Source: an uncultured Candidatus Saccharibacteria bacterium
GTDB taxonomy: Bacteria; Patescibacteriota; Minisyncoccia; Phycocordibacterales; DATDWN01
Assembly: GCA_964597675.1 (NCBI GenBank)
Contig: CAZQYV010000001.1
Coordinates: 81,644 to 145,643, forward strand
DNA: 64,000 nucleotides
Direction of reading: 5' to 3'
Part shown: positions 1 to 64,000 of the stretch, piece after piece
How the letters are laid out: the number at the start of each line of letters is the position of its first letter
Position numbering within the stretch: position 1 is the stretch's first letter
Program-made: the position numbers and the translations under genes
Notes under the pieces: generated by a model
Databases searched by the model: none
What the model was told of the DNA's origin: nothing
What the model saw: only the letters and a program-made list of their open reading frames with translations

Positions 1-1
1 T

Positions 2-460
2 GTGTGGGTAGACGGACAAATACAAACGGCGCGAGTCACTTTGGCCGCAGGTCGTTTTCCAGACAATGCAACCAACCGACCGGATATCATTATAAATAAC
101 GATTTACTCTATTCGACATATGATGGGCAAGATGTTATTTCTCTTATCGCCCAAGGGGATATAACCACAGGGCTAAACAGTGATAATAATTTACGTATAG
201 ATGCAGCTCTAGTTGCACAAAATGGCCGTGCTGGGCGTTTTTATTACAGTTCTTCATGTGGGTCAAATTATGTACGTGATTCATTAACTCTCTACGGTAT
301 GATAGCAAGTAATATCCGATATGGATTCGCATACACCGACGGTACAGGGTATGACACTAGAAATATTATATATGATGCCAATTTATTGTATGGTCCACCT
401 CCTAGTTTTCCATTGACTTCGGATCAGTATCAGACTATTTCATGGCAAGAAGTAAGATAA
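2..460 (+). CDS. C-terminal fragment of an unidentified protein; the ORF runs in from upstream of the window
   Basis: Open frame from the window edge to a stop at 460; no recognisable motifs. Confidence 0.35.
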   Translation: MWVDGQIQTARVTLAAGRFPDNATNRPDIIINNDLLYSTYDGQDVISLIAQGDITTGLNSDNNLRIDAALVAQNGRAGRFYYSSSCGSNYVRDSLTLYGMIASNIRYGFAYTDGTGYDTRNIIYDANLLYGPPPSFPLTSDQYQTISWQEVR

Positions 461-689
461 ACCCCCATATTTGTGGCAATCTCATCGTCTAAATAAACCC
501 CCCATATTTGACGAACTTCTTTGTTAGATTTCAAAAAATAACGTTCACTTGCACAGGGAGGCAAGCTCACGTTATTTTTCTCATCTGCCTCGAATTTCAT
601 TCAAATATGAGGGTTTATATTATGTCCTAAAGACATTTTCTAAGGACTCACTTGCTTAGAGGAGGAGTTTTTTCATTTATGCTACAATA

Positions 690-1454
690 ATGGTTATGAA
701 AAAGATTAAAAAATTGGTGGTTGGAAACTGGAAAATGAACCCTCTGTCTTTAGGTGAGGCAAAAGTGATTGCCACCACGGTAAAGAGGGGTTTGAGAAAT
801 ATAAAAAAGACACAGGTTGTCTTGTGTCCTCCATACGTATATTTGTCCGGATTGTCACATATGCCGACAACCACACTCTTTTTAGGAGCCCAAAATGCAT
901 TTCACGAACCATCGGGGTCATATACTGGTGAGATTAGTTTTAGCCAATTACATCAATTTAAAACGAGTTTTGTTATTATTGGTCATTCGGAACGTAGGGC
1001 AGTGGGTGAGACAGATGAAGTGATCAACAAAAAGGTTCGCAGTGTTATTGATGAAGGCATGACTGCAATTCTCTGTGTCGGTGAAAAAATACATGATGTC
1101 CATGGTGATTATTTGGCTCTAGTCAGACAACAAATTATTACAGGTCTTCGTGATGTATCAAAAAAAATGCTTGACCATGTTGTCATTGCATATGAACCAG
1201 TTTGGGCTATAGGTGCAAAAGATGCTATGGCCCCAGCAGATGTCCACGAGATGTCTATTTATATTAAAAAAGTGCTAAAGGATATATTTGGAGTGTTGGC
1301 TGATTCGATTCGAGTTATATATGGGGGAGCCGTAACGGAATTTAATGCCAAGGATATTATTGCGGATGGTTTTCTTCATGGTTTTTTGGTTGGACGCGAT
1401 AGTTTAAAATCAAAGAGTTTTTTAGAAATTATAAAAGTTGTTGAAGGAAAATAA
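690..1454 (+). CDS. tpiA: triosephosphate isomerase
   Basis: TIM motifs VGNWKMN, AYEPVWAIG and IYGGAV. Confidence 0.85.
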   Translation: MVMKKIKKLVVGNWKMNPLSLGEAKVIATTVKRGLRNIKKTQVVLCPPYVYLSGLSHMPTTTLFLGAQNAFHEPSGSYTGEISFSQLHQFKTSFVIIGHSERRAVGETDEVINKKVRSVIDEGMTAILCVGEKIHDVHGDYLALVRQQIITGLRDVSKKMLDHVVIAYEPVWAIGAKDAMAPADVHEMSIYIKKVLKDIFGVLADSIRVIYGGAVTEFNAKDIIADGFLHGFLVGRDSLKSKSFLEIIKVVEGK

Positions 1455-2601
1455 TATTATGATGCATTATATTGATGAAGTGGGGGACATGAGTGGACAG
1501 AAGGTCTTGTTGAGACTTGATCTCAATACGCCAGTTGCTGATGGAAAGGTACTAGACCCTTTCAGATTAGAAAAAGCTATTGAGACAATCGACTTTCTTC
1601 GTTCAAAAAACGCGCAGGTTATTGTTGTTGCACACTGCGAAAATTCCATTTCACAGGAAAATAATGCGGAGCCATCACTTCTCCCAATGTGGCAGTATCT
1701 GAATGGTTATTTTCCGATAGATTTTTCACCAACATATTTTACTCCAGAGGCAATCGAAAAATTGCTTGAGATGAAAGATGGGGGAGTTCTGATGTTTGAA
1801 AATATTAGAATTAATGAAGGAGAAAAAACAAATGATTCTAATTTTGTAAAACAACTTGCAGCAATGGCAGATATATATGTCAACGATGCATTTTCAGTTT
1901 GTCACAGAAAGCATGCTTCGATCATTGGTGTGCCAGCAGTACTTCCGCATTATGGCGGGCTATTAATGAAAAAGGAAATTGAACATATTTCGGAAGCATT
2001 TAATCCAGAGAGACCATTTGTTTTTATATTAGGGGGGGCAAAATTTGATACAAAATTACCACTGATTACAAAATATCTAGATCGGGCTGACTATGTCTTT
2101 GTTGGTGGAGCACTTGCAAATAACTTTTTTAGAGCACAGGGGTACGAAATTGGGCGATCGCTTTGTGCCGATGGCAATTTCGGAGAAAAAGAAATGCTAC
2201 AGAATTCTAAATTATTACTACCAGTTGATGTTACTGTTCAAGCGCCGGATGGTTCGGTATCTTTTAAAAAGCCAGACGAAGTAATTGAAGGGGATCTTAT
2301 TGTGGACTCCGGCCCAGAAACTATCGCTCAACTGGAAGCTTCTATACGCAATGCACGCATGGTTGTGTGGAATGGACCACTTGGTAATTATGAGATTGGT
2401 TTTGCTGACAAAACTGAAATGTTAGCCGAGGCGATTGCAGAGAGTGGGGTCAGGAGTGTTGTTGGTGGTGGGGATACATTAGCATCAATACAGAAACTGG
2501 GCATCGAAGAAAAGTTTTCTTTTATATCAACTGGTGGTGGCGCGATGTTAGACTTTTTGGTCAACGAGACATTACCAGGAATAGAAGTGTTGACAAGATA
2601 A
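1438..2601 (+). CDS. pgk: phosphoglycerate kinase
   Basis: PGK-like N-terminus RLDLNTPV and C-terminal GGGD/STGGGA motifs; overlaps the tpiA stop, typical gap-pgk-tpi neighbourhood. Confidence 0.85.
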   Translation: MLKENNIMMHYIDEVGDMSGQKVLLRLDLNTPVADGKVLDPFRLEKAIETIDFLRSKNAQVIVVAHCENSISQENNAEPSLLPMWQYLNGYFPIDFSPTYFTPEAIEKLLEMKDGGVLMFENIRINEGEKTNDSNFVKQLAAMADIYVNDAFSVCHRKHASIIGVPAVLPHYGGLLMKKEIEHISEAFNPERPFVFILGGAKFDTKLPLITKYLDRADYVFVGGALANNFFRAQGYEIGRSLCADGNFGEKEMLQNSKLLLPVDVTVQAPDGSVSFKKPDEVIEGDLIVDSGPETIAQLEASIRNARMVVWNGPLGNYEIGFADKTEMLAEAIAESGVRSVVGGGDTLASIQKLGIEEKFSFISTGGGAMLDFLVNETLPGIEVLTR

Positions 2602-2639
2602 AAATTTGCATTAATCTAAATGATAGAGGTATTAGTGAA

Positions 2640-2996
2640 GTGAGAATAAAACGATCTGATATACTATTTGCTTGTTCCGGTTTTTTGCTTGTTGGGTACA
2701 TAACCTATCTAAGTATGGTCATTGATTCCCGTGAAGTAAACAAAAAACGTTGGGATACTTCACCTTGTGGCAATCTGCTTGTATCTGGCAAATTTATGTT
2801 TGGTTATTACATGGATCAGCCACGAGATTTAAATAAGATGTTTGATGATGGTCGTCGGGTGTGGAAAATGAAAAACATCATATTTCCAAATAGAACAGAG
2901 TTGTCACCAAAGGTTGAGTGGGAGATGGTCATGGATAGATCCCCTGAATCATGTGCGGGATGGAAGGCGGACACAGGTATCGAATTCCCTCAATAA
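2640..2996 (+). CDS. hypothetical membrane-anchored protein (GTG start)
   Basis: ORF with an N-terminal hydrophobic segment; no recognised family. Confidence 0.35.
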   Translation: MRIKRSDILFACSGFLLVGYITYLSMVIDSREVNKKRWDTSPCGNLLVSGKFMFGYYMDQPRDLNKMFDDGRRVWKMKNIIFPNRTELSPKVEWEMVMDRSPESCAGWKADTGIEFPQ

Positions 2997-3040
2997 AATT
3001 TTGTCATTACGCCTGCGGAGCAATCCGTCGGCGTTTCTTT

Positions 3041-3439
3041 TTATAGAAATTTTTTTATTTTTTCTGCGTTTTCGGCAAAGTTCATTTTGTCTCCTGAAAC
3101 GTTTGAATTTGGATAAACCCAGATATGTGCATGCTCGATTTCATCGCCAACAATTTTTGAAAGGATCCAATCGGTATTGAATGCCTTCTGTTGTGCATGT
3201 GCAATTTTTTGTACTACAGAAAAATATTCACCAATGTTTGGTGACACCTGCCTGCCATCGTCTTGCTCATTCATAGCGGGTAGGTCCCACACCCATCGGT
3301 GATGTTGTTTAGGTATTACTTGTGTGTGACCAGGGGACTGCGGGTGAATATCAAGAAAAGCAAAAAAGTTATTGTCCTCGTACACTTTGTACGATGGTAT
3401 ATCTCCGCTAATAATTTTACAAAATATGCAATTTTCCAT
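3041..3439 (-). CDS. HIT (histidine triad) family hydrolase
   Basis: N-terminal CIFCKI...GD, a HPQSPGHTQVIPK segment and a C-terminal H-A-H-I-W histidine triad. Confidence 0.75.
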   Translation of the reverse strand: MENCIFCKIISGDIPSYKVYEDNNFFAFLDIHPQSPGHTQVIPKQHHRWVWDLPAMNEQDDGRQVSPNIGEYFSVVQKIAHAQQKAFNTDWILSKIVGDEIEHAHIWVYPNSNVSGDKMNFAENAEKIKKFL

Positions 3440-3490
3440 GACTATATATTAGCATATATTTTTGATACAATATTTGGTAGGAGTTTTACT

Positions 3491-3700
3491 ATGGAAAAGG
3501 AAATTGAGAGTGTAGAAGAGGCCAACGAATTTGTGAAGGAGGCTGGGTATCCGATATATGTTTCCTCACTGTTTACACTTGGTCAGAGAGGAAATGCTAT
3601 CATTCGTGATAAAAAAGAACTTACGGAGCTTGTCAGGTCAGCACTGGATCTCTCACCAGTGCGCCAAGTTATTTTGAGAACTAAACCAACTGGTCAGTAA
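3491..3700 (+). CDS. small hypothetical protein (69 aa, using the internal ATG)
   Basis: The 3299 ORF overlaps the HIT gene on the opposite strand; an ATG at 3491 gives a non-overlapping small ORF. Confidence 0.25.
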   Translation: MEKEIESVEEANEFVKEAGYPIYVSSLFTLGQRGNAIIRDKKELTELVRSALDLSPVRQVILRTKPTGQ

Positions 3701-3752
3701 AAGATATCTATGCCCCCTTCGGGGGGCTTTATTTTATGCTACACTATACCCA

Positions 3753-5486
3753 ATGAAAAAATATATTCTGCGAGAAGATATTTCAGATGAAGTTAAAAAA
3801 ATATTTTCTTCATACCCGCCACTTGTGCAAAAGTTATTGTATGCTCGAGGTATTGATGACATACAAACTGCTGAAACATTTTTACATCCAAATTATGATA
3901 CCAATGTGCACGATCCACTGTTACTCAAGGATATGAGTAAAGCAGTTAATCGTATTGTTTCTGCAATAGAAGGAAACGAGGTGATCGTGATTTATAGTGA
4001 TTATGATGCCGACGGTATTCCTGGTGCAGTTGTACTCTCTGATTTTTTTAAAAAAATTGGATATGCAAATGTAATTACGTACATCCCCTTGAGAAATGAA
4101 GAAGGATTTGGGTTAAATCGTGAAGCAATTGATACTCTTGTTTCACAAGGAGCAACCCTATTAATAACCATAGATTGCGGCATTTCTGACGTTACTGAAG
4201 TGGAGCACGCGCTGTTACACGGCATGGATGTGATCATTACAGACCACCATCTTCCTGGAAAAGTTGTACCAAATGCCTACGCGATTATAAATCCAAAACA
4301 GATTGGATGTCAGTATCCAGAAAAGATGTTATGCGGGGCTGGAGTTATTTTCAAAGTTGTGCAGGCACTTGTACAACATGAAAAAATTTCATTTCCACAT
4401 GGTCAAGAAAAATGGTTACTTGATATGGTTGGCATAGCAACACTTTCAGACATGGTTCCACTTCGTGGGGAGAATCGAGTCTTTGCTCACTACGGAATCA
4501 AGGTGCTTCAAAAAAGTCCGCGTATTGGACTGACAAAATTATTTTCATTATTAAAAATTGATAAACGATATGTAACAGAAGATGATATCGCATTCATGAT
4601 TACACCGCGTATTAATGCCGCTTCACGAATGGGTATTCCGCGTGATGCATTTCAATTACTTTCAACGACGGATGAAGTGGAGGCCGGTGCGCTAGCAGAA
4701 CACTTGAATAATAAAAATGATGAACGAAAAGGTGTGGTGGGAAGTATGGTTCGTGAGATTAAAAAAAAGATTCACGAAAGAGACGAAGAAATGAAACATG
4801 TTTTAGTATTGGGAAATCCAGAATGGAAACCATCACTTCTTGGACTGGTCGCAAATAGTTTTTCTGATGAACATAACCGCCCTGTATTTTTATGGGGAAG
4901 AGAAGGAGTAAATGGTGAATCAATTATTAAAGGATCGTGTAGGTCTGGTAATGGTGTGTCTGTTGTTCTTTTGATGGAAAAAATAAAAGATGTATTTTTG
5001 GAATATGGTGGACACCATGGAGCCGGCGGTTTCTCTGTTTCTCACGAAAATATTCACACACTCGAACAAAAATTAAATGAAGCGTATATCGAATTACAAA
5101 AAGAAAAAATAAGCGAACCAGAAAATTTTGTTGATGCTCAATTACAACTAAGTGATGTTAACTGGAATACATACGACATGATACATACGTTTGCACCATT
5201 TGGTTTTGAAAATCCAAAGCCAATTTTTTTGTTTTCCAATGTTACTGTTTCAGCTGTGAAACTGTTTGGAAAAGAAAAAAATCATTTGGAAATTAAATTA
5301 CAAGATTCATCAATATCTAATTCAGAAAAAAATAAAGAGGTGACTGCTATTGCTTTTTTCTCTGATCCAACAAAATTTGAAGTGAAGATTGAGGCAGGAA
5401 GCGTGGTTAATTTGGTTGCAACATTAGAGAAATCAAATTTTCGAAATTTTCCAGAACTTCGTCTTCGTGTTGTTGATATATTTTAG
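3753..5486 (+). CDS. recJ: single-stranded-DNA-specific exonuclease RecJ (DHH family)
   Basis: DHH motif ITDHH, DHHA1-like C-terminal region, size 577 aa. Confidence 0.8.
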   Translation: MKKYILREDISDEVKKIFSSYPPLVQKLLYARGIDDIQTAETFLHPNYDTNVHDPLLLKDMSKAVNRIVSAIEGNEVIVIYSDYDADGIPGAVVLSDFFKKIGYANVITYIPLRNEEGFGLNREAIDTLVSQGATLLITIDCGISDVTEVEHALLHGMDVIITDHHLPGKVVPNAYAIINPKQIGCQYPEKMLCGAGVIFKVVQALVQHEKISFPHGQEKWLLDMVGIATLSDMVPLRGENRVFAHYGIKVLQKSPRIGLTKLFSLLKIDKRYVTEDDIAFMITPRINAASRMGIPRDAFQLLSTTDEVEAGALAEHLNNKNDERKGVVGSMVREIKKKIHERDEEMKHVLVLGNPEWKPSLLGLVANSFSDEHNRPVFLWGREGVNGESIIKGSCRSGNGVSVVLLMEKIKDVFLEYGGHHGAGGFSVSHENIHTLEQKLNEAYIELQKEKISEPENFVDAQLQLSDVNWNTYDMIHTFAPFGFENPKPIFLFSNVTVSAVKLFGKEKNHLEIKLQDSSISNSEKNKEVTAIAFFSDPTKFEVKIEAGSVVNLVATLEKSNFRNFPELRLRVVDIF

Positions 5487-5527
5487 TAAACTTTCATTTT
5501 TTCATTTTTTCAATTATTCTATAAGGT

Positions 5528-6205
5528 ATGATAACTATTTTTACAGATGGAGCAGCACGAGGAAATCCTGGTCCGGGAGGGTGGGGTGCGATTGTGGTTG
5601 GTGAGGATCTTGTTGTTGAAATGGGAGGAAGAGAAGACCACACAACCAATAACCGAATGGAGCTTACTGCTGTAATCAGGGCGCTTGAGGCCTACCCGCG
5701 TGAGTATGAAGCACAGATTTATACTGATTCTGCATATGTACTTTCTGGTAGTACTAGATGGGTACAAGGTTGGCAACATAATGATTGGAAAACATCCACG
5801 AAAGACGATGTATTAAATAGAGATTTATGGGAACAAATGGTAGAAGTTATGAAAGGGAAACGTCTAAATTGGCGATTAATCAAAGGTCACTCAGGTATTG
5901 CTCCAAATGAGAGATGCGATGTTATTGCTACATCATACGCTGATAAGGTACCAATCGTGTTATATCAAGGTTCAAAGGAACGATACGGAGTTAATACACA
6001 AGTTACCAGTTCTCTTGGGGTGGATACAAAAACTAAATCTAAAAGTAAAGCATATTCATACGTTAGTTCTATCGATGGTGTTGTGAACATACATAAGACA
6101 TGGGAAGAATGTAAGGCTCGTGTAGTTGGTGTTTCTGGTGCCCGACACAAAAAATCAACATCGCCCGAGGATGAAGATCATATTATCGAGGAGTTTAAAA
6201 AATAG
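5528..6205 (+). CDS. rnhA: ribonuclease HI with a C-terminal extension
   Basis: N-terminus IFTDGAARGNPGPGGWG, TNNRMEL, YTDS and KGHSG motifs of RNase H. Confidence 0.8.
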   Translation: MITIFTDGAARGNPGPGGWGAIVVGEDLVVEMGGREDHTTNNRMELTAVIRALEAYPREYEAQIYTDSAYVLSGSTRWVQGWQHNDWKTSTKDDVLNRDLWEQMVEVMKGKRLNWRLIKGHSGIAPNERCDVIATSYADKVPIVLYQGSKERYGVNTQVTSSLGVDTKTKSKSKAYSYVSSIDGVVNIHKTWEECKARVVGVSGARHKKSTSPEDEDHIIEEFKK

Positions 6206-6210
6206 AAATT

Positions 6211-7701
6211 ATGACTGTATTATTGGGGATATATGGTTTTCTATCTGGAATACTGCTGGGGTCTTTAGGAATTTTTGGATGGCGGTCAATTATTGTAATA
6301 TTATTTTCTATATTTGTTGTCCTGATATATAAAAATTTTTATAAAAATAAGCACAAACAAGTGCTTATTTTTATTTGTATATTTTTGTGCATGTTGGCAA
6401 TTGGTGTCCTACGCATTCATTTTTCTGATGCACATCGTTCATCACAGTTACAGGAATTTGTAGAAACTCCCGCTGTCTTTACGGGTATCATTGTTGCAGA
6501 GCCAGACATACGAGAAAAGAACACAAAACTGACTGTCAGGGTGGCGACAGTTTCTCTCGTCCAACAAAACAGTTCAACAACAAAACATATTTCGGAAAAG
6601 ATAATTATTTCAACAAACCTGTATCCTGAGTTTTCATATGGCGACAAAATATCTTTTAAAACAAAATTGTCAGTACCAAAAAATATAGAATCGGATAGTG
6701 GGCGAGTTTTTGATTATGCTGGGTATTTGCGAGCACGAGGTGTGTGGTATACAGCCAGTTTTGTATATCCACAATTGTTGTCACATGGACATGGTAGTCT
6801 GATAAAGACGTTTCTTTTCCGTATCAAAAAAACCTTTACTAGGGCAATAGAAAATGCTTTACCTGAGCCAGAATCATCTTTACTTAGTGGTTTGTTGCTT
6901 GGCGCAAAACAATCTCTTGGCAAAGATTTGCTCGAGCAGTTTTCACGGACAGGAGTATCGCATATTGTTGTTCTGTCTGGATATAACATTGCCATTGTCG
7001 CTGAAAGTATCATGGCTGTATTGGTATTTTTGCCAGTACCTATTTCATTTGCGGTTGGATGTGTAAGTATTATTATGTTTACAATTTTGGCTGGTGGGGG
7101 AGCATCTGCAGTACGGGCGGCGATTATGGTTTTGGTTGCATTGTTTGCAAAGCGATTTAATCGTGACTATAAAGCAGGCAGAGCTTTTGGATTTGCAGTT
7201 GTATTGATGCTTGCACCAAATCCACTATTGCTTGTGTTTGATCCGTCATTTCAATTGTCCGTATTGGCGACGATTGGAATAATATTTGTTTCTCCTGTTT
7301 TAACTAGTTACTTTCTATGGGTGACAGAAAAATGGGGTATGAGAGAAATTGTTGCTAGTACGATTGCCACACAATTGACCGTCTTGCCATTTCTTGTGTA
7401 TAACACCGGTGTTTTGTCTCTTGTCTCACTTCCAGTTAATGTATTGATCCTCGGCACAATCCCTACAACAATGTTTCTGGGATTTTTGACGGGTCTAAGT
7501 GGGGTCATATCTCTGTGGTTATCATTTATTCCCGCATTACCGACATATATGCTTTTGTGGTACCAACTTTCTATTGTACGGGTCGCTTATTCAATTCCTT
7601 TTGGATCACTATCCTTGCCTGCATTTCCATTTTGGGTGGTTTGTTGTGTCTATTTTACTATTGCATATTGGCTCTATCATGTACAAAAGAAAACTACATA
7701 G
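6211..7701 (+). CDS. comEC: ComEC/Rec2 competence membrane protein, N-terminal and channel part only
   Basis: Multi-pass membrane protein with DUF4131-like N-terminus and the competence channel region; the MBL domain is encoded separately at 9115. Confidence 0.65.
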   Translation: MTVLLGIYGFLSGILLGSLGIFGWRSIIVILFSIFVVLIYKNFYKNKHKQVLIFICIFLCMLAIGVLRIHFSDAHRSSQLQEFVETPAVFTGIIVAEPDIREKNTKLTVRVATVSLVQQNSSTTKHISEKIIISTNLYPEFSYGDKISFKTKLSVPKNIESDSGRVFDYAGYLRARGVWYTASFVYPQLLSHGHGSLIKTFLFRIKKTFTRAIENALPEPESSLLSGLLLGAKQSLGKDLLEQFSRTGVSHIVVLSGYNIAIVAESIMAVLVFLPVPISFAVGCVSIIMFTILAGGGASAVRAAIMVLVALFAKRFNRDYKAGRAFGFAVVLMLAPNPLLLVFDPSFQLSVLATIGIIFVSPVLTSYFLWVTEKWGMREIVASTIATQLTVLPFLVYNTGVLSLVSLPVNVLILGTIPTTMFLGFLTGLSGVISLWLSFIPALPTYMLLWYQLSIVRVAYSIPFGSLSLPAFPFWVVCCVYFTIAYWLYHVQKKTT

Positions 7702-7734
7702 GGGTACCCTATGTAGTTATCAATATAGCAAAAG

Positions 7735-7998
7735 TTACGATTCTTTATATGCCCTCTTACTTTCTGCGAATATCTCTTGTATTCTCTCTTTCGGTATTCT
7801 AGTTGACATAGTGAGAGATTCACTGAGTATTTTTTCTGAAACGGGCATTGTCCCTACCAATTCTGATAAGATACACCCGATGACCGCCAACGTTTGTTCC
7901 AGTTTTTCAGCTCTTTCACCCACCATATTATCCATTGTGCTTTTGATCGGCTCAAGTTCACTGTTGCACATATGTGCCTCCGGGGAATACAGTAGCAC
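7735..7998 (-). CDS. hypothetical protein, possibly co-transcribed downstream of the YbjQ-like gene
   Basis: ORF starting 6 nt after the ybjQ-like stop; no known motifs. Confidence 0.25.
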   Translation of the reverse strand: MLLYSPEAHMCNSELEPIKSTMDNMVGERAEKLEQTLAVIGCILSELVGTMPVSEKILSESLTMSTRIPKERIQEIFAESKRAYKES

Positions 7999-8003
7999 AG
8001 TTG

Positions 8004-8369
8004 CTATTTTTTCTCTACTACGACCGCAGTTCCATATGCCAGAACTTCTGTTACTCCTTGCATTATTTCGGTGGCATCATATCGGGCACCAACCACTGCA
8101 TTTGCGCCCATCTCTTTGGCATGTTGGAGCATGAGATCAAAAGCATCAGATCTTGTTTCTTCACATAGGTCTGTAAAGAGACTTATATTTCCACCGATTA
8201 ATGTTTGTAGTCCTGCTCCAATTGACCCAATGACCGATCGTGATCGAACAATAATACCTTTTGCAACACCTTTGTTTTCGACAATGGTATGCCCTGGTAG
8301 TTCCAGCCCAGTTGTAACCATATTATGACTGACACGGTTTGTTTGTTCCATAGTATTTGTTTTATCCAT
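8004..8369 (-). CDS. YbjQ/UPF0145 (DUF74) family protein
   Basis: The sequence matches the YbjQ family pattern over its whole length; about 120 aa. Confidence 0.7.
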
Positions 8370-8449
8370 TAAAATTATTTTATGCTTTACTCCAATTTAT
8401 ATTTGTAAAAAAACCTCTTATCCTTCGTTTCATTCAGGATCTAGCAGTT

Positions 8450-9043
8450 CTATTTACTGGCTTCCATAAAATTAAGTTCTGTTTTCTTCCAGTTCAAGTT
8501 GGTAAAGTAGTCTTCGACATATTGTTTCTTTCCACTTGGTTGATAGTCAGCTACGAACGAATGTTCCCACATATCCAAAGCAATGATCGGAGTGCAGTTT
8601 TGTAACTGACCCAGATGTTGTTCATCAATCCATGCGTTTAGTAGTTGCCCGTCCATATTATCCCAATATAATATTGCCCAGCCAATACCACGAGTCATAG
8701 ATATTGATTTGAATCGTGTTAGCCACGCATCAAATGATCCAAAATCCTTTTCAATCTGTGAGTATAGTTTACTGTCAGTTTTTGGGGCAGTCGCCTCGTC
8801 TGCGAGGGAGTCAAAATAGATTTCGTGGTTTCTCATACCATTGTATTCAAATCCGAAACGTCTCTGTACTTCACCCAATGCGTAAGCGTTTTTTTCGCTG
8901 TCACCAATCATTTCCTTTATTTTTTGCAAGATAAGGTTACTGTGTTTAACATAACCAGCATATAACTTTAGGTGTTCCTCAATAGTTTTTAGAGAAATTC
9001 CAACTAATGGGCCGATATTAAATTTTTTTTCTTGGAATTGCAT
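8450..9043 (-). CDS. sodA: Fe/Mn superoxide dismutase
   Basis: SOD motifs DMWEH..Y and the metal-ligand His pattern; 197 aa. Confidence 0.85.
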   Translation of the reverse strand: MQFQEKKFNIGPLVGISLKTIEEHLKLYAGYVKHSNLILQKIKEMIGDSEKNAYALGEVQRRFGFEYNGMRNHEIYFDSLADEATAPKTDSKLYSQIEKDFGSFDAWLTRFKSISMTRGIGWAILYWDNMDGQLLNAWIDEQHLGQLQNCTPIIALDMWEHSFVADYQPSGKKQYVEDYFTNLNWKKTELNFMEASK

Positions 9044-9114
9044 ATATATAGTAAGTAAATTATATAAAATGATAACTTTCCAGATCGTATATATTCTGGC
9101 CGGTATATTATACT

Positions 9115-9990
9115 ATGTATATCATGAAAGCCCTACAGTTCATCAGGCATCACTTTAGGTGGATTCTTCTCCTAATTCTTATGTCTTTTTCTGCGACACT
9201 TTGGTATGTTGCTATTCGTGAAAACAGAGATGGGATTTTGACTATATCTTTTCTCAATATTGGCCAAGGTGACGCCATTTTTATTGAGTCTCCGACTGGG
9301 ATGCAAGTTGTTATTGATGGTGGTCCAAACAAGGCAATTATGAAAGAGATTACTTCTATTATGCCGTGGTACGACCGTCATATAGATATGATTATGGTTA
9401 CAAACCCTGACAAGGATCATTACGAGGGTTTTATTCCTCTTTTTGGCAGATATACAATCGGTGTTGAGATTGAACCTGGGACAGTATCACAGACAGAAAT
9501 GTTTCGCACATTAAAAAATATTATACAGACCAAGAAAGTTGCTAGTATAGTCGCACGTCGAGGCCAGATTATTGATATTGGTGGGGGAGCATATATACAG
9601 ATTTTATTTCCAGATCGTGATGTATCGGGACTTTCGACTAACAACGGTTCGATTGTTGCAAAATTGGTATACGGTGAGACGAGTGTCTTGTTGACTGGGG
9701 ACTCGCCAGTTGCCATAGAGGAATATCTAATTTCACAGGACAAAACAATACTCGACAGTGATATATTAAAGGTTGGGCATCATGGGTCACGTACATCCAC
9801 AAGTGATGCTTATGTTCAAGCAATCTCTCCGGCATATGCAGTGATTTCTGCTGGAAAAGATAATTCATACGGACACCCACACAAAGAGGTTTTGGATATT
9901 TTGGCAAAAGAAAAGGTGCCGGTTCTCGGCACCTATGATCTGGGGAGGATTACTTTTGTTTCTGATGGGAAACGTCTTGTTAGAAAGTAA
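9115..9990 (+). CDS. stand-alone ComEC C-terminal-like metallo-beta-lactamase fold protein with N-terminal TM anchor
   Basis: MBL-fold motifs HHGSRTS and SYGHPH typical of the ComEC nuclease domain; single N-terminal TM. Confidence 0.65.
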   Translation: MYIMKALQFIRHHFRWILLLILMSFSATLWYVAIRENRDGILTISFLNIGQGDAIFIESPTGMQVVIDGGPNKAIMKEITSIMPWYDRHIDMIMVTNPDKDHYEGFIPLFGRYTIGVEIEPGTVSQTEMFRTLKNIIQTKKVASIVARRGQIIDIGGGAYIQILFPDRDVSGLSTNNGSIVAKLVYGETSVLLTGDSPVAIEEYLISQDKTILDSDILKVGHHGSRTSTSDAYVQAISPAYAVISAGKDNSYGHPHKEVLDILAKEKVPVLGTYDLGRITFVSDGKRLVRK

Positions 9991-10190
9991 TATCTAGATT
10001 TTAACTGGTTCCTGTGTGTTTTTACCTCGGCACAAATCATCAATTTGTTTTTTAATGCGTGATGCATCATTGTTTGCACCGATATTTTCGGCACGTTCGA
10101 GTCGGCTTCGAAGTAACCAGAGATGTTTTTCCAACTCCCTTTCTTCCTGACACGAATCACACTCACATCTTATAGGATGTTTTTCCATAA

Positions 10191-10227
10191 AAAAGATACG
10201 CTCCAATTGGAGCGTATCTTTTTTGAC
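10191..10227. terminator. perfect palindromic hairpin, bidirectional terminator between the 9115 gene and rpmB
   Basis: aaaaaagatacgctcc-aatt-ggagcgtatctttttt, a 16 bp stem flanked by A/T runs. Confidence 0.6.
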
Positions 10228-10245
10228 TCTGTTAGTCAATATGGA

Positions 10246-10493
10246 TTAGATAAGGCCTGCTTTTTTGAGTGTTGCGTAGGCGCCATTTTTCTGTATAGTC
10301 TTGATCGCTTTCGTAGAGAGTGTCAGCGTAATAGATGTGTTTAATTCAGGTACAAAAATCTTCTTTTTTTGAAGATTTGCATATTTTCGAACAGCGCCAG
10401 TTGGGTTGAATTGGGTTGCACGAGTACGGTTGGAGTATCCTCCTCCCATCTGTGAACTCTTATTCGTGATTGGACATGCTTTTGCCATAGTGT
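10246..10493 (-). CDS. rpmB: 50S ribosomal protein L28
   Basis: The internal MAKACPITNK start matches the L28 N-terminus; the longer ORF upstream is discounted. Confidence 0.7.
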
Positions 10494-10733
10494 TAGATAT
10501 GGTAGCATATGTAATGTAAAACGCAAGTTCGTGATCTACGGAGTTAAAGACGTTAACAACATTTTCGATTTTAAAAACACATTCGCAGTTTTTTGTCTGA
10601 AATGTTGGCATTTTTCTCTAGCCGAGAGCGCTTGCCCCGTAGGGGACGCGAAGCGGTTAGCGGAAGGCAGGGAAAAATGTTTTACATTTCACAAAAAGCG
10701 AGGACGTGTTTTTAAAATTAAAAATGTGACGCT

Positions 10734-11348
10734 ATGACCGTCGACCTTATTTTTTCCATCATTATCCTCATATTTTCAGTCATTATCCATGAGGTCTCTC
10801 ATGGTTATGCTGCATACCTGCAAGGGGATAATACAGCTAAATATGCAGGGAGATTGAATCTTAACCCCTTCAATCACCTCGAATGGTTTGGCTCATTTTT
10901 CTTGCCTATGATGTCATATTTTCTCGGGGGTTTTATTATTGGTTGGGCAAAGCCCGTTCCGTTCAATCCATACAATCTCCGTAATCAGCGATGGGGTGAA
11001 GCTCTTGTGGCAGTGGCAGGCCCTCTGTCAAATATATGTATAGCACTGATTTTTGGGCTTCTCATCCGGTCAGGCGTGGCATTTTCCTTTGGTCTGGCCT
11101 TTGTACAAATATCAGTGATGATAGTTACTATCAATTTAGTTTTAGCGACATTTAATCTCATACCCGTACCACCACTCGATGGTTCAAAGATTCTTTTCTC
11201 GTTTCTCCCATATTCTTTGCAATATATCCGTAATTTCCTCGAGCAGAACGGTACATTTATATTACTTTTCTTTGTCTTTTTCCTCTGGCAATTTATGATG
11301 CCTGTTATTTCATTGGAATTTACTCTTTTGACAGGACTAGTTCTATAA
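10734..11348 (+). CDS. site-2 protease family (M50) zinc metalloprotease, membrane embedded
   Basis: HEVSHG HExxH motif inside a TM helix, multi-pass membrane protein. Confidence 0.7.
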   Translation: MTVDLIFSIIILIFSVIIHEVSHGYAAYLQGDNTAKYAGRLNLNPFNHLEWFGSFFLPMMSYFLGGFIIGWAKPVPFNPYNLRNQRWGEALVAVAGPLSNICIALIFGLLIRSGVAFSFGLAFVQISVMIVTINLVLATFNLIPVPPLDGSKILFSFLPYSLQYIRNFLEQNGTFILLFFVFFLWQFMMPVISLEFTLLTGLVL

Positions 11349-11576
11349 TTTTGTGGAAACATAACCTCGTTGAGGCGTGGCATTTTTGGAGACTTCGGAG
11401 CTCGACGGAGCGAGATTTAGTGGTCCGGCTAGCAAGCTGAACCACGTGCTCTAAAAATACCACGGCGAAAAAGAGGTTTGATCTGAAACAAATTAGTTGA
11501 AGATGGGGAGGAGAAAGAGAGTATTACTTGCTAAACAATTTGCAATTTTCAGGGAAATATATTACTATGTCAGCCA

Positions 11577-11993
11577 ATGTCTACGATAAATCAATTAGTA
11601 AAGAAAAGCCGACATACGACCAAGAGAAAACCACGTTCTGTGGCTTTGACTCGTGGCTTTAATAACCTCAAAAACCATCCTGTATACTATTCGTCTCCAT
11701 TCAAGCGAGGCGTGTGTACAAAGGTGACTACAAAGACACCAAAGAAACCAAACTCCGCTATCCGAAAGATTGCCCGTGTTCGACTAACAAATGGCTACGA
11801 GGTAACCGCATACATCCCAGGAATGGGTCACAACTTGCAAGAGCACTCAGTGGTTATGCTTCGTGGTGGTAAAGTACGAGATGTTGGTCTACGATATTCA
11901 GTTGTCCGAGGAGTTTTGGATGCAACTGGAGTAGATAAACGAATGAAAGGCCGATCACGATATGGTGCGAAACGACCAAAGAAAGGTAAATAA
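11577..11993 (+). CDS. rpsL: 30S ribosomal protein S12
   Basis: TINQLVKK start, PNSAIRK, and the conserved GH..QEHS and LRGG..DLPGVRY-like blocks. Confidence 0.95.
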
Positions 11994-12004
11994 TTCTAAT
12001 TATT

Positions 12005-12475
12005 ATGCGAAGAAAAGTCACAAACAGAAATATAGTAGGTCCAGATCACGTCTATAATTCAGCAAAAATAGGCAAGTTTATTAACTACGTTATGATTCGT
12101 GGGCAGAAAGCAACTGCACAAGGTATTGTATATGAAGCCCTCGAAAAGATAAAAGATAAGGCAAAAGTAGAGGATCCTATGGAAGTTTTGGATACTGCTC
12201 TTAAAAATACAGGACCTTTGACAGAGGTTCGATCACGACGAGTCGGCGGTGCAAACTATCAGATTCCCCGAGAAGTTCGTCCAGAGCGACGCTCATATCT
12301 CTCTATGAAATGGATTATTGATGCTGCTCGAGCACGAAAGGGTATTCCTATGGCTGAAAAATTGGCAGAAGAAATTATTTTGGCTTCAAAAAATGAAGGT
12401 GAGGCAGTAAAGAAGCGAGAAAACACTCACAAAATGGCAGAAGCAAACAAGGCGTTTGCCCACTTTGCATGGTAA
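12005..12475 (+). CDS. rpsG: 30S ribosomal protein S7
   Basis: S7 family sequence; position immediately after rpsL. Confidence 0.95.
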   Translation: MRRKVTNRNIVGPDHVYNSAKIGKFINYVMIRGQKATAQGIVYEALEKIKDKAKVEDPMEVLDTALKNTGPLTEVRSRRVGGANYQIPREVRPERRSYLSMKWIIDAARARKGIPMAEKLAEEIILASKNEGEAVKKRENTHKMAEANKAFAHFAW

Positions 12476-12648
12476 AAATAAACTAAAATTTTTAATACAA
12501 AAACACCACACCCTCTGTGTGGTGTTTTTGTTATCCCCACTTTTACTCCTCCTTCCTCCCACACCAATCATTTTCTCTGTTACAATATATCTAACACAAC
12601 AGGTGTTATTGTTTTTCATTATCATATTATTCGCATTTAACTATCACC

Positions 12649-15600
12649 ATGTCTCTATTCAATCGTATTCGTACCCTATTATTAATCTGTGCTCTCATCT
12701 TTGCAGGGAGTGTTGCACTGCACACCATACACGCACAGTCATCTGGCTACACACCAGTGTCAGTCAACTCTCCCACCAACACCTCACTCAAAGTGACAGC
12801 AACACCTCTAGAGTTAAACAACACCACAAACATGTGGTCCTACAAGATAGACTGGAAGAGAACACGTAATGCACAAGGTTCTATATCTATTGCAGAAGAG
12901 TCATCTCCTACAACTAAAGTCCTCTCACTCTCTCCTGCATCACAAGAGGGAAGTCAGACTGTCACACTCAAACCCTCTACTACATACAGAGTGAAGTTCT
13001 ACAGTACAACGGGATATGGTGGAACACTCATCTTGAGCAAAAAGATGACAACTCTCGCTACATCTGATGAGGATCCTGACCTAGAGGACGATGTGGTGAA
13101 TACAGATACTTCTATCACAGGTCTTCAAACGCAGATTGCATCTCTCCTTGCACAGATCAATGAACTCCGAGCACGATTAGCGGGGGGGACACCTGTGACT
13201 ACTAGCACCAGTTCAAGTCCTGCTGTTGTGACTACAACAGTATCTACAGGCACTGGGAGTTATGATCCTGCGGTGGATAACAGATCAACCAACACATTTT
13301 ACATTGCACCTAAGTCACAGGTAAAAACAGGTAGCAAACCTGCCTATTTCTTTGTGCGTATCGGTAAATATGGAAGTCAGAGCAGTGCTATATCAGAATT
13401 TAAAAATGTACCAAAAGGTATGAATGTCACTTTCTATAGGTTAGATAAAGATAGGATTGACCCTTCATGGTATTCAGGAGAGAAATTACCGGTTGATCAA
13501 TATTCATATACAGGAACTAGTTTTCCAATATTTGCGTATCTTAAATCAGTCCAACCATACCCATTGGCAAAATGGCTTGGGACGTATCAGCGTTGGTTAA
13601 AACCTGATGAAAATATGGCCAGAAGCCAATTTGGCGGACCTAATATTATTAACGACGGCACAGCTATTCTTAGGTCTGGAGAAATGGGGCTGTTAAAAGT
13701 TGATACAGATACAGATTTTACGGCTGGACCTGGGACATATACTATTACAGCAGTCGAGAGTACTAATCAAGGTTCAGATATTGCGGGACAATATAATTCA
13801 TCGGCTACGAAAAAAGAAGTAACATTTAGTGTTGTAATCGGTGATCAGGTGGCAATGTGTCTCAGTGATTTAAAGACGTGGCCAAGTCCAACAGCAAAAA
13901 ATTCTAAAACACTTCCTGATGCATTTAAACTATCTGGCGATCCTGGAAGATTTAATGATGCCTGTGATCCAAGTATTGGCGCAAATGCTTCAGGATTTCC
14001 AAATTTTACTGACAGAAAGAAGCCGTTATTGCAGGATTGTGTTACTAAAGCACAAAAACAAGCAGATGCTCTCGGTGTTCCCATGTCTTGTTCTATCATT
14101 ACAGAGGCAAGTGGTGGTTATTTCCGAGCTGGCTGTATAATCACTGGTACTGGCTATGAATTTCAAGCAGCACAATTGGTTGGAACAGGACAAGTTGGTA
14201 CAAATCAGCAGTATTCTCAGGGTAGTTGGAGAGATGTAGAGAGGACAATTCTTCAAAGACAAGCAGAAAAAGTGGCTGATCGTGGATATGTATATTATGA
14301 TAACGACTCAAATGTTTGGCGAGCAATGAATCAGACTGTAGCAGACGCACCAGCATCTTGTGATAAGTTGCTCGATGTTGATGTTAAAAGCGTTAATAAA
14401 GAATGGAATATTTCCATTCATGCTAAGTCACTGACAGAAGGTTCTGTTATTCCAATCGAAATTGTTGCACACCCATCGGTTAAATCAGTTAGTCTATATC
14501 TGCTTAAAGATTATACGAATGGTTCGAACGCAAGAGAGTGGTGGAATGATGAGTATGCCAAACTTTCATCAGCAACTTCTTGGAGTTCATGGATTGGTGA
14601 GAAAAATGCAGCTCAATCACCACAAAGAAATTTAATTGGATATCCAGAATATCATCCACAGGTTGCGTTGACTATGCAGAGAGTCAACTTGGTAAATGGT
14701 AAGGGTACAATACAGTGGACTGTTCCTTCTAAGCTTGAGCCATATCAAGAAATGGGCTGGAACCAAGGAGGACAAGGCGGTTTGCAGCCAGCCGTTCAAT
14801 ATAGTATTAGAGCGATAGCAGACAATAGTATATGGTCTGATAGTCCTAGTTTTACTATATTATCTAATACTCAATCATGTAACTTACTCGAGGGTACAGC
14901 ATGTGATTCATCAAAGGTTACTGAGTCTGTGCAGTCCGGTTCATCTGGAGGTTATGCATTATGGGTAAATGGCCGCGATTTGTATAGGTCTTTCGGTGTA
15001 ATGGGTCAAGGAGTTGCTCCTCTAGATGTTCGAATTACAACTGCTGATGCAACATATAAAACTGGAGATCCTCATCCAAGTAGTTCTGTTCCACTTCCTG
15101 TTCCAGTAACGGCAGGCAAACCAATTCAGATTTCAGGATACATGTTTAATAATTCGACCAAAAAAGTTGATATTGATCTGTTAAATATTGGCACCCCTCT
15201 GTGTCAAAGCAGTGTCAACCAAGCGTATCAAGTGTTCCATGCTTGTGAGCAAGAATATTATTCAAAACCAATAGTGACATGGTCAATTGCTCGGGATATA
15301 CCATCACGCATTATAACTGATTCATTAGGATATAATACATGGTTCTTTAATCACATCTTTACAGTACCATCTGATGCGATTGTTCCCGGTAAATACGTCA
15401 TTCGCATAACCGATCCTGATTTCTTGTATAGTTATGCTGGACAGGAGAGAGGAACAGCTATATTTGGATTTCAGGGTGGTGTAGCATTTAGTCCATCATT
15501 TGAGGTGATCGGTTCATCACAGCCTGCTACAGGACAGACGCCAACTCCGACAACACCTTCAACACCAACTAGCGCAACACCAGTTTCTAATGCTTCAGGT

Positions 15601-15882
15601 GTGGACGGATTCTCTTCAGTATGTGAATCTACATCAACCTTCTGGTTTAGAAACAACGCATCGGCATATAATCTATATCGAAACACAACAAATAATGTTT
15701 CGACTGCACAGAAAATCTTGAGTAACATATCTTATATGCCTGGGAGTAGTACGGGCGGGTATGTTGATAAACCGCAGAGAGGAACATACTTCTATTGGGT
15801 AGAAAATGTTGGAAGTACTGTAAAAGCCCCTTCTGCAAAGAATGCAATAGATGGTGTACCGGTCATGTCATGTCTCTTCTAA
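12649..15882 (+). CDS. large secreted protein, paralog A (1077 aa): signal peptide, shared Fn3-like N-terminal module, coiled coil, Thr/Ser linker, divergent large C-terminal domains ending in a second Fn3-like domain
   Basis: Signal peptide MSLFNRIRTLLLICALIFAGSVALHTIHAQ; about 110 aa module shared with the two downstream genes; Y-x-Y-x-V beta-sandwich signatures. Confidence 0.7.
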   Translation: MSLFNRIRTLLLICALIFAGSVALHTIHAQSSGYTPVSVNSPTNTSLKVTATPLELNNTTNMWSYKIDWKRTRNAQGSISIAEESSPTTKVLSLSPASQEGSQTVTLKPSTTYRVKFYSTTGYGGTLILSKKMTTLATSDEDPDLEDDVVNTDTSITGLQTQIASLLAQINELRARLAGGTPVTTSTSSSPAVVTTTVSTGTGSYDPAVDNRSTNTFYIAPKSQVKTGSKPAYFFVRIGKYGSQSSAISEFKNVPKGMNVTFYRLDKDRIDPSWYSGEKLPVDQYSYTGTSFPIFAYLKSVQPYPLAKWLGTYQRWLKPDENMARSQFGGPNIINDGTAILRSGEMGLLKVDTDTDFTAGPGTYTITAVESTNQGSDIAGQYNSSATKKEVTFSVVIGDQVAMCLSDLKTWPSPTAKNSKTLPDAFKLSGDPGRFNDACDPSIGANASGFPNFTDRKKPLLQDCVTKAQKQADALGVPMSCSIITEASGGYFRAGCIITGTGYEFQAAQLVGTGQVGTNQQYSQGSWRDVERTILQRQAEKVADRGYVYYDNDSNVWRAMNQTVADAPASCDKLLDVDVKSVNKEWNISIHAKSLTEGSVIPIEIVAHPSVKSVSLYLLKDYTNGSNAREWWNDEYAKLSSATSWSSWIGEKNAAQSPQRNLIGYPEYHPQVALTMQRVNLVNGKGTIQWTVPSKLEPYQEMGWNQGGQGGLQPAVQYSIRAIADNSIWSDSPSFTILSNTQSCNLLEGTACDSSKVTESVQSGSSGGYALWVNGRDLYRSFGVMGQGVAPLDVRITTADATYKTGDPHPSSSVPLPVPVTAGKPIQISGYMFNNSTKKVDIDLLNIGTPLCQSSVNQAYQVFHACEQEYYSKPIVTWSIARDIPSRIITDSLGYNTWFFNHIFTVPSDAIVPGKYVIRITDPDFLYSYAGQERGTAIFGFQGGVAFSPSFEVIGSSQPATGQTPTPTTPSTPTSATPVSNASGVDGFSSVCESTSTFWFRNNASAYNLYRNTTNNVSTAQKILSNISYMPGSSTGGYVDKPQRGTYFYWVENVGSTVKAPSAKNAIDGVPVMSCLF

Positions 15883-15941
15883 AGTTAAATTTCAAAAAAT
15901 CTCCCTTTGGGGAGATTTTTGTATATATTAAAAAATATGTC

Positions 15942-16330
15942 TGATATAATACACCAATGAACATATCAAAATATCTTAGTACCCCTTTACTCATCCTCAC
16001 CATCCTTCTTACTACACTCTGGAGTGTACACACCCTACACGCACAGTCATCTGGCTACACACCAGTGTCAGTCAACTCTCCCACCAACACCTCACTCAAA
16101 GTGACAGCAACACCTCTAGAGTTAAACAACACCACAAACATGTGGTCCTACAAGATAGACTGGAAGAGAACACGTAATGCACAAGGTTCTATATCTATTG
16201 CAGAAGAGTCATCTCCTACAACCAAAGTCCTCTCACTCTCTCCTGCATCACAAGAGGGTACACAGACTGTCACACTGAAACCTTCTACTACATACCGAGT
16301 GAAGTTTTATAGTACAACGGGGTATGGAGG
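15942..16330 (+). repeat. about 390 bp segment (promoter, signal peptide, N-terminal module) nearly identical to 18770..19158; a 220 bp core is also shared with 12731..12950
   Basis: Direct nucleotide comparison shows only a couple of mismatches over hundreds of bases. Confidence 0.8.
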
Positions 16331-18722
16331 AACAGTTATATTAAGCAAGAAACTTACGACATTGTCTTTTGACGATGAACAGCCAGATATTGATGCAACC
16401 TATGTGCAGATAAAACCAGCAAATATATTGCAGACACAGATAAGTGAATTACTTGCGATTATTGCACGATTACGTGCACAACTTGATGCAATATCAATTT
16501 CAACCACAACCCCTCGCATACAACCGCCACAGCCAGCCCTGTGTACTATGGAAGTACGTCTCTGTCCGGACGGTATAACTTATGTTGGACGCACAGGTCC
16601 ACAGTGTGAGTCTGCACCATGTCCTGTAAGTCCAAGTGTTCCATCAAGTCCTGTAAATGTACAAAATACGGTAGTAGTATCAAATAAAAGTGATGTCACT
16701 GTAACCAATTACCCGATGCAAATAGGTAGACCATTTAAGCAGGGTGAGATTGTGGGATATCCTAGTGTGTCGATAAATGGGTCGACTGTACTTACTCAGG
16801 CAGATGTAAAAAATCGATGGTCAGACGGTAGTGTAAAATTTGCAATACTTTCTTTTGTTCTACCGAATTTATCAGCAAATTCTACATTAACATTAGCATT
16901 TTCTAATCAATCGTCTGGTAACAATACTGCGTTGACGAAAAGCCAAATGCTTGGAACCAATTACAATTTTGATGCTCAAATAAAATTGACTAGTGGAGGT
17001 AATACAAAGATGGTATCTGCACGAGACATGCTATCCAATGGTGATTATGTGGTATGGACGAGTGGACCCGTGGCCACAACGATTATTCTTGCCGATCATT
17101 CTGCTGATAGAAAATATGATATGGGATTTGATTCTCACAAATCATTTAGACCAATTTTCGAAGCAACATTTTGGCCAGCAACAAATCAAGTAAGAGTAAG
17201 ATATATTGGTGAAAATAGTAATACAAAATCACTCCAAGATATACAATATGACCTTGCTTTGACACTTGGTTCAGTAAATCCAAAGTCTGTGTATAGTCGA
17301 GCAGGGTTGGCCCATCCTTTGCTCACTCGTTGGACAAAAGTTTTTTGGCTAAATGGTGCACCAAATCAGAAAATCAATGTCGATAATAATTTAGCATATC
17401 TCAGTCAGACAACATATTTTCCAGTGTTTGATATGACAGTTAGTGTTCCGGATGAAGTTGTAGCCTCTGCATATAGTTCTTGGCAAAATAATCCACACGA
17501 CCTATACGATTCTGGTGGTTGGACAAAATATATGCCAACAACTGGCGGAAGGTCAGATATTTCACCATTTACCAATTGGACAATGCGTTGGTTATATACA
17601 GGTGATTGGCGTACACGAGAGATTGCTCTGGGAATGGGTGATTTGGCTGGAGCATGGCGCTTGCATGCTCGTGAAGGAGACTCAACAAAAAAAATAGATA
17701 AAGCACAGACTCAATCTGGACTTACTTTGCCGATATCGGTGTATGCATATCCAAATCTATGGCTGCCCGACAACAACGGTTCCTATGGACAATTAGCAAT
17801 TCCGAACGCTCGGGTGGTTGATAACGGCTGGGTGGCTGATAATGCTCACCAACCGGATCCATTTTATGCCGAGTATGTGCTGACTGGTGATCATTGGTAT
17901 CTAGAAGAAGCGCAGATGTGGGCTAGTATGAGTGCCTTGGCAAACTGTCCCGGAAGTGCACAGTGGTGTCGCGGTTCGGGAATGGCGGGACTACAAGATC
18001 AGGTACGTGGTGATGCATGGGCATTCCGTAATCGTATGAATGCTGCTTTCATCACTCCAGATGATATGCAGACACTCAAAAACTTTTATACTAATATGGT
18101 CAATGATGTTTTGGCTTTTTGGGAAGGGAAAGCTGGAATTACTGGCACGGGGTTTCAAAATACTACTGAATGGAAATGGGCAAACACAAATACGTACAAG
18201 GTTGCACGAACAAACCCGCTCCATTTTTGGTCAATTGATGGTGCTCCACCATACTATTATGCTCCATGGCAGCAGTATTATCTTTTGACAGTGCTTGGAA
18301 TAGCAAAAGAAAGGGGATATGCGACCCGTCCGTTATTTGATTTTCTCAGTACTATGCTAACAAAACAAATATCAGCTGAGCGGTATAATCCATTCAATTT
18401 GGCATCATATTCTATTCAGGTTTCGGATGCAAAAGGAAATTGGTACCCTACATGGGGAGATGTACAGGCGGCAAACGTTGACCGTGACTATATGAAGGCA
18501 ACTGGTGATTTTTTAGCAACTAATAATGGTGCATATTATCCAATACTTGCAACAGCCGCTTCTTCATTTATGACATCTACTTCAGATGGTATGTCTACAT
18601 GGAATTTCTTGAAGACTAATGTGAAAGATAGTTCATTACGTAAATTACTAACCGTACCGGGTTGGTATACGAGTTACTATGATGGTACTGGGGAACTTGG
18701 ATGGAATATTATTCCACGTTGA
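15957..18722 (+). CDS. large secreted protein, paralog B (921 aa): same N-terminal module, a 4-Cys CTME[VA]RLCPDGITYVGRTGPQC module, then a divergent C-terminal region of unknown (possibly carbohydrate-active) function
   Basis: N-terminal 130 aa nearly identical to paralogs A and C; TATAAT 6 nt upstream of the ATG; C-terminal Trp-rich region. Confidence 0.7.
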   Translation: MNISKYLSTPLLILTILLTTLWSVHTLHAQSSGYTPVSVNSPTNTSLKVTATPLELNNTTNMWSYKIDWKRTRNAQGSISIAEESSPTTKVLSLSPASQEGTQTVTLKPSTTYRVKFYSTTGYGGTVILSKKLTTLSFDDEQPDIDATYVQIKPANILQTQISELLAIIARLRAQLDAISISTTTPRIQPPQPALCTMEVRLCPDGITYVGRTGPQCESAPCPVSPSVPSSPVNVQNTVVVSNKSDVTVTNYPMQIGRPFKQGEIVGYPSVSINGSTVLTQADVKNRWSDGSVKFAILSFVLPNLSANSTLTLAFSNQSSGNNTALTKSQMLGTNYNFDAQIKLTSGGNTKMVSARDMLSNGDYVVWTSGPVATTIILADHSADRKYDMGFDSHKSFRPIFEATFWPATNQVRVRYIGENSNTKSLQDIQYDLALTLGSVNPKSVYSRAGLAHPLLTRWTKVFWLNGAPNQKINVDNNLAYLSQTTYFPVFDMTVSVPDEVVASAYSSWQNNPHDLYDSGGWTKYMPTTGGRSDISPFTNWTMRWLYTGDWRTREIALGMGDLAGAWRLHAREGDSTKKIDKAQTQSGLTLPISVYAYPNLWLPDNNGSYGQLAIPNARVVDNGWVADNAHQPDPFYAEYVLTGDHWYLEEAQMWASMSALANCPGSAQWCRGSGMAGLQDQVRGDAWAFRNRMNAAFITPDDMQTLKNFYTNMVNDVLAFWEGKAGITGTGFQNTTEWKWANTNTYKVARTNPLHFWSIDGAPPYYYAPWQQYYLLTVLGIAKERGYATRPLFDFLSTMLTKQISAERYNPFNLASYSIQVSDAKGNWYPTWGDVQAANVDRDYMKATGDFLATNNGAYYPILATAASSFMTSTSDGMSTWNFLKTNVKDSSLRKLLTVPGWYTSYYDGTGELGWNIIPR

Positions 18723-18784
18723 TAGTACTAAAATTTTTGTTTAGATGGATATTGTAGGATGTGTTTATGTGTTATAATACACCA

Positions 18785-20173
18785 ATGAACATATCAAAAT
18801 ATCTTAGTACCCCTTTACTCATCCTCACCATCCTTCTTACTACACTCTGGAGTGTACACACCCTACACGCACAGTCATCTGGCTACACACCAGTGTCAGT
18901 CAACTCTCCCACCAACACCTCACTCAAAGTGACAGCAACACCTCTAGAGTTAAACAACACCACAAACATGTGGTCCTACAAGATAGACTGGAAGAGAACA
19001 CGTAATGCACAAGGTTCTATATCTATTGCAGAAGAGTCATCTCCTACAACCAAAGTCCTCTCACTCTCTCCTGCATCACAAGAGGGTACACAGACAGTCA
19101 CACTGAAACCTTCTACTACATACAGAGTGAAGTTTTATAGTACACCAAACTACACAGGCACTGCTATTTTGAGTAGGAGAATGACAACACTTTCAATATA
19201 TGATGAAGAGCCAGATGTTGAAAATATCATACCCCCTGTTTCCATGGATTCAAGTATAACTAATCTTCAGTCACGTATCTCTGAATTGTTACGTATGATA
19301 GAACAATTACGAGGACAAATTGGTCGCAGTGTATCTTCGTCTTCTACCGCAACAAGTACAGCCACTACAACAAATCCTCTAATTTCACTTCCGCAACAAC
19401 CTGTAGCATGCACCATGGAGGCACGCCTGTGCCCAGATGGTATTACATATGTAGGACGAACCGGCCCGCAGTGTGAATTTGGAGCATGTCCTGTAAAAAA
19501 ATGTGATACTGGATTACTCTACATGCCATCATGTTCTGGCGTACCTGTTCAAAATCCAAACACATGTGAAATAACGTGTCAGTCTAGTGCACAGTCAGCA
19601 CGAGTAACAATTACAACAAACTATAGCGAGCCACTTCTTTTGGGTTCATATAGTAATTTGTCATTTCAGGTATCATTGCCACAAAATGTAAATCCAAATC
19701 CTGACTATACATTCAAGTTAGTCGGTAGTATTCCTGGTATGATTTTTGAAAATATGTGGTGTGACCAAGTGGGTTATGGAGGAATCTGTCCTAAAATGGT
19801 AAGTGTATCAAGTGTCATGTATCTTGACGGCAGACCAACTCAAGTGGGAATATATCCCATTACTCTTGTTGCCACAGATCAATATGGTAATACAGGATCA
19901 AAAACTATAAACATAGAAGTGGTTAGTTTGAAACCGTTACCACTTATTACTCAATGTCTCTATGCTGCACCACCAGATGGTTGTAGTTATATTCCCGGAC
20001 CGAATTATAATCCTCAGACAACATGCGGTATGATTCTTTCCTGTAATGCAGAGACAGCATGTCAAAATGTTGAAGTGGGTGTAATGCGAACTTGCTTGAC
20101 AGGATATGTTTCAAAATTAAATCCAAAAACGTGTATATATGAGTGTGCACCTGTTGGTAGCAGTTCAGAATAG
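18785..20173 (+). CDS. secreted protein, paralog C (463 aa): same N-terminal module and Cys module, with a Cys-rich C-terminal region
   Basis: Start at MNISKYL, identical to paralog B including the upstream tataatacacca; the ORF track starts 24 nt earlier at 18761. Confidence 0.7.
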   Translation: MNISKYLSTPLLILTILLTTLWSVHTLHAQSSGYTPVSVNSPTNTSLKVTATPLELNNTTNMWSYKIDWKRTRNAQGSISIAEESSPTTKVLSLSPASQEGTQTVTLKPSTTYRVKFYSTPNYTGTAILSRRMTTLSIYDEEPDVENIIPPVSMDSSITNLQSRISELLRMIEQLRGQIGRSVSSSSTATSTATTTNPLISLPQQPVACTMEARLCPDGITYVGRTGPQCEFGACPVKKCDTGLLYMPSCSGVPVQNPNTCEITCQSSAQSARVTITTNYSEPLLLGSYSNLSFQVSLPQNVNPNPDYTFKLVGSIPGMIFENMWCDQVGYGGICPKMVSVSSVMYLDGRPTQVGIYPITLVATDQYGNTGSKTINIEVVSLKPLPLITQCLYAAPPDGCSYIPGPNYNPQTTCGMILSCNAETACQNVEVGVMRTCLTGYVSKLNPKTCIYECAPVGSSSE

Positions 20174-20272
20174 GCACGTTCATAATTGCGTTATCCTTAT
20201 TTTTGGTATATAGTTTGAGATGTTAAAAATCGAGTGTGTTCGACTTGTTTTAATTATTAATTTATCATTTTT

Positions 20273-22414
20273 ATGAATCGAGATTATCCACTAGAGCATG
20301 TAAGAAACTTTGGTATTATTGCCCACATAGACGCAGGTAAGACAACGACATCTGAAAGAGTGTTGTTTTATACAGGTATGACTCACAAAATCGGTGAGGT
20401 ACATGAGGGCGAGACTGTAACTGACTGGATGGAACAGGAGCGAGAGCGAGGTATCACTATTACCGCAGCCGCAATTACATGTTTCTGGCACAAGACAGAT
20501 ACTGAAAAGAAACCAGAGACTATGTTTCGATTCAATATTATTGATACTCCTGGACACATTGACTTTACCGCAGAGGTAAAGCGATCACTTCGTGTGCTTG
20601 ACGGTGCGGTAGTGGTTTTCGACGGTGTGGCTGGTGTGGAGCCTCAGTCAGAAACAAACTGGCGATACGCCGATGATGGCAATGTCCCACGAATTTGTTT
20701 CATCAACAAACTCGATCGTATGGGAGCATCATTTGAGCGATCATACGCATCTATTCTAGATAGACTAAATAAAAATGCTGTTCGTCTCCAGATTCCTATT
20801 GGACTTGAAGAACATTTTGCTGGTGTTATTGATCTCCTTAAAATGAAGGCATTTTACTTTGAAGGCAACATGGGCATGAATATTCGTGAGGAAGAAATTC
20901 CAGCAGAATATCTTGATGAGGCGAACAAATACCGTGCAGAATTGATTGAAAAAATTGTTTCAGAGGATGACGAGGCCATGAGTGCATATCTCGATGGTAA
21001 AGAGCCTTCATATGATGAATTAAAGAAAATACTTCGAAAAGCAACACTTGCTGTAAAACTTATTCCAGTTTTTGCAGGGTCTGCACTCAAAAATAAGGGC
21101 GTACAACTAGTGCTCGATGGTGTGGTGGACTATCTCCCATCTCCACTTGATATTCCTCCTGTTGTTGGTACAGATCCAAAGACAGGGGAGCCAGTTACTC
21201 GACATGCGTCAGATACAGAACCATTTTCGGCCCTTGCTTTCAAACTTCAAAATGACCCCTTTGTTGGGCAACTAACATTCTTCCGTGTCTATTCTGGAAC
21301 AATCGAGGCTGGAACATATGTATACAACTCAACTACAGGAGAAAAAGAGCGACTGGGACGTATTGTGCGCCTTCAGGCGGACAAACGAGAAGAGGTAAAG
21401 AAAGTATTTGCAGGTGAAATTGCAGCGGCCGTAGGACTGAAGTCAGCAAAAACATCACACACACTCTGTGATGAAACAAATTCTATTATTCTCGACCCAA
21501 TTAAATTTGTTGATCCAGTGGTTTCACTTCGTATTGAGCCAAAAACAAAAGCAGATCAGGAAAAAATGGGTATGGCACTTAAAAAGTTATCTGACGAAGA
21601 TCCAACATTTATTATTTCATCAAACTCTGATACAGGGGAGACAATCATTTCTGGTATGGGTGAATTGCATCTCGAGATTATGGTTGATCGTATGAAGCGA
21701 GAGTTTTCTGTGGAAGTTAATGTTGGTAAGCCACAGGTGGCATACCGAGAGACAATTTTGGGTACTGCGGAGGCAGAACACAAATATATCAAGCAAACTG
21801 GTGGTAAGGGTCAGTACGGTCACGTAAAGCTTACTCTAAAACCAATGGAGAAGATTGAGGAGGGTGCAAAAATTCCAAAAAATACACACCGATACGAACA
21901 TTTTGAATTTATTGACTCAATCAAAGGAGGTGTTATTCCACAAGAGTTTATTCCTGCAGTTGAAAAAGGTGTACAAGAGGCAATGGAGCGCGGTATTGTT
22001 GCAGGGTTCAAGATGGTTAATGTCTCATGTGAATTGACATTCGGTTCATACCATGATGTGGACTCATCTGAAATTGCATACAAAATCGCCGCTTCACAGG
22101 CCTTTCAAGATGCTGCAAAGCGTGCACGAGCAGTTATTCTCGAGCCGATTATGAAAGTAGAGGCAATTATGCCCGAGCAATTCATGGGAGACGTCACCGG
22201 CTCACTTTCAGGTAAACGAGGACAAATTGAAGGTATGGACGAGCGGGGAATGCTCCGAGTGATCCACGCCAAAGTACCGCTAGCAGAAATGTTTGGATAC
22301 ACAACAGATATTCGATCTATGACTCAAGGACGCGGATCAGCAATGATGGAATTTGACCACTATGAGGTAGTTCCTCCAAATGTGGAAAAACAAATCATTG
22401 AAAGTAGAAAATAA
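20273..22414 (+). CDS. fusA: elongation factor G
   Basis: GTPase motifs [14 protein letters not shown] and NKLD; EF-G domain order; 713 aa. Confidence 0.95.
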
Positions 22415-22453
22415 TTCACAGAAAATCCCCACAATTGTGGGGGTTTTCTTTGC

Positions 22454-25402
22454 GTGATAGATGAGATGGTATATAATAAATACATGAGCAGACTCTCTAA
22501 CATTACGGGTGGATTATACCACCCAAGCGCTGAACCAACCGGTTTGGAAAATTCTCAGAAATCTCCGGTTAATCAAGAAGATTTTGATATTCTAAATAAA
22601 CAAAAGGATCCTTCTCTAGTCAATAGTGATACGAACACAGTATTCACGTTTAAACCACTGACAGAAATTTTGCCGGAGGATGAAAAAAATAATGAGTCTG
22701 GTGATAAAGCAAAAAATTTGCATGTTGTCGTTGACAATACTGTACAAACAGAAAAGGAAACACCAAAAGACTTAGAAGAAAAAACTATTGAAAAACGACC
22801 TCTACCATCTTCGGAGTTATTGTCTTGTTTAGATGAAATTGAGAGTGGAGGAAAAACAATTCGCTCATTGAGACATCAGGCAGAAAAAGGAATACCTATT
22901 AATATCCCTTCTCTTCTTGATGCAATTCGTATTTCAAACACGACGGGTCTTATATCAAAAGGAGAGAGAACTAGAATCGAACGTATATTGATTAGGGAGG
23001 GCATCATAAACCTTAATCAAGAAAAGATCAGCGAGCCAACTAAAATTTTTCATACTGGTCAAAAAGTTCGTCTTGCCCTTAGTGAGGGATCAATTCATGC
23101 AGGCCCCGTTTATACTATACGGAAAGTAGTTGGGGATGCTGCTTTTTTAGAAGGACGTACACAGCCAGTTCCAATCGAAAGCCTAAAAGAGACTGATGAG
23201 TTGGCGGAAGATATAAAAGACCTTGAATCAGAAAAAAGACAATTTCTCTTTGGAAATAAAGATGCAACGAAAAAGGATATTGAGTGGTACGATACCGAAA
23301 TAAATAAAAAAAGGAATCAATTGCAGGAAAGGGATCACCCTGGTATCTCGGCTACCACCGAAACTCCTACTAGCAGTATGGACACGGCAGATGTTCAACC
23401 AGTAGTCGATTTAGCGAGTACTATGTATGGTCCTCGTGCGACAGATGAGGAATTAAATGAGTCAATTGAGATTTCAGTTGAGAACTCGCTTCGAGAGGCA
23501 CGTTCGGCGTATGCAACATTATTGACTGAGCACAAAAATAAGATACGAGAGAGCAAATCACGATTCCAGAAAATTATGGATGATCTTGGTGTTGATATCT
23601 CTCGAAAAATGCCAGATATTCCAATGTCTGCTGAATTACTGAATGCGGAAGAGGAATATATATTAGCTAAGAAAAACAGAAACTTTGCATTGTTTGGTAA
23701 AGGAGAGGTAAAAACAAGAAAAAATCTAGATGGAAATGAGGAAAGTTTCATTTTTAATCCAGAGATTATTAATGCATCAGAACGAGAATATGATATTTTG
23801 AAAAAACAGATTATTGATTCATTACCTCAAAAAGAAAAAAATCTTGCTCAGAGAGCTTTGAAAAAATGGACAAATCTTCCTTTACCGGTTCGCGTCGGTA
23901 TTACATCAACTCTTTTTGGTGTTGGTCTTGGGGTTGGTGCCGGTATGGGTGCTTTTGGTGTTGCTGCATATTCAGGGTATCGTGCGATAAAAGCCGTTGC
24001 TGGCGCAGAGGTTTCTACTGGTGTTGGTTTTACACTCGGAAAGTATTATGACAAAGTAAATAAAAAAACACACGAAGGTGTGTTGGGTGAATATGGTACA
24101 GCAATCGATGGGGGTAACTTTGAAGAAAAAGAACGTCAATTAATGCGATCATTTGAAAAAGAGGAAGAGACAAAAAAGAAGCAAGCACTTAAAATAGGTG
24201 CCGCTATGGCCGTGTCCGGTGGAGTTTCCACAGCATTGCTTGGTGGTGTGTTTAAGCCATCAGCATCCAGTGTAGTAGAGTCAGGCAGTCCAAAGGTCAG
24301 TGGCGCCATTGATAATTCAAAAGGTGCTGTCAGAGGTGTTGACGGTATTCCAAAACCCAATATTCCAACAGAAGCACCATCTTTATCAAAAATAGCAGAA
24401 GTGAAAATAAAGCCAGCTGGGGTTGAATTGTCATCCCGAGGATTTATACAAACATTTGATGATTTAAAAAAGAAACTTATTGAAGAGTATGGTGGAGCAG
24501 ATAAAGTACCAGAAAAAATAAAAGTAAATATTTTGAATAAACCATCTACTGAACTCGCACAAAAATTTGGTTTTTATGATGCCCAAAAGGGTTTGTCAGG
24601 TATGGGTTTGAAAGGTGAACATCTTTCTATTGATTCCAGTGGTGATTTGGTATATGAACATTTAGACAAGTCAAAAGATGTTATGCTCGAGGGTCATACC
24701 GGCAATATTCATACGTTTGATGGAACCATGGCTCACACAGGTCCTGCAGTTGATACTATCTCAACTCCAAAACCATTTGTTGCGCCAGATTCACTTTCTC
24801 GTCCACATGTTGATGTACCACAGGTTGCAGAAGGCGATTTTACATCAATTATAGATACACAACCAGATATGCCACATTTGACACCAGATATCATGGGACA
24901 ACAGATTGGCCAAACTGTTGAATACGCAAATATGAAATTCAATATCGCTAATATTGCAGATCAAGGTAAGGTCCTGCTGACCCCAGAGGGGACACAGATC
25001 GGGCACGAGGGAATGGTTGGGGGAATGAAGCGCTGGATACTTGAACCAAAATTTCAGGATGGAGATAATTTTAAGGGTATTCGTCAGGCATTTAATACTA
25101 TTACACATGGTCAGATTGAAGCAGTGGACATAAAAGGGGTGACATCCAAGGTTATTGATTTCGAAAAAGGGTCACAGATAGAAATAGTAAAAGGCCTAAA
25201 GGTAGATAATCCAAATGCATTGACTATTTTACTGAATGGTAAGGAAGTTGCAGAAGGCACAGTGACAGCAAATGGTCCAAGCCTTCATTTACTCAAAGAC
25301 ATACCAAAAACAGGTCCGTTTTTTGCTGATAATGTCTATGAACGGGCTTTTAAATCAAAAGAACTTAAAAAGGTCCTCAATGAGTTTGTTATTACTACAT
25401 AA
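22454..25402 (+). CDS. large Lys/Glu-rich hypothetical protein with a Gly-rich TM segment, inserted between fusA and tuf
   Basis: 982 aa; TM at LPLPVRVGITSTLFGVGLGVGAGMGAFGVAAY; coiled-coil-like charged N-terminal half; no family recognised. Confidence 0.55.
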   Translation: MIDEMVYNKYMSRLSNITGGLYHPSAEPTGLENSQKSPVNQEDFDILNKQKDPSLVNSDTNTVFTFKPLTEILPEDEKNNESGDKAKNLHVVVDNTVQTEKETPKDLEEKTIEKRPLPSSELLSCLDEIESGGKTIRSLRHQAEKGIPINIPSLLDAIRISNTTGLISKGERTRIERILIREGIINLNQEKISEPTKIFHTGQKVRLALSEGSIHAGPVYTIRKVVGDAAFLEGRTQPVPIESLKETDELAEDIKDLESEKRQFLFGNKDATKKDIEWYDTEINKKRNQLQERDHPGISATTETPTSSMDTADVQPVVDLASTMYGPRATDEELNESIEISVENSLREARSAYATLLTEHKNKIRESKSRFQKIMDDLGVDISRKMPDIPMSAELLNAEEEYILAKKNRNFALFGKGEVKTRKNLDGNEESFIFNPEIINASEREYDILKKQIIDSLPQKEKNLAQRALKKWTNLPLPVRVGITSTLFGVGLGVGAGMGAFGVAAYSGYRAIKAVAGAEVSTGVGFTLGKYYDKVNKKTHEGVLGEYGTAIDGGNFEEKERQLMRSFEKEEETKKKQALKIGAAMAVSGGVSTALLGGVFKPSASSVVESGSPKVSGAIDNSKGAVRGVDGIPKPNIPTEAPSLSKIAEVKIKPAGVELSSRGFIQTFDDLKKKLIEEYGGADKVPEKIKVNILNKPSTELAQKFGFYDAQKGLSGMGLKGEHLSIDSSGDLVYEHLDKSKDVMLEGHTGNIHTFDGTMAHTGPAVDTISTPKPFVAPDSLSRPHVDVPQVAEGDFTSIIDTQPDMPHLTPDIMGQQIGQTVEYANMKFNIANIADQGKVLLTPEGTQIGHEGMVGGMKRWILEPKFQDGDNFKGIRQAFNTITHGQIEAVDIKGVTSKVIDFEKGSQIEIVKGLKVDNPNALTILLNGKEVAEGTVTANGPSLHLLKDIPKTGPFFADNVYERAFKSKELKKVLNEFVITT

Positions 25403-25411
25403 TATTATTAT

Positions 25412-25711
25412 ATGAACATCGTACCAAAAGAAATACTCGAGGAGTGGGGACTGTCCTCCCTTGACGAGCAAAAACAGATCGAGATTATCGATCGGATCGG
25501 GCGGATGCTGTATCAAGCCATTTTGGTGCGCTCTCTCGACATCCTATCTGATAAAGAACAGACCGAATTTGACCTCCTGCTCGATGAAGATGGTACAACT
25601 CCCGAACATGTCTTGGCTTTTCTCAACAGTAAAATACCCACATTTGAGCAACTGGTTATTGAAGAACGTCACAAATTAAGGGATGACCTTTTAATCCCTG
25701 CTCACGCTTGA
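25412..25711 (+). CDS. small hypothetical protein (99 aa)
   Basis: ORF immediately after the 982-aa gene; acidic; no motif. Confidence 0.4.
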   Translation: MNIVPKEILEEWGLSSLDEQKQIEIIDRIGRMLYQAILVRSLDILSDKEQTEFDLLLDEDGTTPEHVLAFLNSKIPTFEQLVIEERHKLRDDLLIPAHA

Positions 25712-25875
25712 CTATTCTCTTGTTTTTGTCTAGTATGATGAATATCGTATATTTTTGCGATTGGCTTTCTTTTGCTAATTGCTAGGGCACAGTTGCGTTT
25801 CTCGAGGATTGTGCTTTTGCAGTTAGTCTGAAGGCGCGGAGATTAATTATTAAGTCATCTAATTACTATAAACAT

Positions 25876-27075
25876 ATGGCAGCAGATTTTGATCGATCAA
25901 AGCCACACGTTAACGTTGGAACAATTGGCCACGTTGACCACGGCAAGACAACTTTAACAGCAGCAATTTTGAATGTACTTGGCCGAGCAGGCGAAGGATA
26001 TTCTTCAAAGGTAAAGGGTGTTGACCAAATTGACTCAGCTCCTGAAGAAAAGGCACGAGGAATTACTATCGCCCTTTCTCACAACGAGTATGCCACACCA
26101 TCTCGTCACTATGCACACGTGGACGCACCAGGTCACGCTGACTACATCAAAAACATGATTACAGGTGCTGCCCAAATGGACGGTGCTATTCTCGTGGTAG
26201 CAGCTACAGACGGCGTTATGCCACAAACTCGAGAGCACGTTCTTCTTGCAAAGCAAGTGGGTGTGCCAAAGATGATCGTATTTTTGAACAAATGCGACAT
26301 GGTACCAGATCTTGAATTGATTGATTTGGTTGAAGAGGAGGTACGTGAGCTTCTTACAAAACAAGGTTTTGATGGTGCAGGTGCACCAGTTATCCGTGGA
26401 TCAGCCCTAAAGGCACTTGAATCAGCAGATAACAACGACGAATGGGCAAAGAAAGTTTTGGATCTTGCAAATGCACTCGATACATATTTCCCAGTTCCAG
26501 AGCGAGATTTGGACAAGCCATTCCTTATGCCAGTTGAAGACATTTTCTCTATTGAAGGCCGAGGTACAGTGGTTACTGGTCGTATCGAACGAGGTATTGT
26601 CAAAGTTGGTGAAGAAATCGAGTGTATTGGTTTGAAAGACACTATGAAATACACTGTGACTGGTATTGAAATGTTCAACAAGTCACTTTCAGAAGGTCAG
26701 GCCGGAGACAACGCGGGTATTTTGCTCCGCGGTGCCAAGAAAGAAGATATTCACCGAGGTCAGGTCTTGGCAAAGCCAAAGACAGTGACTCCACATACAG
26801 AATTTACAGCTGAAGTTTACATCTTGAAGAAAGAAGAGGGTGGACGACATACTCCATTCTTCTCTGGATACAAGCCACAATTTTACATCCGAACAACAGA
26901 CGTAACAGGAGATGTGACATTGAATGAAGGTGTCGAGATGGTTATGCCAGGAGACACAGTTACATTCAAGGTCAAGCTTGTTGCTCCAGTTGCGCTCGAG
27001 GAAAACCAGCGATTTGCTATTCGAGAGGGTGGCAAGACAGTGGGTGCGGGAGTTGTAACCAAAATCGTCGCATAA
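25876..27075 (+). CDS. tuf: elongation factor Tu
   Basis: [18 protein letters not shown] and NKCD motifs; 399 aa. Confidence 0.95.
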
Positions 27076-27211
27076 TAAACTTCCAAATTTGGCGATCTCC
27101 TCGTCTCGAGTTTAAAAATGTTCGGCATCGTATGTACAATACGACTTCTCACATTTCCAAACTCTCGACATCAGATATCATCCAAATTATGAAAGTTTAA
27201 TACAAAATACA

Positions 27212-27592
27212 ATGACAACAAAAGAAGCCACAAAAAAGGTTGTAACGAAAAAAGTCGCATCAAAGACGGCCGGAAAGTCCGACGTGATTTCTAAGTTGCG
27301 CATTCGTGTTCGGGCATACGAGTACAAGATCCTTGATCTGTCTGTAAAGCAGATCATTGATACTGCGCTCCGTTATGACGCTAAAATTGAAGGTCCTATA
27401 CCTCTACCAACAGAAATAAAGAAATATACTGTCAACCGATCATCATTTGTTTACAAAAATGCTCGAGAACAGTTCGAGATGCGTACTCACAAGCGAGTGA
27501 TTGATATATTGAATCCAAGTCCAAAAATCATGGAGGCACTGACGAATATGTCGTTACCTTCAGGAGTCAATATTGACGTGAAGATTATATAG
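27212..27592 (+). CDS. rpsJ: 30S ribosomal protein S10 with a Lys-rich N-terminal extension
   Basis: S10 core IRIRVRAYEYKILD...NIDVKI preceded by about 25 extra residues. Confidence 0.9.
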   Translation: MTTKEATKKVVTKKVASKTAGKSDVISKLRIRVRAYEYKILDLSVKQIIDTALRYDAKIEGPIPLPTEIKKYTVNRSSFVYKNAREQFEMRTHKRVIDILNPSPKIMEALTNMSLPSGVNIDVKII

Positions 27593-27635
27593 CGATACGA
27601 AGTAACGAATGGGTTACGAATTGCTACGAATAAAC

Positions 27636-27672
27636 AAAAAACCGCCCTGAGCTTGTCGAAGGGGCGGTTTTT
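27636..27672. terminator. rho-independent terminator after rpsJ (bidirectional)
   Basis: aaaaaccgccctgagcttgtcgaaggggcggtttttt. Confidence 0.7.
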
Positions 27673-27686
27673 TGTGGAGACATTAG

Positions 27687-27938
27687 TTACTCTGTTGTCT
27701 CTCGTAATCTACTATCAACATCATCTATCATTCTTTGAATCATTTGTTGTTCTCTTTGTACATCGGCTATTTCTCTTTTACCTTGCTCAGCAATGTCCAA
27801 GTCTGCACCGTACCTGGTTCTTATCGAATTCTCTTTGTTTATTAAAGCTTGAAGTTGATTTTCATACTTTGATCTTTCATCAAAAAGAACACTTCTTTCT
27901 GGTGTTTCAAAACTCATGTTTCCTGATTCCATTCCCAT
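27687..27938 (-). CDS. small coiled-coil hypothetical protein (83 aa)
   Basis: ORF convergent on the rpsJ terminator; charged, helical composition. Confidence 0.3.
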   Translation of the reverse strand: MGMESGNMSFETPERSVLFDERSKYENQLQALINKENSIRTRYGADLDIAEQGKREIADVQREQQMIQRMIDDVDSRLRETTE

Positions 27939-28040
27939 ATTTTTAAATTAGTTACTAATACTCATAATTATAGTGGGTGAGGGGAGGCAGGTCAATTATT
28001 CTTGTACTGTTAGACACCGAGTGTCTAACAGTATGGACAC

Positions 28041-28512
28041 TCTATTAGAATATCAAAAATTCTTATCCCTCGCTTTGCTCGGGATCTGCAAATTCTCATG
28101 CTTCGGACTACCTCAGCATCCGGAATTTTCATAGTCGGCGCCTTTGGCGCCTCGTTGAAAATTCGGACTTGACAAATGGGTGGGGGATAGATTATACTGG
28201 TACCAGTGGATGGGTAGAGGGGTCTGGAGGTAAGGTGTTGGCTCAGCCACCCTCCTCCAGACCGCCTGGTCCTCTCACTGTTCTTTCGTTTCTTGTCTGA
28301 TACTTTTGTATCAGATACCAGTCGCAGTCTCTCTTCGGAGGGGCTGTTGTTTTTTTTGTAATTTTTTCTTATCCCTCACTACGTTCGGATATTTGAAATT
28401 CTTATACTTCGGATTACCTCATCATCCGGAAATTCTTATCCATCGCTTCGCTCAGGATCCGGAATTTTCATAGTCGGCACCTTTGGCTCCTCGTTGAAAA
28501 TTCGGACTTGAA
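28041..28512. repeat. repeat-rich non-coding spacer: two copies of a 55 nt imperfect-hairpin unit (28122-28175, 28458-28512) plus tandem 30-35 nt sub-repeats, and a central hairpin cluster ending in a T-run (28210-28340)
   Basis: ccggaattttcatagtcggcgcctttggcgcctcgttgaaaattcggacttga occurs twice; aaattcttatcc...gatc-like units occur three or more times. Confidence 0.6.
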
Positions 28513-28605
28513 ATAAAAAAGGATATCTGCTAGTATAGCCACATTGCGTATTAGAGGCCTTCCCGCCTCTTTGTCGTTCAAAACATTTATATACAATTTC
28601 GTATT

Positions 28606-29220
28606 ATGAAATACCTTCTCGGAACAAAACAAAATATGACCCAAATCTTTGATGATGCGGGTGTCGTACATCCAGTGACTGTCATCAAGACAAGTCCTTT
28701 GGTTGTGACACAGGTCAAAAATGTTGAAAAGGACGGCTATACTGCAGTTCAAGTCGGATACGGTACTCGCCGAGCAAAAAACATAAACAAACCAGAAACT
28801 GGTCAAATGAAAGGTGGTTCATATGCACATCTCAAAGAGTTTCGAGTTGAAGGTGCTCCTACATTTGCTATCGGAGACACCATTGATCTTTCTACATTTT
28901 CTGCAGGGGACACAGTTACCGTTTCATCTATTTCAAAAGGAAAGGGCTTTCAAGGTGTGGTCAAGCGACATGGATTCCACGGTGGCCCCCGATCACACGG
29001 ACAAAAGCATTCAGAACGAGAGCCAGGTTCTATTGGAGGTGCAGGCCGTGATGGAGGACGTGTTGCCAAGGGCAAGCGTATGGCAGGCCGTATGGGAAGT
29101 GACCGCATCACTACAAAAAACCTTACTATTGTTGCAATTAACCCAGAGAACCAAGAAATATTTATTCGAGGAGCAATTGCAGGCCGACGAGGAACGTTAG
29201 TCGAGATCAATGCCGAGTAA
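28606..29220 (+). CDS. rplC: 50S ribosomal protein L3
   Basis: L3 family sequence. Confidence 0.95.
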   Translation: MKYLLGTKQNMTQIFDDAGVVHPVTVIKTSPLVVTQVKNVEKDGYTAVQVGYGTRRAKNINKPETGQMKGGSYAHLKEFRVEGAPTFAIGDTIDLSTFSAGDTVTVSSISKGKGFQGVVKRHGFHGGPRSHGQKHSEREPGSIGGAGRDGGRVAKGKRMAGRMGSDRITTKNLTIVAINPENQEIFIRGAIAGRRGTLVEINAE

Positions 29221-29314
29221 AAATTGAAAAATCAAAATGGAAAATTACAAGACAAAGTCAGAAAATATTAATTAAAATTTTTACTTTTGATTTTTCAATT
29301 TTACATTTAATACC
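29221..29314. repeat. about 90 nt palindromic intergenic repeat element with a perfect 17 bp terminal inverted repeat (aaattgaaaaatcaaaa / ttttgatttttcaattt), MITE-like
   Basis: Related copies at 35276-35377 and 44616-44706. Confidence 0.65.
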
Positions 29315-30076
29315 ATGGAAACAACAACAGCAAAAAAGAATACAAAAGCAGTCAAGGAGCCAAAAGTAAAAGAGGCCATCTCTTTGGATGCAGTTGTTTA
29401 TTCTGACAAAGGCAAGGAGTCTGGTACGATTGCTCTTCCTTCTCACATATTTGGTCTTCCATGGAATGGTGACTTGGTACACCAAGTCGTAACATCAATG
29501 ATGTCTACGGCTCGTACACCTGTTGCCCATACCAAAAATCGCGGAGAAGTTTCTGGTGGTGGTAAAAAGCCATGGCAACAAAAGGGAACTGGTCGTGCAC
29601 GACACGGATCAAATCGATCACCGATCTGGGTTGGTGGAGGTGTTACTCATGGTCCACGAAATGACAAAAATTTTGACCGAAAGGTAAACAAGAAAATGAA
29701 GGCCAAGGCACTTTACACTATTTTGTCTGCAAAATATAAAAAAGGCCAAATTCTCTTTGTTGATGACATGAATCTTGCAAACGCAAAGACAAAAGAGGCA
29801 AAAGTAACACTTTCAGCATTTTCAAAAATTACAGGGTACACAGATATACTTTCAAAAAAGAAAAATTCTGCTTACATTGCGCTCCCTACAAAAAATGTTG
29901 CTGTAGAGCGTGGATTTAGTAACTTCGGTAATCTCGAGGTAGATGAAATTCGAAATATGAATCCACTCGATATTATGCAGTATAAATATTTGGTTATTGC
30001 AAATCCAAAAGTTGGACTATCTCAGGTTGATGCAAAATTGGGTGCAAAAAAAGTAGCCACAACATCTAAAAAATAA
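29315..30076 (+). CDS. rplD: 50S ribosomal protein L4
   Basis: GGGKKPWQQKGTGRAR motif. Confidence 0.95.
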   Translation: METTTAKKNTKAVKEPKVKEAISLDAVVYSDKGKESGTIALPSHIFGLPWNGDLVHQVVTSMMSTARTPVAHTKNRGEVSGGGKKPWQQKGTGRARHGSNRSPIWVGGGVTHGPRNDKNFDRKVNKKMKAKALYTILSAKYKKGQILFVDDMNLANAKTKEAKVTLSAFSKITGYTDILSKKKNSAYIALPTKNVAVERGFSNFGNLEVDEIRNMNPLDIMQYKYLVIANPKVGLSQVDAKLGAKKVATTSKK

Positions 30077-30084
30077 TTTCTATC

Positions 30085-30366
30085 ATGAAAAAAGATTTAT
30101 CATATATCCTCATACGTCCTCGCATTACTGAAAAGGCAACAGTGGTCTCTGAATCATCAGTATATGTCTTTGACGTAGATGCACAGGCAACAAAAACGCT
30201 AGTTGGAAAAGCATTCGAGGCAAAGTATAAAGTGAAGCCAATCAAAATCTCAACAGTTACTATTCCTGCAAAGCAGGTTGTCACTCGGGGTAAGCGAGGC
30301 ACAAAGTCTGGCTACAAAAAAGCATATATATACGTCAAAAAAGGTGAAAAGGTAGAAATAATGTAA
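30085..30366 (+). CDS. rplW: 50S ribosomal protein L23
   Basis: L23 family; gene order. Confidence 0.9.
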   Translation: MKKDLSYILIRPRITEKATVVSESSVYVFDVDAQATKTLVGKAFEAKYKVKPIKISTVTIPAKQVVTRGKRGTKSGYKKAYIYVKKGEKVEIM

Positions 30367-30370
30367 ACAT

Positions 30371-31213
30371 ATGAAACGATATAATCCTACAAGTCCATCA
30401 CGTCGACAATTGTCATCTATTGAATATGGCAAAATTTTGACTGCATCAGAACCAGAGAAATCTTTGACAAAAGGTTTCAAACGAGCAGTTGGCCGAAATC
30501 ATCATGGAAAAGTTACCACACGACACAAAGGTGGTGGTCACAAGCGACTCTACCGAGAAATAGATTTTACATACAATAAGATTGACGTACCATACACAAT
30601 CGCAACAGTCGAGTACGATCCAAACCGATCTGGTTTCATTGGTCTTGCTCAATACAAAGATGGTGAAAAGCGATACGTTCTTTTACCACAATCAGTCAAA
30701 GTAGGGGATATTTGTGTTACATCAGAAAATGCAGAGATTAAAACTGGTAACCGACTACCTCTCAAAAATATTACTGTTGGTACGTTTGTATACAATGTAG
30801 AAATAAAGCCCCAAGGTGGTGCAAAGATCGCTCGATCTGCAGGGAACTTTGTCGAGGTTATTGCAAAGGATGCTGGATATGTTGATCTAAAAATGCCTTC
30901 ATCAGAAGTACGAAAGGTAAAGGAAACAGCATGGGCATCTATTGGTGAGGTATCAAATGAGGAAAATCGTTTGGTCAATCTCGGCAAGGCAGGACGCTCA
31001 CGATGGCTAGGTATCCGACCAACAGTCCGAGGTACAGCACAGAACCCAGTTGACCACCCACACGGAGGAGGTGAAGGACGACAGGGACGAGGACGCCGAC
31101 GAGCAATTTCAGTCTACGGCAAGCCAACAGGAAAGGGTCAGAAGACACGAACTCCAAAGAAATACTCAAACAAATTCATCGTTTCTCGCCGAAAGGTTGG
31201 AAAGAGAAAGTAA
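30371..31213 (+). CDS. rplB: 50S ribosomal protein L2
   Basis: L2 motifs GGGHKR and PTVRGTAQNPVDHPHGGGEG. Confidence 0.95.
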   Translation: MKRYNPTSPSRRQLSSIEYGKILTASEPEKSLTKGFKRAVGRNHHGKVTTRHKGGGHKRLYREIDFTYNKIDVPYTIATVEYDPNRSGFIGLAQYKDGEKRYVLLPQSVKVGDICVTSENAEIKTGNRLPLKNITVGTFVYNVEIKPQGGAKIARSAGNFVEVIAKDAGYVDLKMPSSEVRKVKETAWASIGEVSNEENRLVNLGKAGRSRWLGIRPTVRGTAQNPVDHPHGGGEGRQGRGRRRAISVYGKPTGKGQKTRTPKKYSNKFIVSRRKVGKRK

Positions 31214-31220
31214 AATCAAA

Positions 31221-31250
31221 AAAACCGCTCTACAAGGCGGTTTTTTGGTG
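31221..31250 (+). terminator. rho-independent terminator after rplB
   Basis: aaaaaaccgctctacaaggcggtttttt. Confidence 0.65.
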
Positions 31251-31276
31251 TTCGTATAATATATTATGGCATGTAC

Positions 31277-31305
31277 TTGACAAATAATCAATAATAGTAT
31301 ATACT
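31277..31305 (+). promoter_or_regulatory. sigma70-like promoter (TTGACA, 17 nt spacer, TATACT)
   Basis: ttgacaaataatcaataatagtatatact. Confidence 0.55.
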
Positions 31306-31311
31306 TATATA

Positions 31312-31626
31312 CAGGTGTTTTGAGTAGTCAAACATTCCGCCCTCCGAGTAAGGAGGCGGTTGCCGGAAAGACCACACCGGCGAAAAATGTGGTGACTCTC
31401 GGATATCGTATGAATATCCGAGTTGCACAAAGCCCTGTGCGTAAAATAAGGTGACTCTTTTTAATGGAGAGAGAATGTTGTGAATAAATTGCGTCATTAA
31501 ATAATAACCCTCACCCCGACGCAGGTGAGGTAGCGGTATCTGGGCCTCGAAATCTAGATACAACGTCCGGTCGTGTAAATACATCTGGACACCTTGGCCC
31601 GACATCTGTCCGGGCCTTTTTCTTTG
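31312..31626 (+). ncRNA. unclassified structured ncRNA of about 315 nt with its own promoter and terminator
   Basis: No ORF; at least 6 hairpins including a 9 bp stem ctcggatat/atatccgag, an H-type pseudoknot candidate (gccgg..CCACA..ccggc..TGTGG), and a terminal hairpin ggcccgacatctgtccgggcc plus T-run. Confidence 0.45.
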
Positions 31627-31632
31627 TCAAAA

Positions 31633-31660
31633 TTGACATATTGACCAAATAGTGTATAAT
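31633..31660 (+). promoter_or_regulatory. sigma70-like promoter (TTGACA, 16 nt spacer, TATAAT)
   Basis: ttgacatattgaccaaatagtgtataat followed by an aggagg RBS. Confidence 0.6.
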
Positions 31661-31677
31661 AGTGTTAGGAGGCCAGA

Positions 31678-31947
31678 GTGACTTGTAAAATTCTGGATGA
31701 ACCAACACTCGCGGAGTCGTTGGTAGAGAATAAACTCCCCACTATCAAGATCGGAGATAGAGGGGAAAGTGATTTGAGTCAGGCAGAGAAATTTGAACGT
31801 CTCTGCAATTTCCTTGATAAGGGAGAGGATGTGGTTGTTATGTTGTTCGGCGACACATGGTATCGCGGTGTCGTCGAGCAGGCTGCCCTGGCACGGGGGT
31901 ATGATGTACTCCATGCCAGGAGTGCCACCGAGTTGGTGGCGGCATGA
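31678..31947 (+). CDS. small GC-rich hypothetical protein (89 aa, GTG start)
   Basis: aggagg RBS 8 nt upstream; own promoter and terminator; GC about 50% versus about 36% in flanking DNA. Confidence 0.5.
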   Translation: MTCKILDEPTLAESLVENKLPTIKIGDRGESDLSQAEKFERLCNFLDKGEDVVVMLFGDTWYRGVVEQAALARGYDVLHARSATELVAA

Positions 31948-31952
31948 CGGTT

Positions 31953-31986
31953 GGCCGGGGAGAGATCCCCGGCCACTTTTCTTTTT
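31953..31986 (+). terminator. rho-independent terminator
   Basis: ggccggggagagatccccggcc followed by a T-run. Confidence 0.65.
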
Positions 31987-32023
31987 AGGAGAAAGTTGTA
32001 TTGTGTAGAAGGAGGTTAGAATT

Positions 32024-32302
32024 ATGGTTCAACACAATGATGCTGAGGATGATCCAAAAATCACTATTGAAATTGATTGTTTTGACATCCTATTAAATGC
32101 TTTTATTGTCGCAGTTGGTATGGTAATCCTTACATTTGCAATCAATTCTGTCTCGTGGTTACACACAATTGTTTTCAAAGGTAGAGATGCTAACTATGGG
32201 GCGATATTTAGTCTTTGTTTTCTAACTATTGCTCTGACCCAGTATTTAGCTGAATGGAATGTGATTCAAGAGATAAAGAAGCAACATGGTCGTGGCAAAT
32301 AG
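32024..32302 (+). CDS. small two-TM membrane protein (92 aa)
   Basis: gaaggagg RBS; two hydrophobic segments; hairpin terminator overlapping its 3' end. Confidence 0.5.
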   Translation: MVQHNDAEDDPKITIEIDCFDILLNAFIVAVGMVILTFAINSVSWLHTIVFKGRDANYGAIFSLCFLTIALTQYLAEWNVIQEIKKQHGRGK

Positions 32303-32340
32303 CCACGGCCTTTTATTTTGCCTTGAGGGGCACGATCATT

Positions 32341-32369
32341 TGACATTACTCCTGATTTTGTATAGTATA
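32341..32369 (+). promoter_or_regulatory. sigma70-like promoter for rpsS and the downstream S10-operon genes (TTGACA, 17 nt spacer, TAGTAT)
   Basis: ttgacattactcctgattttgtatagtat. Confidence 0.55.
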
Positions 32370-32461
32370 GAGCCCAAGTTCTAAGAGCATGACTCTTAAA
32401 CAATTTTGTGTGCGGTATGCAATATACCTCTACAAAGAGTGTTTTTATTTTTGAATATTTC

Positions 32462-32803
32462 ATGACACGATCATCAAAAAAAGGCCCATATGTAGACGAA
32501 CGACTCCTCAAGAAGATTGAGGGCAAAAAGCCGATAGAAACCGGTGTTATTAAGACGTGGTCACGTGCATGCGTTATTTCTCCAGAAATGGTTGGGTTCA
32601 ACTTTGGTGTTCACAATGGAAAAACTCATCTTGAAGTATTGGTTTCAGAGGACATGGTAGGTCACCGACTGGGCGAGTTTTCTCCAACAAAGAAATTCAT
32701 CAAACACGGTGGTAAAATGCAAAAAGACCTCGAGCAGAAAAAGAAAGAGTCCGAAATTTCTGCTGCAAAAGCTGCAAAGACAACTACTGAAACAAAGAAA
32801 TAA
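32462..32803 (+). CDS. rpsS: 30S ribosomal protein S19 with a Lys-rich C-terminal tail
   Basis: Start at [12 protein letters not shown]; the S19 core matches; the ORF track starts 54 nt too early. Confidence 0.9.
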
Positions 32804-32812
32804 TTTATCCAT

Positions 32813-33253
32813 ATGGCAACAGCACACGCAACACTTTCAAACTTCCGACAATCACCACGCAAAATGCGCGTGGTTGCAAATCTTGTACGTGGCAAAAAAG
32901 TGTTGGATGCACTCACAAGTCTAGAGTTTACAGACAAGCGAGCATCAGGCCCGATCAAGACACTTATTGCAAGTGCTTTGGCAAATGCAAAGTCTCTGGA
33001 TATTCCAACAGAACATTTGATTATAAAAACAATCGAAGTCAATTCTGGTAAGATTATGTACCGACGTATTCCTGCTGCTCGGGGAAGTGCACATCCGATC
33101 CGCAAGCGAACATCACTTGTTCGTGTCGAGTTGGGCGAGGCAACAACAACAAAGAAGGTGAAAATTGCAAAAGAAAAGGCAATTGCCGCACCTAAAACAG
33201 AGACAAAGGCAAAGAAACCAGCTGTAAAAAAAGTAGCAAAGAAATCAGATTAA
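32813..33253 (+). CDS. rplV: 50S ribosomal protein L22
   Basis: L22 family. Confidence 0.9.
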   Translation: MATAHATLSNFRQSPRKMRVVANLVRGKKVLDALTSLEFTDKRASGPIKTLIASALANAKSLDIPTEHLIIKTIEVNSGKIMYRRIPAARGSAHPIRKRTSLVRVELGEATTTKKVKIAKEKAIAAPKTETKAKKPAVKKVAKKSD

Positions 33254-33289
33254 TTTTTCATTTCGATTTTTTAATTTTAAATTTTATTT

Positions 33290-33949
33290 ATGACTCATAC
33301 GGTACATCCATATTCACACCGACTAGGCATCATCAGAGATTGGAAATCTCGCTGGTTTGGCGTGAAAGGTAAATATCGAGATTTTCTAAAGAGTGATGTA
33401 TTGTTACGAGAATACTTGGAAAAGCGATTTCGTGGTCAGTACGTCAGTAGTATTGAAATGGAACGAAGTGAAAAGGTATTGCGCATCATTATTGAAACAT
33501 CACGACCAGGTATGATCATTGGCCGCAGTGGAGAAGGCGCAGTCAAACTTCGCGAGGATATTGTTGCTTTTATTGCAAAGAAAAAACTATCAACAGAAGG
33601 TGAAATAAAAATTGATATCAAAGAAGTCCGATCTCCAGAATCAAACGCTTCGATTGTAGCCCAAATGATTGCAGATGGTTTGGAAAAGCGAATGCCATTT
33701 CGCCGAGTGGTCAAGTCTGTTGTTGAAAAGGTTATGGCAAATCGTGATGTACAGGGTGTGAAAGTCGAGCTTTCTGGCCGACTAGGTGGTGCATCAATGG
33801 CACGACAAGAAAAAATGAAGCGTGGACGTATTCCACTTCAGACATTCCGAGCAGACGTTGATTTTGTTAAATATGAGGCACGTTTGCCATACGGTGGTAT
33901 AGGTATAAAGGTTTGGATATACCGCGGTGAGATCTTCAGTAAGAAGTAA
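33290..33949 (+). CDS. rpsC: 30S ribosomal protein S3
   Basis: KH domain and S3 C-terminal motifs. Confidence 0.95.
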   Translation: MTHTVHPYSHRLGIIRDWKSRWFGVKGKYRDFLKSDVLLREYLEKRFRGQYVSSIEMERSEKVLRIIIETSRPGMIIGRSGEGAVKLREDIVAFIAKKKLSTEGEIKIDIKEVRSPESNASIVAQMIADGLEKRMPFRRVVKSVVEKVMANRDVQGVKVELSGRLGGASMARQEKMKRGRIPLQTFRADVDFVKYEARLPYGGIGIKVWIYRGEIFSKK

Positions 33950-33958
33950 AAAAATACC

Positions 33959-34375
33959 ATGTTAATACCAAAAAAAGTTAAATATCGAAAGTGGCACACA
34001 ATGCGAAAAAATCCATCAAAGGTGGGTGTTGCATCACGTGGTATTACTGTAGCTTTTGGATCATTTGGTCTAAAGGCAACCGAAGGTGCACGTATTCGAT
34101 CAAATCAGATTGAGGCAGCTCGAAAAGTGCTTTCTCGTGCGACTGGTAAAACAGGTAAAATCTGGATTCGCATTTTCCCCGATATGCCATATACACAAAA
34201 GCCAGCCGAGGTGAAACTTGGTAAAGGAAAGGGAGATTTGGCAGGGTATCATGCTCCAGTCAAGCCAGGACGAATCCTTTTCGAGGTTGATGGTGTAACA
34301 GAGCCAGTCGCTCGAGAGGCCCTACGAAAAGCAGGAACAAAATTGCCTTTGAAGACTAAAATTGTTGCCCGATAA
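33959..34375 (+). CDS. rplP: 50S ribosomal protein L16
   Basis: L16 family. Confidence 0.95.
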   Translation: MLIPKKVKYRKWHTMRKNPSKVGVASRGITVAFGSFGLKATEGARIRSNQIEAARKVLSRATGKTGKIWIRIFPDMPYTQKPAEVKLGKGKGDLAGYHAPVKPGRILFEVDGVTEPVAREALRKAGTKLPLKTKIVAR

Positions 34376-34385
34376 CAATACCACT

Positions 34386-34577
34386 ATGAACATGAAAGAA
34401 ATTGCACAAAAAAATACACAGGAATTACGAAAACTCATTGCAGAAAAAAAGGAGGCACTTCGTGCATTTCGATTTGGTATTGCTGGCAGTAATGTTCGCA
34501 ATGTTAAAGAGGGAGCGGTTTTGAAAAAGGACATCGCTCGAATCGAGACACATATAAATACAAAGAATATAGAATAA
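34386..34577 (+). CDS. rpmC: 50S ribosomal protein L29
   Basis: L29-like helical protein; start assigned to the internal ATG at MNMKEIAQK. Confidence 0.8.
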   Translation: MNMKEIAQKNTQELRKLIAEKKEALRAFRFGIAGSNVRNVKEGAVLKKDIARIETHINTKNIE

Positions 34578-34624
34578 CGAATAGTGAATATAGAAAAAAT
34601 CAATATTCTAAATTCAAAAATATT

Positions 34625-34894
34625 ATGAAAACTTCACAAAATACAAAAGAAAATAAAGACACAATAATTTCAGCAGGGAAGACCCTTTCAGGGGTTGTTG
34701 TATCTGACAAAATGAAAGACACAGTCGTGGTCAAAGTCAGTCGGTTTGTGAAGCATCCAAAATATGGAAAGTTTCTTTCACGCGATAAAAAGTTCAAGGC
34801 ACATGATGCAGGCAACACCAAAAAAATAGGGGACAAAGTTAGCATCATTGAGTGTGCTCCAATTTCAAAAGACAAGACATTTAAAATTATTTAA
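34625..34894 (+). CDS. rpsQ: 30S ribosomal protein S17
   Basis: S17 family. Confidence 0.9.
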   Translation: MKTSQNTKENKDTIISAGKTLSGVVVSDKMKDTVVVKVSRFVKHPKYGKFLSRDKKFKAHDAGNTKKIGDKVSIIECAPISKDKTFKII

Positions 34895-34903
34895 TACACT
34901 GCC

Positions 34904-35275
34904 ATGATTCAACCTCGATCAATCGTAAAAATAAGTGACAACTCCGGAGGCAAAATCGGACGTATTTTCAAAGTCCTCGGAAGTTCAAAAAAGCGATACG
35001 CACGTATTGGTGAGGTTGTTATGCTTTCTGTTCAAAAGGCAGAACCACGAAAGGCAACAAAAAAGAAAGACGTCTTGTATGCGGTGGTTGTTCGACAAAA
35101 AGCACCATTTCGCCGAAAGGATGGATCATATATCCGATTTGATGAAAATGCAGTGGTTATTATCGTAAAAGACAAAAAAGAGCCAGTGGCAGGACGTATT
35201 TTCGGTCCGATCCCACGAGAGCTTGGTGAAGGGGGATATCAGAAAATCATTTCGTTAGCACCAGAAGTAGTATAG
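34904..35275 (+). CDS. rplN: 50S ribosomal protein L14
   Basis: MIQPRSIVKISDNSG... Confidence 0.95.
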   Translation: MIQPRSIVKISDNSGGKIGRIFKVLGSSKKRYARIGEVVMLSVQKAEPRKATKKKDVLYAVVVRQKAPFRRKDGSYIRFDENAVVIIVKDKKEPVAGRIFGPIPRELGEGGYQKIISLAPEVV

Positions 35276-35377
35276 GAAAGTAAAATATTAAAAATCAAAA
35301 TGGAAAATTACCAGATAAAGTCAAAGAATACTAATTAGAATTTTTACTTTTGATTTTTCAATTTTAAATTTATTACC
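35276..35377. repeat. second copy of the about 90 nt palindromic intergenic element (about 85% identical to 29221-29314)
   Basis: aaaaatcaaaatggaaaattac...tttttacttttgatttttcaattttaaattta. Confidence 0.65.
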
Positions 35378-35593
35378 ATGCATATCAAAAAAGACGACAA
35401 AGTAAAAATACTGTCAGGAAAAGATAAGGGCAAAACTGGCTCGGTGGTTAAGTCATTTCCAAAAGAAAACAAAGTCATTGTTTCAGGTGTCAATGTAGTA
35501 AAGGCACACAAAAAAGCTCGCAAGAGTGGCGAAAAAGGTCAGATTATAGACAAGACAATGCCTATCCACGCATCGAATGTAAAGAAAGTGTAA
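35378..35593 (+). CDS. rplX: 50S ribosomal protein L24
   Basis: KOW motif, 71 aa. Confidence 0.9.
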   Translation: MHIKKDDKVKILSGKDKGKTGSVVKSFPKENKVIVSGVNVVKAHKKARKSGEKGQIIDKTMPIHASNVKKV

Positions 35594-35613
35594 TAAAACC
35601 TTAAACTAATATC

Positions 35614-36147
35614 ATGGAAACAACCAAACAAAAAGAAGCAACAGCATACACCGCACTCAAGTCTGCTTTTGGCTATACAAACAAAATGCGTGCGCCTCGA
35701 GTACAAAAGGTGGTTGTTTCTGCTGGCGTGGGTTCTTTTAAAGATAAAAAGAAAATCGAGCTAGCTCTTGATCGCCTTTCAAAAATTACTGGCCAGCGTC
35801 CTGTAAAAAAAGGCGCAAAGCAGTCTGTCGCTGCTTTCAAGGTCCGAGAGGGGGATACAGTTGGTATGCAGGTGACTCTCCGTGGCAAACGAATGTATGA
35901 TTTTCTTGATCGATTAGTCAATATTGCTCTCCCTCGAACAAAGGACTTTCGCGGTATTCCAACAAAGGGTATCGATGAAATGGGGAACTACACACTTGGT
36001 ATCAAAGAACACACTATTTTCCCAGAGACATCAGATGAAGAATTGAAAGATGTGTTTGGTCTCGCACTTACTGTCGTCACAAACGTCAAAGACAAAAAAG
36101 AGACATTGGCATTCCTTACTCATCTTGGCTTCCCATTCAAAAAATAA
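35614..36147 (+). CDS. rplE: 50S ribosomal protein L5
   Basis: L5 family. Confidence 0.95.
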   Translation: METTKQKEATAYTALKSAFGYTNKMRAPRVQKVVVSAGVGSFKDKKKIELALDRLSKITGQRPVKKGAKQSVAAFKVREGDTVGMQVTLRGKRMYDFLDRLVNIALPRTKDFRGIPTKGIDEMGNYTLGIKEHTIFPETSDEELKDVFGLALTVVTNVKDKKETLAFLTHLGFPFKK

Positions 36148-36286
36148 TACCACCACAAGAGCCCCGAAAGGGGTTTTTGTTGACTTATGGTATAGATTGT
36201 TATATAAATCCGATAGATCCATACCCCACCACATATGTTCAGTTCATTCTGATATGTAGGATGAGGAGTATAGGAAGGAGTCCGAT

Positions 36287-36868
36287 ATGTTTGATATTAA
36301 ACTGTTTGTCACTTTGTTGGTATTTTGGGCGGTGATTATGCTGCCAAGATTCATCCGTAACCATTTCGACGATCGTCGCAGGATCAGACGAATGGCTCGG
36401 GAAATAGAGCTTATTGATCAGGCAAAAAAAATCGGTCCGATCCTCATTCAAAATATTGAAGGGGGAATTGTGGCTTTCTGTACTGCTCGTGATTTTTATC
36501 AAGCAGAGAAGATGGCACGGGGTACTGAGGTTTGGAAGCGTGTGAGGGTGGAAGTAATCCCAACCTTTACATTTGCATCAAATGAAGGTGTGAGGGTCGG
36601 TGCTCACACTGGAGTTATGGCAGATGCGGAACTAATCCTAGAAAGCATGATCAGGCGGTCAATCCTAATCTGCAAAGGAGAGCAAATTCCGAGAAAAGTA
36701 TTCAAATACCTCATTCACAAAAATGAGAGACTTCATGTCCCATTCTTGCCAGCGACCGATGATATAGATCGGTTCAAGCGAGAATTAAGGGATTACGGTC
36801 TAACTACGGTCGAACAAGCCGAAAATAACTTTCTGAAGGAGTGCTTGAATATTATTTGGAAGGGGTGA
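36287..36868 (+). CDS. GC-rich hypothetical protein (193 aa, N-terminal TM) inserted between rplE and rpsN with its own promoter and terminator
   Basis: Terminator gagccccgaaaggggttttt before it and acccggttgcagtggtgcaaccgggt after it; RBS ggaagga. Confidence 0.5.
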   Translation: MFDIKLFVTLLVFWAVIMLPRFIRNHFDDRRRIRRMAREIELIDQAKKIGPILIQNIEGGIVAFCTARDFYQAEKMARGTEVWKRVRVEVIPTFTFASNEGVRVGAHTGVMADAELILESMIRRSILICKGEQIPRKVFKYLIHKNERLHVPFLPATDDIDRFKRELRDYGLTTVEQAENNFLKECLNIIWKG

Positions 36869-36970
36869 TATGTTACCCGGTTGCAGTGGTGCAACCGGGT
36901 ATTTTGTTGACTTTTCTTGAGGGTTTTGCTATCCTATTGCGAGTCTTACACAGACTTATTTTATTTAGAT

Positions 36971-37156
36971 ATGGCGAAAACATCAGTTAAAGCACGAGCA
37001 GCAAAGACACCAAAGTTTCCCACTCGGGCTGTTAATCGTTGTTTCAAGTGCGGACGAAAGCATGGATTTATGAGAGACTTTGGTCTCTGCCGAATCTGCT
37101 TCCGCGAGCTTGCCAATGAAGGTAAATTGCCAGGGGTAAAGAAATCCTCTTGGTAA
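36971..37156 (+). CDS. rpsN: 30S ribosomal protein S14, zinc-ribbon (Z) type, 61 aa
   Basis: [16 protein letters not shown]...CFKCGR...CRICFRE. Confidence 0.9.
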
Positions 37157-37221
37157 CACAAGGTGTCTCGGTTCGTCACTCCCACTCGGGTTGTGATACC
37201 ACCAAGATATAATACACACAC

Positions 37222-37611
37222 ATGAACGATCCAATTGCAGACATGATTATACGTATCAAGAACGCATCAGATTCAAAGAAAGAATCGGTCACTTTACCGT
37301 ATTCAAAGTTGAAACTTGCTATTCTTGATGTTCTTTTGAAAGAGGGTTTCATCAAGTCATTTGGTAAAAAAGGAAAAAAGGTAGCAAAATTTATCGAAGT
37401 TGGCCTTGTATACTCAGATGGTATGCCAAAAATTCACGGAGTTGATCGGGTGTCAAAGACATCAAAACGAGTCTACCAGAAGGCAAAGGATATTCGACCA
37501 GTTAAGAGCGGTTTCGGAGCACTTATTATTTCAACACCACAAGGTATTATTACTGACAAGATAGCTCGGGCAGAACATGTTGGTGGTGAGGTATTGTTCA
37601 AGATCTGGTAA
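37222..37611 (+). CDS. rpsH: 30S ribosomal protein S8
   Basis: MNDPIADMIIRIKNA. Confidence 0.95.
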   Translation: MNDPIADMIIRIKNASDSKKESVTLPYSKLKLAILDVLLKEGFIKSFGKKGKKVAKFIEVGLVYSDGMPKIHGVDRVSKTSKRVYQKAKDIRPVKSGFGALIISTPQGIITDKIARAEHVGGEVLFKIW

Positions 37612-37632
37612 TCGCATTATTTATATACACAT

Positions 37633-38166
37633 ATGTCACGAATCGGAAAAAAAATCATATCAATTCCAGAAAAAACAAGTGTAACGTTCACTTCTGGTGT
37701 ATTAACTGTGACCGGTCCTCAAGGCACATTGTCTCGACCTATGAAGTCTGACATCACTATTTCAGTTGAAGGTTCAACTGTAAACCTTGTGCCAGTAAAA
37801 GAGACAATAGCAACACGAGCACTATGGGGAACATATGCATCTCATATCACAAACATGATTACTGGTGTTAATACTCCTTTTGCAAAGAAATTGATTATCG
37901 AAGGTATCGGCTATAAATCTGAAGTAAAGGGTACAAATCTTGTTTTGGCACTTGGTTTTTCACATCCAGTCAATGTAGCAATCCCTGCAACACTAAAAGT
38001 TACTGCCGAGAAGAACATTTTGACAATTACTGGTATTAATAAAGAAGAAGTTGGGGCGTTTGCAGCACAAATTCGATCTCTTAAGAAGCCAGAACCATAC
38101 AAGGGTAAAGGTATTCGAGGTGAGTTCGAGGTCGTTAAGCGAAAGCAGGGCAAGAAAACCGCCTAA
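37633..38166 (+). CDS. rplF: 50S ribosomal protein L6
   Basis: MSRIGKKIISIP. Confidence 0.95.
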   Translation: MSRIGKKIISIPEKTSVTFTSGVLTVTGPQGTLSRPMKSDITISVEGSTVNLVPVKETIATRALWGTYASHITNMITGVNTPFAKKLIIEGIGYKSEVKGTNLVLALGFSHPVNVAIPATLKVTAEKNILTITGINKEEVGAFAAQIRSLKKPEPYKGKGIRGEFEVVKRKQGKKTA

Positions 38167-38185
38167 CTAATCTGGTTATACGTAT

Positions 38186-38536
38186 ATGAAAACAAACATA
38201 TCAAAAACAACACAGAGACTCCGAAGACGCGCACGCATCCGTGCAAAGATTTCTGGTACCGCACTAAAACCTCGTCTATCAGTATTCAAATCAAACAAAT
38301 ATATTTCTGCACAACTTATCAATGATGAATCAGGTGTTACTTTGGGTACTGCACATTCAAAAGATATGAAAGGAAAATCACTCTTGGAAAAATCAGCATT
38401 GGTTGGAAAGGCGGTTGCAGAATTGGCACAGTCAAAAAAGATAGAGCACGTTGTTTTTGATCGAGGTGGCTTTATTTACACAGGTTGTGTTAAGGCGGTG
38501 GCAGAAGGTGCTCGAGCAGGTGGACTTACATTCTAA
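38186..38536 (+). CDS. rplR: 50S ribosomal protein L18
   Basis: L18 family. Confidence 0.9.
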   Translation: MKTNISKTTQRLRRRARIRAKISGTALKPRLSVFKSNKYISAQLINDESGVTLGTAHSKDMKGKSLLEKSALVGKAVAELAQSKKIEHVVFDRGGFIYTGCVKAVAEGARAGGLTF

Positions 38537-38544
38537 TACAAATT

Positions 38545-39117
38545 ATGGAAACAGAAGTAATAAAAACAGAACAAGCAGTAACAACCGACAAGCCATCGGC
38601 TCCTTTCGATACACAACGAGACAATCGTGATCCTAGACGAAACCCTCGCAAGTCAGCTCCTCGCCGAGAAGCACGTGTTAAGCCAGAGTTTGATCAGAAA
38701 ATAATTAGTATCCGCCGAGTGACTCGTGTGGTAACAGGTGGACGACGTTTCAGTTTCTCTGTAGGTATTGTTATTGGAGACAGAAAGGGTCGCGTGGGGG
38801 TAGGCCTCGGTAAAGCTGGAGACACACCAGTTGCAATCGAAAAAGCTATCCGCGATGCAAAGAAAAATATGGTTACAATTCGCATGACAAAAACAGGCTC
38901 AATTCCTCATGATGTCGAGGCAAAATATGCTGCATCACGAGTTATGATTATGCGAGCACCAGGCAAAGGTATTATGGCCGGAAGTTCTGTTCGTACTGTA
39001 TTGGAATTTGCTGGTGTCAAAGAGGTTAGTTCAAAAATCTTTTCTCGAAGTAAGAACAAAATAAACAACGCCCGAGCTGCTATCAAGGCGCTTGCTCAAT
39101 TGATCGTTAAAAAGTAA
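38545..39117 (+). CDS. rpsE: 30S ribosomal protein S5 with N-terminal extension
   Basis: S5 dsRBD and C-terminal domain. Confidence 0.9.
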   Translation: METEVIKTEQAVTTDKPSAPFDTQRDNRDPRRNPRKSAPRREARVKPEFDQKIISIRRVTRVVTGGRRFSFSVGIVIGDRKGRVGVGLGKAGDTPVAIEKAIRDAKKNMVTIRMTKTGSIPHDVEAKYAASRVMIMRAPGKGIMAGSSVRTVLEFAGVKEVSSKIFSRSKNKINNARAAIKALAQLIVKK

Positions 39118-39121
39118 TACC

Positions 39122-39550
39122 ATGCAAATCCACAATTTACAAAGAACACATAAAAACAAGAAAGCGCGACAAATCGGTCGTGCTGGACAGCGTGGTAAGA
39201 CATCTGGCCGAGGTACAAAGGGTCAGAACGCACGCGCAGGACACAAGAAGCGACCAGAAATTCGTGATTTCATTAAGCGAATTCCAAAAATGCGTGGACG
39301 TGGTAAAAACGGTAACACATCAATTCAGGAAAAATATATTGTTGTCCGATTGGCCGATATAAATGCATCGTACAAAGCAGGGGACACAGTTTCTCCTACA
39401 ACACTCCGAGCACTCGGTGTTATTACACGACTGGGGGATATTAAAATATTGGCTACAGGTACACTTGATAAAAAAGTATCTGTCGAGTCGTGTATGGTTT
39501 CCGCAGGCGCTCGCCTTGCGATAGAAAAAGCAGGTGGTACTATAAAGTAA
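39122..39550 (+). CDS. rplO: 50S ribosomal protein L15; no L30 gene lies between rpsE and rplO
   Basis: L15 family; rpsE-rplO are adjacent with only a 4 nt gap. Confidence 0.9.
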   Translation: MQIHNLQRTHKNKKARQIGRAGQRGKTSGRGTKGQNARAGHKKRPEIRDFIKRIPKMRGRGKNGNTSIQEKYIVVRLADINASYKAGDTVSPTTLRALGVITRLGDIKILATGTLDKKVSVESCMVSAGARLAIEKAGGTIK

Positions 39551-39554
39551 TCCT

Positions 39555-40826
39555 ATGACAAATTTTTTCAATAAAATGTTTCTCGTCTTCCAAGATTCTG
39601 TCTTGCGAAAGCGAATATTTTTCACACTCGGAGCATTAGTTTTGTTTCGGGTTCTTGCTGCTATCCCTGTTCCTGGTGTAGATCATGCGGCATTGTCTCG
39701 TTTTTTCACAAATAACGAGTTCTTTGGCTTACTTAACATTTTCTCTGGTGGTGGTCTTTCACAACTTTCGATTGTGATGCTTGGTGTTGGTCCATATATT
39801 ACAGGATCAATCATTATGCAGTTGTTGACCATCATGTCACCTCGACTGAAAGAGATGTACCAAGAGGATGGTGAGGCAGGCAAGAGACGTTTTGCACAAT
39901 ACGGCAGACTTTTGACTGTGCCACTTGCTTTGGTACAAGGTTTTGGTTTTATAAAACTTCTCCAGAGTCAGCAGGTTTTCGCTGCTTTGTCTCCGTTTGC
40001 ATTCGTGGTTAATCTTATCGTTATTACTGCAGGATCAGTACTGCTTATGTGGATCGGTGAGTTGATTTCAGAATATGGTATAGGCAATGGTGTTTCCCTT
40101 ATTATCTTTGCTGGTATTGTTGCTAGTCTTCCTTCATACCTTGGACAGTTAGTTGCCATCTTTGATCCATCACAAATTCCAGTTTATCTTGCCTCAATTA
40201 TTGTAGGAGCAATCGTGGTCATAGGTGTAGTGGTTATAACAGAAGCAGAACGTCCCATCCCTGTAACATATGCAAAACAGGTGCGTGGTAATCGTGTATA
40301 TGGCGGTACATCAACCTATTTGCCACTTCGCATAAATCAAGCGGGTGTTATTCCAATTATCTTTGCTATGTCACTTCTGCTCTTTCCTCAGATGATCGTC
40401 CGTTTCTTGCAAAATGTTGACAACACCACAGTCAAGACAGTTTCAACTTATATGTTGAGTCTTTTATCTAACAGTTGGTTCTATGGCATCGCATATTTCT
40501 TGCTGGTTTTTGTCTTTACTTATTTCTATACAGCAGTGACATTTGATCCAGATCAGATATCTACAAACCTACAGAAGAACGGTGCATTTATCCCAGGTGT
40601 CCGCCCAGGAAAATCGACATCAGAGCATATTGCACGCATTCTTACTCGATTGACACTCGTCGGAGCACTCTTTCTCGGTGTCATTGCTGTATTGCCTCTT
40701 ATCATGAAGGGAATAACTGGTATCCAAGCCCTTTCGATTGGCGGTACAGGACTTTTGATTGTTGTTTCCGTGGTCATCGACCTCATCAAAAAGGTCAACG
40801 CTCAGGTTTCTATCCGAGAGTACTAA
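39555..40826 (+). CDS. secY: preprotein translocase subunit SecY
   Basis: 10-TM SecY family; position after rplO. Confidence 0.95.
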   Translation: MTNFFNKMFLVFQDSVLRKRIFFTLGALVLFRVLAAIPVPGVDHAALSRFFTNNEFFGLLNIFSGGGLSQLSIVMLGVGPYITGSIIMQLLTIMSPRLKEMYQEDGEAGKRRFAQYGRLLTVPLALVQGFGFIKLLQSQQVFAALSPFAFVVNLIVITAGSVLLMWIGELISEYGIGNGVSLIIFAGIVASLPSYLGQLVAIFDPSQIPVYLASIIVGAIVVIGVVVITEAERPIPVTYAKQVRGNRVYGGTSTYLPLRINQAGVIPIIFAMSLLLFPQMIVRFLQNVDNTTVKTVSTYMLSLLSNSWFYGIAYFLLVFVFTYFYTAVTFDPDQISTNLQKNGAFIPGVRPGKSTSEHIARILTRLTLVGALFLGVIAVLPLIMKGITGIQALSIGGTGLLIVVSVVIDLIKKVNAQVSIREY

Positions 40827-40835
40827 TGTTACTTC

Positions 40836-41885
40836 TTATTTATTATCCCAAAACCAGTACTGATTCTTCAGATTCTCACTCAGTCTATATGCGTTCGCAT
40901 GTGATAGAGCCCCAAGATATGATGCGAATGTTTGATTAAAACTTTCTTTTGAAATTATTCCTTTAGTATACGCATTGAATTTATCTCTATGTTTTCTCTC
41001 AATTCGTCTGAGTGTTTTCTTACGTATGAGTCTATGATACGGACGGAGAATATATCCCAGAAAATCAACACTTCCAGATGCTTTCAGTATTTCTACTTTG
41101 TCTGTATGAAGCCGTAATTTGAGACGATTTCCAAGGAACAGGATGATTGGTTTGATTAAATTTTCCAGATATTTTTTGTCGTTCGAGACGATAATAAAAT
41201 CATCGGTGTATCTGCCATAGTGCTCGACTTTCAGTTTTTGCTTCATATACTGATCAAACTCGTTCATATACATATTGGCAAAGAGTTGAGAGGTGAGGTT
41301 GCCAATTGGTACGCCTGTACGAGTAAAAAGGTTGGAATATCCACTCACAAAACTGTCCACAATTTCTCCAATGAGCCATATTACTTCTTTATCCTTTATC
41401 TTTCTTTGGATCAAGGAAAGAAGAATGGAATGATCGATACTGTCAAAGAATTTTCTCACGTCGCATTTGAGAACGTAGCACGCTCTTGTGTAATTTCTTG
41501 AAACTTTACGAATCATACTTTCTGCCACGTCTACTCCTTTGTGTGATCCTTTTTGGATACGACAGGAAAAAGAGGTGGCGATAAATGTCGGCTCAAACAG
41601 GGGATTCAAAATCTGGTAGACCGCATGATGAAGTACTCGGTCCCGAACTGTTGCCTTGTGGATGTGTCGGAGTTTTGGATCACAAATAAAAAAGTCAGTA
41701 TATCCACCGTGTCTGTAAGTCTTGTCCTTCAAATCTCTATGCAGTTGAAAGAGTTCCTGTTCAAGGTTTTTCTCAAACTTCAGAACGTCAGCCTTCTTTC
41801 CTTTGCCGTGTTTGAATTCTTCCCACGCCCAAAACAGGTTCTCTGGTTCTATAATTTTATTAAATAAATTTTTATATACTTTCAT
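40836..41885 (-). CDS. diversity-generating retroelement reverse transcriptase
   Basis: RT motifs including YTDDFII (YxDD) and the DGR-specific IGNLTSQ ([ILV]GxxxSQ) in place of the group II QGxxxSP; the start MKVYKNLFNKI aligns to DGR RT N-termini; the ORF track start at 41954 is probably too long. Confidence 0.8.
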   Translation of the reverse strand: MKVYKNLFNKIIEPENLFWAWEEFKHGKGKKADVLKFEKNLEQELFQLHRDLKDKTYRHGGYTDFFICDPKLRHIHKATVRDRVLHHAVYQILNPLFEPTFIATSFSCRIQKGSHKGVDVAESMIRKVSRNYTRACYVLKCDVRKFFDSIDHSILLSLIQRKIKDKEVIWLIGEIVDSFVSGYSNLFTRTGVPIGNLTSQLFANMYMNEFDQYMKQKLKVEHYGRYTDDFIIVSNDKKYLENLIKPIILFLGNRLKLRLHTDKVEILKASGSVDFLGYILRPYHRLIRKKTLRRIERKHRDKFNAYTKGIISKESFNQTFASYLGALSHANAYRLSENLKNQYWFWDNK

Positions 41886-42237
41886 GAATGATGCAGATAT
41901 ACCGATACTAAAGAAAACATACGAGCTGTACAAGCTCTTCCATGAATACCGCAAGGTAATTTCAAAAGCAAACCGATTTACTATCTATGAACGATGCGAA
42001 AACCTCATTATTGATCTCATTGAATGTTTTTTTGAAGCAGGATACGCCAAAACTGTAAATAAGGCAGTCATTTTGGATAGAGCAAGTGTTCGTCTAAATA
42101 GTTTGCGATTATTTGTTCGTCTGATGAAAGAAACGTATGCAATCGACAATAAAAAATATCTTGCGCTGCAAACAATTATAGATGAGATTGGGAGAATGCT
42201 TGGTGGTTGGATCAGATCAACCGGTCCTACCACTTAA
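41884..42237 (+). CDS. avd: DGR accessory variability determinant (Avd), four-helix-bundle family
   Basis: 117 aa; the C-terminal IDEIGRMLGGWIRS matches bAvd IAEVGRILGSWIAR; its start codon overlaps the RT start on the opposite strand. Confidence 0.75.
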   Translation: MNDADIPILKKTYELYKLFHEYRKVISKANRFTIYERCENLIIDLIECFFEAGYAKTVNKAVILDRASVRLNSLRLFVRLMKETYAIDNKKYLALQTIIDEIGRMLGGWIRSTGPTT

Positions 42238-42242
42238 ACAAA

Positions 42243-42268
42243 AGGTATCCGAATGGATACCTTTTGTG
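42243..42268. terminator. perfect palindromic bidirectional terminator (ends avd on + and the TR transcript on -)
   Basis: aaaaggtatcc-gaat-ggatacctttt. Confidence 0.65.
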
Positions 42269-42299
42269 ATGAAGGGGAGACTTCGGAACGAGACCGGAC

Positions 42300-42408
42300 G
42301 CGGTACCGTAGTTCGCATTGGCATTGTCGAACCAGTTCGTGTCGAACTTGACCTTGCCGTCGTTGAAGTTGAAGTACGGAGCGTGATCGAAGCGAACATC
42401 GGCATCCG
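42300..42408 (-). repeat. DGR template repeat (TR), Asn-codon rich, minus strand
   Basis: The reverse complement aligns to 43700-43800; over a clean core of about 75 nt every difference is an A in TR versus G in VR. Confidence 0.7.
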
Positions 42409-42724
42409 GAATTTGCCCTTGCTCATCCAGAGCACCAGAGCTTGAAAAAGTTTTCTGTTGGAAACAGATCTCAGTCTCACTCTTGAATTTAACTTGGTAG
42501 CACCCGCCATATAGGCTCAGTGGTCCACCTTAAACAAGGGCAAGCAGTATCTCCTTATCACTACACTCTTTTGGAAATCGTAATCTCCAAAACTCTGGTC
42601 GTTTCTCTTATAGAGGGTAAAGAGAAAGAGTTCGGCGACGGCAATCCATAGACGACCGTTCATGAGCCTAGACTCAAAGGAAGTGTACCAGAAAAGATAT
42701 AAATTAAGCAATATTTATGACCTA

Positions 42725-42753
42725 TTGACAAAAAAGCCATTTGGGTGTATAAT
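42725..42753 (+). promoter_or_regulatory. sigma70-like promoter of the DGR target gene (TTGACA, 17 nt spacer, TATAAT)
   Basis: ttgacaaaaaagccatttgggtgtataat. Confidence 0.6.
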
Positions 42754-42788
42754 ATATAGTGGAGGGGCTTTCTGACATTCACTGTTTT

Positions 42789-42835
42789 GAGACGAGCTTT
42801 TTGAGCCTTATTTTAGGACCTAAAAAGCTCGTCTC
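42789..42835 (+). promoter_or_regulatory. 14 bp stem-loop in the about 140 nt 5' UTR of the DGR target gene
   Basis: gagacgagcttttt...aaaaagctcgtctc. Confidence 0.4.
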
Positions 42836-42898
42836 ACAAGGACAAGTCGCAACAAAAGCCGGGGCGAATCTGGTAAATCAGGAAAGGGAGATAACGTC

Positions 42899-43834
42899 AT
42901 GACGACGATTACTCAAGCAACTTCCGGTCAGAAGAAACAGAATAGCCGTTTTCTCGAGGACGCCTTTCAGGCACTCAAAACGGAATTGGAAACCATGTTT
43001 GGTGAACTCGACACCGAGAACGCTCAACGATTCCTCGGTAACGGCGACGAATTCAAAGCCGATGTTCAGAAGGCAGCTCTCGACTCGTTCGGACGCCTGT
43101 CCATCTCGAATCAGTTCGCCAACGAAGAAGTGGAATCGACCTACGGCTACCTCTCGGGCTATCAGAAGCCGAAGGGATTGACCGAGCAGGCCAACCGCTT
43201 GCGTGAACTGTTCTCTGGTGCCGGTTTCGTCAACCTCGATCTGCAAGGCAGAATCGAGAAGGGTGAGATCGCACTGCCAGCATACGCCGAAGGTTGGTCC
43301 GTCATTCCCAACTGGATGAAGAATCCGGAGGCATGGGGCACCTACAACGAGGCACTGCAAAAAGTCCTTGACGCAATCAAGAAGACTCGCAACGGTGCCT
43401 TCTACAACTACCGCGAGGGTCAGATCGGTCCCGAGCGTCTGCGCCAAACGAAGCGTGCGGAGAAATTCTTCCGTGAGCTTTCGGAAGCACAAGGCAATCC
43501 GGATCTCTTAATCGTCCCGACCCAGTTCGGCATCCGCCATCGCGGCCGTTCGGTTCGCCGATCCCGCGAGGTTATGCTGGACAATGGCAACGAGTTCGGA
43601 CTCGGCGCATTCGCAATCGGCATCATGATCCTCGCCCATCCCGAGAGACTGAAAAACGTGGATGATCTGTGGATCGATTGTGCCGGAGACGAATATGCTC
43701 CGGGTGCCGGTGTTCGCTTCGATCGCGCTCCGTACTTCAACTTCAACGACGGCGGGGTCGGGTTCGACGCGGGGTGGACTGGCAGCGCGAGCGGCCGCTA
43801 TGGGTCTTCCTCCGCCTTCCTTCCGCAGCAGTGA
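42899..43834 (+). CDS. DGR target protein (311 aa), GC-rich, with the variable repeat at its C-terminus (C-type-lectin/FGE-like fold suspected); no signal peptide
   Basis: The C-terminus GAGVRFDRAPYFNFNDGGVGFDAGW matches the TR-encoded DADVRFDHAPYFNFNDGKVKFDTNW; ggaaagggag RBS. Confidence 0.7.
   Translation: MTTITQATSGQKKQNSRFLEDAFQALKTELETMFGELDTENAQRFLGNGDEFKADVQKAALDSFGRLSISNQFANEEVESTYGYLSGYQKPKGLTEQANRLRELFSGAGFVNLDLQGRIEKGEIALPAYAEGWSVIPNWMKNPEAWGTYNEALQKVLDAIKKTRNGAFYNYREGQIGPERLRQTKRAEKFFRELSEAQGNPDLLIVPTQFGIRHRGRSVRRSREVMLDNGNEFGLGAFAIGIMILAHPERLKNVDDLWIDCAGDEYAPGAGVRFDRAPYFNFNDGGVGFDAGWTGSASGRYGSSSAFLPQQ
43700..43800 (+). repeat. DGR variable repeat (VR)
   Basis: See the TR entry; the 3' third has diverged with non-adenine changes as well. 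Confidence 0.65.
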
Positions 43835-44027
43835 TCGCTTGCTCCTCGAATTCTTGAGTCTTTTGATTTCTTTTCTCTTGATTCTTGAATTCGCCGGCAA
43901 AATTCGGGCTACTCACAACGTGTGGGTGGCCCGATTTTCTTTTGTATAAAATTAATTATAGGGATTTTTTTGATAGATTTGCTATACTACTTGGTATAGC
44001 ATTTGTTTTATATTTTAACCGTATTTT

Positions 44028-44615
44028 ATGTCTCCTCATACATTTGTGTTTATCGGACGTTCTGGTTGTGGTAAAGGTACTCAGGCGGGTTTGCTCATGC
44101 AGCAGATTGGAGAGAAGAAAGTCGGTGAACCAATTTTTTATCTTGAAACAGGTCAGAAATTTCGCGATTTTATTGGAGGCGCTGGATACACAAACACTCT
44201 CGCACGCACCATCCAAGAAGCCGGAGGACTCCAGCCATCTTTTTTGGCGGTTTGGATGTGGTCAAATATCTTTATTGACAAATTGACTGATAAGGATCAT
44301 TTGGTTATTGATGGTACTCCACGCAAACTTGGTGAGGCAATTATTTTCACCGAAGCAATGAAGTTTTACAATCGAAGACCGATTGTTATATATATCAATG
44401 TATCTCGTGAGTGGTCAGAGGCACGGCTATCAGATCGGCATCGGTCTGACGATATGAGTGAAGTCATAAAAAATCGCCTTGATTGGTTTGACACGGATGT
44501 CTTTCCGGCGGTAGAGTACTTCAAGACAAACCCCGATGTCCAGTTTCTCGATATAAACGGTGAACGAGCGATTGAGGAGATTCAGGATGATATTTTAGAA
44601 AAATTAAAAATTTAA
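44028..44615 (+). CDS. adk: adenylate kinase
   Basis: P-loop GRSGCGKGTQ; normal position after secY, displaced here by the DGR. Confidence 0.8.
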   Translation: MSPHTFVFIGRSGCGKGTQAGLLMQQIGEKKVGEPIFYLETGQKFRDFIGGAGYTNTLARTIQEAGGLQPSFLAVWMWSNIFIDKLTDKDHLVIDGTPRKLGEAIIFTEAMKFYNRRPIVIYINVSREWSEARLSDRHRSDDMSEVIKNRLDWFDTDVFPAVEYFKTNPDVQFLDINGERAIEEIQDDILEKLKI

Positions 44616-44706
44616 AAATCAAAAAGGAAAATTAATATACATTTTTACTTTTTACTTTTGATTTTTCATTTTTAAATTGGTGAAAATCTAGGTTAAATGA
44701 TTATCT
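44616..44706. repeat. third, more diverged copy of the palindromic intergenic element
   Basis: aaaaatcaaaaaggaaaattaat...ttttacttttgatttttcatttttaaatt. Confidence 0.5.
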
Positions 44707-45474
44707 ATGATAACAATAAAGACAAAGGAGGAGATTGAAATACTAAATGAGGGCGGTCGCCGTCATGCTTTTATCTTGTCTCAGGTTGCGGAAAAAGTTG
44801 CTCCTGGTGTTTCTACTGCTTCGCTCGAGGATTATGCTAGAGAATTGATTAAGGAGGGCGGTGATCTTGCTGCGTTTTTAAACTACACACCACGTGGTGC
44901 ACGCCGTGCGTATCCAGCGGCCTTGTGTGTATCGGTTAATGATGAAATCGTCCACGGTATTCCAAATGAGGATCCAAAAATCTTACAGGAAGGAGATGTT
45001 GTTGCGCTTGACCTCGGGCTAATTCACCAAGGACTTATTACTGACAGTGCAATTACGGTAGGAGTTGGGGCAATTACTCCGGAGGAAAGGAAACTGATTG
45101 AACACACAAAAGAAGCGTTATTTATTGGTATTAAACAAGCGCGGGGAGGTGGTCGGATCGGGGACATTGGACATGCAATCGAGTCATTTGTCCGCCCATT
45201 GGGCTATGGGCTCTGCGAGGGGCTCGCAGGGCACGGTGTTGGCTACAAAGTGCACGAGGACCCCTTTGTACCAAACGAAGGGCGTAGGGGCTCTGGGGAC
45301 CTTTTGAAGCCAGGTATGGTTATTGCAATCGAGCCCATGCTCACCCTCGGTACAGATAGGATTGTCCTCTCTGCAGATGGGTATACATACAAAACAGAGG
45401 ATGGTTCAAAGTCGGCACATTTCGAACACACCATTGCTATTACAGACTCCGACCCTATCATACTTACAAAATAA
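44707..45474 (+). CDS. map: methionine aminopeptidase type I
   Basis: MAP metal-ligand pattern; 255 aa. Confidence 0.9.
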   Translation: MITIKTKEEIEILNEGGRRHAFILSQVAEKVAPGVSTASLEDYARELIKEGGDLAAFLNYTPRGARRAYPAALCVSVNDEIVHGIPNEDPKILQEGDVVALDLGLIHQGLITDSAITVGVGAITPEERKLIEHTKEALFIGIKQARGGGRIGDIGHAIESFVRPLGYGLCEGLAGHGVGYKVHEDPFVPNEGRRGSGDLLKPGMVIAIEPMLTLGTDRIVLSADGYTYKTEDGSKSAHFEHTIAITDSDPIILTK

Positions 45475-45498
45475 TATTAATATGTAATTATCAATTTC

Positions 45499-46104
45499 AT
45501 GCCACATCCAAAAACAGAACGTACGCTCGTTATTATTAAACCAGATGGTGTCCAACGAACACTGGTGGGTGAGATTATCAAGCGTCTCGAGCGACCCGGA
45601 TTGAAATTGGTGGCAATGAAAATGACGGTACCCAGTATTGATCACATTGAAAAACATTATACTCTTGATCCAGAGTGGCGACGTATTACTGGTGAGAAAC
45701 GTATTAAAGCAGCATTGGCAAAAGGGGAGAAACTAGATAATGAAGATCCATTTGCTATCACGGCAGTTATTTTAGAAAAGTTGAAAAAATACATGACATC
45801 AGGTCCTGTTATTGCTATGGTCTGGCAGGGTGCTCATGCCACAGAGTTGGTACGCAAAATTGTTGGAGGTACAGAACCGAGGACATCAGATGTTGGCACG
45901 ATTCGTGGGGACTACGTCCTTGATTCATACGTTATGGCAGATACAGATGGTAGGGCAGTCAGAAATCTAGTGCACGCGTCAGGTACGGCAGAGGAATCTG
46001 AGAAAGAAATTGCACACTGGTTTAGTCCAGAGGAGGTTGTGGATTATCGTCTCGTCCAAGAGCAGATTATATATGATGTCAATATGGACGGAATACTCGA
46101 ATAG
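45499..46104 (+). CDS. ndk: nucleoside diphosphate kinase with C-terminal extension
   Basis: ERTLVIIKPDGVQR, N..HASG. Confidence 0.85.
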   Translation: MPHPKTERTLVIIKPDGVQRTLVGEIIKRLERPGLKLVAMKMTVPSIDHIEKHYTLDPEWRRITGEKRIKAALAKGEKLDNEDPFAITAVILEKLKKYMTSGPVIAMVWQGAHATELVRKIVGGTEPRTSDVGTIRGDYVLDSYVMADTDGRAVRNLVHASGTAEESEKEIAHWFSPEEVVDYRLVQEQIIYDVNMDGILE

Positions 46105-46107
46105 GTA

Positions 46108-46136
46108 TTGACATGCAACCTATTTAGGTGTATAAT
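46108..46136 (+). promoter_or_regulatory. sigma70-like promoter (TTGACA, 17 nt spacer, TATAAT)
   Basis: ttgacatgcaacctatttaggtgtataat. Confidence 0.6.
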
Positions 46137-46149
46137 AGAATAGGAGGGT

Positions 46150-46299
46150 ATGATGACAACAGGCCTTATTCTTGGCATTTTAGTCATAGTGGTTACCATT
46201 ATGACTATGGTGGTCGTTATAAGATTGTGCATGAATTACGCTAGGCGTGAAAAGGCGACAAAGGAAGCATTCAAAGAGAGGTTTCCTCCGTCCGAGTAG
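46150..46299 (+). CDS. 49-aa single-TM hydrophobic peptide with its own promoter, RBS and terminator
   Basis: aggaggg RBS; MMTTGLILGILVIVVTIMTMVVVIRLCMNYARREK...; terminator cacccccgacgagtagtcgggggtg plus T-run at 46303-46335. Confidence 0.5.
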   Translation: MMTTGLILGILVIVVTIMTMVVVIRLCMNYARREKATKEAFKERFPPSE

Positions 46300-46611
46300 A
46301 CCCACCCCCGACGAGTAGTCGGGGGTGTTCGTTTTTACACATTACTTATTTCATACCCGCAAGTGTTTCTCTATTATATCGAGATGTATAATATTGGTAG
46401 GATTGTTTCATATTTTCTATCTAACAATTTTTTAGGGAGTCTCATATTTACATATCCCGATGAGCATTGTCGCAAGACAGAGTTCACTCAGATATGTGTG
46501 CGGACACCCACCTGGCATTATGCTAGGGGAATATGAACACAATCCTATTAAAGAACCCCGTGTCGTACGGGATTTTTTAATTTTTTCTTTCGCTTTTATC
46601 ATTCTCACGGT

Positions 46612-47025
46612 ATGATTATGATATATACTATGTCGCAAACACTTTTCAAAAGAGCTTTTTTATTTCTCTGTATCACTGGCGCACTCAATTGGGCAGGAGT
46701 GACGTTGTATTTGTATTGGAGTCTGTGGTGGTATGATGTTTTGATGCATTTTCTAGGCGGACTGACTGTCGGGTTTGCTACATTATGGCTTGTCAGGTTA
46801 CGCACAGGTTATAATCTGTCGTTTACCCAATGTCTACGTATTGTTTTGTATGGTGGGATTTTTGTTGGGATCGTATGGGAAATATTTGAGTTATATTATC
46901 ACGTCACCACTTTTGATGATGGAATATATTTCGTGACAGATACAATGGGGGATTTAATCATGGACACTATAGGTGCACTCGTGGCGGGTGTATGGGGATA
47001 TAACATACTGAAAAAAAATGACTAA
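46612..47025 (+). CDS. hypothetical 4-TM membrane protein
   Basis: ORF with hydrophobic segments; overlaps the next gene by 8 nt. Confidence 0.5.
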   Translation: MIMIYTMSQTLFKRAFLFLCITGALNWAGVTLYLYWSLWWYDVLMHFLGGLTVGFATLWLVRLRTGYNLSFTQCLRIVLYGGIFVGIVWEIFELYYHVTTFDDGIYFVTDTMGDLIMDTIGALVAGVWGYNILKKND

Positions 47026-48394
47026 TCATTTACAACTGACATGTTGGGGCGGAGTAGGCACAGTAACCGGTGCAAATTTTTTACTAGAAGATAGTTCAAC
47101 GCGAATATTGGTTGATTGTGGGATTGTGCAGGGAACAGTAGATGCCGACGCTTTAAATCGTGAGCCATTTCCATACAATCCAAAAACAATTGATTTTTTG
47201 TTCGTGACGCATGCTCACATGGATCATATTGGGAAAATACCAAAACTTATCCGTGACGGATTTGTTGGTACAATTTATTCCACACCAGAGACTCGTGAAC
47301 TGGCTTCGCTTATGTTGCAAGATGCTATCAGGGTAATGGAAATGCAGAGTAGGGAAAAAAATATCGATCCTTTGTATAGTCCGGTGCATTTGACCATGGC
47401 ACTTTCGCTGTGGCAGACAATTCCATATCACACAGACACAAAAATAAATGATAATTTTTCAGTTTATCTCAAAGATGCCGGTCATATTCTCGGCTCATCC
47501 ATGTATGAGGTGACGTATTCTGGAGAAAAAGGGTCCAAAAAAATTGTTTTTACAGGAGACTCTGGCAACTCACCATCACCTTTACTCAAAGATACAGAGC
47601 CGATTACTGATGCTGATTATCTAGTAATGGACAGCGTTTATGGGGACAGAAATCATGAGCCAAAGAAAGAGCGAGATCAAAAGTTTAAACAAGTTGTTTT
47701 GGACACAATCTCCAGCAAGGGGGCACTGGTTATTCCTGCATTTTCTCTCGAGCGGACACAGGTTGTGTTGTATGAATTGAATAATCTTGTCGAAGATGGG
47801 TTGGTCCCAAGTGTCCCAGTCTTTCTGGATTCTCCGCTTGGTATAAAAGTGACTGAAATATATAAAAAATTAAAAAAGGATTTTAATGCCGAGGTTCAAG
47901 GTGAAATAAAAGGAGGGGATGATATATTTAATTTCCCTCGTCTGACTATTACAGAAACATCGCTCGAATCTCGAGAGATAGCCGACACACCAAATCCAAA
48001 AATCATTATTGCAGGATCGGGTATGTCTTCTGGTGGTCGGGTCATACAGCACGAAGCACACTTTCTCCCTGATCCAAAGAGCACTATTCTCCTTATGGGT
48101 TACCAAGCAGTCGGTACGCTCGGTCGCTCGATACAAGAAAAACCAGCCAGAGTGGAAATCAACGGTGAAATTGTCCCTATTCGTGCTCGAGTGGAAATGA
48201 TCAGTGGGTACTCATCACACAAGGACTCCGACGGGTTGGTCGGAATTGTTGCCGGTACTGCCGAGAAGCTAAAACGGGTATTTGTGACAATGGGCGAGCC
48301 AAAATCATCTACTTATCTTGCCCAAAGACTTCATAATGAACTGGGTGTTGATGCGATCTATCCAGAGCGAGGAAAAGTGTACGAACTCAACTAG
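47018..48394 (+). CDS. beta-CASP family MBL-fold ribonuclease (RNase J / CPSF-like)
   Basis: HAHMDHIG motif and a beta-CASP region; 458 aa. Confidence 0.7.
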   Translation: MTNHLQLTCWGGVGTVTGANFLLEDSSTRILVDCGIVQGTVDADALNREPFPYNPKTIDFLFVTHAHMDHIGKIPKLIRDGFVGTIYSTPETRELASLMLQDAIRVMEMQSREKNIDPLYSPVHLTMALSLWQTIPYHTDTKINDNFSVYLKDAGHILGSSMYEVTYSGEKGSKKIVFTGDSGNSPSPLLKDTEPITDADYLVMDSVYGDRNHEPKKERDQKFKQVVLDTISSKGALVIPAFSLERTQVVLYELNNLVEDGLVPSVPVFLDSPLGIKVTEIYKKLKKDFNAEVQGEIKGGDDIFNFPRLTITETSLESREIADTPNPKIIIAGSGMSSGGRVIQHEAHFLPDPKSTILLMGYQAVGTLGRSIQEKPARVEINGEIVPIRARVEMISGYSSHKDSDGLVGIVAGTAEKLKRVFVTMGEPKSSTYLAQRLHNELGVDAIYPERGKVYELN

Positions 48395-48431
48395 CATAAA
48401 ATTAAATACCACCCTAGGGTGGTATTTAATT

Positions 48432-48821
48432 TTATGCTGTCACTGCCTCTTTTACTGTAGATTTTGTAGAGGTGACTGCGAATGCATTGTCTACGATTTT
48501 CTTAAATGTATCAGGGCTTTCCTTTACTAGTGTCGCTAGGATCTTTCGGTCGAGCAACACGTTTTTCTTTTTTAGTGCTCCCATCAATTTACTGTATGAA
48601 AGACCCATTTCTTTTAGTGAATATGAAATATTAACATTCCAATTTCTTCGAGCATCACCTTTTTTATCACGTCGGTGTGCAAAAGCGTACACTCCTGCAT
48701 GTGAAATTGCCTCGATCGCCTGGCGCTCTTTATTTGCTCGTCCATAGCGAAAACCTTTTACTCTTTTGAGTACATTTCGTCTTGTCTTTAGTGCATTTAC
48801 TCCTCCTTTTACTCGTGTCAT
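48432..48821 (-). CDS. rplT: 50S ribosomal protein L20
   Basis: MTRVKGGV... Confidence 0.85.
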   Translation of the reverse strand: MTRVKGGVNALKTRRNVLKRVKGFRYGRANKERQAIEAISHAGVYAFAHRRDKKGDARRNWNVNISYSLKEMGLSYSKLMGALKKKNVLLDRKILATLVKESPDTFKKIVDNAFAVTSTKSTVKEAVTA

Positions 48822-48887
48822 GTTTGAATGATTAATAAGTAACGAGTAAGATGTAATTTTTACTTCTTACTATTTACTTTTTACTAA

Positions 48888-49073
48888 TTATTTAATAAAT
48901 CGTGCCTTATCTTTGTTACTAATAGGGAATGCGACCCCTCGGTTTTTTGCCATTTGTCCGCGTGCACTTTCCTTTGCATTGAAATGGTTTTGGCCAGTCT
49001 TGCGAGCGACAATTTTACCATTTTTTGTGACTTTCAATCGTTTGGTGAAAGATTTATTTGTTTTTGTTGTCAT
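48888..49073 (-). CDS. rpmI: 50S ribosomal protein L35
   Basis: Small basic protein between infC and rplT. Confidence 0.75.
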   Translation of the reverse strand: MTTKTNKSFTKRLKVTKNGKIVARKTGQNHFNAKESARGQMAKNRGVAFPISNKDKARFIK

Positions 49074-49162
49074 TGTTTTTAATAAGTAAGATGTAATAAG
49101 TAAGATGTAATTTTTTGATTTTGTATTTTTTACTTCTTACTATTTACTCATTACTTTTTTGT

Positions 49163-49675
49163 TTAACCTGCTTTTTCAATAATTATACTTAAACCCTTGG
49201 GACTTTTCTTTGCAGGATCAGCGATTTTGTATGTTTCTGTAATAAGTTTCAATACTCGATCCATACGTTCCCGCAAAAATGCTTCATTCATGTACTTGGT
49301 TCTACCGGGCAAAAAGAGATCTATTTTGATACGGTGCCCTTCTTTGAGCCATTCTGATGATTTTTTCGCTTTTAACCCCAAATCATGATCCCCAGTACCC
49401 ACCTTGATTTGAATGTTTTTCACTTCAACAGTGTGCGCTTTGGATTTTGCTACCTTTTGCTTTTTACTTTCAGTGTACTGAAATTTACCATAATCCATGA
49501 TTTTAGCAACCGGTGGATTGGCTTTTGGGGAAATCTCTATAAGATCGAGTCCTGCTTCCTTGGCTTTTTCAATGGCCTCGGCAAAGGACAAAACCCCTAG
49601 ATTATCTCCATCATCAGTAAGGACACGGAGTTCAGGTGCTTTTATTTGGTTGTTAATTCGAACAGATGTACTCAA
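49163..49675 (-). CDS. infC: translation initiation factor IF-3
   Basis: IF3 N- and C-domain motifs; conserved infC-rpmI-rplT order. Confidence 0.9.
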   Translation of the reverse strand: MSTSVRINNQIKAPELRVLTDDGDNLGVLSFAEAIEKAKEAGLDLIEISPKANPPVAKIMDYGKFQYTESKKQKVAKSKAHTVEVKNIQIKVGTGDHDLGLKAKKSSEWLKEGHRIKIDLFLPGRTKYMNEAFLRERMDRVLKLITETYKIADPAKKSPKGLSIIIEKAG

Positions 49676-49741
49676 TATGAATCAATTAATGAATAAAATA
49701 CTGCGTTAATATATCATCTTTTTTATAAAAATGCAAGGGTC

Positions 49742-50377
49742 CTACTGGATGGAGAGACTCTTTAATATATCATTAAATATACTTTCAGATTTTGATGGAG
49801 AAATAACTCCGGGGACAGCAAGGACCTTGTCTCGAGCTTCCTTAACGATAGCCGAAGAAAGAGCCTGAATAGATGCCTGATTTATCACAAGTGTTTCTGT
49901 AGTGCCGGCAGGGAAATAGTAGGTGGTTTGGCCACACCCTTCTGCGCCCTCGTATATTGCAAAGCCAGATAGTTTGCCGATTTTGAATGTTTCAATAAAT
50001 CCAGGAGAGGAGACCAATTCATCATTTATAAAATTTTCTTGTGGAATGTACGGGCTTAGGGTGCGTACGGTGTCAGTTAGATTTTTTTGAATGATTCGAA
50101 TAGTGACATTGAAATCGGTCAATCGCTCGTATGTTTTTGTATCACCCATCATGTCGCATGCACCAGTATTGAGATAGGGGATATCGTGGTGGAGTGTAAC
50201 AACATCATCGGTGGTGTTGACCGAAAGTATTTTAGGATATGTAAAGCCGACACCAACACGAGCATTTCGGTATGTTCCGGTTGTTGAATTTGTAATCTGG
50301 GTTTTTCCTTTTTTGAAATACCACAAGCCTCCGAGAATGATAATGCAGATTGCAATAATGATGTACGTTCGTTTCAT
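49742..50377 (-). CDS. hypothetical secreted or membrane-anchored protein
   Basis: Start assigned at MKRTYIIIAICIIILGG (signal anchor). Confidence 0.45.
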   Translation of the reverse strand: MKRTYIIIAICIIILGGLWYFKKGKTQITNSTTGTYRNARVGVGFTYPKILSVNTTDDVVTLHHDIPYLNTGACDMMGDTKTYERLTDFNVTIRIIQKNLTDTVRTLSPYIPQENFINDELVSSPGFIETFKIGKLSGFAIYEGAEGCGQTTYYFPAGTTETLVINQASIQALSSAIVKEARDKVLAVPGVISPSKSESIFNDILKSLSIQ

Positions 50378-50433
50378 ACCCAGAGTATACCACATCACCT
50401 TTTTTGGGTTATGTGGATAGTATTTTAGACAAA

Positions 50434-50462
50434 CAAAATCCGCCCTCCACCGGATTTTGTTG
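50434..50462. terminator. bidirectional hairpin terminator
   Basis: aaaatccg-ccctccac-cggatttt. Confidence 0.6.
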
Positions 50463-50503
50463 CCCGATGTTGGGCGGTAATCGAACAACTCAGACTGTTT
50501 GAG

Positions 50504-50758
50504 TCATTGCTTGTGGACTCCTTTCTTCGGTAGTCTTTTCAGGAGACCTTCGATTTCAGCGATGTTCCTCACGTGTGGCAGTGTCTTGCTGAGAAAATCC
50601 CTCTCAACTTCTTCAACCGCCGTGAGTGTTCGAGGTGGAATCATGCAGTGGGCGCAGTTAAGTTCTGCCAACCGCAATACTTTTTTGTGTACTTCTGGGA
50701 GTCGCGACTCCCTTCTTTTTATTGCGACGAACTTTTTGATGTCTGTTCGGACACTCAT
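50504..50758 (-). CDS. GC-rich hypothetical protein (84 aa) with its own promoter, RBS and terminator
   Basis: Minus-strand promoter ttgacaagaaagtgatttgggtgtataat at 50821-50849; RBS aggaaaggag. Confidence 0.5.
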   Translation of the reverse strand: MSVRTDIKKFVAIKRRESRLPEVHKKVLRLAELNCAHCMIPPRTLTAVEEVERDFLSKTLPHVRNIAEIEGLLKRLPKKGVHKQ

Positions 50759-50852
50759 CAAAGAACTCCTTTCCTAACTCTCGGTTCACCAATTTCCTCT
50801 AGGATGTTATTTACAATTGTATTATACACCCAAATCACTTTCTTGTCAACCA

Positions 50853-50920
50853 TTTTTCGAGTACAAAAAAGTCCTATTTCTAGGTGAAATTTGGGGGTAG
50901 TGGTGGCAGTTCGGCCTTCG
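50853..50920 (+). repeat. about 65 nt direct repeat, copy 1; copy 2 is at 51660-51727; the pair flanks the NYN-domain gene
   Basis: tttttcgagtacaaaaaag[t/c]cctatttctaggtg...ggggtagtgg[t/c]ggcagttcg. Confidence 0.6.
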
Positions 50921-51090
50921 CTATCTTGTCGATAAAATAAAAAGTAAAGCCCGCACCGAGTGCGAACTGTATTATTGTGAGCGGGGTATAAAATTTAAGC
51001 ATAAAAATGACGTCGACGGCCTAAATACAAAATACATCCAAATTAAGTATAGTTGTTGTTTAACATGAGCTTTTTGATATTATTATCATA

Positions 51091-51519
51091 ATGAAAAAGG
51101 AAAACAATCTAGCTTTCATAGATGGAGCAAATCTTCATATGGGTGTGACTTCTCTTGGTATTAAGTTAGATTATAAAAAATTTAGAGTATGGTTAACAGA
51201 TAAATTTTCAGTTTATACTGCATACATTTTTCTCGGAAATATTCCAAAATATTCAAATCTTTACGTCCATCTTCAAGAATCAGGATACAGAATAATTTTT
51301 AAGGAAGTTGTTTATGATGGAAATGGAAAAGCAAAAGGGAATTGCGATGCAGACTTAGTTTTAAAAACAGTTCAGTGGTTTTACGAAAATGAATATGATA
51401 ATGCTGTTATTGTTTCAAGTGATGGTGACTATGCTTCACTTGTAAATTTTTTGATTGATAAAAATAAACTAAGAGCTGTCGTTTCTCCTTCCGACGAAAA
51501 AAATGTTCCGTCTTACTAA
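51091..51519 (+). CDS. NYN/LabA-like (PIN-like) domain protein
   Basis: LAFIDGANL N-terminus and acidic residues typical of the NYN domain. Confidence 0.6.
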   Translation: MKKENNLAFIDGANLHMGVTSLGIKLDYKKFRVWLTDKFSVYTAYIFLGNIPKYSNLYVHLQESGYRIIFKEVVYDGNGKAKGNCDADLVLKTVQWFYENEYDNAVIVSSDGDYASLVNFLIDKNKLRAVVSPSDEKNVPSY

Positions 51520-51775
51520 AAAGAACAAAAGCTAAAATTTATTATTTGAAAGATAAGAAAAATACACTTACATAAAAAAAGACCCCCAATGAAGACGAGC
51601 TTCACAAGGGTTCTTTTCGTAGTGATATTAAAAGTATATCAAACTGTTCGTGAATGTCAAATAAATATTTTTCGAGTACAAAAAAGCCCTATTTCTAGGT
51701 GTTGTTTAGGGGTAGTGGCGGCAGTTCGCCCTTTGCCTTAAAATTTTCTCGTCAGAAAATTTAATATTGTGGGAG

Positions 51776-52045
51776 TTATGGTTGTTTAGTTTCTAATCCG
51801 AGATTGAATTTTTCTATAAGCATTTCTTTCTTTTCTCGTCTCCATTTTTTGATTTGTATTTCTCTCTGTCTGGCATGAGCAAGTGTTTCATATTTTTCTA
51901 AAAAGACAATTTGGAGGTTATGTTTTATTTTTGTGAAGTTGGATCCTCTTTTTTCATTATGATAAAGAACTCGTTGCTTTGGGTTTTTAGTGATACCTAC
52001 ATACAAAATATTATCAGGGTTTTTGATCATGTATACGAAAAACAT
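51776..52045 (-). CDS. small GIY-YIG domain nuclease
   Basis: YMIKNPDNILYVGITKNPKQRVLYHN GIY-YIG signature. Confidence 0.7.
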   Translation of the reverse strand: MFFVYMIKNPDNILYVGITKNPKQRVLYHNEKRGSNFTKIKHNLQIVFLEKYETLAHARQREIQIKKWRREKKEMLIEKFNLGLETKQP

Positions 52046-52067
52046 AAATTAATTATAACAAAAGCTG

Positions 52068-52090
52068 CCAAAGGCAGCTTTTGTGTGTTA
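52068..52090. terminator. perfect palindromic terminator downstream of the tmRNA
   Basis: aaaagctgcc-aaa-ggcagctttt. Confidence 0.6.
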
Positions 52091-52193
52091 ATACAGTCCC
52101 TCGAATCCCTCGGGACACTCGACTCGTAAGTACCATCTTGTTTTTAGGTGGTTTACCACGAGCGAGTTCCAAGTAATCTTGGGACGAGTCGAG

Positions 52194-52588
52194 TGGAAGT
52201 GGCGGCATCGAAGCCGCGTCCATAGAAGGAACTAAAATGTGTCTACAGCGTGTAGTTTGTTTTATATTTAATCATCTATACTATGTAACAAACAAAATGT
52301 ATAAGTGACGATTCTCAATGTTTCAAACGATGAGTCGAGACACACCCATGTTCTAGCTAAAAATATATCAATCAACCTCCCGTATTAGCGTCAGGGAAGC
52401 GACCGTCTCCTTGGCGTCGGCTTATGCTCGAGCGAAAGAGAAAGCAAAGTCATTCATACTAAAGTATGGTGATGTTGCTTTTGAAGCTACAGTATTTGCA
52501 TGTAGGCTTTTCTGTACCGTTTTAGGAGAGCACAGAACTCCGCGTTGCGCAGATCAATTCTTTTCTATGTCAAAACCTGTCACCCCCG
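52194..52588 (-). ncRNA. ssrA: tmRNA (ssrA), one-piece, about 395 nt
   Basis: Immediately downstream of smpB; the 5' GGGGGTG pairs with the 3' CACTTCC-A giving a G3-U70 wobble and an A73 discriminator; T-arm GCGGC-TTCGAT-GCCGC; candidate tag frame from about nt 88 ending ...NDFAFSFARA-stop; the exact tag start is unresolved. Confidence 0.6.
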
Positions 52589-52694
52589 CAAAATGTGCCT
52601 GCCATGGAAGGCAGTTGCAGATTTTCGCGTCCCGATACCACCCGTGTAGGGTGGTAGAGGGGCAGACGTACTTTGCGCGAAGCAGGTTTTGGTG

Positions 52695-53138
52695 TCAACG
52701 AACTTTGTGCTCTCGGTCTATATCGCGATCGCTCTGTCGTTTCTTGAGTGTCTCTCGTTTATCAAACTTCTTTTTACCACGGACAATAGCAATATCTACC
52801 TTGATCTTTGTACCCTTATTATACACCGAAATAGGTACAATTGTCAAGCCCTTTGTTTTCTCTGCTGTCTCAAGATCGAGGATCTCATTTTTCTTGAGTA
52901 GCAGTCGGCGATTACGATATGGGTCATAGTCAATTGGGGTGTTGTTTTCTTGGTAGGGTGGTATGAACATGTTGGTAACAAAGGCCTCTGTACCACGGAC
53001 TGTGACTCGGGCACCTTCGAGTGACCCCTGACTTCCCTTGAGGGATTTTACTTCATGACCAAAAAGCTCTATTCCTGCGGGATAGGTTTCCATTATTTCG
53101 TAATTCATGCCGGTCTTTCGGTTTGTAATGAGTGCCAT
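52695..53138 (-). CDS. smpB: SsrA-binding protein SmpB
   Basis: SmpB family, 147 aa. Confidence 0.9.
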   Translation of the reverse strand: MALITNRKTGMNYEIMETYPAGIELFGHEVKSLKGSQGSLEGARVTVRGTEAFVTNMFIPPYQENNTPIDYDPYRNRRLLLKKNEILDLETAEKTKGLTIVPISVYNKGTKIKVDIAIVRGKKKFDKRETLKKRQSDRDIDREHKVR

Positions 53139-53488
53139 GGCTAGATTGTACCCCGCTTGCTTGGTATTGACAATACAAATATCATGGAGTAACCTTTTTC
53201 TAGATCTGTACGATCTTTCCGTGGGAGGTTTCTTTTCGGTGAAGGAGAAACCACCATGAAGATCGCTTATCTGTAAAAGGCCTGTGGCAAACAGGCCGGG
53301 CTAAAGGTTGCTGCGTATTCTCGTCCTATCAGTAAAATGTGCACTCATTGCTGGTAATTTGAGTTTCAGAACAGAACCTTGCCCCTTCATCCGGATTACG
53401 TGCTCTATGCACAGCCGGGATGCCCCGACACGAGCGTCGGGGCATTTTACATTTCAATTTTTGTATTTTCATGTATAATACCCGTACT

Positions 53489-55420
53489 ATGGCAACTCCA
53501 GAAAAACCACAAAAACAAACAAAAATTATTATAAAAAAATCGCCAGATGGAAAAGGTGGCGGGGGATCAATCATAAGTTATGTTTTGTCTATTTTGATCA
53601 TATTTATGATCCTCTCTTCGCTTTACTCTCTTATTGTTAACCGGACAAAGACCACGAGCGAAATTCCTCTTTCCCAAGTCTCAACAGATATAAAATCTGG
53701 TTCCATCATTTATATTGTTGTAAAAGGGGATGAACTTGATCTCACATATAAAAACGGTGATATAAAAAAGACAAAGAAAGAATCAAACGAGGCGCTGTCT
53801 CAAACACTGGTCAACTACGGAGTGACGTCAGCGGAATTGGCTACTATAAAAATTGATATTAAAAATGAAACAGGACTTGGCTACTGGTTGCTAAATCTGT
53901 CACCAATTATTTTTCCAATTCTTTTTATTCTTGTGTTCATCTGGTTTATCACGCGACAAGTCAAAGGGGCCGGTATGCAAGCTCTTACTTTTGGCCAGTC
54001 CAAGGCGCGTATGATAGACCCAAATGACAAGACGCAGCGAGTGACATTTAAAGATGTTGCTGGGGCAAAGGAGGCAAAGGAGGAGCTAGCAGAAATTGTT
54101 GATTTTCTCCGTAATCCAAGAAAGTTTCTCGATATTGGTGCACGTATCCCTAAAGGAATTATTTTGATGGGTGCTCCAGGTACGGGAAAGACATTGCTTG
54201 CACGTGCGGTTGCTGGCGAAGCCGGTGTGGCATTCTTTTCTATTTCGGGATCAGAATTTGTGGAAATGTTCGTAGGTGTCGGCGCATCTCGCGTACGTGA
54301 TCTTTTTATGATGGCAAAGAAAACTGCACCATCAATTATTTTTGTTGATGAAATTGATGCGGTTGGTCGCGTACGCGGTGTCGGTGCCGGTGGAGGAAAT
54401 GATGAACGCGAGCAGACACTCAACCAAATTTTGGTAGAGATGGATGGGTTTGAACCAAACGAAAAAGTTATTGTTATGGCAGCAACAAACCGACCAGATG
54501 TTCTAGACCCCGCTCTGCTCCGTCCAGGCAGATTTGATCGCCGTGTGACACTTGATCTACCAGATCGCCTCGATCGTGAGGAAATATTGAAAGTCCATGC
54601 AAAGAAAAAACCACTCGCAGAAGATGTGAATCTCTCTGTCATTGCAGAGCGTACCCCAGGATTTTCTGGTGCAGATCTATACTCGCTTATGAACGAAGGG
54701 GCGATCCTTGCTGCTCGCGAGAGTCGCCAAAAAGTTTCCCAGTATGATTTGATTCGATCGATTGAAAAGGTCATGCTCGGTCCCGAGCGCAAGAGTCATA
54801 TTCTTTCGAAAAAAGAAAAAGAAATTACTGCATATCACGAAGCAGGGCATGCCGTACTCGCATCGCTTTTGCCATATGCAGACCCTGTCCATAAAATTTC
54901 TATTATCTCTCGTGGTCGTGCGGCGGGATACGTTTTGAAATTGCCACTCGAAGATCGCAAAATGCAGTCCAAGAAAGAATTTCTTGATGATATCGCGGTT
55001 TCTCTCGGTGGATATGTCACAGAAAAAATGTTGTTCGATGATTTGACCACAGGTCCATCAAATGATTTGCAGGTTTCGACGGCTCTCGCTCGAGATATGG
55101 TAACTAAATACGGTATGTCAGACGCTCTTGGTCCTATTGCTCTCGAAGGTCAAGGTGGTAAAGTTTTGTTTGGTCGTGGTGTAGAGGAGAGAGAATTTTC
55201 AGAAAGAGTTGCTGCCGAAATTGATTTTGAAGTTTCAAAAATAATGAAAGAGGCACAAGAAAAAGCATTCTCAACAATTACACTAAACCGACCACTACTG
55301 GATGCGATAGCTCGACGCCTAATTGAAGTCGAGACGATAGAACGGGCAGAATTCGAAACACTTCTTGTAGCCCATGGTATTACACCAAAACAAAAATTGG
55401 ATATTGAACATCAAGTGTAG
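53489..55420 (+). CDS. ftsH: ATP-dependent zinc metalloprotease FtsH
   Basis: AAA Walker [18 protein letters not shown] zinc site; start assigned to MATPEK with TATAAT 9 nt upstream. Confidence 0.9.
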
Positions 55421-55503
55421 AAAATAAAAACAGTACCTCGGTGCTGTTTTTATTTTCTTGCATCTATTGTGGAGCGTGTGTATGATAGGGAAAGGAGAGT
55501 TTC

Positions 55504-55731
55504 ATGAGCACTAGTTCTATTTGTGACAGAATAAAGTATCTGCCTGAGGAGGGCGGATTTGTCCCGTGTGAGGGCAGATTGACTGCTCAGTTAATTGAGA
55601 ATGAGTGTGGTCAATTTTCAACACACCGAGTTTGTCCGAAGTGCGAAAAAGATTTCGGAGAGGTTGATTTGTTTTCATCTCCGCTTGACCTTACATCATC
55701 ACACAAACAACAACTGCTTAACTTTCGGTAA
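55504..55731 (+). CDS. small Cys-rich (zinc-ribbon-like) protein, 75 aa, as a self-contained cassette
   Basis: C..C...C..C spacing; RBS gggaaaggagag; promoter cttgca-18-tatgat; terminator ggccactctacggagtggcc. Confidence 0.45.
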   Translation: MSTSSICDRIKYLPEEGGFVPCEGRLTAQLIENECGQFSTHRVCPKCEKDFGEVDLFSSPLDLTSSHKQQLLNFR

Positions 55732-55771
55732 ACTTCTTTTCACGGGCCACTCTACGGAGTGGCCTCAATTT

Positions 55772-56029
55772 TTATTTACCACCCCATCTCCAATGAGGAC
55801 GTTCACCTTTTGCGTAGCAGATGATAAGAAGGAAAATGGTATCGATAATAAAAGGCAATGCAAAACTTGCAAAAAAATCACTAGGAGAGTTGGCGTATTT
55901 TTCAGAGAGCATTGCAAATTGAACAATAGGTGTCACATATAAAAGTGTCACCGCCCAACCCTGCCACGACACTGGGTACCAACCCCACCCGTACATTTTT
56001 GCTTTAAACCATAATTTGTTATTTTTCAT
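55772..56029 (-). CDS. small Trp-rich membrane protein
   Basis: ORF with two hydrophobic segments. Confidence 0.35.
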   Translation of the reverse strand: MKNNKLWFKAKMYGWGWYPVSWQGWAVTLLYVTPIVQFAMLSEKYANSPSDFFASFALPFIIDTIFLLIICYAKGERPHWRWGGK

Positions 56030-56067
56030 ATCTATATTTTATGCTAGTATAGCGATATGTTCAATAT

Positions 56068-56141
56068 GCGCGTGTAGCTCAGTTGGTTAGAGCTCGGAGC
56101 TTATACCTCCGTGGCCGGGGGTTCGAGTCCCTCCACGCGCA
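56068..56141 (+). tRNA. tRNA-Ile with anticodon UAU (reads AUA)
   Basis: Cloverleaf: acceptor GCGCGTG/CACGCGC, D stem GCTC/GAGC, anticodon stem CGGAG/CTCCG with loop CTTATAC, T arm GGGGG-TTCGAGT-CCCTC. Confidence 0.7.
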
Positions 56142-56145
56142 CAAG

Positions 56146-56970
56146 TTATCTAGGAAACTCTTCTACCAATTCATTTGAATCATAGAATTCTCGAGCAAGT
56201 GAGCCAAAACTATATGTATGGTCACCGATTTTTATTTCAGCACCACCTGACTGTGGGTCAGAATGTGGACGCGATCCATTGAAGCCGATATTGTATAGTG
56301 TTGCTAAAATATTAGACCTACCAGAAATATCAAAACCAGCATTTTTCCACTGTGTCATGATCTGTTTCAAATAGAGCCCGGCATATAGGTAACTGTAGTA
56401 GTGGTCGTGCTGGTCTGTCATACGGGTGAATCGCTCTTGTTTAATGTCTGCGGTCTTGAAATCAAGCATGTGTTCATATGTTGGTCCGAGGTAGTATGCT
56501 GATGATCTGTCTTTCAGATTATTTTCTATTTCAATCGCTGTCTCTTCTTTGGTGCCCATCACACCCCATGAAAACTGTGTTTGGCTACCAAGTATTTTCA
56601 ATGGCTCAAAAAACTTTTTGTACGATTCGCGCTCCGTATAAAAAAGACGAAGTTGTTCGACAACAAGTTGGGTGATAATCAGGCGAGGGGACACCCCTGC
56701 AGTCGCGCTCGCTCGGTAAATCACTGCTTTGTCTTTCAATATAGCAGCTCGTATTGTCTGCCATTCTGGCAGTGTCGCCCAGTACATGTCACTAGGTGAA
56801 TTGGTTACAGTTTCAGGTGTTTTTCCGCCATCGAGGAAGTTTTGACGTTGGGTATCAATCACTCCGCTTGTGTTTGTTAGTCCATATTTCACAGCAAAAA
56901 ATCCGGCTGTTAGTCCAAAGCCGATGAAAGCAAATATATAAACTAATATAGTAAATATTTTTTTTGGCAT
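56146..56970 (-). CDS. hypothetical membrane-anchored protein (274 aa)
   Basis: N-terminal TM; no family recognised. Confidence 0.45.
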   Translation of the reverse strand: MPKKIFTILVYIFAFIGFGLTAGFFAVKYGLTNTSGVIDTQRQNFLDGGKTPETVTNSPSDMYWATLPEWQTIRAAILKDKAVIYRASATAGVSPRLIITQLVVEQLRLFYTERESYKKFFEPLKILGSQTQFSWGVMGTKEETAIEIENNLKDRSSAYYLGPTYEHMLDFKTADIKQERFTRMTDQHDHYYSYLYAGLYLKQIMTQWKNAGFDISGRSNILATLYNIGFNGSRPHSDPQSGGAEIKIGDHTYSFGSLAREFYDSNELVEEFPR

Positions 56971-57013
56971 GAGATTTTTCTATTGTGTGTTCCAACATAA
57001 CACGACAGAGACA

Positions 57014-59170
57014 TTATTCAAAGTGTACAGAATTATTTTTGTCAGAAATCCGTTGAAGCAGGGTGGGGTGTCTTGCAAGTGCTGGGTCTGTGTCAATTAT
57101 CTTTGTTGCTTCTGTTCGGGCTGCCTCTACCATTTTAATATTTTTGAGGGCTTCCATAGCAAGGTCAGAGATGCCCCATTGCTTTCTGCCATACAGATCA
57201 CCAGCACCGCGTTGAGCAAGATCAAATTCAGCCAGTTCAAACCCATTTTTGGCTGTGATAAGAGCTTTCAATCTGTCACGAGTTTTTTGCCCGTTACTTT
57301 CAGGGAAAACGTAGCAATACGCTTGGTGGTTCGAGCGGATAACTCGACCACGGAGCTGGTGTAGTTGGGAGAGACCAAATCGCTCCGCCCCTTCAATAAT
57401 AATCATAGTGGCATTTGGTACATTGACGCCCACTTCGACCACAGATGTCGCGACCAAAATATCTATTTTTTTCGAAGCAAAGTCATGCATCACTTTTTCT
57501 TTTTCCACAGGTGTCATTTTGCTGTGAACAATGCCAATATGCCACGATTGGAATATATTTTTTTTCAGTCTCTCCGCTTCCATGGTCACAGATTTTGCAA
57601 TAACTGCCATTTCTTTGGTTGGATTAGGCTCATCAATACGTGGACAGATAACATACAGTTGTCTACCATTTTGAAGTTCTTGTTTTATTGCTTCATATAT
57701 TGCGTCACGCTCGGCCGGTACAATAATTTTGGTAATAATTGGTTTTCGGCCTGTTGGCATTTGGTCGAGGAGAGTCAGATCAAGGTCTCCGTAGAGAGTG
57801 AGGGCTAGTGTACGGGGTATAGGAGTTGCAGTCATAGAAAGTAAATGGGGGACAAGTCCTGATTTTTGAGCAAGTTTTTGCCTCTGGGCAGTGCCAAAAC
57901 GGTGTTGTTCATCGATTACCACAAAGGCGAGATGTTTGAACGTGACTGATTTTTGTATGAGCGCATGGGTACCAATCAGTATTGGCACTTCACCGTTTGC
58001 AACCCATTTTAGTAGTTGTGCTCGAGAGATATGTGTCGGCAAATTTGGATTACTTTTTGATGGGAATATTTGGCATCCACTTCCTGTGATGAGGCCAACT
58101 TTAATCGGTAGGTGCCGGAAGTATTGAATAAAGTTTTCATAATGTTGTTTTGCTAGTATTTCTGTTGGTGCCATGTAGGCAGTTTGTAGATGACCAAAAT
58201 CCTTGCCTTGTGGTCGAGCAATGACAGTGGCAAATGCACAGGTGGCTGCTACGGCGGTTTTGCCCGAGCCTACATCGCCCTCAAGTAGTCGCGACATAGG
58301 TTGCCCTTTTTTAAAATCCGCAACAATAGTTTCTATTGCATGTTTTTGTGCGTCGGTTGGTGTAAAAGGGAAACGGGACATAAAATCTGTAATATCTTTT
58401 TTGCTTGTTTCAATAACAAATGATTTTTCTGTCTGCCACAGTTTTCTATCCTTTTGTTTTTGGAGTTGAATAAAAAATATTTCTTCGAATGCAAATCTTT
58501 TTCGGGCGGACAATGCATCAGATTCTTTTTTTGGAGCATGTATCCAGATCAGCGCCGTCTTGAGTGTGGGGAGATTATATATATGTAAAATATCCTCTGG
58601 TATTTCATCCTGTACCATATCGAGCACTCCCTGCGACATTATTTTTTGTATAGCGTGGTACAACCAATTCGACGTAATACCTCTACTTTCAGGATAGACC
58701 GGGTAGAGCGAATGTTCTTCGCCATCACTACCAAAGAGCGACTGACCTACAGCGATTGGCATGTCTCGGACAACTTCTATTTTCGGGTTACTCATGTATC
58801 TCTCGCCACGACGCTCGGATATTTTTCCTTCTGCACGCACCGGTTGCCCATCATGAATCATTTTGGCGATGTATGGTTGGTTAAACCAAACACATTTTAT
58901 TTTGCCAGTTTCGTCTGTAATCGTTCCTTCAGACATAGGAATCTTTTTAACATAGGCTTTGCTTGTTTTGAGTCCAGATATTGTGCCGAAAACTACCGCC
59001 TCCTCGCCAGTACCGAGTGATTCCACAGATTTGACTTGGTTTGTATTGCCGTATCGTGTGGGGAAGTGGTAGAGCACATCGTATATTGTAGCGATACCCA
59101 GTTTTGATAGGGCTTTTTTCTGTATCGGAGTCAGTCGAAAGTGGTCCGTAAGTGGTGAGTTTGGTCGCAT
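57014..59170 (-). CDS. recG: ATP-dependent DNA helicase RecG
   Basis: Wedge domain and helicase motifs GDVGSGKT, DEQHRFG; start probably at MRPNSPL. Confidence 0.85.
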   Translation of the reverse strand: MRPNSPLTDHFRLTPIQKKALSKLGIATIYDVLYHFPTRYGNTNQVKSVESLGTGEEAVVFGTISGLKTSKAYVKKIPMSEGTITDETGKIKCVWFNQPYIAKMIHDGQPVRAEGKISERRGERYMSNPKIEVVRDMPIAVGQSLFGSDGEEHSLYPVYPESRGITSNWLYHAIQKIMSQGVLDMVQDEIPEDILHIYNLPTLKTALIWIHAPKKESDALSARKRFAFEEIFFIQLQKQKDRKLWQTEKSFVIETSKKDITDFMSRFPFTPTDAQKHAIETIVADFKKGQPMSRLLEGDVGSGKTAVAATCAFATVIARPQGKDFGHLQTAYMAPTEILAKQHYENFIQYFRHLPIKVGLITGSGCQIFPSKSNPNLPTHISRAQLLKWVANGEVPILIGTHALIQKSVTFKHLAFVVIDEQHRFGTAQRQKLAQKSGLVPHLLSMTATPIPRTLALTLYGDLDLTLLDQMPTGRKPIITKIIVPAERDAIYEAIKQELQNGRQLYVICPRIDEPNPTKEMAVIAKSVTMEAERLKKNIFQSWHIGIVHSKMTPVEKEKVMHDFASKKIDILVATSVVEVGVNVPNATMIIIEGAERFGLSQLHQLRGRVIRSNHQAYCYVFPESNGQKTRDRLKALITAKNGFELAEFDLAQRGAGDLYGRKQWGISDLAMEALKNIKMVEAARTEATKIIDTDPALARHPTLLQRISDKNNSVHFE

Positions 59171-59340
59171 ATTTCTATTGTACCATGAAGGATCTTCTTT
59201 TTTGATTTTGCTTTCATGAAATACGAGACATGTGTATATCAATGTGTGTCAATGGAGGCACTTGACAGAAAGGGGGTGAGTATGGTAGGGTGCGGGTGCT
59301 GTTCTTTACAGTAAATCCAAAGTTAGAGGAGGGGACAAAG

Positions 59341-59886
59341 ATGAAGATCTTTTCCCGTTTTTCCATTTTCGTGCTCATCCTTGTGGTGAGCATCATGATT
59401 GTTCCAGCATCGGCGGCGACCTTGTGGTCGCAGCAGTGGGACTCGACCCCGGCATTTCCGGGGACGTTCAATCGGATAGAAATCGCAATGGGTGCTGGTG
59501 GTGGCCAGTTTGGCGGGCCTCTCTCGGGCTTTACGACAGGCTCCGGATGGGTAACCACTTTTGATCCTTATTTTGTGACGGCTACGTCGGCGACCACAAT
59601 GAACGGGTCACCCGGTACCGATAATCTCTGGGATATCAATTTCGGCACGCCTTTGAATCAGCCCCTCGCTGTTCAACTCAAGTTCTATATGGACACAGAG
59701 TTGAAGTCCACCGACACGTGGGGATACGATGGTTTGGGACAGGGCAATAACCCTGTCGGGAACTGGCACCACCTCTCCAATGATGGGTTCCAAGGTGTAC
59801 CTGAGCCAAGCACCTACGCGCTGATGGGCGCAGGTCTCGCGGCGCTGAGTTTCATTCGCCGTCGTCGGCAAACAGCCGGCAAATAG
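59341..59886 (+). CDS. PEP-CTERM sorting-signal protein, GC-rich
   Basis: Signal peptide, Gly-rich body, C-terminal VPEPSTYALMGAGLAALSFIRRRRQ; RBS agaggagggg. Confidence 0.65.
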   Translation: MKIFSRFSIFVLILVVSIMIVPASAATLWSQQWDSTPAFPGTFNRIEIAMGAGGGQFGGPLSGFTTGSGWVTTFDPYFVTATSATTMNGSPGTDNLWDINFGTPLNQPLAVQLKFYMDTELKSTDTWGYDGLGQGNNPVGNWHHLSNDGFQGVPEPSTYALMGAGLAALSFIRRRRQTAGK

Positions 59887-59949
59887 TTCGTTCGTCCGTC
59901 TCCATGGTGGGAGACAAAAAATAAAGCGGATCCGCATGGGTCCGCTTTT

Positions 59950-60669
59950 TCAGTGGGGGAGATTGCTATTAGATCTAACAAAATTCCTAATACAGCGACT
60001 ATTTTTAAAATTTTCTACAATTCGTCTTATGGTTTCCGATGATGTTGTCTCTTTTACATAATTTGTCACATATGTTTTGTTTGTAACTTGTATGTTTCCA
60101 GTATTATTCATCATAAGTGCGAGCAAATAGTCTTCAGGATTACGGCTTAATCCAATCTCTCGGGAATATAGAATACTATCTTGATATATTTTTACAATTT
60201 TATCTTTGTCTTTTAACCAGAAAGCAAAACTTGGTCCCCATATCCAAGACGTCGCTTTTTCATTTTCTGAAACACATATGTATTTATTAAATATGTTTAA
60301 AATATAACAAAGATTAGTGCCTTTAAATTTTATCCAAGACCCAACCAATATATTTTCATTACGCGTGAGTGTTGCCACCATCACTTCAACCCAATTATTT
60401 TTTGCGAAGGAATCTCCGTCGATGCAGAGCACGATATCTCCGGTGACATGGCGAATTCCTTCAATCCGTGCAGGAACGATGCCAGTGGCTCCTGCAAAGG
60501 GGATAACAGTAATATGGAATTTACTCGCAATTTCCACGGTCTTGTCTGTACAGTTGTGTGCGATAAGGATTACCTCATCTGCCTTTTTAGTCTGGTTGAG
60601 GATTGATCGAATACATTGTTCAATGTGAGTTTCTTCATTATGAGCAATGATTAGGATAGAGATTTTCAT
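59950..60669 (-). CDS. family 2 glycosyltransferase
   Basis: SILIIAHNEE...DGD motif pattern of GT2. Confidence 0.65.
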   Translation of the reverse strand: MKISILIIAHNEETHIEQCIRSILNQTKKADEVILIAHNCTDKTVEIASKFHITVIPFAGATGIVPARIEGIRHVTGDIVLCIDGDSFAKNNWVEVMVATLTRNENILVGSWIKFKGTNLCYILNIFNKYICVSENEKATSWIWGPSFAFWLKDKDKIVKIYQDSILYSREIGLSRNPEDYLLALMMNNTGNIQVTNKTYVTNYVKETTSSETIRRIVENFKNSRCIRNFVRSNSNLPH

Positions 60670-60699
60670 GCTTCAAATCCTATCACATTTTTAGATGTT

Positions 60700-61430
60700 T
60701 TTTGAGTAGGAGAGAGCGAGAATTTTTGCCTCGAAATTTTCAATTTCGTCAAAAGGAGCGAGAGTTTCTCACTCGACTTAAAAATTTCTCGTCAGAAATT
60801 TTTAGTCTGTGCACTGACTCGCGTCCTGCTTTTGCTAAAGCAGGAATCGCTCCGTCGTTCGAATCTCGACACAATCTGCTAACAGCAGATTGTTCTCTCT
60901 CCGTAAACAAAAAGCGCCTTTCGGGATTTTGTTGGCGGAGAGAGCGAGAGTTTCTCCTACAATTTTTTCTCGTCGCCACTCGAAAAAATTCTAGGCGCCA
61001 GATGTGCGACAAACTCTGCTAAGTTTGTAGACCGCACATCTGTTCGAATCTCGCGCGCATAGCTTCGCTTTGCTTCTCTCCGCAAAAAGAAAACCCGTTT
61101 CGGGGTCCTTTTTGCGGAGAGAGCGAGATTCGAACTCGCGGTTCCAATTAAGGAACGACGGTTTAGTAAACCGTTGATTTAAACCACTCATCCATCTCTC
61201 CATATACTCGCTATGCTCGAATGGAGCTGCTTTCGCAGATCGATGGATTCGTGGTCGGTGATTACACCGGCTCGGTGTGAAGTAGTTCACACCATCGCCC
61301 ATCTCATCCATCTCTCTGTATACTCACCTGAACATTAGGAATATAGCATTTTTCTGTGGATTGATAAAGTTTTTTTGCGGAGACGGGGAGAGTTTCTGCC
61401 TCGAAATTTTCAATTCCGTCAAATTGAAAA
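60700..61430. repeat. tRNA-fragment repeat region: three copies of a tRNA 3'-end core (gcggagagagcgaga and gcggagacggggaga classes), each followed by gtttctgcctcgaaattttcaatt[c/t]cgtcaaa-type flanks, plus a partial duplicate of the 5' end of the 61115-61201 tRNA
   Basis: Copies at 60708-60752, 60945-60990, 61377-61424 and 61290-61318. Confidence 0.6.
61115..61201 (-). tRNA. type II (long variable arm) Ser-like tRNA with apparent anticodon ACU
   Basis: Acceptor GGAGAGA/TCTCTCC, G73 discriminator, anticodon stem ACGGT/ACCGT with loop TTACTAA, variable arm GTTCC/GGAAC, T arm GCGAG-TTCGAAT-CTCGC. Confidence 0.55.
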
Positions 61431-61525
61431 TTTCTGGCCACCGGTTTGTCGACAAGCCCTGCTGGGCTAGTAAACCGACAAACCGTTCGAATCTCCCACG
61501 TAAAGCTTCGCTTTACTCGTTCCTG

Positions 61526-61615
61526 CGGAGACGGGGAGATTCGAACTCCCGAGGCCTTTTAAAGGGCCTGCCTCTTTAGCAAAGAGGTACGTTAGACCAC
61601 TCTGACACGTCTCCA
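61526..61615 (-). tRNA. tRNA-Ser (GCU)
   Basis: Acceptor GGAGACG/CGTCTCC, G73, anticodon stem CCTCT/AGAGG with loop TTGCTAA, long variable arm AGGCC/GGCCT, T arm GGGAG-TTCGAAT-CTCCC. Confidence 0.75.
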
Positions 61616-61636
61616 TAATCTTTCTACGGTATCATA

Positions 61637-62308
61637 TTAGTGAGCGATGGTAAACGCAAAGACGTTTTTTGCGCCAACTCCAAGGAGGGTTTCTCGTGCT
61701 TCGGCGAGGGTACTTCCCGTGGTGACCACGTCATCAATCAAAACAACATATGCATTTTCGACTTGTGGGTTTGCAGAGAAGCAGCCAACTAAATTTTTCA
61801 TACGTTCCTGACGCGAGAGACTTCGACTTTGTTTCGGAGTCTCTTTTATTTTTTCTAGCCACTGTGGCGCATAGAGCATTGTGTGTGAAGTGTCGCACAT
61901 AAAAATTGCTTTCGCTATATATTCACTTTGGTTGTACCCTCGTTCTATTCGTCTTTCTCGTGAAATGGGGATAGGGATCAGAATCCATTTACTGTCACAG
62001 TCAAAAAGTATGGCATCCGTCATTAGGGCAAGGATTTCGTCATATAAAAGTTGGCCAATTGTTTCGAGGTGCAGAGTATTGTGTCGATATTTTAATTCCC
62101 AAATTAATGCGCGAACGCGGTAGTCTCGGTATTGAAAGAGTGCGTGTACGTAACTGTGTCCTGAAACGGGGGATGATTTTGGGAGAGAGGGAATGTCTTC
62201 GGCGGTCAATTTTTGTATCACCGTAAAATTTTCTCGGTGCGGTGCAATGAGATCGAGTAGTTGGTACCACAATATCGTGACACTTTTCAACATATCTATA
62301 TTATACAA
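61637..62308 (-). CDS. comF: ComF family phosphoribosyltransferase-domain protein
   Basis: PRTase motif VVLIDDVVTTGSTL; N-terminal Cys/His cluster. Confidence 0.7.
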   Translation of the reverse strand: MYNIDMLKSVTILWYQLLDLIAPHRENFTVIQKLTAEDIPSLPKSSPVSGHSYVHALFQYRDYRVRALIWELKYRHNTLHLETIGQLLYDEILALMTDAILFDCDSKWILIPIPISRERRIERGYNQSEYIAKAIFMCDTSHTMLYAPQWLEKIKETPKQSRSLSRQERMKNLVGCFSANPQVENAYVVLIDDVVTTGSTLAEARETLLGVGAKNVFAFTIAH

Positions 62309-62338
62309 GAGGTGGCTATGCTATACTATATCTGTCGT

Positions 62339-63442
62339 ATGGCAAACTTTTTTTCACGTTTACTCAATCGCGAAACTCCTAGCATCTTGGGTATTGATGT
62401 TGGCTCATCATCTATCAAGATCGTACAAATAAAACGTCAAAATGGACGGGCGATTTTAGAGACGTATGGTGAACTTGCTCTCGGACCATATGCTGGGGGT
62501 AGTATTGGTGAACCAACAAATCTGCCAGTTGAAAAGATCATAGAAGCGCTACTAGATTTACTTCGAGAAAAAGAAGTTAAAATTAGTACAAACGTCTGTG
62601 GCATTGCAGTACCTTTTTCATCAAGTCTTGTCACTGCTATCGAAATGCCAATGGTGCCAATGAAGCAACTTGCCCAAATGGTGCCAATCGAGGCCCGCAA
62701 ATATATTCCTGTACCTATTTCCGAGGTCACACTAGACTGGTCAGTTATTCCTCAAACTAAAAGTCCGGAAGCAAGCGATGATGTAAAGGGTGTACAAAAA
62801 CTCGAAGTGCTTTTGGTGGCACTTCACAACAGCACAGTAGAACGATACAAAGAAATTGTGACAAAGAGTGGACTCGATGCTAGTTTTTTTGAAATAGAAA
62901 TATTCAGCACAATGCGTTCAGTACTCGACCAAGAGCCAGATCCTGTCATGATTGTCGATATGGGAGCAACAAGCACCAAGTTATATGTTGTCGAGCGAGG
63001 CGTATTACGTGGGTCACATACAATAAATCGTGGCTCACAGAGTATAACAACCACATTGTCAAAATCTCTCGGAATTTCACTTGCAGAAGCGGAGATTATG
63101 AAACGAGAGAAAGGTTTGATTGGTGAAGTAGATGGTATTGATATCAAAAGTGTCATTACGGTTACACTCGATTATATTTTTTCTGAAGCAAATCAAGTGG
63201 TCTTGGCATATCAGAAAAAATACAATAGAAATGTTGGCAAGATAGTTCTAGTGGGTGGGGGGAGTGCCTTAAAAGGTCTTGTCGATGTGGCAAAAAACAA
63301 TTTTCAGACAATGGTTGTTGGCGGAGATCCATTTTCAAAGGTTGTTGCACCAGCATTCTTGGAACAAATTTTACGCGAAACAGGTCCAGAATTTGCGGTG
63401 TCTGTCGGTGTTGCATTGAGAAGACTACAAGAGCTCGATTAA
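62339..63442 (+). CDS. pilM: type IV pilus assembly ATPase-fold protein PilM
   Basis: Actin-like fold, GIDVGSSSIKIV N-terminus; start at MANFFSRLL. Confidence 0.75.
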   Translation: MANFFSRLLNRETPSILGIDVGSSSIKIVQIKRQNGRAILETYGELALGPYAGGSIGEPTNLPVEKIIEALLDLLREKEVKISTNVCGIAVPFSSSLVTAIEMPMVPMKQLAQMVPIEARKYIPVPISEVTLDWSVIPQTKSPEASDDVKGVQKLEVLLVALHNSTVERYKEIVTKSGLDASFFEIEIFSTMRSVLDQEPDPVMIVDMGATSTKLYVVERGVLRGSHTINRGSQSITTTLSKSLGISLAEAEIMKREKGLIGEVDGIDIKSVITVTLDYIFSEANQVVLAYQKKYNRNVGKIVLVGGGSALKGLVDVAKNNFQTMVVGGDPFSKVVAPAFLEQILRETGPEFAVSVGVALRRLQELD

Positions 63443-63521
63443 TTTTTATACTAATCAATTATTTATACACAGGTTCGTAGTGTTTTATAGCGTGATGTAT
63501 TATACTTATATCAAAGTATAT

Positions 63522-64000
63522 GGATCCTAAATTTCAAACATCGTTCATTCCGAAAAAACCTATCGTTATTGGTGGCCTCTCAGCCACTCTTCCAAAGGAT
63601 GATTCTGTTGGGTTGTTTTATATTGTTAGTGTAATATTGTTTATTGTGACTTTATTTTCTATGGCTGGTTTATATGGATACAAAATCATTGTCTCAAAAC
63701 AATTACAACAAGCAGAGACAGAATTAAATGCAGCACGTGAGGCTTTTGATCCAAATGCTGTACAGGATTTAATTAGCACAAGCAGGCGTATTTCGTTTGC
63801 GGATCAGTTACTCAGCAAACATGTTGCAACTTCACGGATTCTCGATTTACTTGGATCACTAACAATCAAAAAGTTTAAATTTAATACACTCTCATATAAA
63901 AATGACGAGGGTGGTTCAAAGGTTACAGCTGAAGTTGAGTCACTCTCATATAGTATGTTTGGCCAGCAAGCTTTACTTTTTCAAGCAGATTCAAATTTGA
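63522..64000 (+). CDS. PilN/PilO-like pilus assembly protein, partial; runs off the window end
   Basis: Short cytoplasmic N-terminus, single TM, then a coiled-coil segment; follows pilM. Confidence 0.4.

Follow-up and report, generated by a model that had tools for sequence, protein, structure and literature searches.

A predicted stand-alone structured RNA gene and two small orphan genes with deeply diverged alleles at the rplB-rpsS boundary of a candidate-phyla-radiation bacterium

In the window (the whole 64-kb stretch of DNA that was analysed, from a candidate-phyla-radiation bacterium), the ribosomal protein genes rplB and rpsS are separated by a gap of approximately 1.25 kb, exactly positions 31214-32461. 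From 5' to 3' it contains the rplB terminator, a promoter (P1) followed by a predicted non-coding RNA with its own terminator, a second promoter (P2) followed by two small open reading frames, ORF89 and ORF92, each with a terminator at its 3' side, and the promoter and leader of rpsS (table 1). Every part that a preliminary description of the DNA had listed was found again where it had been placed: the terminator that ends rplB, the hairpin-rich promoter-to-terminator RNA, the GC-rich 89-aa frame with its GTG start, AGGAGG ribosome-binding site, consensus promoter and terminator, the 92-aa protein with two membrane-spanning segments, and the third promoter that restarts rpsS.

Promoter sites matching the consensus at 11 or more of 12 positions number only 10 in the 64 kb on both strands, and two of them lie, correctly placed, inside the gap (Poisson p ~0.02, taking the density of the window itself). 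Terminator-like sites in the surrounding 10 kb number 21 versus 7.7 +/- 2.5 in shuffles. The identical arrangement was recovered from independent assemblies (ENA, NCBI, JGI, Logan), so that an assembly artefact is ruled out. A mobile-element origin was also considered and rejected; the repeats that flank the gap, short and AT-rich, fall partly within the rpsS coding sequence and were judged to be due to chance.

Table 1. Features of the rplB-rpsS interval and its neighbours (positions in the 64-kb window).
Feature	Position	Strand	Basis or remarks
rplB (L2), 5' neighbour	30371-31213	+	ORF; Pfam Ribosomal_L2_N/C on the L001 gene, 99.6% aa identical
rplB intrinsic terminator, bidirectional hairpin AAAAAACCGC...GCGGTTTTTT, then T-run	31219-31246	.	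repeat and terminator scans
Promoter P1 of the RNA, TTGACA-17-TATACT, 11/12	31277-31305	+	promoter scan
Predicted structured non-coding RNA, ~315 nt, ~10 hairpins closed by a 5'/3' helix	31312-31626	+	folding, comparison
Hairpin H2 (GCCGG/CCGGC) and pseudoknot candidate	31362-31393	+	read from sequence; RNAalifold helix
Internal 20-nt direct repeat, copy 1, GCGAAAAATGTGGTGACTCT	31380-31399	+	repeat scan
Internal 20-nt repeat, copy 2, GCGTAAAATAAGGTGACTCT, 85% identical, 59 nt downstream of copy 1	31439-31458	+	repeat scan
Variable hairpin H5, stem kept, sequence changing	31455-31473	+	strain comparison
RNA intrinsic terminator, 8-bp one-bulge hairpin 31596-31616, then UUUUUCUUU	31596-31626	+	RNAalifold, helix 12
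Promoter P2, TTGACA-16-TATAAT, 12/12	31633-31660	+	promoter scan; both hexamers identical in all strain variants
ORF89, small soluble orphan protein	31678-31947	+	RBS AGGAGG 31667-31672; GTG start, ATG in other alleles
Hypervariable island within ORF89	31715-31925	+	44-56% nt identity between strains; flanks 95-100%
Terminator 3' of ORF89, 10-bp stem, 8 GC pairs, hairpin 31952-31975, T-run	31952-31985	+	terminator scan
ORF92, small orphan protein, two hydrophobic segments	32024-32302	+	RBS AAGGAGG 32009-32015
Terminator 3' of ORF92, hairpin 32288-32310	32288-32319	+	terminator and repeat scans
rpsS promoter, TTGACA-17-TAGTAT, 10/12	32340-32368	+	promoter scan; conserved across clade
rpsS 5' leader: hairpin AAGAG/CUCUU, GGUAU/AUACC, weak hairpin and U-run before the start codon	32376-32461	+	
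rpsS (S19), 3' neighbour	32462-32803	+	Pfam PF00203 (S19), E 5e-32

At first the gap had been seen as an unusual insert that interrupts the S10 operon, a view that the comparison with relatives does not sustain. In 47 of 50 of them rpsS is preceded, 60-175 nt upstream, by a promoter of its own of the form TTGAC(A/T)-N16/17-TAnTAT, which is present even when the gap measures only 56-150 nt, and the distance between rplB and rpsS ranges from 35 nt to more than 4 kb. The cargo in between is unrelated and includes orphan ORFs, a PemK toxin, a patatin and an rplJ-rplL block. Judged from these loci, rplB|rpsS is a normal operon boundary and a cargo hotspot in this Zambryskibacteria-like clade of the Paceibacterota, and the locus is therefore less exceptional than first thought. 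The 3' half of the rplB terminator and the promoter context downstream of it, including that of the P1 -35 hexamer, are kept in the closest species (L004). The rpsS leader is 100% identical across the strain variants and conserved, in sequence and hairpins, in loci L004-L022; RNAalifold recovered in it only the 5-bp hairpin preceding the U-run, and Rfam searches of eight related loci including the leader returned no family. Leaders with attenuation are well known in ribosomal protein operons, the S10 leader of Escherichia coli, regulated by L4, being an example. The rpsS leader resembles them in being a conserved and structured 5' leader, with a hairpin and U-run, upstream of a ribosomal protein gene block, but it differs from the S10 leader in its position before rpsS rather than rpsJ and in the lack of sequence or Rfam similarity, and both attenuation and autoregulation through binding of one of the encoded proteins are hypothetical.

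The predicted RNA folds with a minimum free energy of -111 kcal/mol (z -4.7), and none of 100 shuffled sequences folds as well. P1 is identical in the L001 variant. The terminator hairpin, which was overlooked by a simple scanner because of its bulge and was recovered by RNAalifold, keeps all of its pairs in 5-6 sequences. A candidate pseudoknot would pair the ACCACA loop of hairpin H2 (31362-31381) with its complement UGUGGU at 31388-31393; these bases are invariant across strains. The motif GGTGACTCT occurs three times in the window versus 0.21 expected. Hairpin H5 (helix 8) has undergone one double compensatory change and four wobble changes, and its tetraloop is GAAA in the L001 and L086 alleles.

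The comparative data come from one species-level cluster, with four ORF89 alleles, two ORF92 alleles and at most four informative RNA sequences. Among these strains the RNA diverges by approximately 3% outside H5 and the U-tail (dS of the flanks, 0.09-0.18), and its 5' 106 nt show no variation. Pairing is kept in 11 of the 12 variable base pairs if the plus strand is read, and would be kept in one of 12 on the minus strand. All 11 one-sided or compensated changes are of the plus-strand wobble type, with a chance probability of ~0.5^11 if transitions were unconstrained and of ~0.01 if H5 is counted as a single event. In the consensus structure, which was built from the same sequences used for its test, 99.5% of the cells are paired versus 36-48% with the partners slid. 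In the test for covarying pairs that the preliminary description had proposed, the variable pairs are mostly preserved, but only one pair has changed on both sides, and in the shuffle control the formal signal is weak and not significant (84/500). What would be expected of an independent small RNA gene was found, namely a promoter, an intrinsic terminator, no conserved ORF and conservation of structure on one strand. As far as sequences can tell, 31312-31626 most probably encodes a real non-coding RNA, restricted to the species.

The initial impression that the RNA was unlike RNase P RNA, tmRNA, SRP RNA and 6S RNA was borne out by covariance-model searches. Scanning the whole window with Rfam 15 at gathering thresholds, which covers these RNAs as well as riboswitches, r-protein leaders, ribozymes and large RNAs such as OLE, GOLLD, ROOL and HEARO, gave no match in 31214-32461 to any family. 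At E <= 10 over the gap, nothing relevant emerged from 4227 families, riboswitches and leaders included, and the best sub-threshold matches were terminator look-alikes (Acido-1, 26 bits with a gathering threshold of 50; RNAI, 23 bits with a threshold of 47). Homologues were found no farther away than the species itself: nhmmer and blastn searches against 83 loci matched same-species copies and the common rpsS leader only; with a covariance model built on the 5' domain (R1), 88 sources yielded same-species copies only and 80 viral loci none; in 80 related species neither nhmmer nor the covariance model detected the RNA up to 4 kb from rplB; blastn of the gap against a phage collection gave no match; and exact-pattern scans of viral and metagenome sequences with segments of the RNA returned none. 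A loose two-motif pattern gave more than 120 chance matches, none of which was confirmed by the covariance model. In L004 the shared promoter context precedes another structured RNA, which is 254 nt long and differs from the present one (z -4.1).

Searches for pairing partners were similarly unrevealing. No inverted-repeat complementarity to the ORF89 or ORF92 mRNAs was found, and RNAduplex against 75 translation-initiation regions returned long duplexes that are physically meaningless, with the local genes not being outliers. RNA positions 31443-31463 are complementary at 16 of 21 bases to 32431-32451 in the rpsS leader, the match being AT-rich and the leader invariant among strains. The closest comparison is with lineage-restricted small RNA genes that have a sigma-70 promoter of their own, a class that includes the large orphan structured RNAs from comparative screens. 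The likeness lies in the promoter-to-terminator unit, the conserved hairpins, the structure-preserving substitutions and the absence of coding capacity, and the difference in that this RNA belongs to no Rfam family and has been seen in only one species-level cluster. Typical base-pairing small RNAs are smaller and less structured than an RNA of ~315 nt with ~10 helices.

ORF89 has a GC content of 51% (GC3, 52%) in a window of 41%; GC3 across its alleles is 0.43-0.60, versus 0.29-0.38 for the neighbouring genes. A frame of 87-89 codons is kept in all four alleles with dN/dS of 0.28-0.79, which supports the gene as real. The terminator that follows it and the spacer hardly vary between any of the alleles and, as this terminator lies only ~40 nt 5' of ORF92, it probably attenuates read-through. 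An AF2 model of ORF89 (pLDDT 80) has a generic three-layer alpha/beta fold. An assignment as a P-loop or polynucleotide kinase was rejected: the fold search indicated a generic alpha/beta sandwich resemblance, and the Walker A motif is absent, the hallmark of such kinases being GxxxxGK[ST] after strand 1 together with a full-size kinase core. ORF89 was also compared with the ~100-aa 'NPV...AWEYY' family, found at the same junction in relatives, and is unrelated to it. For ORF92, whose two transmembrane segments were judged by inspection, exact copies are present in four contigs, and another allele, 93 aa long, shares 54% identity with it (dN/dS 0.26); ORF92, too, is a genuine gene.

Neither protein gave anything specific in searches of Pfam, PADLOC, PHROGs and PDB sequences or in fold searches, and no relatives were found in the viral loci. 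A word search of 5.8 billion proteins recovered only their own alleles. HMMER against 1.84 billion representatives added Tudor-like repeat proteins, which were treated as repeat-inflated false positives, so that in the searches made neither has a relative beyond the species cluster. Their alleles are 33-74% identical in amino acid sequence, with dS of 0.5-1.6 and dN/dS of 0.26-0.79, when dS for L2, S19 and L22 is 0.09-0.2. The differences between alleles affect every type of base and include indels; the alleles are surrounded by near-identical promoters, ribosome-binding sites and terminators, and lie where assemblies tend to break. By these comparisons ORF89 and ORF92 are real orphan genes whose alleles are very old and swapped. 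The presence of such deeply diverged alleles within a near-identical regulatory scaffold points to cassette replacement by recombination. An identical ORF92 accompanies three ORF89 alleles that are only 33-59% identical to each other, and hence the two proteins may not interact.

Several known systems were considered for the locus. Allelic hypervariable cassettes in conserved flanks, kept by balancing selection, are typical of immunity, pherotype and specificity loci. The near-identical flanks and regulatory elements, the cores with dS >0.5 and dN/dS <1 and the assembly breaks are shared with them, but here the proteins are orphans, no toxin, modification enzyme or signalling partner lies nearby and the location is between ribosomal protein genes. 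In type III toxin-antitoxin systems (ToxIN, CptIN, TenpIN) an RNA antitoxin made of tandem repeats, which are processed by the endoribonuclease toxin, is followed by a terminator and the toxin gene. The order of RNA, terminator and protein genes on one strand and the repeated element in the RNA are similar; in contrast, there are two imperfect 20-nt repeats and no array detected by TRF, the proteins have a separate promoter and neither is ToxN-, AbiEii- or CptN-like. A type I toxin-antitoxin system, in which an RNA pairs with the mRNA of a small hydrophobic toxin usually of <60 aa, was rejected, ORF92 being 92 aa long, the RNA having no match to either mRNA and the promoter scan showing no convergent promoter overlapping ORF92. 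Diversity-generating retroelements, defined by a template repeat nearly identical to a variable region, adenine-specific differences and a nearby reverse transcriptase, do not fit either: no second variable-region copy is present in the window, the differences affect all bases and include indels and no reverse transcriptase gene is a neighbour. In retrons the ncRNA (msr-msd) is directly followed by a reverse transcriptase gene, whereas the 89-aa and 92-aa orphans have no such domain. PADLOC-DB 2.0 gave no significant match to a known anti-phage system, a GajB fragment with ORF89 (E 0.049) being the only one seen and ORF92 giving none. TIGR-Tas systems have at least five units of alternating 8-12-nt repeats and ~9-nt spacers, or box C/D stem-loop arrays, with a Nop-domain Tas protein (PMC12045711). 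They were rejected as well: there is no periodic array, no Nop-domain match in ORF89 or ORF92 and the neighbours are ribosomal protein genes.

Other explanations of the RNA region itself can be weighed against these data. It is scarcely credible that 31312-31626 is protein-coding, or a decaying spacer with chance promoter-like sites. Its minus strand does carry a 105-aa ORF with an ATG start that spans the region, and its plus strand one of 44 aa, but in L001 a C-to-U change creates a stop codon that cuts the latter to 33 aa and a 1-nt indel shifts the frame of the former, which matches no family in Pfam, PADLOC or PHROGs; furthermore, the substitutions keep plus-strand pairing and, outside H5, the RNA is more conserved than synonymous sites. 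A housekeeping RNA (RNase P RNA, 6S or SRP RNA) so divergent as to be missed by Rfam models would agree with the length, close to that of RNase P RNA, the strong promoter, the high conservation within the species and the fact that these RNAs were not found elsewhere in the 64 kb. It is very improbable, given that the searches at E <= 10 are silent while the tmRNA of the same window scores 78 bits, that the universal RNase P motifs are not seen by eye, that the 80 related species, at a distance at which such an RNA should be recognisable, have none near rplB, and that an unrelated RNA fills the slot in the closest species. A cis-acting leader of the ORF89-ORF92 operon, namely a riboswitch or attenuator with a conditional terminator, is suggested by the common orientation and the position directly upstream, with the terminator ~60 nt before ORF89. 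This, too, is quite improbable: the perfect-consensus P2 stands between terminator and ORF89 in all strains, inspection revealed no alternative antiterminator pairing, no leader family was detected and the RNA is conserved while the genes downstream get replaced.

The RNA and both proteins may also form one toxin-antitoxin, abortive-infection or defence module, in which ORF92 would be a membrane-damaging effector whose level the internal terminator keeps down, with ORF89 as variable sensor or neutraliser and the RNA as antitoxin or co-factor. The three parts are linked and co-oriented in every sufficiently long contig, with the effector-like two-transmembrane protein last, behind a terminator; the diverged alleles and the atypical GC3 fit an arms-race locus, and the same hotspot houses PemK and patatin in relatives. 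A reading as a toxin-antitoxin, regulatory or defence set had been offered from the outset, but homology, sequence- or fold-based, lends it no support. The RNA has neither a repeat array nor complementarity to the mRNAs, a 12/12 promoter separates it from the proteins, the occurrence of an identical ORF92 beside three ORF89 alleles speaks against closely matched partners, and L004, the closest species, carries another RNA and lacks both ORF89 and ORF92. One module is unlikely. It is distinctly unlikely that the three parts are an undescribed conflict system of candidate-phyla-radiation bacteria, containing an RNA but no reverse transcriptase, resident in a hotspot and exchanging cassettes through conserved frames; there, ORF89 would serve as the variable sensor or specificity subunit and ORF92 as a membrane effector restrained by the terminator, with a scaffold or antitoxin role for the RNA. 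Alleles as divergent as those of the two proteins would be consistent with a conflict locus.

The reading preferred here, with a probability of approximately 0.55, is that of a boundary landing pad that carries a stand-alone RNA gene and a separate two-gene ORF89-ORF92 unit whose alleles are recombined within a constant scaffold. The boundary, set by the rplB terminator and by the conserved promoter and leader of rpsS, would be the landing pad for accessory cassettes. The first unit would produce from P1 a stable RNA of ~315 nt, ended by its own terminator and maintained by purifying selection. Such an RNA would act in trans, perhaps by binding a protein rather than by short seed pairing, and the twice-repeated AAAAU-NN-GGUGACUCU element might be the binding site. 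In the second unit ORF89 and then ORF92 would be transcribed from P2, with the strong internal terminator possibly allowing only a fraction of the transcripts to reach ORF92. Their alleles would be exchanged by homologous recombination in the scaffold and kept by frequency-dependent selection, which would agree with interactions that differ between strains, be it with phage, host or competitors.

The genomes of candidate-phyla-radiation bacteria are tiny and, to our knowledge, almost no regulatory RNAs are known experimentally in these organisms. A conserved 315-nt RNA with a predicted strong promoter is a target for metatranscriptomics and could serve to define a new RNA family. What annotation pipelines would miss is also illustrated by the locus: in this clade, the universal S10 string cut at rplB|rpsS by a conserved promoter and leader, with a hotspot for accessory genes, and small orphan genes present as very old alleles in an invariant scaffold. 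The allele pattern is suggestive of swapped cassettes and of frequency-dependent selection, here in an uncultured symbiont. Should its parts act together, the locus would represent a small conflict module of a new kind; otherwise, it is a tidy example of lineage-specific cargo.

All the elements that the preliminary description had listed for the interval between rplB and rpsS were found in the sequence, and the RNA and the two small-protein genes (ORF89 and ORF92) that it placed there proved to be real. Promoter sites matching the consensus in at least 11 of 12 positions number ten in the entire 64 kb, and two of them, those of the RNA (P1) and of the ORF89-ORF92 unit (P2), fall inside the interval and are correctly placed. 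The arrangement can be taken as real because it recurs in independent ENA, NCBI, JGI and Logan assemblies. Contigs L003, L084 and L085-L087, which carry strain variants of the same species cluster (0.7-1.9 kb in length, or beginning in the 3' half of the RNA), end within or beside the RNA/ORF89 region, which is what alleles co-existing in a single sample would cause.

Features of the rplB-rpsS interval and of other parts of the window
Feature	Position	Strand	Remarks
rpsJ	27212-27592		Pfam S10
rpsJ-rplC insert	27593-28605		second insert in the same gene string, ~1 kb
Orphan ORF	27687-27938	-	83 aa; 11/12 promoter ahead
61-nt element, two copies	28112-28172, 28451-28511		95% identity
158-nt RNA	28199-28356		promoter-to-terminator, z -6.2; no Rfam match
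rplC	from 28606
rplB	30371-31213
rplB-rpsS gap	31214-32461		exact limits
rplB terminator	31219-31246		bidirectional
P1	31277-31305		TTGACA-17-TATACT, 11/12
RNA	31312-31626	+	rich in hairpins
RNA terminator	31596-31616		8-bp bulged stem, then U-run
P2	31633-31660		12/12
ORF89	31678-31947		89 codons, GTG start, preceded by AGGAGG
ORF89 terminator	31952-31975
ORF92	32024-32302		92 codons, two hydrophobic segments, preceded by AAGGAGG
ORF92 terminator	32288-32310
rpsS promoter	32340-32368		10/12
rpsS 5' leader	32376-32461
rpsS	32462-32803		Pfam S19
ORF between rplE and rpsH	36287-36868		193 aa, about the usual rpsN position; no Pfam match
Self-contained cassette	46108-46335		12/12 promoter, AGGAGG, ORF, GC-rich terminator
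Orphan ORF of cassette	46150-46299		49 aa, single TM
Possible very small RNA	51575-51660	-	11/12 promoter, then ~55 nt ending in hairpin and U-run
tRNA-Ile	56068-56142		anticodon TAT (ARAGORN); tRNA by Rfam too
tRNA-Ser	61114-61201	-	unusual anticodon ACT (ARAGORN); tRNA by Rfam too

The RNA folds on the + strand with -111 kcal/mol (z -4.7). Alignment of three full-length strain variants (the window, L001 and L002) and three partial ones (L085, L086 and L087) revealed no variation in the initial 106 nt and changes concentrated in one hairpin (31455-31473), the stem of which is re-formed from different bases, with a GAAA tetraloop in two variants. Excluding this hairpin and the U-tail, the divergence from L001 is approximately 3%, to be set against a synonymous divergence of 0.09-0.18 in the genes for L2, S19 and L22 on either side. 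On the + strand, pairing (standard or wobble) is preserved at 11 of the 12 variable base pairs as opposed to only 1 of 12 on the - strand; no A-C type change was seen among them, and 99.5% of the cells pair, versus 36-48% with the partners slid. Such changes match the signature that a structurally constrained + strand RNA would be expected to leave. Covariation is modest, with both sides changed in only one pair and a shuffle control that was not significant (84/500), strong covariation being absent because the sequences are too close to each other. The bases of a candidate pseudoknot, in which the loop ACCACA would pair with UGUGGU, are invariant in all strains. A 20-nt direct repeat is also present (31380-31399 and 31439-31458, 59 nt apart), and GGTGACTCT occurs in 3 copies in the window versus 0.21 expected. 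A coding function of the region is unlikely, both overlapping ORFs being broken in L001, where a C-to-U change truncates the 44-aa + strand ORF while preserving a G-U pair, and the 105-aa - strand ORF is thrown out of frame by an indel of 1 nt. An autonomous structured sRNA gene, maintained by selection, appears to be the best-supported reading.

No Rfam family matches the RNA, even at E <= 10, in line with the initial failure to assign it by eye. Neither nhmmer and blastn nor a covariance model built on the 5' domain detected a homologue within 4 kb of rplB in 80 related species or a second copy elsewhere in the window, and when viral and metagenome collections were scanned for patterns of the RNA, zero true copies were returned. 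In L004, from the closest other species, the upstream promoter context is retained and is followed by an unrelated, structured, terminator-ended sequence of 254 nt (z -4.1), so that the 'RNA slot' is conserved, its content not. The corresponding L004 segment (5421-5710) includes a near-consensus promoter; its non-homologous 254-nt sequence has AAGGAGG ahead of a possible coding sequence for a 27-aa peptide, and a perfect-looking inverted repeat of approximately 35 bp around approximately 100 nt follows (5712-5885). That the RNA is a cis-acting leader of ORF89 is unlikely, because a perfect promoter separates the two, as is a divergent housekeeping RNA, because the relatives lack it. The RNA is a candidate for a new, narrowly distributed family.

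ORF89 is found as four alleles (A in the window; B in L002, protein P0003; C in L001, L003 and L084; D in L085-L087, protein P0006) that share 33-74% amino acid identity in strains with flanks 90-100% identical. A frame of 87-89 codons, the RBS and conserved ends are kept in all of them, and GC3 is atypical (0.43-0.60 versus 0.29-0.38). The two alleles of ORF92 are 54% identical. When alleles are compared, both genes have a dS of 0.5-1.6, versus 0.09-0.2 in neighbouring genes, with dN/dS of 0.26-0.79; thus, both are real genes under purifying selection, and their alleles long predate the strains carrying them, which leads to rejection of hypermutation in place. From one allele to another there is essentially no difference in the promoter, the RBSs, the terminators or the spacer between ORF89 and ORF92, which points to replacement of alleles by recombination within this scaffold. 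An identical ORF92 co-occurs with three different ORF89 alleles and, therefore, there is no obvious co-variation of the two proteins. ORF92 has insufficient room for a promoter of its own after the ORF89 terminator, so that it is probably expressed at a lower level by read-through.

Relatives of the two proteins outside the species cluster were found neither by word-indexed search, exhaustive HMMER, Pfam and PADLOC nor in PHROGs, PDB or viral loci; the Tudor-like repeat proteins returned by exhaustive HMMER are probably chance matches inflated by their repeats. For ORF89, AlphaFold (pLDDT 80, alignment of two sequences) predicts a generic alpha/beta sandwich with four strands, which is similar to P-loop kinases in topology alone and lacks the Walker A motif. 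ORF89 and ORF92 represent two orphan small-protein families.

The nearest L2 relatives (66-88% identity) are from MAGs labelled Zambryskibacteria, Paceibacterota or Parcubacteria, so that the window derives from a bacterium of the candidate phyla radiation. The location of the insert, initially regarded as anomalous, is not so in this clade. In 50 relatives with both genes located, the rplB-rpsS distance varies from 35 nt to 3.4 kb (approximately 30 more have no rpsS within the <=4 kb fetched downstream of rplB, some contigs being short), and the cargo varies as well, including orphan ORFs, a PemK toxin, a patatin, an aspartyl protease and, recurrently, a family of approximately 100 aa. In 47 of the 50, rpsS is preceded at a distance of 60-175 nt by a promoter of the form TTGAC(A/T)-N16/17-TAnTAT, even where the total gap is just 56-150 nt, and the leader that follows is conserved among closer relatives. 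Thus, the clade normally has an operon boundary at the rplB/rpsS junction, which is a hotspot as well, and the rpsS promoter of the window is ancestral rather than a repair after insertion.

Many relatives have the recurrent family, with signature (D/E)xNP(V/I)...AWEYY, directly ahead of the rpsS promoter (rplB-rpsS gaps of L005, L007, L010, L013, L014, L016, L022 and L031), with four tandem paralogues in L005 (5041-7042); one member searched in Pfam gave no match, and comparison with ORF89 revealed no relation. In L031, L044, L047, L057, L059, L060 and L080 an ORF block between rplB and rpsS resembles, by inspection, rplJ-rplL plus genes for a ~185-aa and a ~230-aa membrane protein, which shows larger rearrangements at this junction. 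The rpsS leader does not differ among the strain variants (100% identity), is also conserved in related species (L004-L022) and has no match in Rfam. It contains a covarying AAGAG/CUCUU-type hairpin and, just before a U-run, an ACCAC/GUGGU hairpin with its 5' arm overlapped by a GGUAU/AUACC helix. In layout this is reminiscent of an attenuator with antiterminator and terminator ahead of the rpsS-rplV-rpsC... block. Elsewhere in the window, both copies of the 61-nt element that flank the 158-nt RNA end in a -35 box, so that the rplC promoter region appears duplicated, and approximately 270 nt of non-coding sequence separate the cassette at 46108-46335 from the next gene.

The best-supported picture of the insert is that of an array of accessory cassettes, placed at an operon boundary specific to the clade, in which an autonomous, selectively maintained structured sRNA gene would be joined by a P2-driven ORF89-ORF92 unit, the coding parts of which would be exchanged between strains. 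The preliminary description had considered a toxin-antitoxin-like or defence module. Such a conflict locus would be in keeping with the age of the alleles in their conserved surroundings, with the foreign composition and with the accessory cargo that relatives carry at this hotspot; however, homology lends it no support, and it is an unlikely, minority alternative. The defining features of type I and type III toxin-antitoxin systems, retrons, DGRs and TIGR systems (PMC12045711) were not found at the locus, and the RNA with ORF89/ORF92 is probably not a new kind of system. The normal status of the boundary takes away the chief reason for regarding the insert as extraordinary, and its most unusual feature, beyond what had initially been noticed, is the ancient allelic diversity of ORF89 and ORF92 within an invariant scaffold.

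Follow-up and report, generated by a model that had tools for sequence, protein, structure and literature searches.

Eight genes in the second half of the 64-kb window (the whole stretch of DNA analysed here) share an expression architecture, and we lean towards the reading that they form a distinct expression class running through their lineage of Patescibacteria (Paceibacterota), and are not homologous, imported GC-rich cassettes. These stand-alone units have a 5'UTR of 20-150 nt and a strong Shine-Dalgarno (SD) sequence; most also have a promoter of the sigma-70 type and end in an intrinsic terminator, often with GC-rich, A-poor synonymous sites (Table 1). The accessory proteins that they encode include a C-type-lectin binder diversified by the DGR, a secreted PEP-CTERM protein, an 89-aa protein that is hypervariable, a zinc-ribbon-like protein and small membrane peptides. 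All eight are mutually unrelated and only one (PEP-CTERM) has a named domain, so that the "family" of cassettes described in the first-pass annotation is not borne out.

Architecture and composition of the eight units

The window is part of the chromosome of a tiny-genome CPR/Patescibacteria bacterium, Zambryskibacteria-like, and contains the str/S10/spc ribosomal operons, a DGR, ssrA/smpB and ftsH. Its GC content is 40.8% and not the approximately 36% given earlier for the surroundings (per-gene mean 41.2%, sd 4.3; native-gene GC3 0.339 +/- 0.056). The default gene is AT-rich (GC3 approximately 0.3), lacks an SD and has either an AU-rich, G-poor leader or a leaderless-like start. Native starts are poor in G from -14 to -4, and 12 of the 63 native genes have a -10-like hexamer whose last base lies 4-9 nt 5' of the start codon, a three-fold excess over the 3.8 expected per 6-nt bin that supports the leaderless-like spacing noted previously.

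All eight flagged ORFs are present at the coordinates given earlier, but the claim that they are markedly GC-rich holds for only part of the set. Three (c1, c4 and c8) exceed the mean by more than 2 sd; of the other five, one lies at approximately +1.5 sd, three are ordinary and c2 is under average. GC3 separates flagged from native genes better than GC does (Mann-Whitney p = 9e-5), with five of the eight being outliers. The GC-rich set avoids the NNA codons favoured by translation genes (TCA, 0.03 vs 0.49; ACA, 0.22 vs 0.62; CGA, 0.12 vs 0.54), which excludes ordinary high-expression codon bias as the cause of the GC-rich codons.

The strong SD was confirmed in all eight genes. An anti-SD duplex of -7 kcal/mol or lower is predicted for 7/8 flagged and 3/63 native genes (Fisher p = 7e-7), the mean values being -9.6 and -0.5 kcal/mol, respectively. 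An unbiased scan outside native genes for an SD followed by a start and an ORF of at least 25 aa yielded these eight and nothing else apart from a single internal start and a single antisense ORF; the flagged ORFs make up the whole SD-led minority class of this window.

Exact TTGACA-N16-18-TATAAT occurs at five sites in the window, compared to 0.10 expected: 31633+, 42725+, 46108+, 50849- and 52847-, the last of which had been missed. The 16-nt spacers at 42725, 46108, 50849 and 52847 have 9-13 of 16 positions in common. Near-consensus promoters of related genomes, compared in 630 pairs, match at 5.05 positions on average (sd 2.07) and at 12 at most; 0.6% of the pairs reach 11 or more matches, and none reaches 13. 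The promoters of c4, c5 and c6, together with the smpB-internal site, therefore form a close family whose similarity extends outside the hexamers. The 31633 promoter, previously counted as a fourth near-identical copy, matches at 3-6 of 16 positions and falls outside it; 52847 joins instead. A promoter and a hairpin terminator for every gene, as had been described, were each found in seven of eight cases: c2 has no recognisable promoter in the 48 nt that follow the c1 terminator, and c6 has only a long-loop terminator candidate at 50477-50431. Six of the seven terminators came from a scan for a hairpin with a T-run (c1-c5 and c7), and that of c8 was read by eye.

Table 1. Coordinates and properties of the eight units (c1-c8) and associated elements; dG, anti-SD duplex (kcal/mol).
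Feature	Position	Strand	Remarks
c1 promoter	31633-31660	+	TTGACA-N16-TATAAT, 12/12; kept in strains L001-L003
c1 SD	31667-31672	+	AGGAGG; dG -10.2
c1	31678-31947	+	89-aa orphan, hypervariable among strains; GC 50.7%, GC3 0.52
c1 intrinsic terminator	31952-31985	+	10-bp stem, 8 GC pairs, T-run
c2 SD	32009-32015	+	AAGGAGG; dG -13.4
c2	32024-32302	+	92-aa predicted membrane protein, AT-rich, without own promoter; GC 35.8%, GC3 0.30; 100% identical in L001-L003
c2 terminator	32288-32320	+	hairpin and T-run scan
rpsS restart promoter	32340-32368		TTGACA-17-TAGTAT; past c2 terminator
c3 promoter	36180-36208	+	TTGACT-N17-TATAAA; immediately past rplE terminator
c3 SD	36272-36280	+	AGGAAGGAG
c3	36287-36868	+	193-aa orphan, hydrophobic N-terminus, between rplE/rpsN; GC 43.3%, GC3 0.44; identical in L001
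c3 terminator	36874-36906	+	hairpin and T-run scan
rpsN restart promoter	36907-36935		TTGACT-17-TATCCT; past c3 terminator
DGR reverse transcriptase	40836-41954	-	GC 37.6%; Pfam RVT_1 4.7e-24; PADLOC RT
DGR template repeat	42281-42410	-	
c4 promoter	42725-42753	+	TTGACA-N17-TATAAT, ATTTGGGTG in spacer
c4 5'UTR conserved hairpin	42789-42835	+	fold z = -3.1; with downstream block also in L089 and L093
c4 SD	42883-42890	+	AAAGGGAG; conserved in orthologues
c4	42899-43834	+	DGR target protein; GC 56.6%, GC3 0.67; C-terminal part, C-type-lectin fold
c4 variable repeat	43699-43828		
c4 terminator	43904-43944	+	14-bp stem
c5 promoter	46108-46136	+	TTGACA-N17-TATAAT with ATTTAGGTG
c5 SD	46142-46148	+	AGGAGGG
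c5	46150-46299	+	48/49-aa single-pass membrane peptide; GC 42.7%, GC3 0.52; uncalled in public annotation
c5 terminator	46303-46337	+	hairpin and T-run scan
c6 promoter	50821-50849	-	TTGACA-N17-TATAAT; 26/29 positions identical to c4 promoter
70-nt repeat	50852-50921	-	abuts c6 promoter
70-nt repeat, second copy	51667-51736		abuts another promoter at 51660-51633
c6 SD	50766-50772	-	AAAGGAG
c6	50504-50758	-	84-aa basic protein; GC 47.5%, GC3 0.51; eight homologues among 1.84 billion representative proteins
Fifth consensus promoter	52818-52847	-	within smpB CDS, 230 nt upstream of ssrA
c7 promoter	55458-55486	+	TTGCAT-N17-TATGAT
c7 SD	55491-55499	+	AAAGGAGAG
c7	55504-55732	+	75-aa Cys-rich (zinc-ribbon-like) protein after ftsH; GC 42.4%, GC3 0.38
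c7 terminator	55744-55775	+	
c8 promoter	59262-59291	+	TTGACA-N18-TAGGGT, preceded by TGn; conserved in L086
c8 SD	59325-59334	+	AGAGGAGGGG
c8	59341-59886	+	181-aa secreted PEP-CTERM protein; GC 54.9%, GC3 0.63; Pfam PF07589 30.3 bits, TIGR02595 29.9 bits
c8 terminator	59923-59950	+	bidirectional with GT2 gene; read by eye

SD-led genes in related loci

Across 1,230 ORFs of AT-rich Paceibacterota loci, the window excluded, GC3 outliers make up 21% of SD-positive ORFs against 3.4% of the remainder (odds ratio 7.6, p = 8e-9), approximate numbers given that gene starts followed a crude ORF rule. Against a composition-matched null, 18 GC3 outliers are SD-positive where 4.3 are expected (p = 1e-7), while all other ORFs give no SD signal (67 vs 87 expected). 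SD motifs are thus enriched solely among the GC3-outlier genes of these roughly 1,200 ORFs. Of 36 near-consensus promoters in the related loci, 10 have an SD-led ORF within the next 220 nt, compared to 3.5% of random positions (p = 3e-7), and those ORFs have GC3 values of 0.49-0.86, exceeding their locus medians.

Individual orthologues show the same features. In the L086 genome (40.7% GC), c7 and c8 have orthologues in a matching gene neighbourhood: that of c7, in the same place after ftsH, has the SD AAAGGAGAGG and a GC3 of 0.55, and that of c8 has the SD CAGGAGGG, 55% GC and a GC3 of 0.66. Having orthologues in a matching neighbourhood of another species, c7 and c8 look vertically inherited. 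The PEP-CTERM gene of L085 (GC3 0.74) adjoins a glycosyltransferase gene of 40.5% GC. DGR targets in eight other loci have 49-61% GC versus 36-53% in their flanks, and those of L089, L091 and L093 carry a TTGACA...TATACT promoter and a AAAGGGAG / AAAGGAG SD.

Protein identity between the window and L086 is 0.76 for c8, equal to that of RecG (0.75), and four-fold sites are saturated (c8, 0.31 identical vs 0.28 expected; FtsH, 0.34 vs 0.30). The four-fold sites of c8 are nevertheless GC-rich (A3 = 0.13, and G+C = 0.65 against 0.28-0.41 in neighbouring genes), which argues that its composition is maintained and is no fading foreign signature. For c4, four-fold sites are unsaturated against homologues (0.42-0.49 identical vs 0.29-0.30 expected), and horizontal spread alone could explain its retained GC-rich composition.

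Turnover and the origin of the units

In a strain with 95-97.5% identical flanks, secY to adk spans 39 bp, compared to 3,150 bp in the window; the DGR and its target gene are one unit lately gained or lost. Within 95-98% identical flanks, c1 has three alleles (61% and approximately 35% aa identity). Recent turnover is limited to these two, and the exchange partners appear to be other Patescibacteria. Flagged units sit at rplB/rpsS, rplE/rpsN and secY/adk and after ndk, ftsH and recG. These housekeeping-operon junctions vary in length across the lineage, and ribosomal-operon junctions are insertion hot spots lineage-wide.

Repeated import of foreign cassettes from a GC-rich host or partner, as proposed in the first-pass annotation, would fit the discrete, self-contained transcription and translation units amid housekeeping genes, the atypical composition of a subset, the recent gain or loss of the DGR unit and the insertion hot spots. 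It is not supported, however, since GC-richness is not common to all eight, and GC-rich codons persist at saturated four-fold sites, which argues against unameliorated foreign DNA. The GC-rich donor is not borne out either: named homologues of c4 and c8 are all Patescibacteria (those without a taxon name are metagenome proteins), with no named homologue from outside this group for the DGR target or the PEP-CTERM protein. The remaining flagged genes are species-level orphans, c7 having its L086 orthologue. A subset of the promoters is a real sequence family. A single mobile promoter module, the other earlier suggestion, finds no support in the flanks, where no corroborating homology or repeats were found, and three of the eight genes use other promoter types while c2 has none.

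A proposed second route of translation initiation

For the distinct expression class that we favour, the sequences suggest that SD/anti-SD pairing recruits the flagged mRNAs to the ribosome, with the bulk of genes initiating independently of an SD, so that the cell would have two translation-initiation channels. GC-rich, structured mRNAs may be shut out of the AU-rich default route and would therefore need an SD. This link cannot be the whole story, because c2, c3 and c7 have ordinary GC. The promoter and terminator may insulate each unit from the operon that it interrupts. The promoter type of c4, c5, c6 and ssrA could reflect tuning to, or short-patch copying of, the strongest native form, and probably no travelling module. 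The GC-rich codons may be kept either by selection acting on the structure or stability of the mRNA or by a biased process that is gene-specific.

The 16S rRNA gene is absent from the window and from every related locus analysed; should the CCUCC anti-SD be lacking, as is reported for some Parcubacteria, a mechanism that depends on the SD would fail and the purine-rich motif would have to act in some other way. In roughly half of Parcubacteria, no anti-SD motif is detected (PMC9297842). Bacteroidia are SD-blind, yet a small number of their genes still bear an SD and form a specialised regulon (PMC7797042, PMC9976891, PMC13000453).

Two gene architectures in one genome

Inspection of the 60 nt upstream of every gene start in the window revealed a strong Shine-Dalgarno (SD) motif in all eight flagged units (c1 to c8), while the native genes lack one. 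With curated starts, seven of the eight have a duplex energy to the anti-SD of -7 kcal/mol or lower, compared to 3 of 63 native genes (Fisher p = 7e-7), and the mean energies are -9.6 kcal/mol for the units and -0.5 kcal/mol for native genes. The eighth unit, c5, passes the threshold if its second ATG is taken as the start. An initial screen, which took the best SD among many in-frame starts, was too noisy and was superseded by the curated starts and a composition-matched null. A blind scan outside native genes for an SD, a start and an ORF of at least 25 aa returned exactly the eight units and two extras, namely an internal start and an ORF antisense to the DGR (diversity-generating retroelement) template. 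In every unit the motif is a purine-rich GGAGG-type sequence at canonical spacing to the start (about 4-8 nt) and not at the transcript 5' end, and it is kept in orthologues of the units. Native leaders are AU-rich with G depleted at -14 to -4, and 12 of 63 native genes have a -10-like hexamer ending 4-9 nt before the start codon (3.8 expected), a leaderless-like layout. The first-pass annotation had made both points, strong SDs on every unit and leaderless-like native genes, as side remarks; both are borne out, and they are the real signal, with GC content as a secondary correlate.

The eight ORFs lie where that annotation had placed them, and its description of them as GC-rich holds for a subset only. 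Per-gene GC (see table) compares with a gene mean of 41.2 +/- 4.3%, and five units (c1, c4, c5, c6 and c8) are outliers in third-position GC (GC3), which is 0.339 +/- 0.056 in native genes; c2, c3 and c7 have ordinary or low GC3 and are not GC-rich. Codon choice in c1, c4, c6 and c8 is the opposite of that in native translation genes. The NNA codons favoured by the EF-Tu, EF-G and ribosomal-protein genes (TCA 0.49, ACA 0.62, CGA 0.54) are exactly those shunned by the GC-rich set (0.03, 0.22 and 0.12, respectively), and ordinary expression-linked codon bias is therefore excluded as the cause of the high GC3. Hairpin terminators, claimed for all eight units, are present 3' of seven (six found by scan, that of c8 read by eye), with c6 doubtful since it has a long-loop candidate only. 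The proteins are mutually unrelated, with PEP-CTERM in c8 as the sole named domain, and the units are not a homologous family of cassettes. What we observe is a genome with two gene architectures, the second being an insulated promoter-UTR-SD-ORF-terminator unit with signals kept in orthologues.

Features of the window, with coordinates and composition (a single coordinate marks the start of a unit or the position of a promoter)
Feature	Coordinates (strand)	GC (%)	GC3	Remark
Three paralogous ORFs (1077, 921, 470 aa)	12649-20173 (+)			between rpsG and fusA
Two ORFs (982, 99 aa)	22454-25711 (+)			between fusA and tuf
Tandem repeats, about 306-339 nt	27650-28600			rpsJ-rplC spacer
Promoter, TTGACA-18-TATACT	28169			rpsJ-rplC spacer
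Terminator	28324-28347			rpsJ-rplC spacer
~95-nt AT-rich element	29216-29330 (+)			L3/L4
Candidate structured RNA	31277-31621 (+)			between rplB and c1
c1 promoter	31633
c1	31678-31947 (+)	50.7	0.52	inside S10 operon
c2	32024	35.8
~95-nt element, partial copy	33236-33290 (+)			before S3
~95-nt AT-rich element	35279-35393 (+)			L14/L24
c3	36287	43.3
DGR copy	40828-43977
DGR RT ORF	40836-41954 (-)	37.6		reverse transcriptase
82-aa ORF	41985-42233 (-)
Template repeat (TR)	42281-42410 (-)
c4 promoter	42725
c4 5'UTR	42754-42898 (+)
c4	42899	56.6	0.67	DGR target
Variable repeat (VR)	43699-43828 (+)
~95-nt AT-rich element	44605-44707 (+)			adk/map
c5 promoter	46108
c5	46150	42.7	0.52	membrane peptide
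RNase J-like beta-CASP gene	47018-48394
c6	50504 (-)	47.5	0.51
c6 promoter	50849 (-)
70-nt repeat, first copy	50852-50921
Promoter, TTGACA-16-TATACT	51660-51633 (-)
70-nt repeat, second copy	51667-51736
ssrA	52191-52587 (-)			tmRNA
smpB	52695-53138 (-)
Perfect promoter, TTGACA-N18-TATAAT	52818-52847 (-)			inside smpB, 230 nt upstream of ssrA
c7	55504	42.4		75-aa Cys-rich protein
tRNA-Ile, anticodon TAT	56068-56142 (+)
c8	59341	54.9	0.63	PEP-CTERM protein
tRNA-Ser, anticodon ACT	61114-61201 (-)

The window (40.8% GC over 64 kb) is cellular chromosome and not phage. It contains, in order, RecJ, rpsL-rpsG, three large paralogous ORFs, fusA, two unknown ORFs, tuf and rpsJ; the S10/spc ribosomal-protein genes up to secY, with uL30 missing; the DGR, adk, map, ndk and the RNase J-like gene; rplT, rpmI, infC, an NYN gene and a GIY-YIG gene; and ssrA, smpB, ftsH, tRNA-Ile, recG, the PEP-CTERM gene, a glycosyltransferase gene and two tRNA-Ser genes. 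Absence of uL30 is a CPR hallmark, and SecY is 78-80% identical to that of Candidatus Zambryskibacteria MAGs. A phage origin was rejected: no matches to 50,697 phage records were obtained by megablast with 25 kb of the window, and the PHROGs matches are cellular genes (RecJ, EF-G, EF-Tu, FtsH and a helicase). A search for the 16S rRNA gene, whose 3' end would carry any anti-SD, found none in the window or in 343 fetched loci.

Several other features of these operons were observed. The str operon is split twice, by the three paralogous ORFs, which have N-terminal DNA in common, and by the 982-aa and 99-aa ORFs; all five lack Pfam domains and are AT-rich and SD-less, like native genes. The rpsJ-rplC spacer, with tandem repeats in a locally GC-rich patch, a promoter and a terminator, looks like another small, ORF-less transcription unit. 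The interval between rplB and c1 has a TTGACA-17-TATACT promoter and, downstream of it, a hairpin terminator, separated by ~300 nt that contain no credible ORF. The corresponding RNA (-111 kcal/mol; z = -5.35 vs shuffled sequences) is 95-98% conserved in sister strains, has no Rfam matches and is a candidate structured non-coding RNA. The ~95-nt AT-rich intercistronic element, repeated at three places with a further partial copy, has an internal inverted repeat (GAAAAATCAAAA / TTTTGATTTTTC) and the 3' end ...ATTTA(A/T)TACC ATG; it may be where processing occurs, or may serve native genes for SD-independent initiation. The TAT and ACT anticodons assigned by ARAGORN to tRNA-Ile and one tRNA-Ser are unusual in bacteria.

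Promoters, strain turnover and composition of individual units

Perfect TTGACA-N16-18-TATAAT promoters occur five times in the window, compared to 0.1 expected. Four had been listed in the first-pass annotation as near-identical, and the fifth lies inside smpB. As a null for spacer similarity, we used 630 pairs of near-consensus promoters from related genomes, which agree at 5.05 +/- 2.07 of 16 positions (maximum 12, none at 13). The c4, c5, c6 and smpB-internal spacers agree at 9-13 of 16 positions and at 8-9 of the last 9 (spacer type ATTTNGGTG-TATAAT), whereas the c1 promoter falls outside this group; resemblance beyond the hexamers is real for three of the four listed promoters and extends to the one inside smpB. 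It is bounded by the -35 element on one side and by the nucleotides right after the -10 on the other, without flanking homology or terminal repeats. By eye, the c4 promoter matches those of orthologous DGR targets at about 7 of 17 positions and is much closer to the c6 promoter. The remaining sigma-70-type promoters read TTGACT-17-TATAAA, TTGCAT-17-TATGAT and TTGACA-18-TAGGGT preceded by TGn, and c2 has no promoter of its own. A scan with TTGACA-N9-TTTNGGTGTATAAT gave at least 120 matches in each of two collections, metagenomic and viral; the contigs span 26-64% GC and many habitats, showing that this motif is not lineage-specific; among the matches listed, none is from the same species and only one is from a distant CPR bacterium.

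The stretch of smpB that codes for the conserved peptide LTIVPISVYN (constraint LTIVP(I/L)xVYN) contains the smpB-internal promoter. The string TTGACAATnGTnCC...GT(G/A)TATAAT recurs in smpB of at least 9 other Paceibacterota, including genomes of 52-56% GC, which suggests a conserved ssrA promoter embedded in coding sequence. In the same region, a 70-nt repeat occurs in two copies (89% identical), each directly upstream of a promoter: that of c6 and a TTGACA-16-TATACT promoter of different sequence. Downstream of the latter lie ~60 nt that contain a hairpin and a T-run and might represent a small RNA. There is a faint likeness between the repeat and the 3' end of the neighbouring tmRNA gene, so that the repeat might be an old integration scar; given the weakness of this likeness, the copies were not adopted as att sites.

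Strain comparison gave the following pattern for c1, a small, cytoplasmic protein with only one other database relative. In sister strains (L001:1818-2084 and L002:382-645) the body of the gene is unalignable, while both of its ends (13 codons at the start and 4 at the stop), the promoter, the SD and the terminator are nearly identical. There are at least three alleles, at 61% and about 35% amino acid identity, and the pattern probably reflects either diversifying selection or recombination that exchanges alleles. The rplB|rpsS, rplE|rpsN and secY|adk junctions range from less than 100 bp to several kb across 80 Paceibacterota loci, and the rplB|rpsS inserts that were read contain unrelated genes (an IS200-like transposase, pilin-like proteins, a GIY-YIG gene and diacylglycerol kinase). 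Look-ups of the c5 and c6 loci with ndk, NYN and IF3 returned identical sequence from the source sample or contigs too short for strain comparison.

The DGR reverse transcriptase (RT) ORF is well supported (Pfam RVT_1, 4.7e-24; PADLOC RT model, 7.9e-51), and its gene is AT-rich next to the GC-rich target c4. In the TR/VR pair, every mismatch in the first ~80 nt is TR-A to VR-G; the last ~50 nt contain 24 non-A mismatches, and overall 17 of 41 mismatches are at A. The pair looks like an old or decaying copy, and the DGR may be decaying or working atypically. No Avd-like ORF was recognised between TR and RT, and the 82-aa ORF has no NCBIfam matches of note; bAvd is present in the homologous DGR loci L089 and L091. 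Alignment of the TR to the whole window gave the c4 VR only, excluding a second target (c8 included). The VR of c4 lies in a C-terminal C-type-lectin / FGE-like fold, and the more than 1,835 homologues include Nomura-, Zambryski- and Parcubacteria or Patescibacteria group members as the organism-named ones. In eight other loci the DGR target has 49-61% GC (flanks 36-53%), and in L089, L091 and L093 the RT and Avd genes have 34-44% GC vs 56-59% for the target. Four-fold sites of c4 are not saturated relative to homologues (0.42-0.49 identical vs 0.29-0.30 expected), which fits spread of the DGR cassette among CPR genomes. In the sister strain L001 (a 12-kb ENA contig, 95-97.5% identical over common DNA), secY and adk are 39 bp apart, compared to 3,150 bp with the DGR in the window; the secY terminator is replaced and there is no target-site duplication. 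The c4 5'UTR has a long hairpin (GAGACGAGCTTTTT...AAAAAGCTCGTCTC, z = -3.1) and a block, GCCGCAACAAAAGCCGGGGCGAATCTGG, that is kept in DGR loci of other CPR genomes (L089 and L093, both at about 7840-8000); it matches no Rfam family and is a possible cis-regulatory leader.

For c8, both profile scores exceed their cut-offs (PF07589, 30.3 bits vs 20.7; TIGR02595, 29.9 bits vs 16), and the C-terminus has a PEP motif, a transmembrane helix and a basic tail, ending in VPEPSTYALMGAGLAALSFIRRRRQ. The scanned genes of the 64-kb window include no recognised exosortase (EpsH/XrtA family). Of four c8 homologues, the only organism-named one belongs to the Patescibacteria group. Another species (L086; GCA_030917185.1) has the matching order smpB, ftsH, 75-aa gene, recG and PEP-CTERM gene, showing that c7 is conserved too. 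The L086 orthologue of c8 has 55% GC and GC3 of 0.66 in a 40.7% GC genome, and a third orthologue has GC3 of 0.74 beside a glycosyltransferase gene of 40.5% GC. Between the window and L086, four-fold sites are saturated (0.31 identical vs 0.28 expected in c8; 0.34 vs 0.30 in ftsH), and c8 protein divergence equals that of RecG (0.76 vs 0.75 identity). The four-fold sites of c8 still have A3 = 0.13 and G+C = 0.65, compared to G+C of 0.28-0.41 in its neighbours. Since these GC-rich sites outlast saturation, the composition is maintained and is not the residue of a recent import. Recent transfer of a foreign gene applies in part to c4, with its strain-level presence/absence and unsaturated synonymous sites, although its homologues are CPR as well; it fails for c7 and c8, where the neighbourhood is kept, composition is unchanged at saturation and the named homologues are CPR only.

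SD-led genes across the lineage and competing explanations

In four related loci (L085, L086, L089 and L093; gene calls from the source), native genes are again SD-less, and the few SD-led genes are the GC3-rich ones. We quantified this with 1,230 ORFs from AT-rich related loci, leaving out the window. GC3 outliers make up 21% of SD-positive ORFs and 3.4% of the rest (odds ratio 7.6, p = 8e-9). Internal in-frame starts, used as a null, show that SD calls are not inflated by composition (2.6% vs 3.3% per start). Against a composition-matched null, GC3-outlier ORFs carry 18 SDs where 4.3 are expected (p = 1e-7), while all other ORFs carry 67 where 87 are expected, i.e., they have no SD signal. 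Near-consensus promoters have an SD-led ORF within 220 nt downstream in 10 of 36 cases, compared to 3.5% of random positions (p = 3e-7), and these promoter-linked ORFs have GC3 of 0.49-0.86, exceeding their locus medians. These enrichments indicate that a consensus promoter, an SD and GC-rich codons travel together across the lineage. The SD motifs are arguably functional, because their canonical spacing is kept in orthologues with saturated synonymous sites. The feature flagged initially is real, but a better description than GC-rich cassettes is that CPR genomes of this lineage, SD-less in the main, share a class of SD-led genes that stand alone and often have a GC-rich equilibrium composition. 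The original observation is confirmed in part, and its interpretation is partly supported.

Mechanistically, the minority genes would be translated via SD/anti-SD pairing and the majority via SD-independent or leaderless initiation. GC-rich, structured messages may be unable to use the AU-rich default route and would then depend on the SD. The spacer shared by the c4, c5, c6 and ssrA promoters could reflect tuning to, or short-patch copying of, the strongest native form.

One competing reading, which builds on that of the first-pass annotation, is that a host or partner with higher GC and SD use, or its phages, donated foreign cassettes in repeated and recent events, and that these retain the composition and signals of the donor. 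The inverted codon usage of c1, c4, c6 and c8 would fit such imports, as would the absence of the DGR and c4 from a strain with near-identical flanks, the replaced body of c1, the variable unit-bearing junctions with transposase-like and other unrelated inserts, and a synonymous divergence of c4 from its homologues that is below that of host genes from theirs. However, all named homologues of c4 and c8 are Patescibacteria, c1, c2, c3, c5 and c6 are orphans, and three of the eight genes are not GC-rich. The AT-rich RT gene beside a GC-rich target, here and in other genomes, means that the element is not uniformly 'foreign', and c7 and c8 have orthologues in a matching neighbourhood with GC-rich composition unchanged at saturation, unlike an ameliorating import. 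We therefore consider foreign cassettes unlikely. That the units are artefacts of chimeric assembly, MAG contamination or chance ORFs is extremely improbable. The source is a metagenome-assembled genome and c5 and c7 are missing as exact sequences from the protein collection, but the arrangements recur in independent assemblies (ENA ERZ27247322, Logan SRR12762304 and SRR8449812, GCA_020049755.1) and in other species; moreover, promoter, SD, start and terminator are in register in each unit, and homologues exist (8 for c6, more than 1,800 for c4).

A single mobile or duplicating promoter module could also have spread before several genes, so that the promoters are similar by descent, e.g., if the ssrA promoter within smpB had been copied by short-patch duplication or gene conversion. 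The agreement of the four spacers well beyond the null mean points in this direction, together with the closeness of the c4 promoter to that of c6 rather than to orthologous targets, and the 70-nt repeat found directly beside the c6 promoter and again beside another promoter 800 bp from it. The source might be the smpB-internal version, given its coding constraint and its conservation throughout the phylum. Against this, similarity is confined to the promoter itself, the promoter at the second repeat copy differs in sequence, c1, c3, c7 and c8 use other promoters and c2 none, and the extended motif is widespread outside the lineage; convergence on a common optimum, set by RNA polymerase or a regulator, accounts for these data as well, and descent from one module seems improbable to us. 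STAB-SD elements in Bacillus act as mRNA stabilisers, and a 5' SD-like stabiliser, structured GC-rich RNA and a terminator hairpin might likewise shield a small set of mRNAs from decay of the RNase J/Y type where the transcriptome is AU-rich. In favour are the RNase J-like gene in the window, the 5'UTRs of all eight units, the terminator hairpins of seven, the conserved 5' hairpin of c4 and a composition maintained at saturation. Yet the motif sits at SD spacing in every unit instead of at the transcript 5' end, and c2, c3 and c7 are not GC-rich. We regard stabilisation as very unlikely; a stabiliser, too, needs a functional anti-SD, making it a variant of the explanation by SD-led genes and not an alternative to it.

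Beyond the class of SD-led genes, a two-channel system in Paceibacterota, and perhaps in other SD-poor CPR, is conceivable if doubtful. Bulk translation would be SD-independent and a small, conserved surface and accessory regulon (DGR-diversified binders, PEP-CTERM proteins and small membrane peptides) would use the SD channel from insulated units, with GC-rich, A-poor codons actively kept so that the mRNAs remain either invisible to the AU-rich route or unusually stable. If true, this would allow switch-like control of the cell-surface repertoire, e.g., by a ribosome subpopulation as in the Bacteroidia bS21 system. CPR bacteria are mostly uncultured and their gene regulation is almost unknown. 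A rule that uses sequence only, i.e., a strong SD in an SD-less genome, usually with a consensus promoter and terminator and often with GC-rich codons, could flag the accessory and surface genes likeliest to act in host attachment, including DGR targets and PEP-CTERM proteins. It would help gene calling, with two of the eight units (c5 and c7) absent as exact sequences from the public protein collection, and would make testable whether the anti-SD still functions in lineages reported to lack one. GC-rich synonymous composition held at saturation in AT-rich genomes is also a warning against reading compositional outliers as recent transfers.

Relation to known systems

Most integron cassettes lack a promoter; they have a terminal attC recombination site and lie beside an integrase gene. 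The units resemble them as small, unrelated single-gene units gathered at defined sites, but they carry promoters, have no common attC-type repeat at their boundaries, and none of the scanned genes of the window was found to encode an integrase; this identity was rejected. In anatomy, the closest parallel is the phage moron, a concept of Hendrix and colleagues for autonomous extra genes in lambdoid prophages. Like the units, a moron consists of one gene, with a sigma-70 promoter and a factor-independent terminator of its own, inserted into a conserved operon; it is often unlike its neighbours in composition, accessory or surface-related in function, and present in some relatives but absent in others. 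The layout of own promoter and terminator between conserved genes fits c1, c3, c4, c5, c7 and c8, and partly c6 and c2. Unlike morons, the units lie in a cellular chromosome with no phage genes nearby, inside ribosomal-protein and other housekeeping operons (next to rplB, rpsS, rplE, rpsN, secY, adk, ndk, ftsH and recG), and several hold the same gene neighbourhood across species. The contrast between an SD in the units and none in their neighbours has no counterpart in the moron concept.

DGRs are known from CPR bacteria, and c4, with its RT and TR/VR pair and a target with a C-terminal C-type-lectin fold, belongs to a DGR of this kind, although the copy here has no recognisable Avd and a partly decayed VR. 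To our knowledge, it had not been noted that DGR targets of the c4 family consistently lie 7-21 GC points above their host loci while RT and Avd are AT-rich. We likewise know of no earlier description of the conserved promoter and SD on the DGR targets of L089, L091 and L093, or of the structured 5'UTR common to the targets of the window, L089 and L093.

With respect to translation initiation, the GeneMarkS-2 classes (PMC6028130) allow for one genome to mix leaderless, non-SD, SD-led and compositionally atypical genes. Horizontal transfer is the usual reading of atypical composition; in the present case the same genes combine an SD, a consensus promoter and GC-rich codons, and the composition of c8 is held at synonymous saturation. 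For Parcubacteria, the same broad lineage as here, the CCTCCT motif was found in only 48% of 16S genes (Tsurumaki et al. 2022, PMC9297842), and that study infers that SD helices do not form in lineages without it, which is consistent with the SD-less native genes of the window. That work concerns rRNA and ribosomal proteins, and its accessible part does not mention minority SD-led genes, their composition or their promoters. The conserved SDs described here argue that anti-SD function probably persists in at least the sub-lineage studied.

The closest parallel in logic is found in Bacteroidia, for which the literature describes SD-blind ribosomes together with a small SD-bearing regulon (rpsU, prfB; PMC7797042, PMC9976891, PMC13000453, PMC6847099). 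There too, bulk genes are SD-less with A/U-rich upstream regions, and a few genes keep strong, conserved SDs, implying a specialised second route. The SD genes of Bacteroidia, however, are translation-related and autoregulatory, with a solved mechanism in which bS21, bS18 and bS6 sequester the anti-SD, whereas those found here, in another phylum and from sequence alone, are accessory or surface genes, GC-rich and separately transcribed. By analogy, the units would combine known kinds, i.e., morons, mixed-initiation genomes and SD-blind lineages with SD regulons.

Follow-up and report, generated by a model that had tools for sequence, protein, structure and literature searches.

A CPR-type DGR inserted between secY and adk whose template and variable repeats look non-cognate

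The stretch of DNA under consideration (the window; 64 kb from an uncultured Candidatus Saccharibacteria bacterium) carries a cassette of about 3.1 kb between secY (39555-40826) and adk (44028-44615), both confirmed by Pfam. A sequence-only reading had proposed a complete DGR here, and all its parts, namely the RT, Avd, TR and a VR-bearing target, are confirmed at the places it gave or within ~20 nt of them. The features are as follows:

40827-43950, no strand: block inserted relative to the empty site (right edge approximate, within ~15 nt)
40836-41885, minus strand: DGR reverse transcriptase (RT), 349 aa, apparently intact (Pfam, PDB match, motifs)
41884-42237, plus strand: Avd accessory protein, 117 aa (Pfam bAvd, PDB matches)
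42238-42267, no strand: strong 13-bp hairpin separating the stop codon of avd from the 3' end of the TR (folding energy)
42281-42410, minus strand: template repeat (TR), core 42410-42336 and tail 42335-42281, forming an inverted repeat with the VR
42411-42676, minus strand: structured 5' domain of the TR-containing RNA, ~266 nt (covariation)
42682-42711, minus strand: putative promoter-like site for the TR RNA, TTGCTT-18-TACACT, back to back with the target promoter
42725-42753, plus strand: target promoter, sigma-70-type consensus TTGACA-17-TATAAT (12/12 matches)
42785-42839, plus strand: long hairpin conserved in the 5' leader of the target (covariation)
42899-43834, plus strand: target (variable protein), 311 aa, with the VR at its C-terminal end
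43699-43773, plus strand: VR core, 10/18 TR adenines replaced, all by G, and 0/57 other sites changed
43774-43828, plus strand: VR tail, for which the resident TR did not serve as template; its last 30 nt are the IMH-equivalent
43836-43893, plus strand: conserved element downstream of the VR, ~6 YTTGA motifs 7-9 nt apart
43904-43934, plus strand: intrinsic terminator of the target (z -4.5), with which the cassette ends on the right

The family set used for comparison comprises 80 loci, the homologous loci all coming from Patescibacteria-type MAGs; about 43 carry TR-(avd)-RT, six of these with the target inverted as here. The order TR, avd on the reverse strand and RT, with no other accessory gene, is common to the window and all ~43 cassette loci.

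The minus-strand ORF that had been singled out by its IGNLTSQ and YTDDF motifs is a full-length homolog of bRT: it matches Pfam RVT_1 at E 4e-24, its closest relatives are DGR RTs, and its best solved relative is the Bordetella phage BPP-1 bRT (8ub7_A), aligned over residues 3-343, i.e. the full length, at E 8e-47, while the best group II intron RT among the PDB matches reaches 2.5e-25. The motifs PIGNLTSQ, RYTDDF and SFSCR are all intact and the protein departs from the consensus at two of the 111 columns conserved in 29 family RTs. Assignment to the group II, retron or Drt types was rejected, every such NCBIfam model falling below its cutoff; for the group II intron, TIGR04416 reached 164 bits against a cutoff of 300 and the window contains no group II intron Rfam match. 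The divergently encoded Avd homolog likewise holds, with 61.5 bits to Pfam bAvd (cutoff 40), PDB matches to 4dwl and 8ub7_B, and no deviation at the 32 family-conserved columns; its top NCBIfam match, DivGenRetAVD, stays below the cutoff at 72.4 bits (cutoff 80). The start codons of avd and RT overlap head to head (CATG).

The target consists of an N-terminal helical region, for which no relative was identified, followed by a C-terminal half modelled as a C-type lectin fold, in keeping with the earlier suggestion of fold prediction for this end of the protein. The VR, at the end of the ORF, thus lies in what is predicted to be a ligand-binding C-type lectin scaffold. Similarity to C-type-lectin families is at the level of fold only: no Pfam or NCBIfam family, FGE-sulfatase and DUF1566 included, matches the target at E <= 0.01, and the protein has no signal peptide. 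Its GC content (57% vs 41% in the flanks) had been considered unusual, but the same contrast is seen across the 80 loci (mean 58% vs 42%) and is a family trait rather than a sign of a foreign copy. Many family loci have boxes similar to the target promoter ahead of the leader. The leader hairpin comprises 23 pairs, 19 of them with compensatory changes across 22 loci; a small hairpin and a conserved GGAGATAACGTCATG come after it, and it also occurs in family members without a nearby DGR. Beyond the VR, the YTTGA motifs are regularly spaced, 87 of 112 spacings being 7-9 nt vs ~15 expected. The same element can alternatively be drawn as an imperfect hairpin (CGAATTC..GAGTC / GATTC..GAATTCG), which on its own is thermodynamically weak (z -1.1). 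We regard 43836-43893 as a candidate target-recognition element. A hairpin of the GGTTATCCACA type, related to the target terminator, is found in other loci.

On the opposite strand, the TR encodes ..DADVRFDHAPYFNFNDGKVKFDTNWFDNANANYGTASGLVPK and its tail terminates in CCGAAG, as is typical of the family. It had been placed at 42300-42408; a TR is present there, but the true repeat is 130 nt long, pairing 42281-42410 with 43699-43828. The 5' domain of the TR-containing RNA has 61 consensus pairs, 42 of them with compensatory changes among 20 loci, and contains an RT-7-like hairpin (42599-42538); a mechanically called minus-strand ORF within this domain (42517-42711) is probably not coding. A -10-like TATAMT box aligns in 20 of 20 loci at the putative promoter of this RNA. 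On the other side of the TR, a conserved TCTCCCC box (42280-42274) precedes, on the TR strand, the 42238-42267 hairpin (-12.7 kcal/mol, z -9.3), which has T-runs on both strands and is likely a bidirectional terminator for the TR RNA and the avd mRNA. A hairpin occupies this avd/TR terminator position in 27 of 29 loci, its sequence varying between loci.

That the DGR was inserted between secY and adk, as had been suggested, is borne out by close relatives with an empty site. In three loci (L089, L090 and L091) secY is followed by 91 nt and then adk, and at the nucleotide level these genes are 94% (secY) and 96% (adk) identical to those of the window. Homology between the window and these relatives stops at the secY stop codon (40826) and restarts at ~43950-43983, and the secY terminator hairpin of the relatives, AACGCCCCACTCGGGGCGTT, is replaced by the cassette. 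Because relatives this close retain the empty site, the ~3.1-kb cassette, bounded by the stop codon of RT and the terminator of the target, is a recent en bloc insertion that postdates the split from them. Both junctions are independently supported by Logan contigs from SRR12762304 at 100% identity: one, across the secY-RT junction, matches window 39636-42216, and a second, across the target-adk junction, equals 42727-44985. The TR-bearing segment between them (42217-42726, 510 nt) is covered by the MAG contig only. The site taken by the cassette is an intergenic region of the spc operon that held a terminator; the host genome is streamlined, small, AT-rich and of CPR type, with S5 directly followed by L15 and no L30 between them. 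According to large surveys, DGR dispersal is strongly constrained; the pairing of filled and empty sites at 94-96% flank identity indicates that a lineage can acquire a whole DGR together with its target in one compact piece.

The TR and VR differ in two quite distinct ways along their length. In the 75-nt core (blastn E 1e-22 within the window), an ungapped tabulation gives Fisher p = 5e-8 for A vs non-A sites; the changed sites are 43704, 43710, 43725, 43754-5, 43760-1, 43769 and 43772-3. The earlier statement that all core mismatches are A in TR and G in VR, in codons GAT, GAT, CAC, AAG, AAG, ACG and AAC, is exact for 10 out of 10. Eight core adenines are unchanged, including an untouched six-adenine run (YFNFND). 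Formal alignment, which that reading had called for, extends its remark on a diverged 3' third: in the 55-nt tail, 7 of 11 A sites and 18 of 44 non-A sites are changed (p = 0.2, no A enrichment), so that 18 of the 25 tail mismatches are at non-A sites, and the core and tail patterns differ at p = 3e-8. Over the whole 130 nt there are 17 mismatches at TR adenines and 18 elsewhere. The near-identity of IMH and IMH* fails here, the last 27 nt differing at 11 positions; this speaks against a functional pair at present but leaves the element within the DGR family.

Against the family, the core is ordinary and the tail is not. A-specific mismatches with the same arrangement recur in more than 35 loci; 93% of 750 family TR/VR mismatches fall at TR adenines, and A-to-G makes up 59-63% of 700 A-substitutions, making the all-A-to-G pattern, which had seemed odd, an excess shared by the family. 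The cores of the other 31 pairs nearly all have 0-2 non-A mismatches (window 0), the exception of L012, with eight, probably being a mis-registered slice. The tails of these 31 cognate pairs also have 0-2 non-A mismatches, as against 18 in the window, and within each other locus the last 27 nt of the VR equal those of the TR. The doubt expressed earlier as to whether the element is still active is justified. Natural VR variants on identical gene bodies occur in the family, and one of them differs solely in its 3' part, which indicates 3'-anchored conversion.

The clean core had been read as the resident TR having written the VR, which does not follow: heterologous combinations of TR and VR also give 1-4 core mismatches. 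TR cores of different lineages are 96-99% identical even though their RT genes share only ~69% identity, so the core is not diagnostic of the resident TR, and the A-only core points to templating by some family TR, not necessarily the neighboring one. The TR/VR pair looks non-cognate because the VR tail belongs to a different family lineage than the TR tail: it is closest to that of L085, a family member lacking a DGR, to which the VR tail and downstream region are 85% identical and the gene body only 66%. Counting against this history, no donor lineage for either tail was found.

The conserved anatomy, read in the light of BPP-1, suggests the following working model. A ~440-nt non-coding RNA would be transcribed on the minus strand from ~42676, consisting of the structured 266-nt 5' domain, the 130-nt TR, the TCTCCCC box and the terminator hairpin. 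The TR would be copied into cDNA by RT-Avd with misincorporation opposite adenines, and replacement would be anchored at the VR 3' end, beside the conserved YTTGA array and hairpin. The simplest route to the tail mismatch would be recombination at the near-invariant 75-nt core. Full-length, 3'-anchored retrohoming would then not have occurred since the tails became mismatched, and canonical 3'-anchored homing is probably impaired on the resident target, efficient homing requiring IMH near-identity and a stem-loop (PMC12875486; PMC5758913). Counting against impairment, the requirement for a matching IMH comes from BPP-1 and Legionella, not from the CPR family. Moreover, a search for decay in the RT, Avd, TR RNA and downstream element revealed none. 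A dead element would not be expected to look so well preserved, barring a very recent insertion or service to another target. Taken as a whole, a CPR B3 DGR that arrived en bloc, with a non-cognate TR/VR pair and probably impaired on its target, is in our judgment the likely explanation, with room left for the others.

One of these holds that the element is active on its target but that cDNA of the resident TR anneals only in the 75-nt core by homology, e.g. at the replication fork, needing no matching IMH and leaving the tail to evolve freely. The strict adenine specificity of the core and the intact RT, Avd, TR RNA and downstream array are what such a mode would give, and reconstitution in E. 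coli points to replication-linked, exonuclease-sensitive integration that is not fully understood (PMC12875486). Yet any family TR would equally give a clean core, where partial conversion is seen naturally in the family its anchor is 3' rather than 5', and all 31 other pairs keep identical tails. Ten changes all to G with six adenines untouched are unlike repeated randomization, and just one sequence of the target, i.e. one VR version, exists among 15 billion proteins, the Logan contig having the same VR as the MAG. We therefore consider this mode unlikely. A bolder reading, to which we give a small but real chance, is that CPR B3 elements follow a different logic from BPP-1, with cassettes mobile without a recombinase and homing at this locus IMH-independent and core-restricted. 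Here the 5' domain would supply both priming and RT-Avd recruitment, with almost no 3' spacer, the 8-nt-periodic YTTGA array may be the recipient mark, and 3.1-kb cassettes may enter new chromosomal sites, in this case within an essential operon. If true, the locus is a natural experiment on internal homing restricted to the core.

The intact machinery would also be accounted for if RT, Avd and TR served a cognate target outside the 64-kb window with a VR tail matching GGTACCGCGTCCGGTCTCGTTCCGCAG, leaving the resident one an orphan. For about half of the family target genes no DGR lies within 7 kb, suggesting that action in trans or orphans are common; some loci have several targets (L080, L081 and L050), and non-adjacent DGR targets are documented (PMC5758913). 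This is rather improbable: the 64-kb window has no second target, RT or TR-like sequence, no matching sequence was found in JGI metagenomes or IMG/VR, a single target is usual in CPR DGRs (PMC5758913), and the cassette came as one block with its adjacent target. An assembly artefact, by which all or part of 42217-42726 was threaded from a co-occurring relative's DGR via shared k-mers, would mean that the real TR of the strain matches the VR tail. The Logan contigs of the same run do end at 42216 and resume at 42727, species hardly differ in the TR core and in parts of the 5' domain, and VR/TR fusions resembling repeat collapses are seen in other assemblies (P0133, L004). However, a chimera requires two crossovers at shared long k-mers, the left one calling for a very close strain as lineages are 70-80% identical outside the TR core; further, the nearest relatives of the segment are of the same lineages as for the adjoining segments and the MAG contig runs unbroken for 191 kb, making an artefact improbable. 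Finally, a duplicated gene fragment decaying by ordinary mutation, with no DGR signature, could find comfort in the tail mismatches, which lack A enrichment, but is refuted by the A-specific core, the recurrence of that arrangement across loci and the homology to bRT; the repeat adjoins this intact RT and Avd and is embedded in a conserved structured RNA, leaving this explanation a negligible chance.

The favored reading, of an en bloc insertion with a non-cognate pair, bears on several issues. A structurally intact DGR with tails of different lineages constitutes a natural test of the need for IMH/IMH* identity in CPR. For automated DGR calling the lesson is that, in families whose TR core hardly varies, finding only A changes in the core does not prove the neighboring TR to be cognate. 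The 5' domain of the TR RNA, the leader hairpin and the YTTGA array provide leads on the most abundant and least studied DGR clade.

Among known systems, the BPP-1 DGR (mtd-avd-TR-brt) shares with the window an RT homologous to bRT, an Avd homologous to Bbp7, A-specific TR/VR substitutions in the core, a VR at the C-terminus of a C-type lectin fold and a conserved element just downstream of it. The differences are several: Avd here is on the opposite strand; a ~266-nt structured RNA lies 5' of the TR and only ~13 nt plus a terminator hairpin 3' of it, whereas BPP-1 has a 140-nt 3' spacer with a priming adenosine; an AT-rich YTTGA array and imperfect hairpin follow the VR in place of GC14 and a GC-rich stem-loop; the IMH/IMH* equivalents of the family are identical save for one terminal A/C; and the element is cellular rather than phage-borne, with an apparently non-secreted target. 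The fold relatives of the target are Treponema TvpA (2y3c), the C-terminal domain of Legionella Lcl/DUF1566 (8q4e) and that of Bdellovibrio Bd2740 (8oks), at 7-8% sequence identity. The TR RNA shows a local likeness to RT-7 RNA (RF03028), both adjoining RT genes: its hairpin ACCAGAGU-stem-AGAGUG matches the first stem-loop of the model (E 3e-4). Membership was rejected at 26 bits vs a gathering score of 116.8, with 143 of 191 model positions missing, and none of 11 family loci reached the gathering threshold; RT motifs have been speculated to serve DGRs (Weinberg et al. 2017, PMC5737381).

The closest correspondence is with the cellular CPR/Patescibacteria-type DGRs of Wu architecture B3, to which this element belongs, with its target inverted relative to the TR. 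The placement of avd between TR and RT, which had appeared unusual, is precisely this TR-(avd)-RT architecture, found in 90% of CPR DGRs (Wu et al. 2018, PMC5758913), and the cytoplasmic-looking target without a signal peptide is equally the rule, CPR targets typically having no signal peptide, transmembrane segment or known domain (Roux et al. 2021, PMC8144416). Host and architecture, rather than an RT tree, suggest membership of DGR clade 2 (Roux et al. 2021, PMC8144416). With B3 elements it has in common the arrangement of its components, avd lying on the strand opposite to TR and RT, as well as a lone target bearing the VR at its C-terminus, adenine-specific mismatches in the core, the absence from the target of a signal peptide, transmembrane segment or known domain, and a small AT-rich host. 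It departs from most of them in the inverted target (a minority of 6/~43 family loci), in the secY/adk position with an empty site documented in close relatives, and in a VR tail that the resident TR did not template. Thus, the locus adds to a DGR type already common in candidate phyla radiation bacteria: most of its other apparent oddities are typical of the family, and what is unusual is the TR/VR pair.

The element between secY and adk is a genuine, complete diversity-generating retroelement (DGR) of a known kind: A CPR element of B3 architecture, i.e. TR-(avd)-RT, with a target that is predicted from models to adopt the C-type lectin fold. Its parts and the two genes flanking it are as follows.

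39555-40826, plus strand: secY, the left flank
40836-41885, minus strand: reverse transcriptase (RT) of 349 aa, matching RVT_1, with the motifs PIGNLTSQ and RYTDDF
41884-42237, plus strand: Avd of 117 aa, matching Pfam bAvd above threshold
42410-42281, minus strand: template repeat (TR) of 130 nt, an inverted copy of the VR
42899-43834, plus strand: target ORF of 311 aa, with the VR at its 3' end
43699-43828, plus strand: variable repeat (VR), the last 130 nt of the target and an inverted copy of the TR
44028-44615, plus strand: adk, the right flank

The solved structure closest to the RT is that of the Bordetella phage bRT (8ub7_A, E 8e-47, full length), which lies far above those of group II intron RTs, and every score against group II, retron and Drt models fell under the cutoff. 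The Avd matches structures of its counterpart from the Bordetella phage DGR, BPP-1. The target belongs to a large patescibacterial family (1835 protein matches, about 300 aa each). The RT deviates at two of the 111 columns conserved among 29 RTs of this family and the Avd at none of 32, and the DGR machinery appears intact as judged from these sequences. RT and Avd are encoded on opposite strands and their start codons share bases in a head-to-head arrangement (CATG, 41883-41886), as they do in most family loci, so that the promoter of either gene must lie inside the other gene or farther off. No second DGR, second target or TR-like sequence was found in the window, where the only Rfam matches are a tmRNA (52191-52587, minus strand) and two tRNAs. 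An ORF at 42517-42711 (minus strand) and a possible mini-ORF that follows the GGAGATACTGCTTG box of the TR RNA were rejected as coding regions, because their variation tracks base-pairing and not codons; both were handled as RNA. In the ribosomal genes of the window S5 is followed after 4 nt by L15, with the L30 gene absent between them (38545-39550), which fits a CPR/Patescibacteria genome.

Three contigs of other samples, picked out by SecY identities of 90% or more, serve for comparison. Two of them (L089 and L091) display the empty site, with 91 nt between secY and adk; the third (L090) stops within adk and has the same intergenic sequence. At the nucleotide level these relatives are 94% identical to the window across secY and 96% across adk. 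Homology stops at the secY stop codon and returns at about 43950-43983, and the intergenic terminator hairpin of the relatives (AACGCCCCACTCGGGGCGTT) is absent from the window. The inserted block runs from 9 nt past the RT stop codon to just past the target's own terminator, contains the DGR only and has no visible target-site duplication or terminal repeat. Since secY and adk are adjacent also in the more distant genome L017, the filled state is derived, and both junctions are matched at 100% identity by independent Logan contigs (run SRR12762304). These comparisons show that the insertion is real and recent, the element having been gained en bloc in the spc operon region. The secY and RT genes converge, their stop codons lying only 9 nt apart (40826-40838), and with the secY terminator lost, read-through from secY and the ribosomal operon would be antisense to the RT gene; secY transcription may thus run into it. 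L017 itself carries a DGR-less family target 2 kb downstream of secY-adk-map.

To place the element in its family, 80 genomic loci were fetched and RT, Avd, target and TR were located in each. The cassette is present in about 43 of them, invariably in the order TR, antisense Avd, RT, the same as in B3 of Wu et al., an architecture that makes up 90% of CPR DGRs (PMC5758913). The target usually lies upstream in direct orientation, and is inverted like that of the window in six loci (L020, L024, L030, L037, L063 and L071). The repeat reaches the stop codon, with the final codon always AAG in the TR and CAG in the VR. In every one of the 80 loci, the DGR-less ones included, the target gene is GC-rich (58% versus 42% in the flanks, about 16 points), and the AT content of the adjacent RT genes equals or exceeds that of the flanks. 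Horizontal transfer as the source of the GC-rich target was rejected on these two grounds: The sequence-only reading had singled out the high GC of the window's target as an oddity, and it proves to be a family-wide trait that is no evidence of foreign origin. CPR (clade 2) targets typically have no transmembrane, signal or other recognisable domains (Roux et al., PMC8144416). Most of what had been flagged as unusual is ordinary for the clade, as the B3 order, the domain-less and GC-rich target and the excess of A-to-G changes are all shared.

Roughly half of the family targets lack a TR, an Avd and an RT within 7 kb (e.g. L007, L016, L017, L025, L028, L029, L032, L036, L040, L041, L043 and L085) yet retain the leader and YTTGA array described below; they may be orphans or served in trans. 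Other family members occupy unrelated genomic neighbourhoods, and only five relatives were found among 2.9 million viral contigs. Several target loci gave matches about 1345 nt long that suggested an intron or insertion, an idea discarded because tblastn had joined the VR with the downstream TR. In L004, one assembly of the Nomurabacteria locus, the copy in the TR position (7345-7513) continues into downstream sequence of VR type (CAGAGCTGATTC) and not of TR type, probably because the repeat caused a misassembly where the contig ends. LOOT RNA (RF03000), which is absent from the window, scores above the gathering threshold near the DGR cassettes of four family loci.

L024, 8066-8185: LOOT RNA, about 180 nt downstream of the target
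L037, 8050-8178: LOOT RNA, about 180 nt downstream of the target
L010, 8312-8431, minus strand: LOOT RNA
L074, 5529-5651, minus strand: LOOT RNA

The substitutions between TR and VR divide the pair in two. In the core, i.e. the first 75 nt (VR 43699-43773, ungapped alignment), ten of the 18 TR adenines are changed, all to G in the VR, versus none of the 57 non-A positions (p = 5e-8). In the tail, the last 55 nt (43774-43828), which include the equivalent of the IMH, seven of the 11 adenines and 18 of the 44 other positions are changed (core versus tail, p = 3e-8), and the boundary falls within a single codon (AAC in the TR, GGG in the VR). Across 37 non-redundant family pairs there are 750 mismatches, of which 700 fall at TR adenines (to G in 416 cases, to T in 162 and to C in 122); the G excess is thus a family trait. 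The all-A-to-G pattern has a naive probability of 0.009 given the family spectrum. A non-DGR process behind it was rejected, as other lineages show the D>G, H>R and K>G changes at these very codons.

Among 31 other family pairs non-A mismatches number 0-2 in each tail, and the same holds for nearly all cores (the exception, L012 with eight, is probably a mis-registered slice), whereas the window's pair has 18 such mismatches, all of them in the tail and none in the core. Within every other locus VR and TR agree exactly over their last 27 nt, a stretch that varies from locus to locus; the window's pair has 11 mismatches there. Lineages whose RT genes are about 69% identical have TR cores of 96-99% identity, and a clean core is therefore no proof that the resident TR rewrote the VR. 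When the window's TR is set against the VRs of other loci, core/tail non-A mismatches are, for example, 1/8, 2/13 and 4/17, and the window's own pair (0/18) looks like such a heterologous pair. The VR tail and downstream array are 85% identical over 107 nt to DGR-less L085, versus only 66% for the gene bodies, and the nearest relatives of this tail are all DGR-less loci. Sequence comparison thus points to a TR/VR pair that is non-cognate at its 3' end. Exact-pattern scans of JGI metagenomes and IMG/VR, like the window itself, gave no match for a partner of either tail.

How the family behaves in nature is illustrated by a cluster of Zambryskibacteria target proteins (P0107, P0129, P0131, P0132 and P0133), where different VRs on identical gene bodies attest natural diversification and P0132 differs from P0107 solely in its 3' part, matching P0131 there as a mosaic. 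The family is active in nature, and its conversion is anchored at the 3' end; normal rewriting by the resident TR would have homogenised the tail first. In P0133 the VR reads directly into the TR tail and antisense avd, which reflects either recombination with deletion between VR and TR or a collapsed assembly.

Recombination at the near-invariant core explains the pair most economically: It would have joined the target end and the TR of different lineages, with no full-length homing since. That the TR-like sequence is simply a duplicated fragment is excluded by the A-only core changes (p = 5e-8), the bRT-homologous RT alongside and the A-specific mismatches across family pairs. Long neutral divergence after inactivation was rejected because it would have hit the synonymous sites of the core too, and so was inversion by TR/VR recombination, which swaps tails and flanks and creates no divergence. 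The rival to which we give most weight, though it too is unlikely, is truncated homing that reaches the core only; how integration proceeds is poorly understood, and annealing at replication forks may play a part (PMC12875486). The 3'-anchored conversion just described speaks against this rival.

Next in weight, and improbable, is a resident TR serving a cognate target outside the window, which would be a family member whose VR ends in GGTACCGCGTCCGGTCTCGTTCCGCAG and precedes a YTTGA array: About half of the family targets being without a DGR within 7 kb speaks for it, but neither a second target nor a partner tail turned up in the window, the JGI metagenomes or IMG/VR. We consider least probable of the three a mis-threaded assembly via conserved k-mers, the real TR tail reading ..TATGGGTCTTCCTCCGCCTTCCTTCCGAAG and the mismatch being artefactual; the TR-bearing 510 nt (42217-42726) do lie outside two Logan contigs that end exactly at the segment edges, but a very close co-occurring strain would be needed. 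The mismatched tail offers a natural test of the IMH requirement: The IMH and its adjacent stem-loop matter for homing in BPP-1 and Legionella (PMC5758913; PMC12875486), and by analogy a similar requirement may hold in the window's family. The interest of the element rests on its documented en bloc gain, this mismatched tail and the RNA and DNA elements shared across the family, which merit separate study.

Upstream of the target, in the window behind a consensus promoter, a 5' leader (42754-42898, plus strand) is conserved in about 50 of 60 family loci, DGR-less members included. It contains a GTTCTTTGA-like box, a long hairpin (TGAGACGAGC..GCTCGTCTCA; 23 pairs, 19 compensatory), a small CCGRGCGAWTCYGG hairpin and the unusually conserved GGAGATAACGTCATG, and has no match in Rfam. 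Downstream of the VR and stop codon every locus examined has an array of about six YTTGA motifs 7-9 nt apart (43836-43893, plus strand, in the window; 87 of 112 spacings versus about 15 expected by shuffling), which overlaps an imperfect hairpin and is followed by a terminator. Downstream of the TR nearly every locus has a conserved TCTCYCC box together with a strong hairpin that bears T-runs on either strand (z -9.3 in the window) and is probably the terminator of the TR RNA as well as of the avd mRNA. Upstream of the TR a domain of about 266 nt (42411-42676, minus strand) is kept in 20 of 20 aligned loci, including L008, L010, L013 and L024, with 61 RNAalifold consensus pairs, 42 of them with compensatory changes. 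A conserved UCAAG in it is complementary, over 5 nt only, to the CTTGA array, and pairing between the two is pure speculation.

A hairpin of this 5' domain (ACCAGAGU..AGAGUG) resembles the first stem-loop of the Rfam motif RT-7 (26 bits, far under the gathering score, which none of 11 family loci reaches), an RT-associated motif suspected of serving retrons or DGRs (Weinberg et al., PMC5737381). In BPP-1 the structured spacer lies 3' of the TR, whereas in the window and its family the structured domain lies 5', with only about 13 nt and the terminator hairpin on the 3' side.
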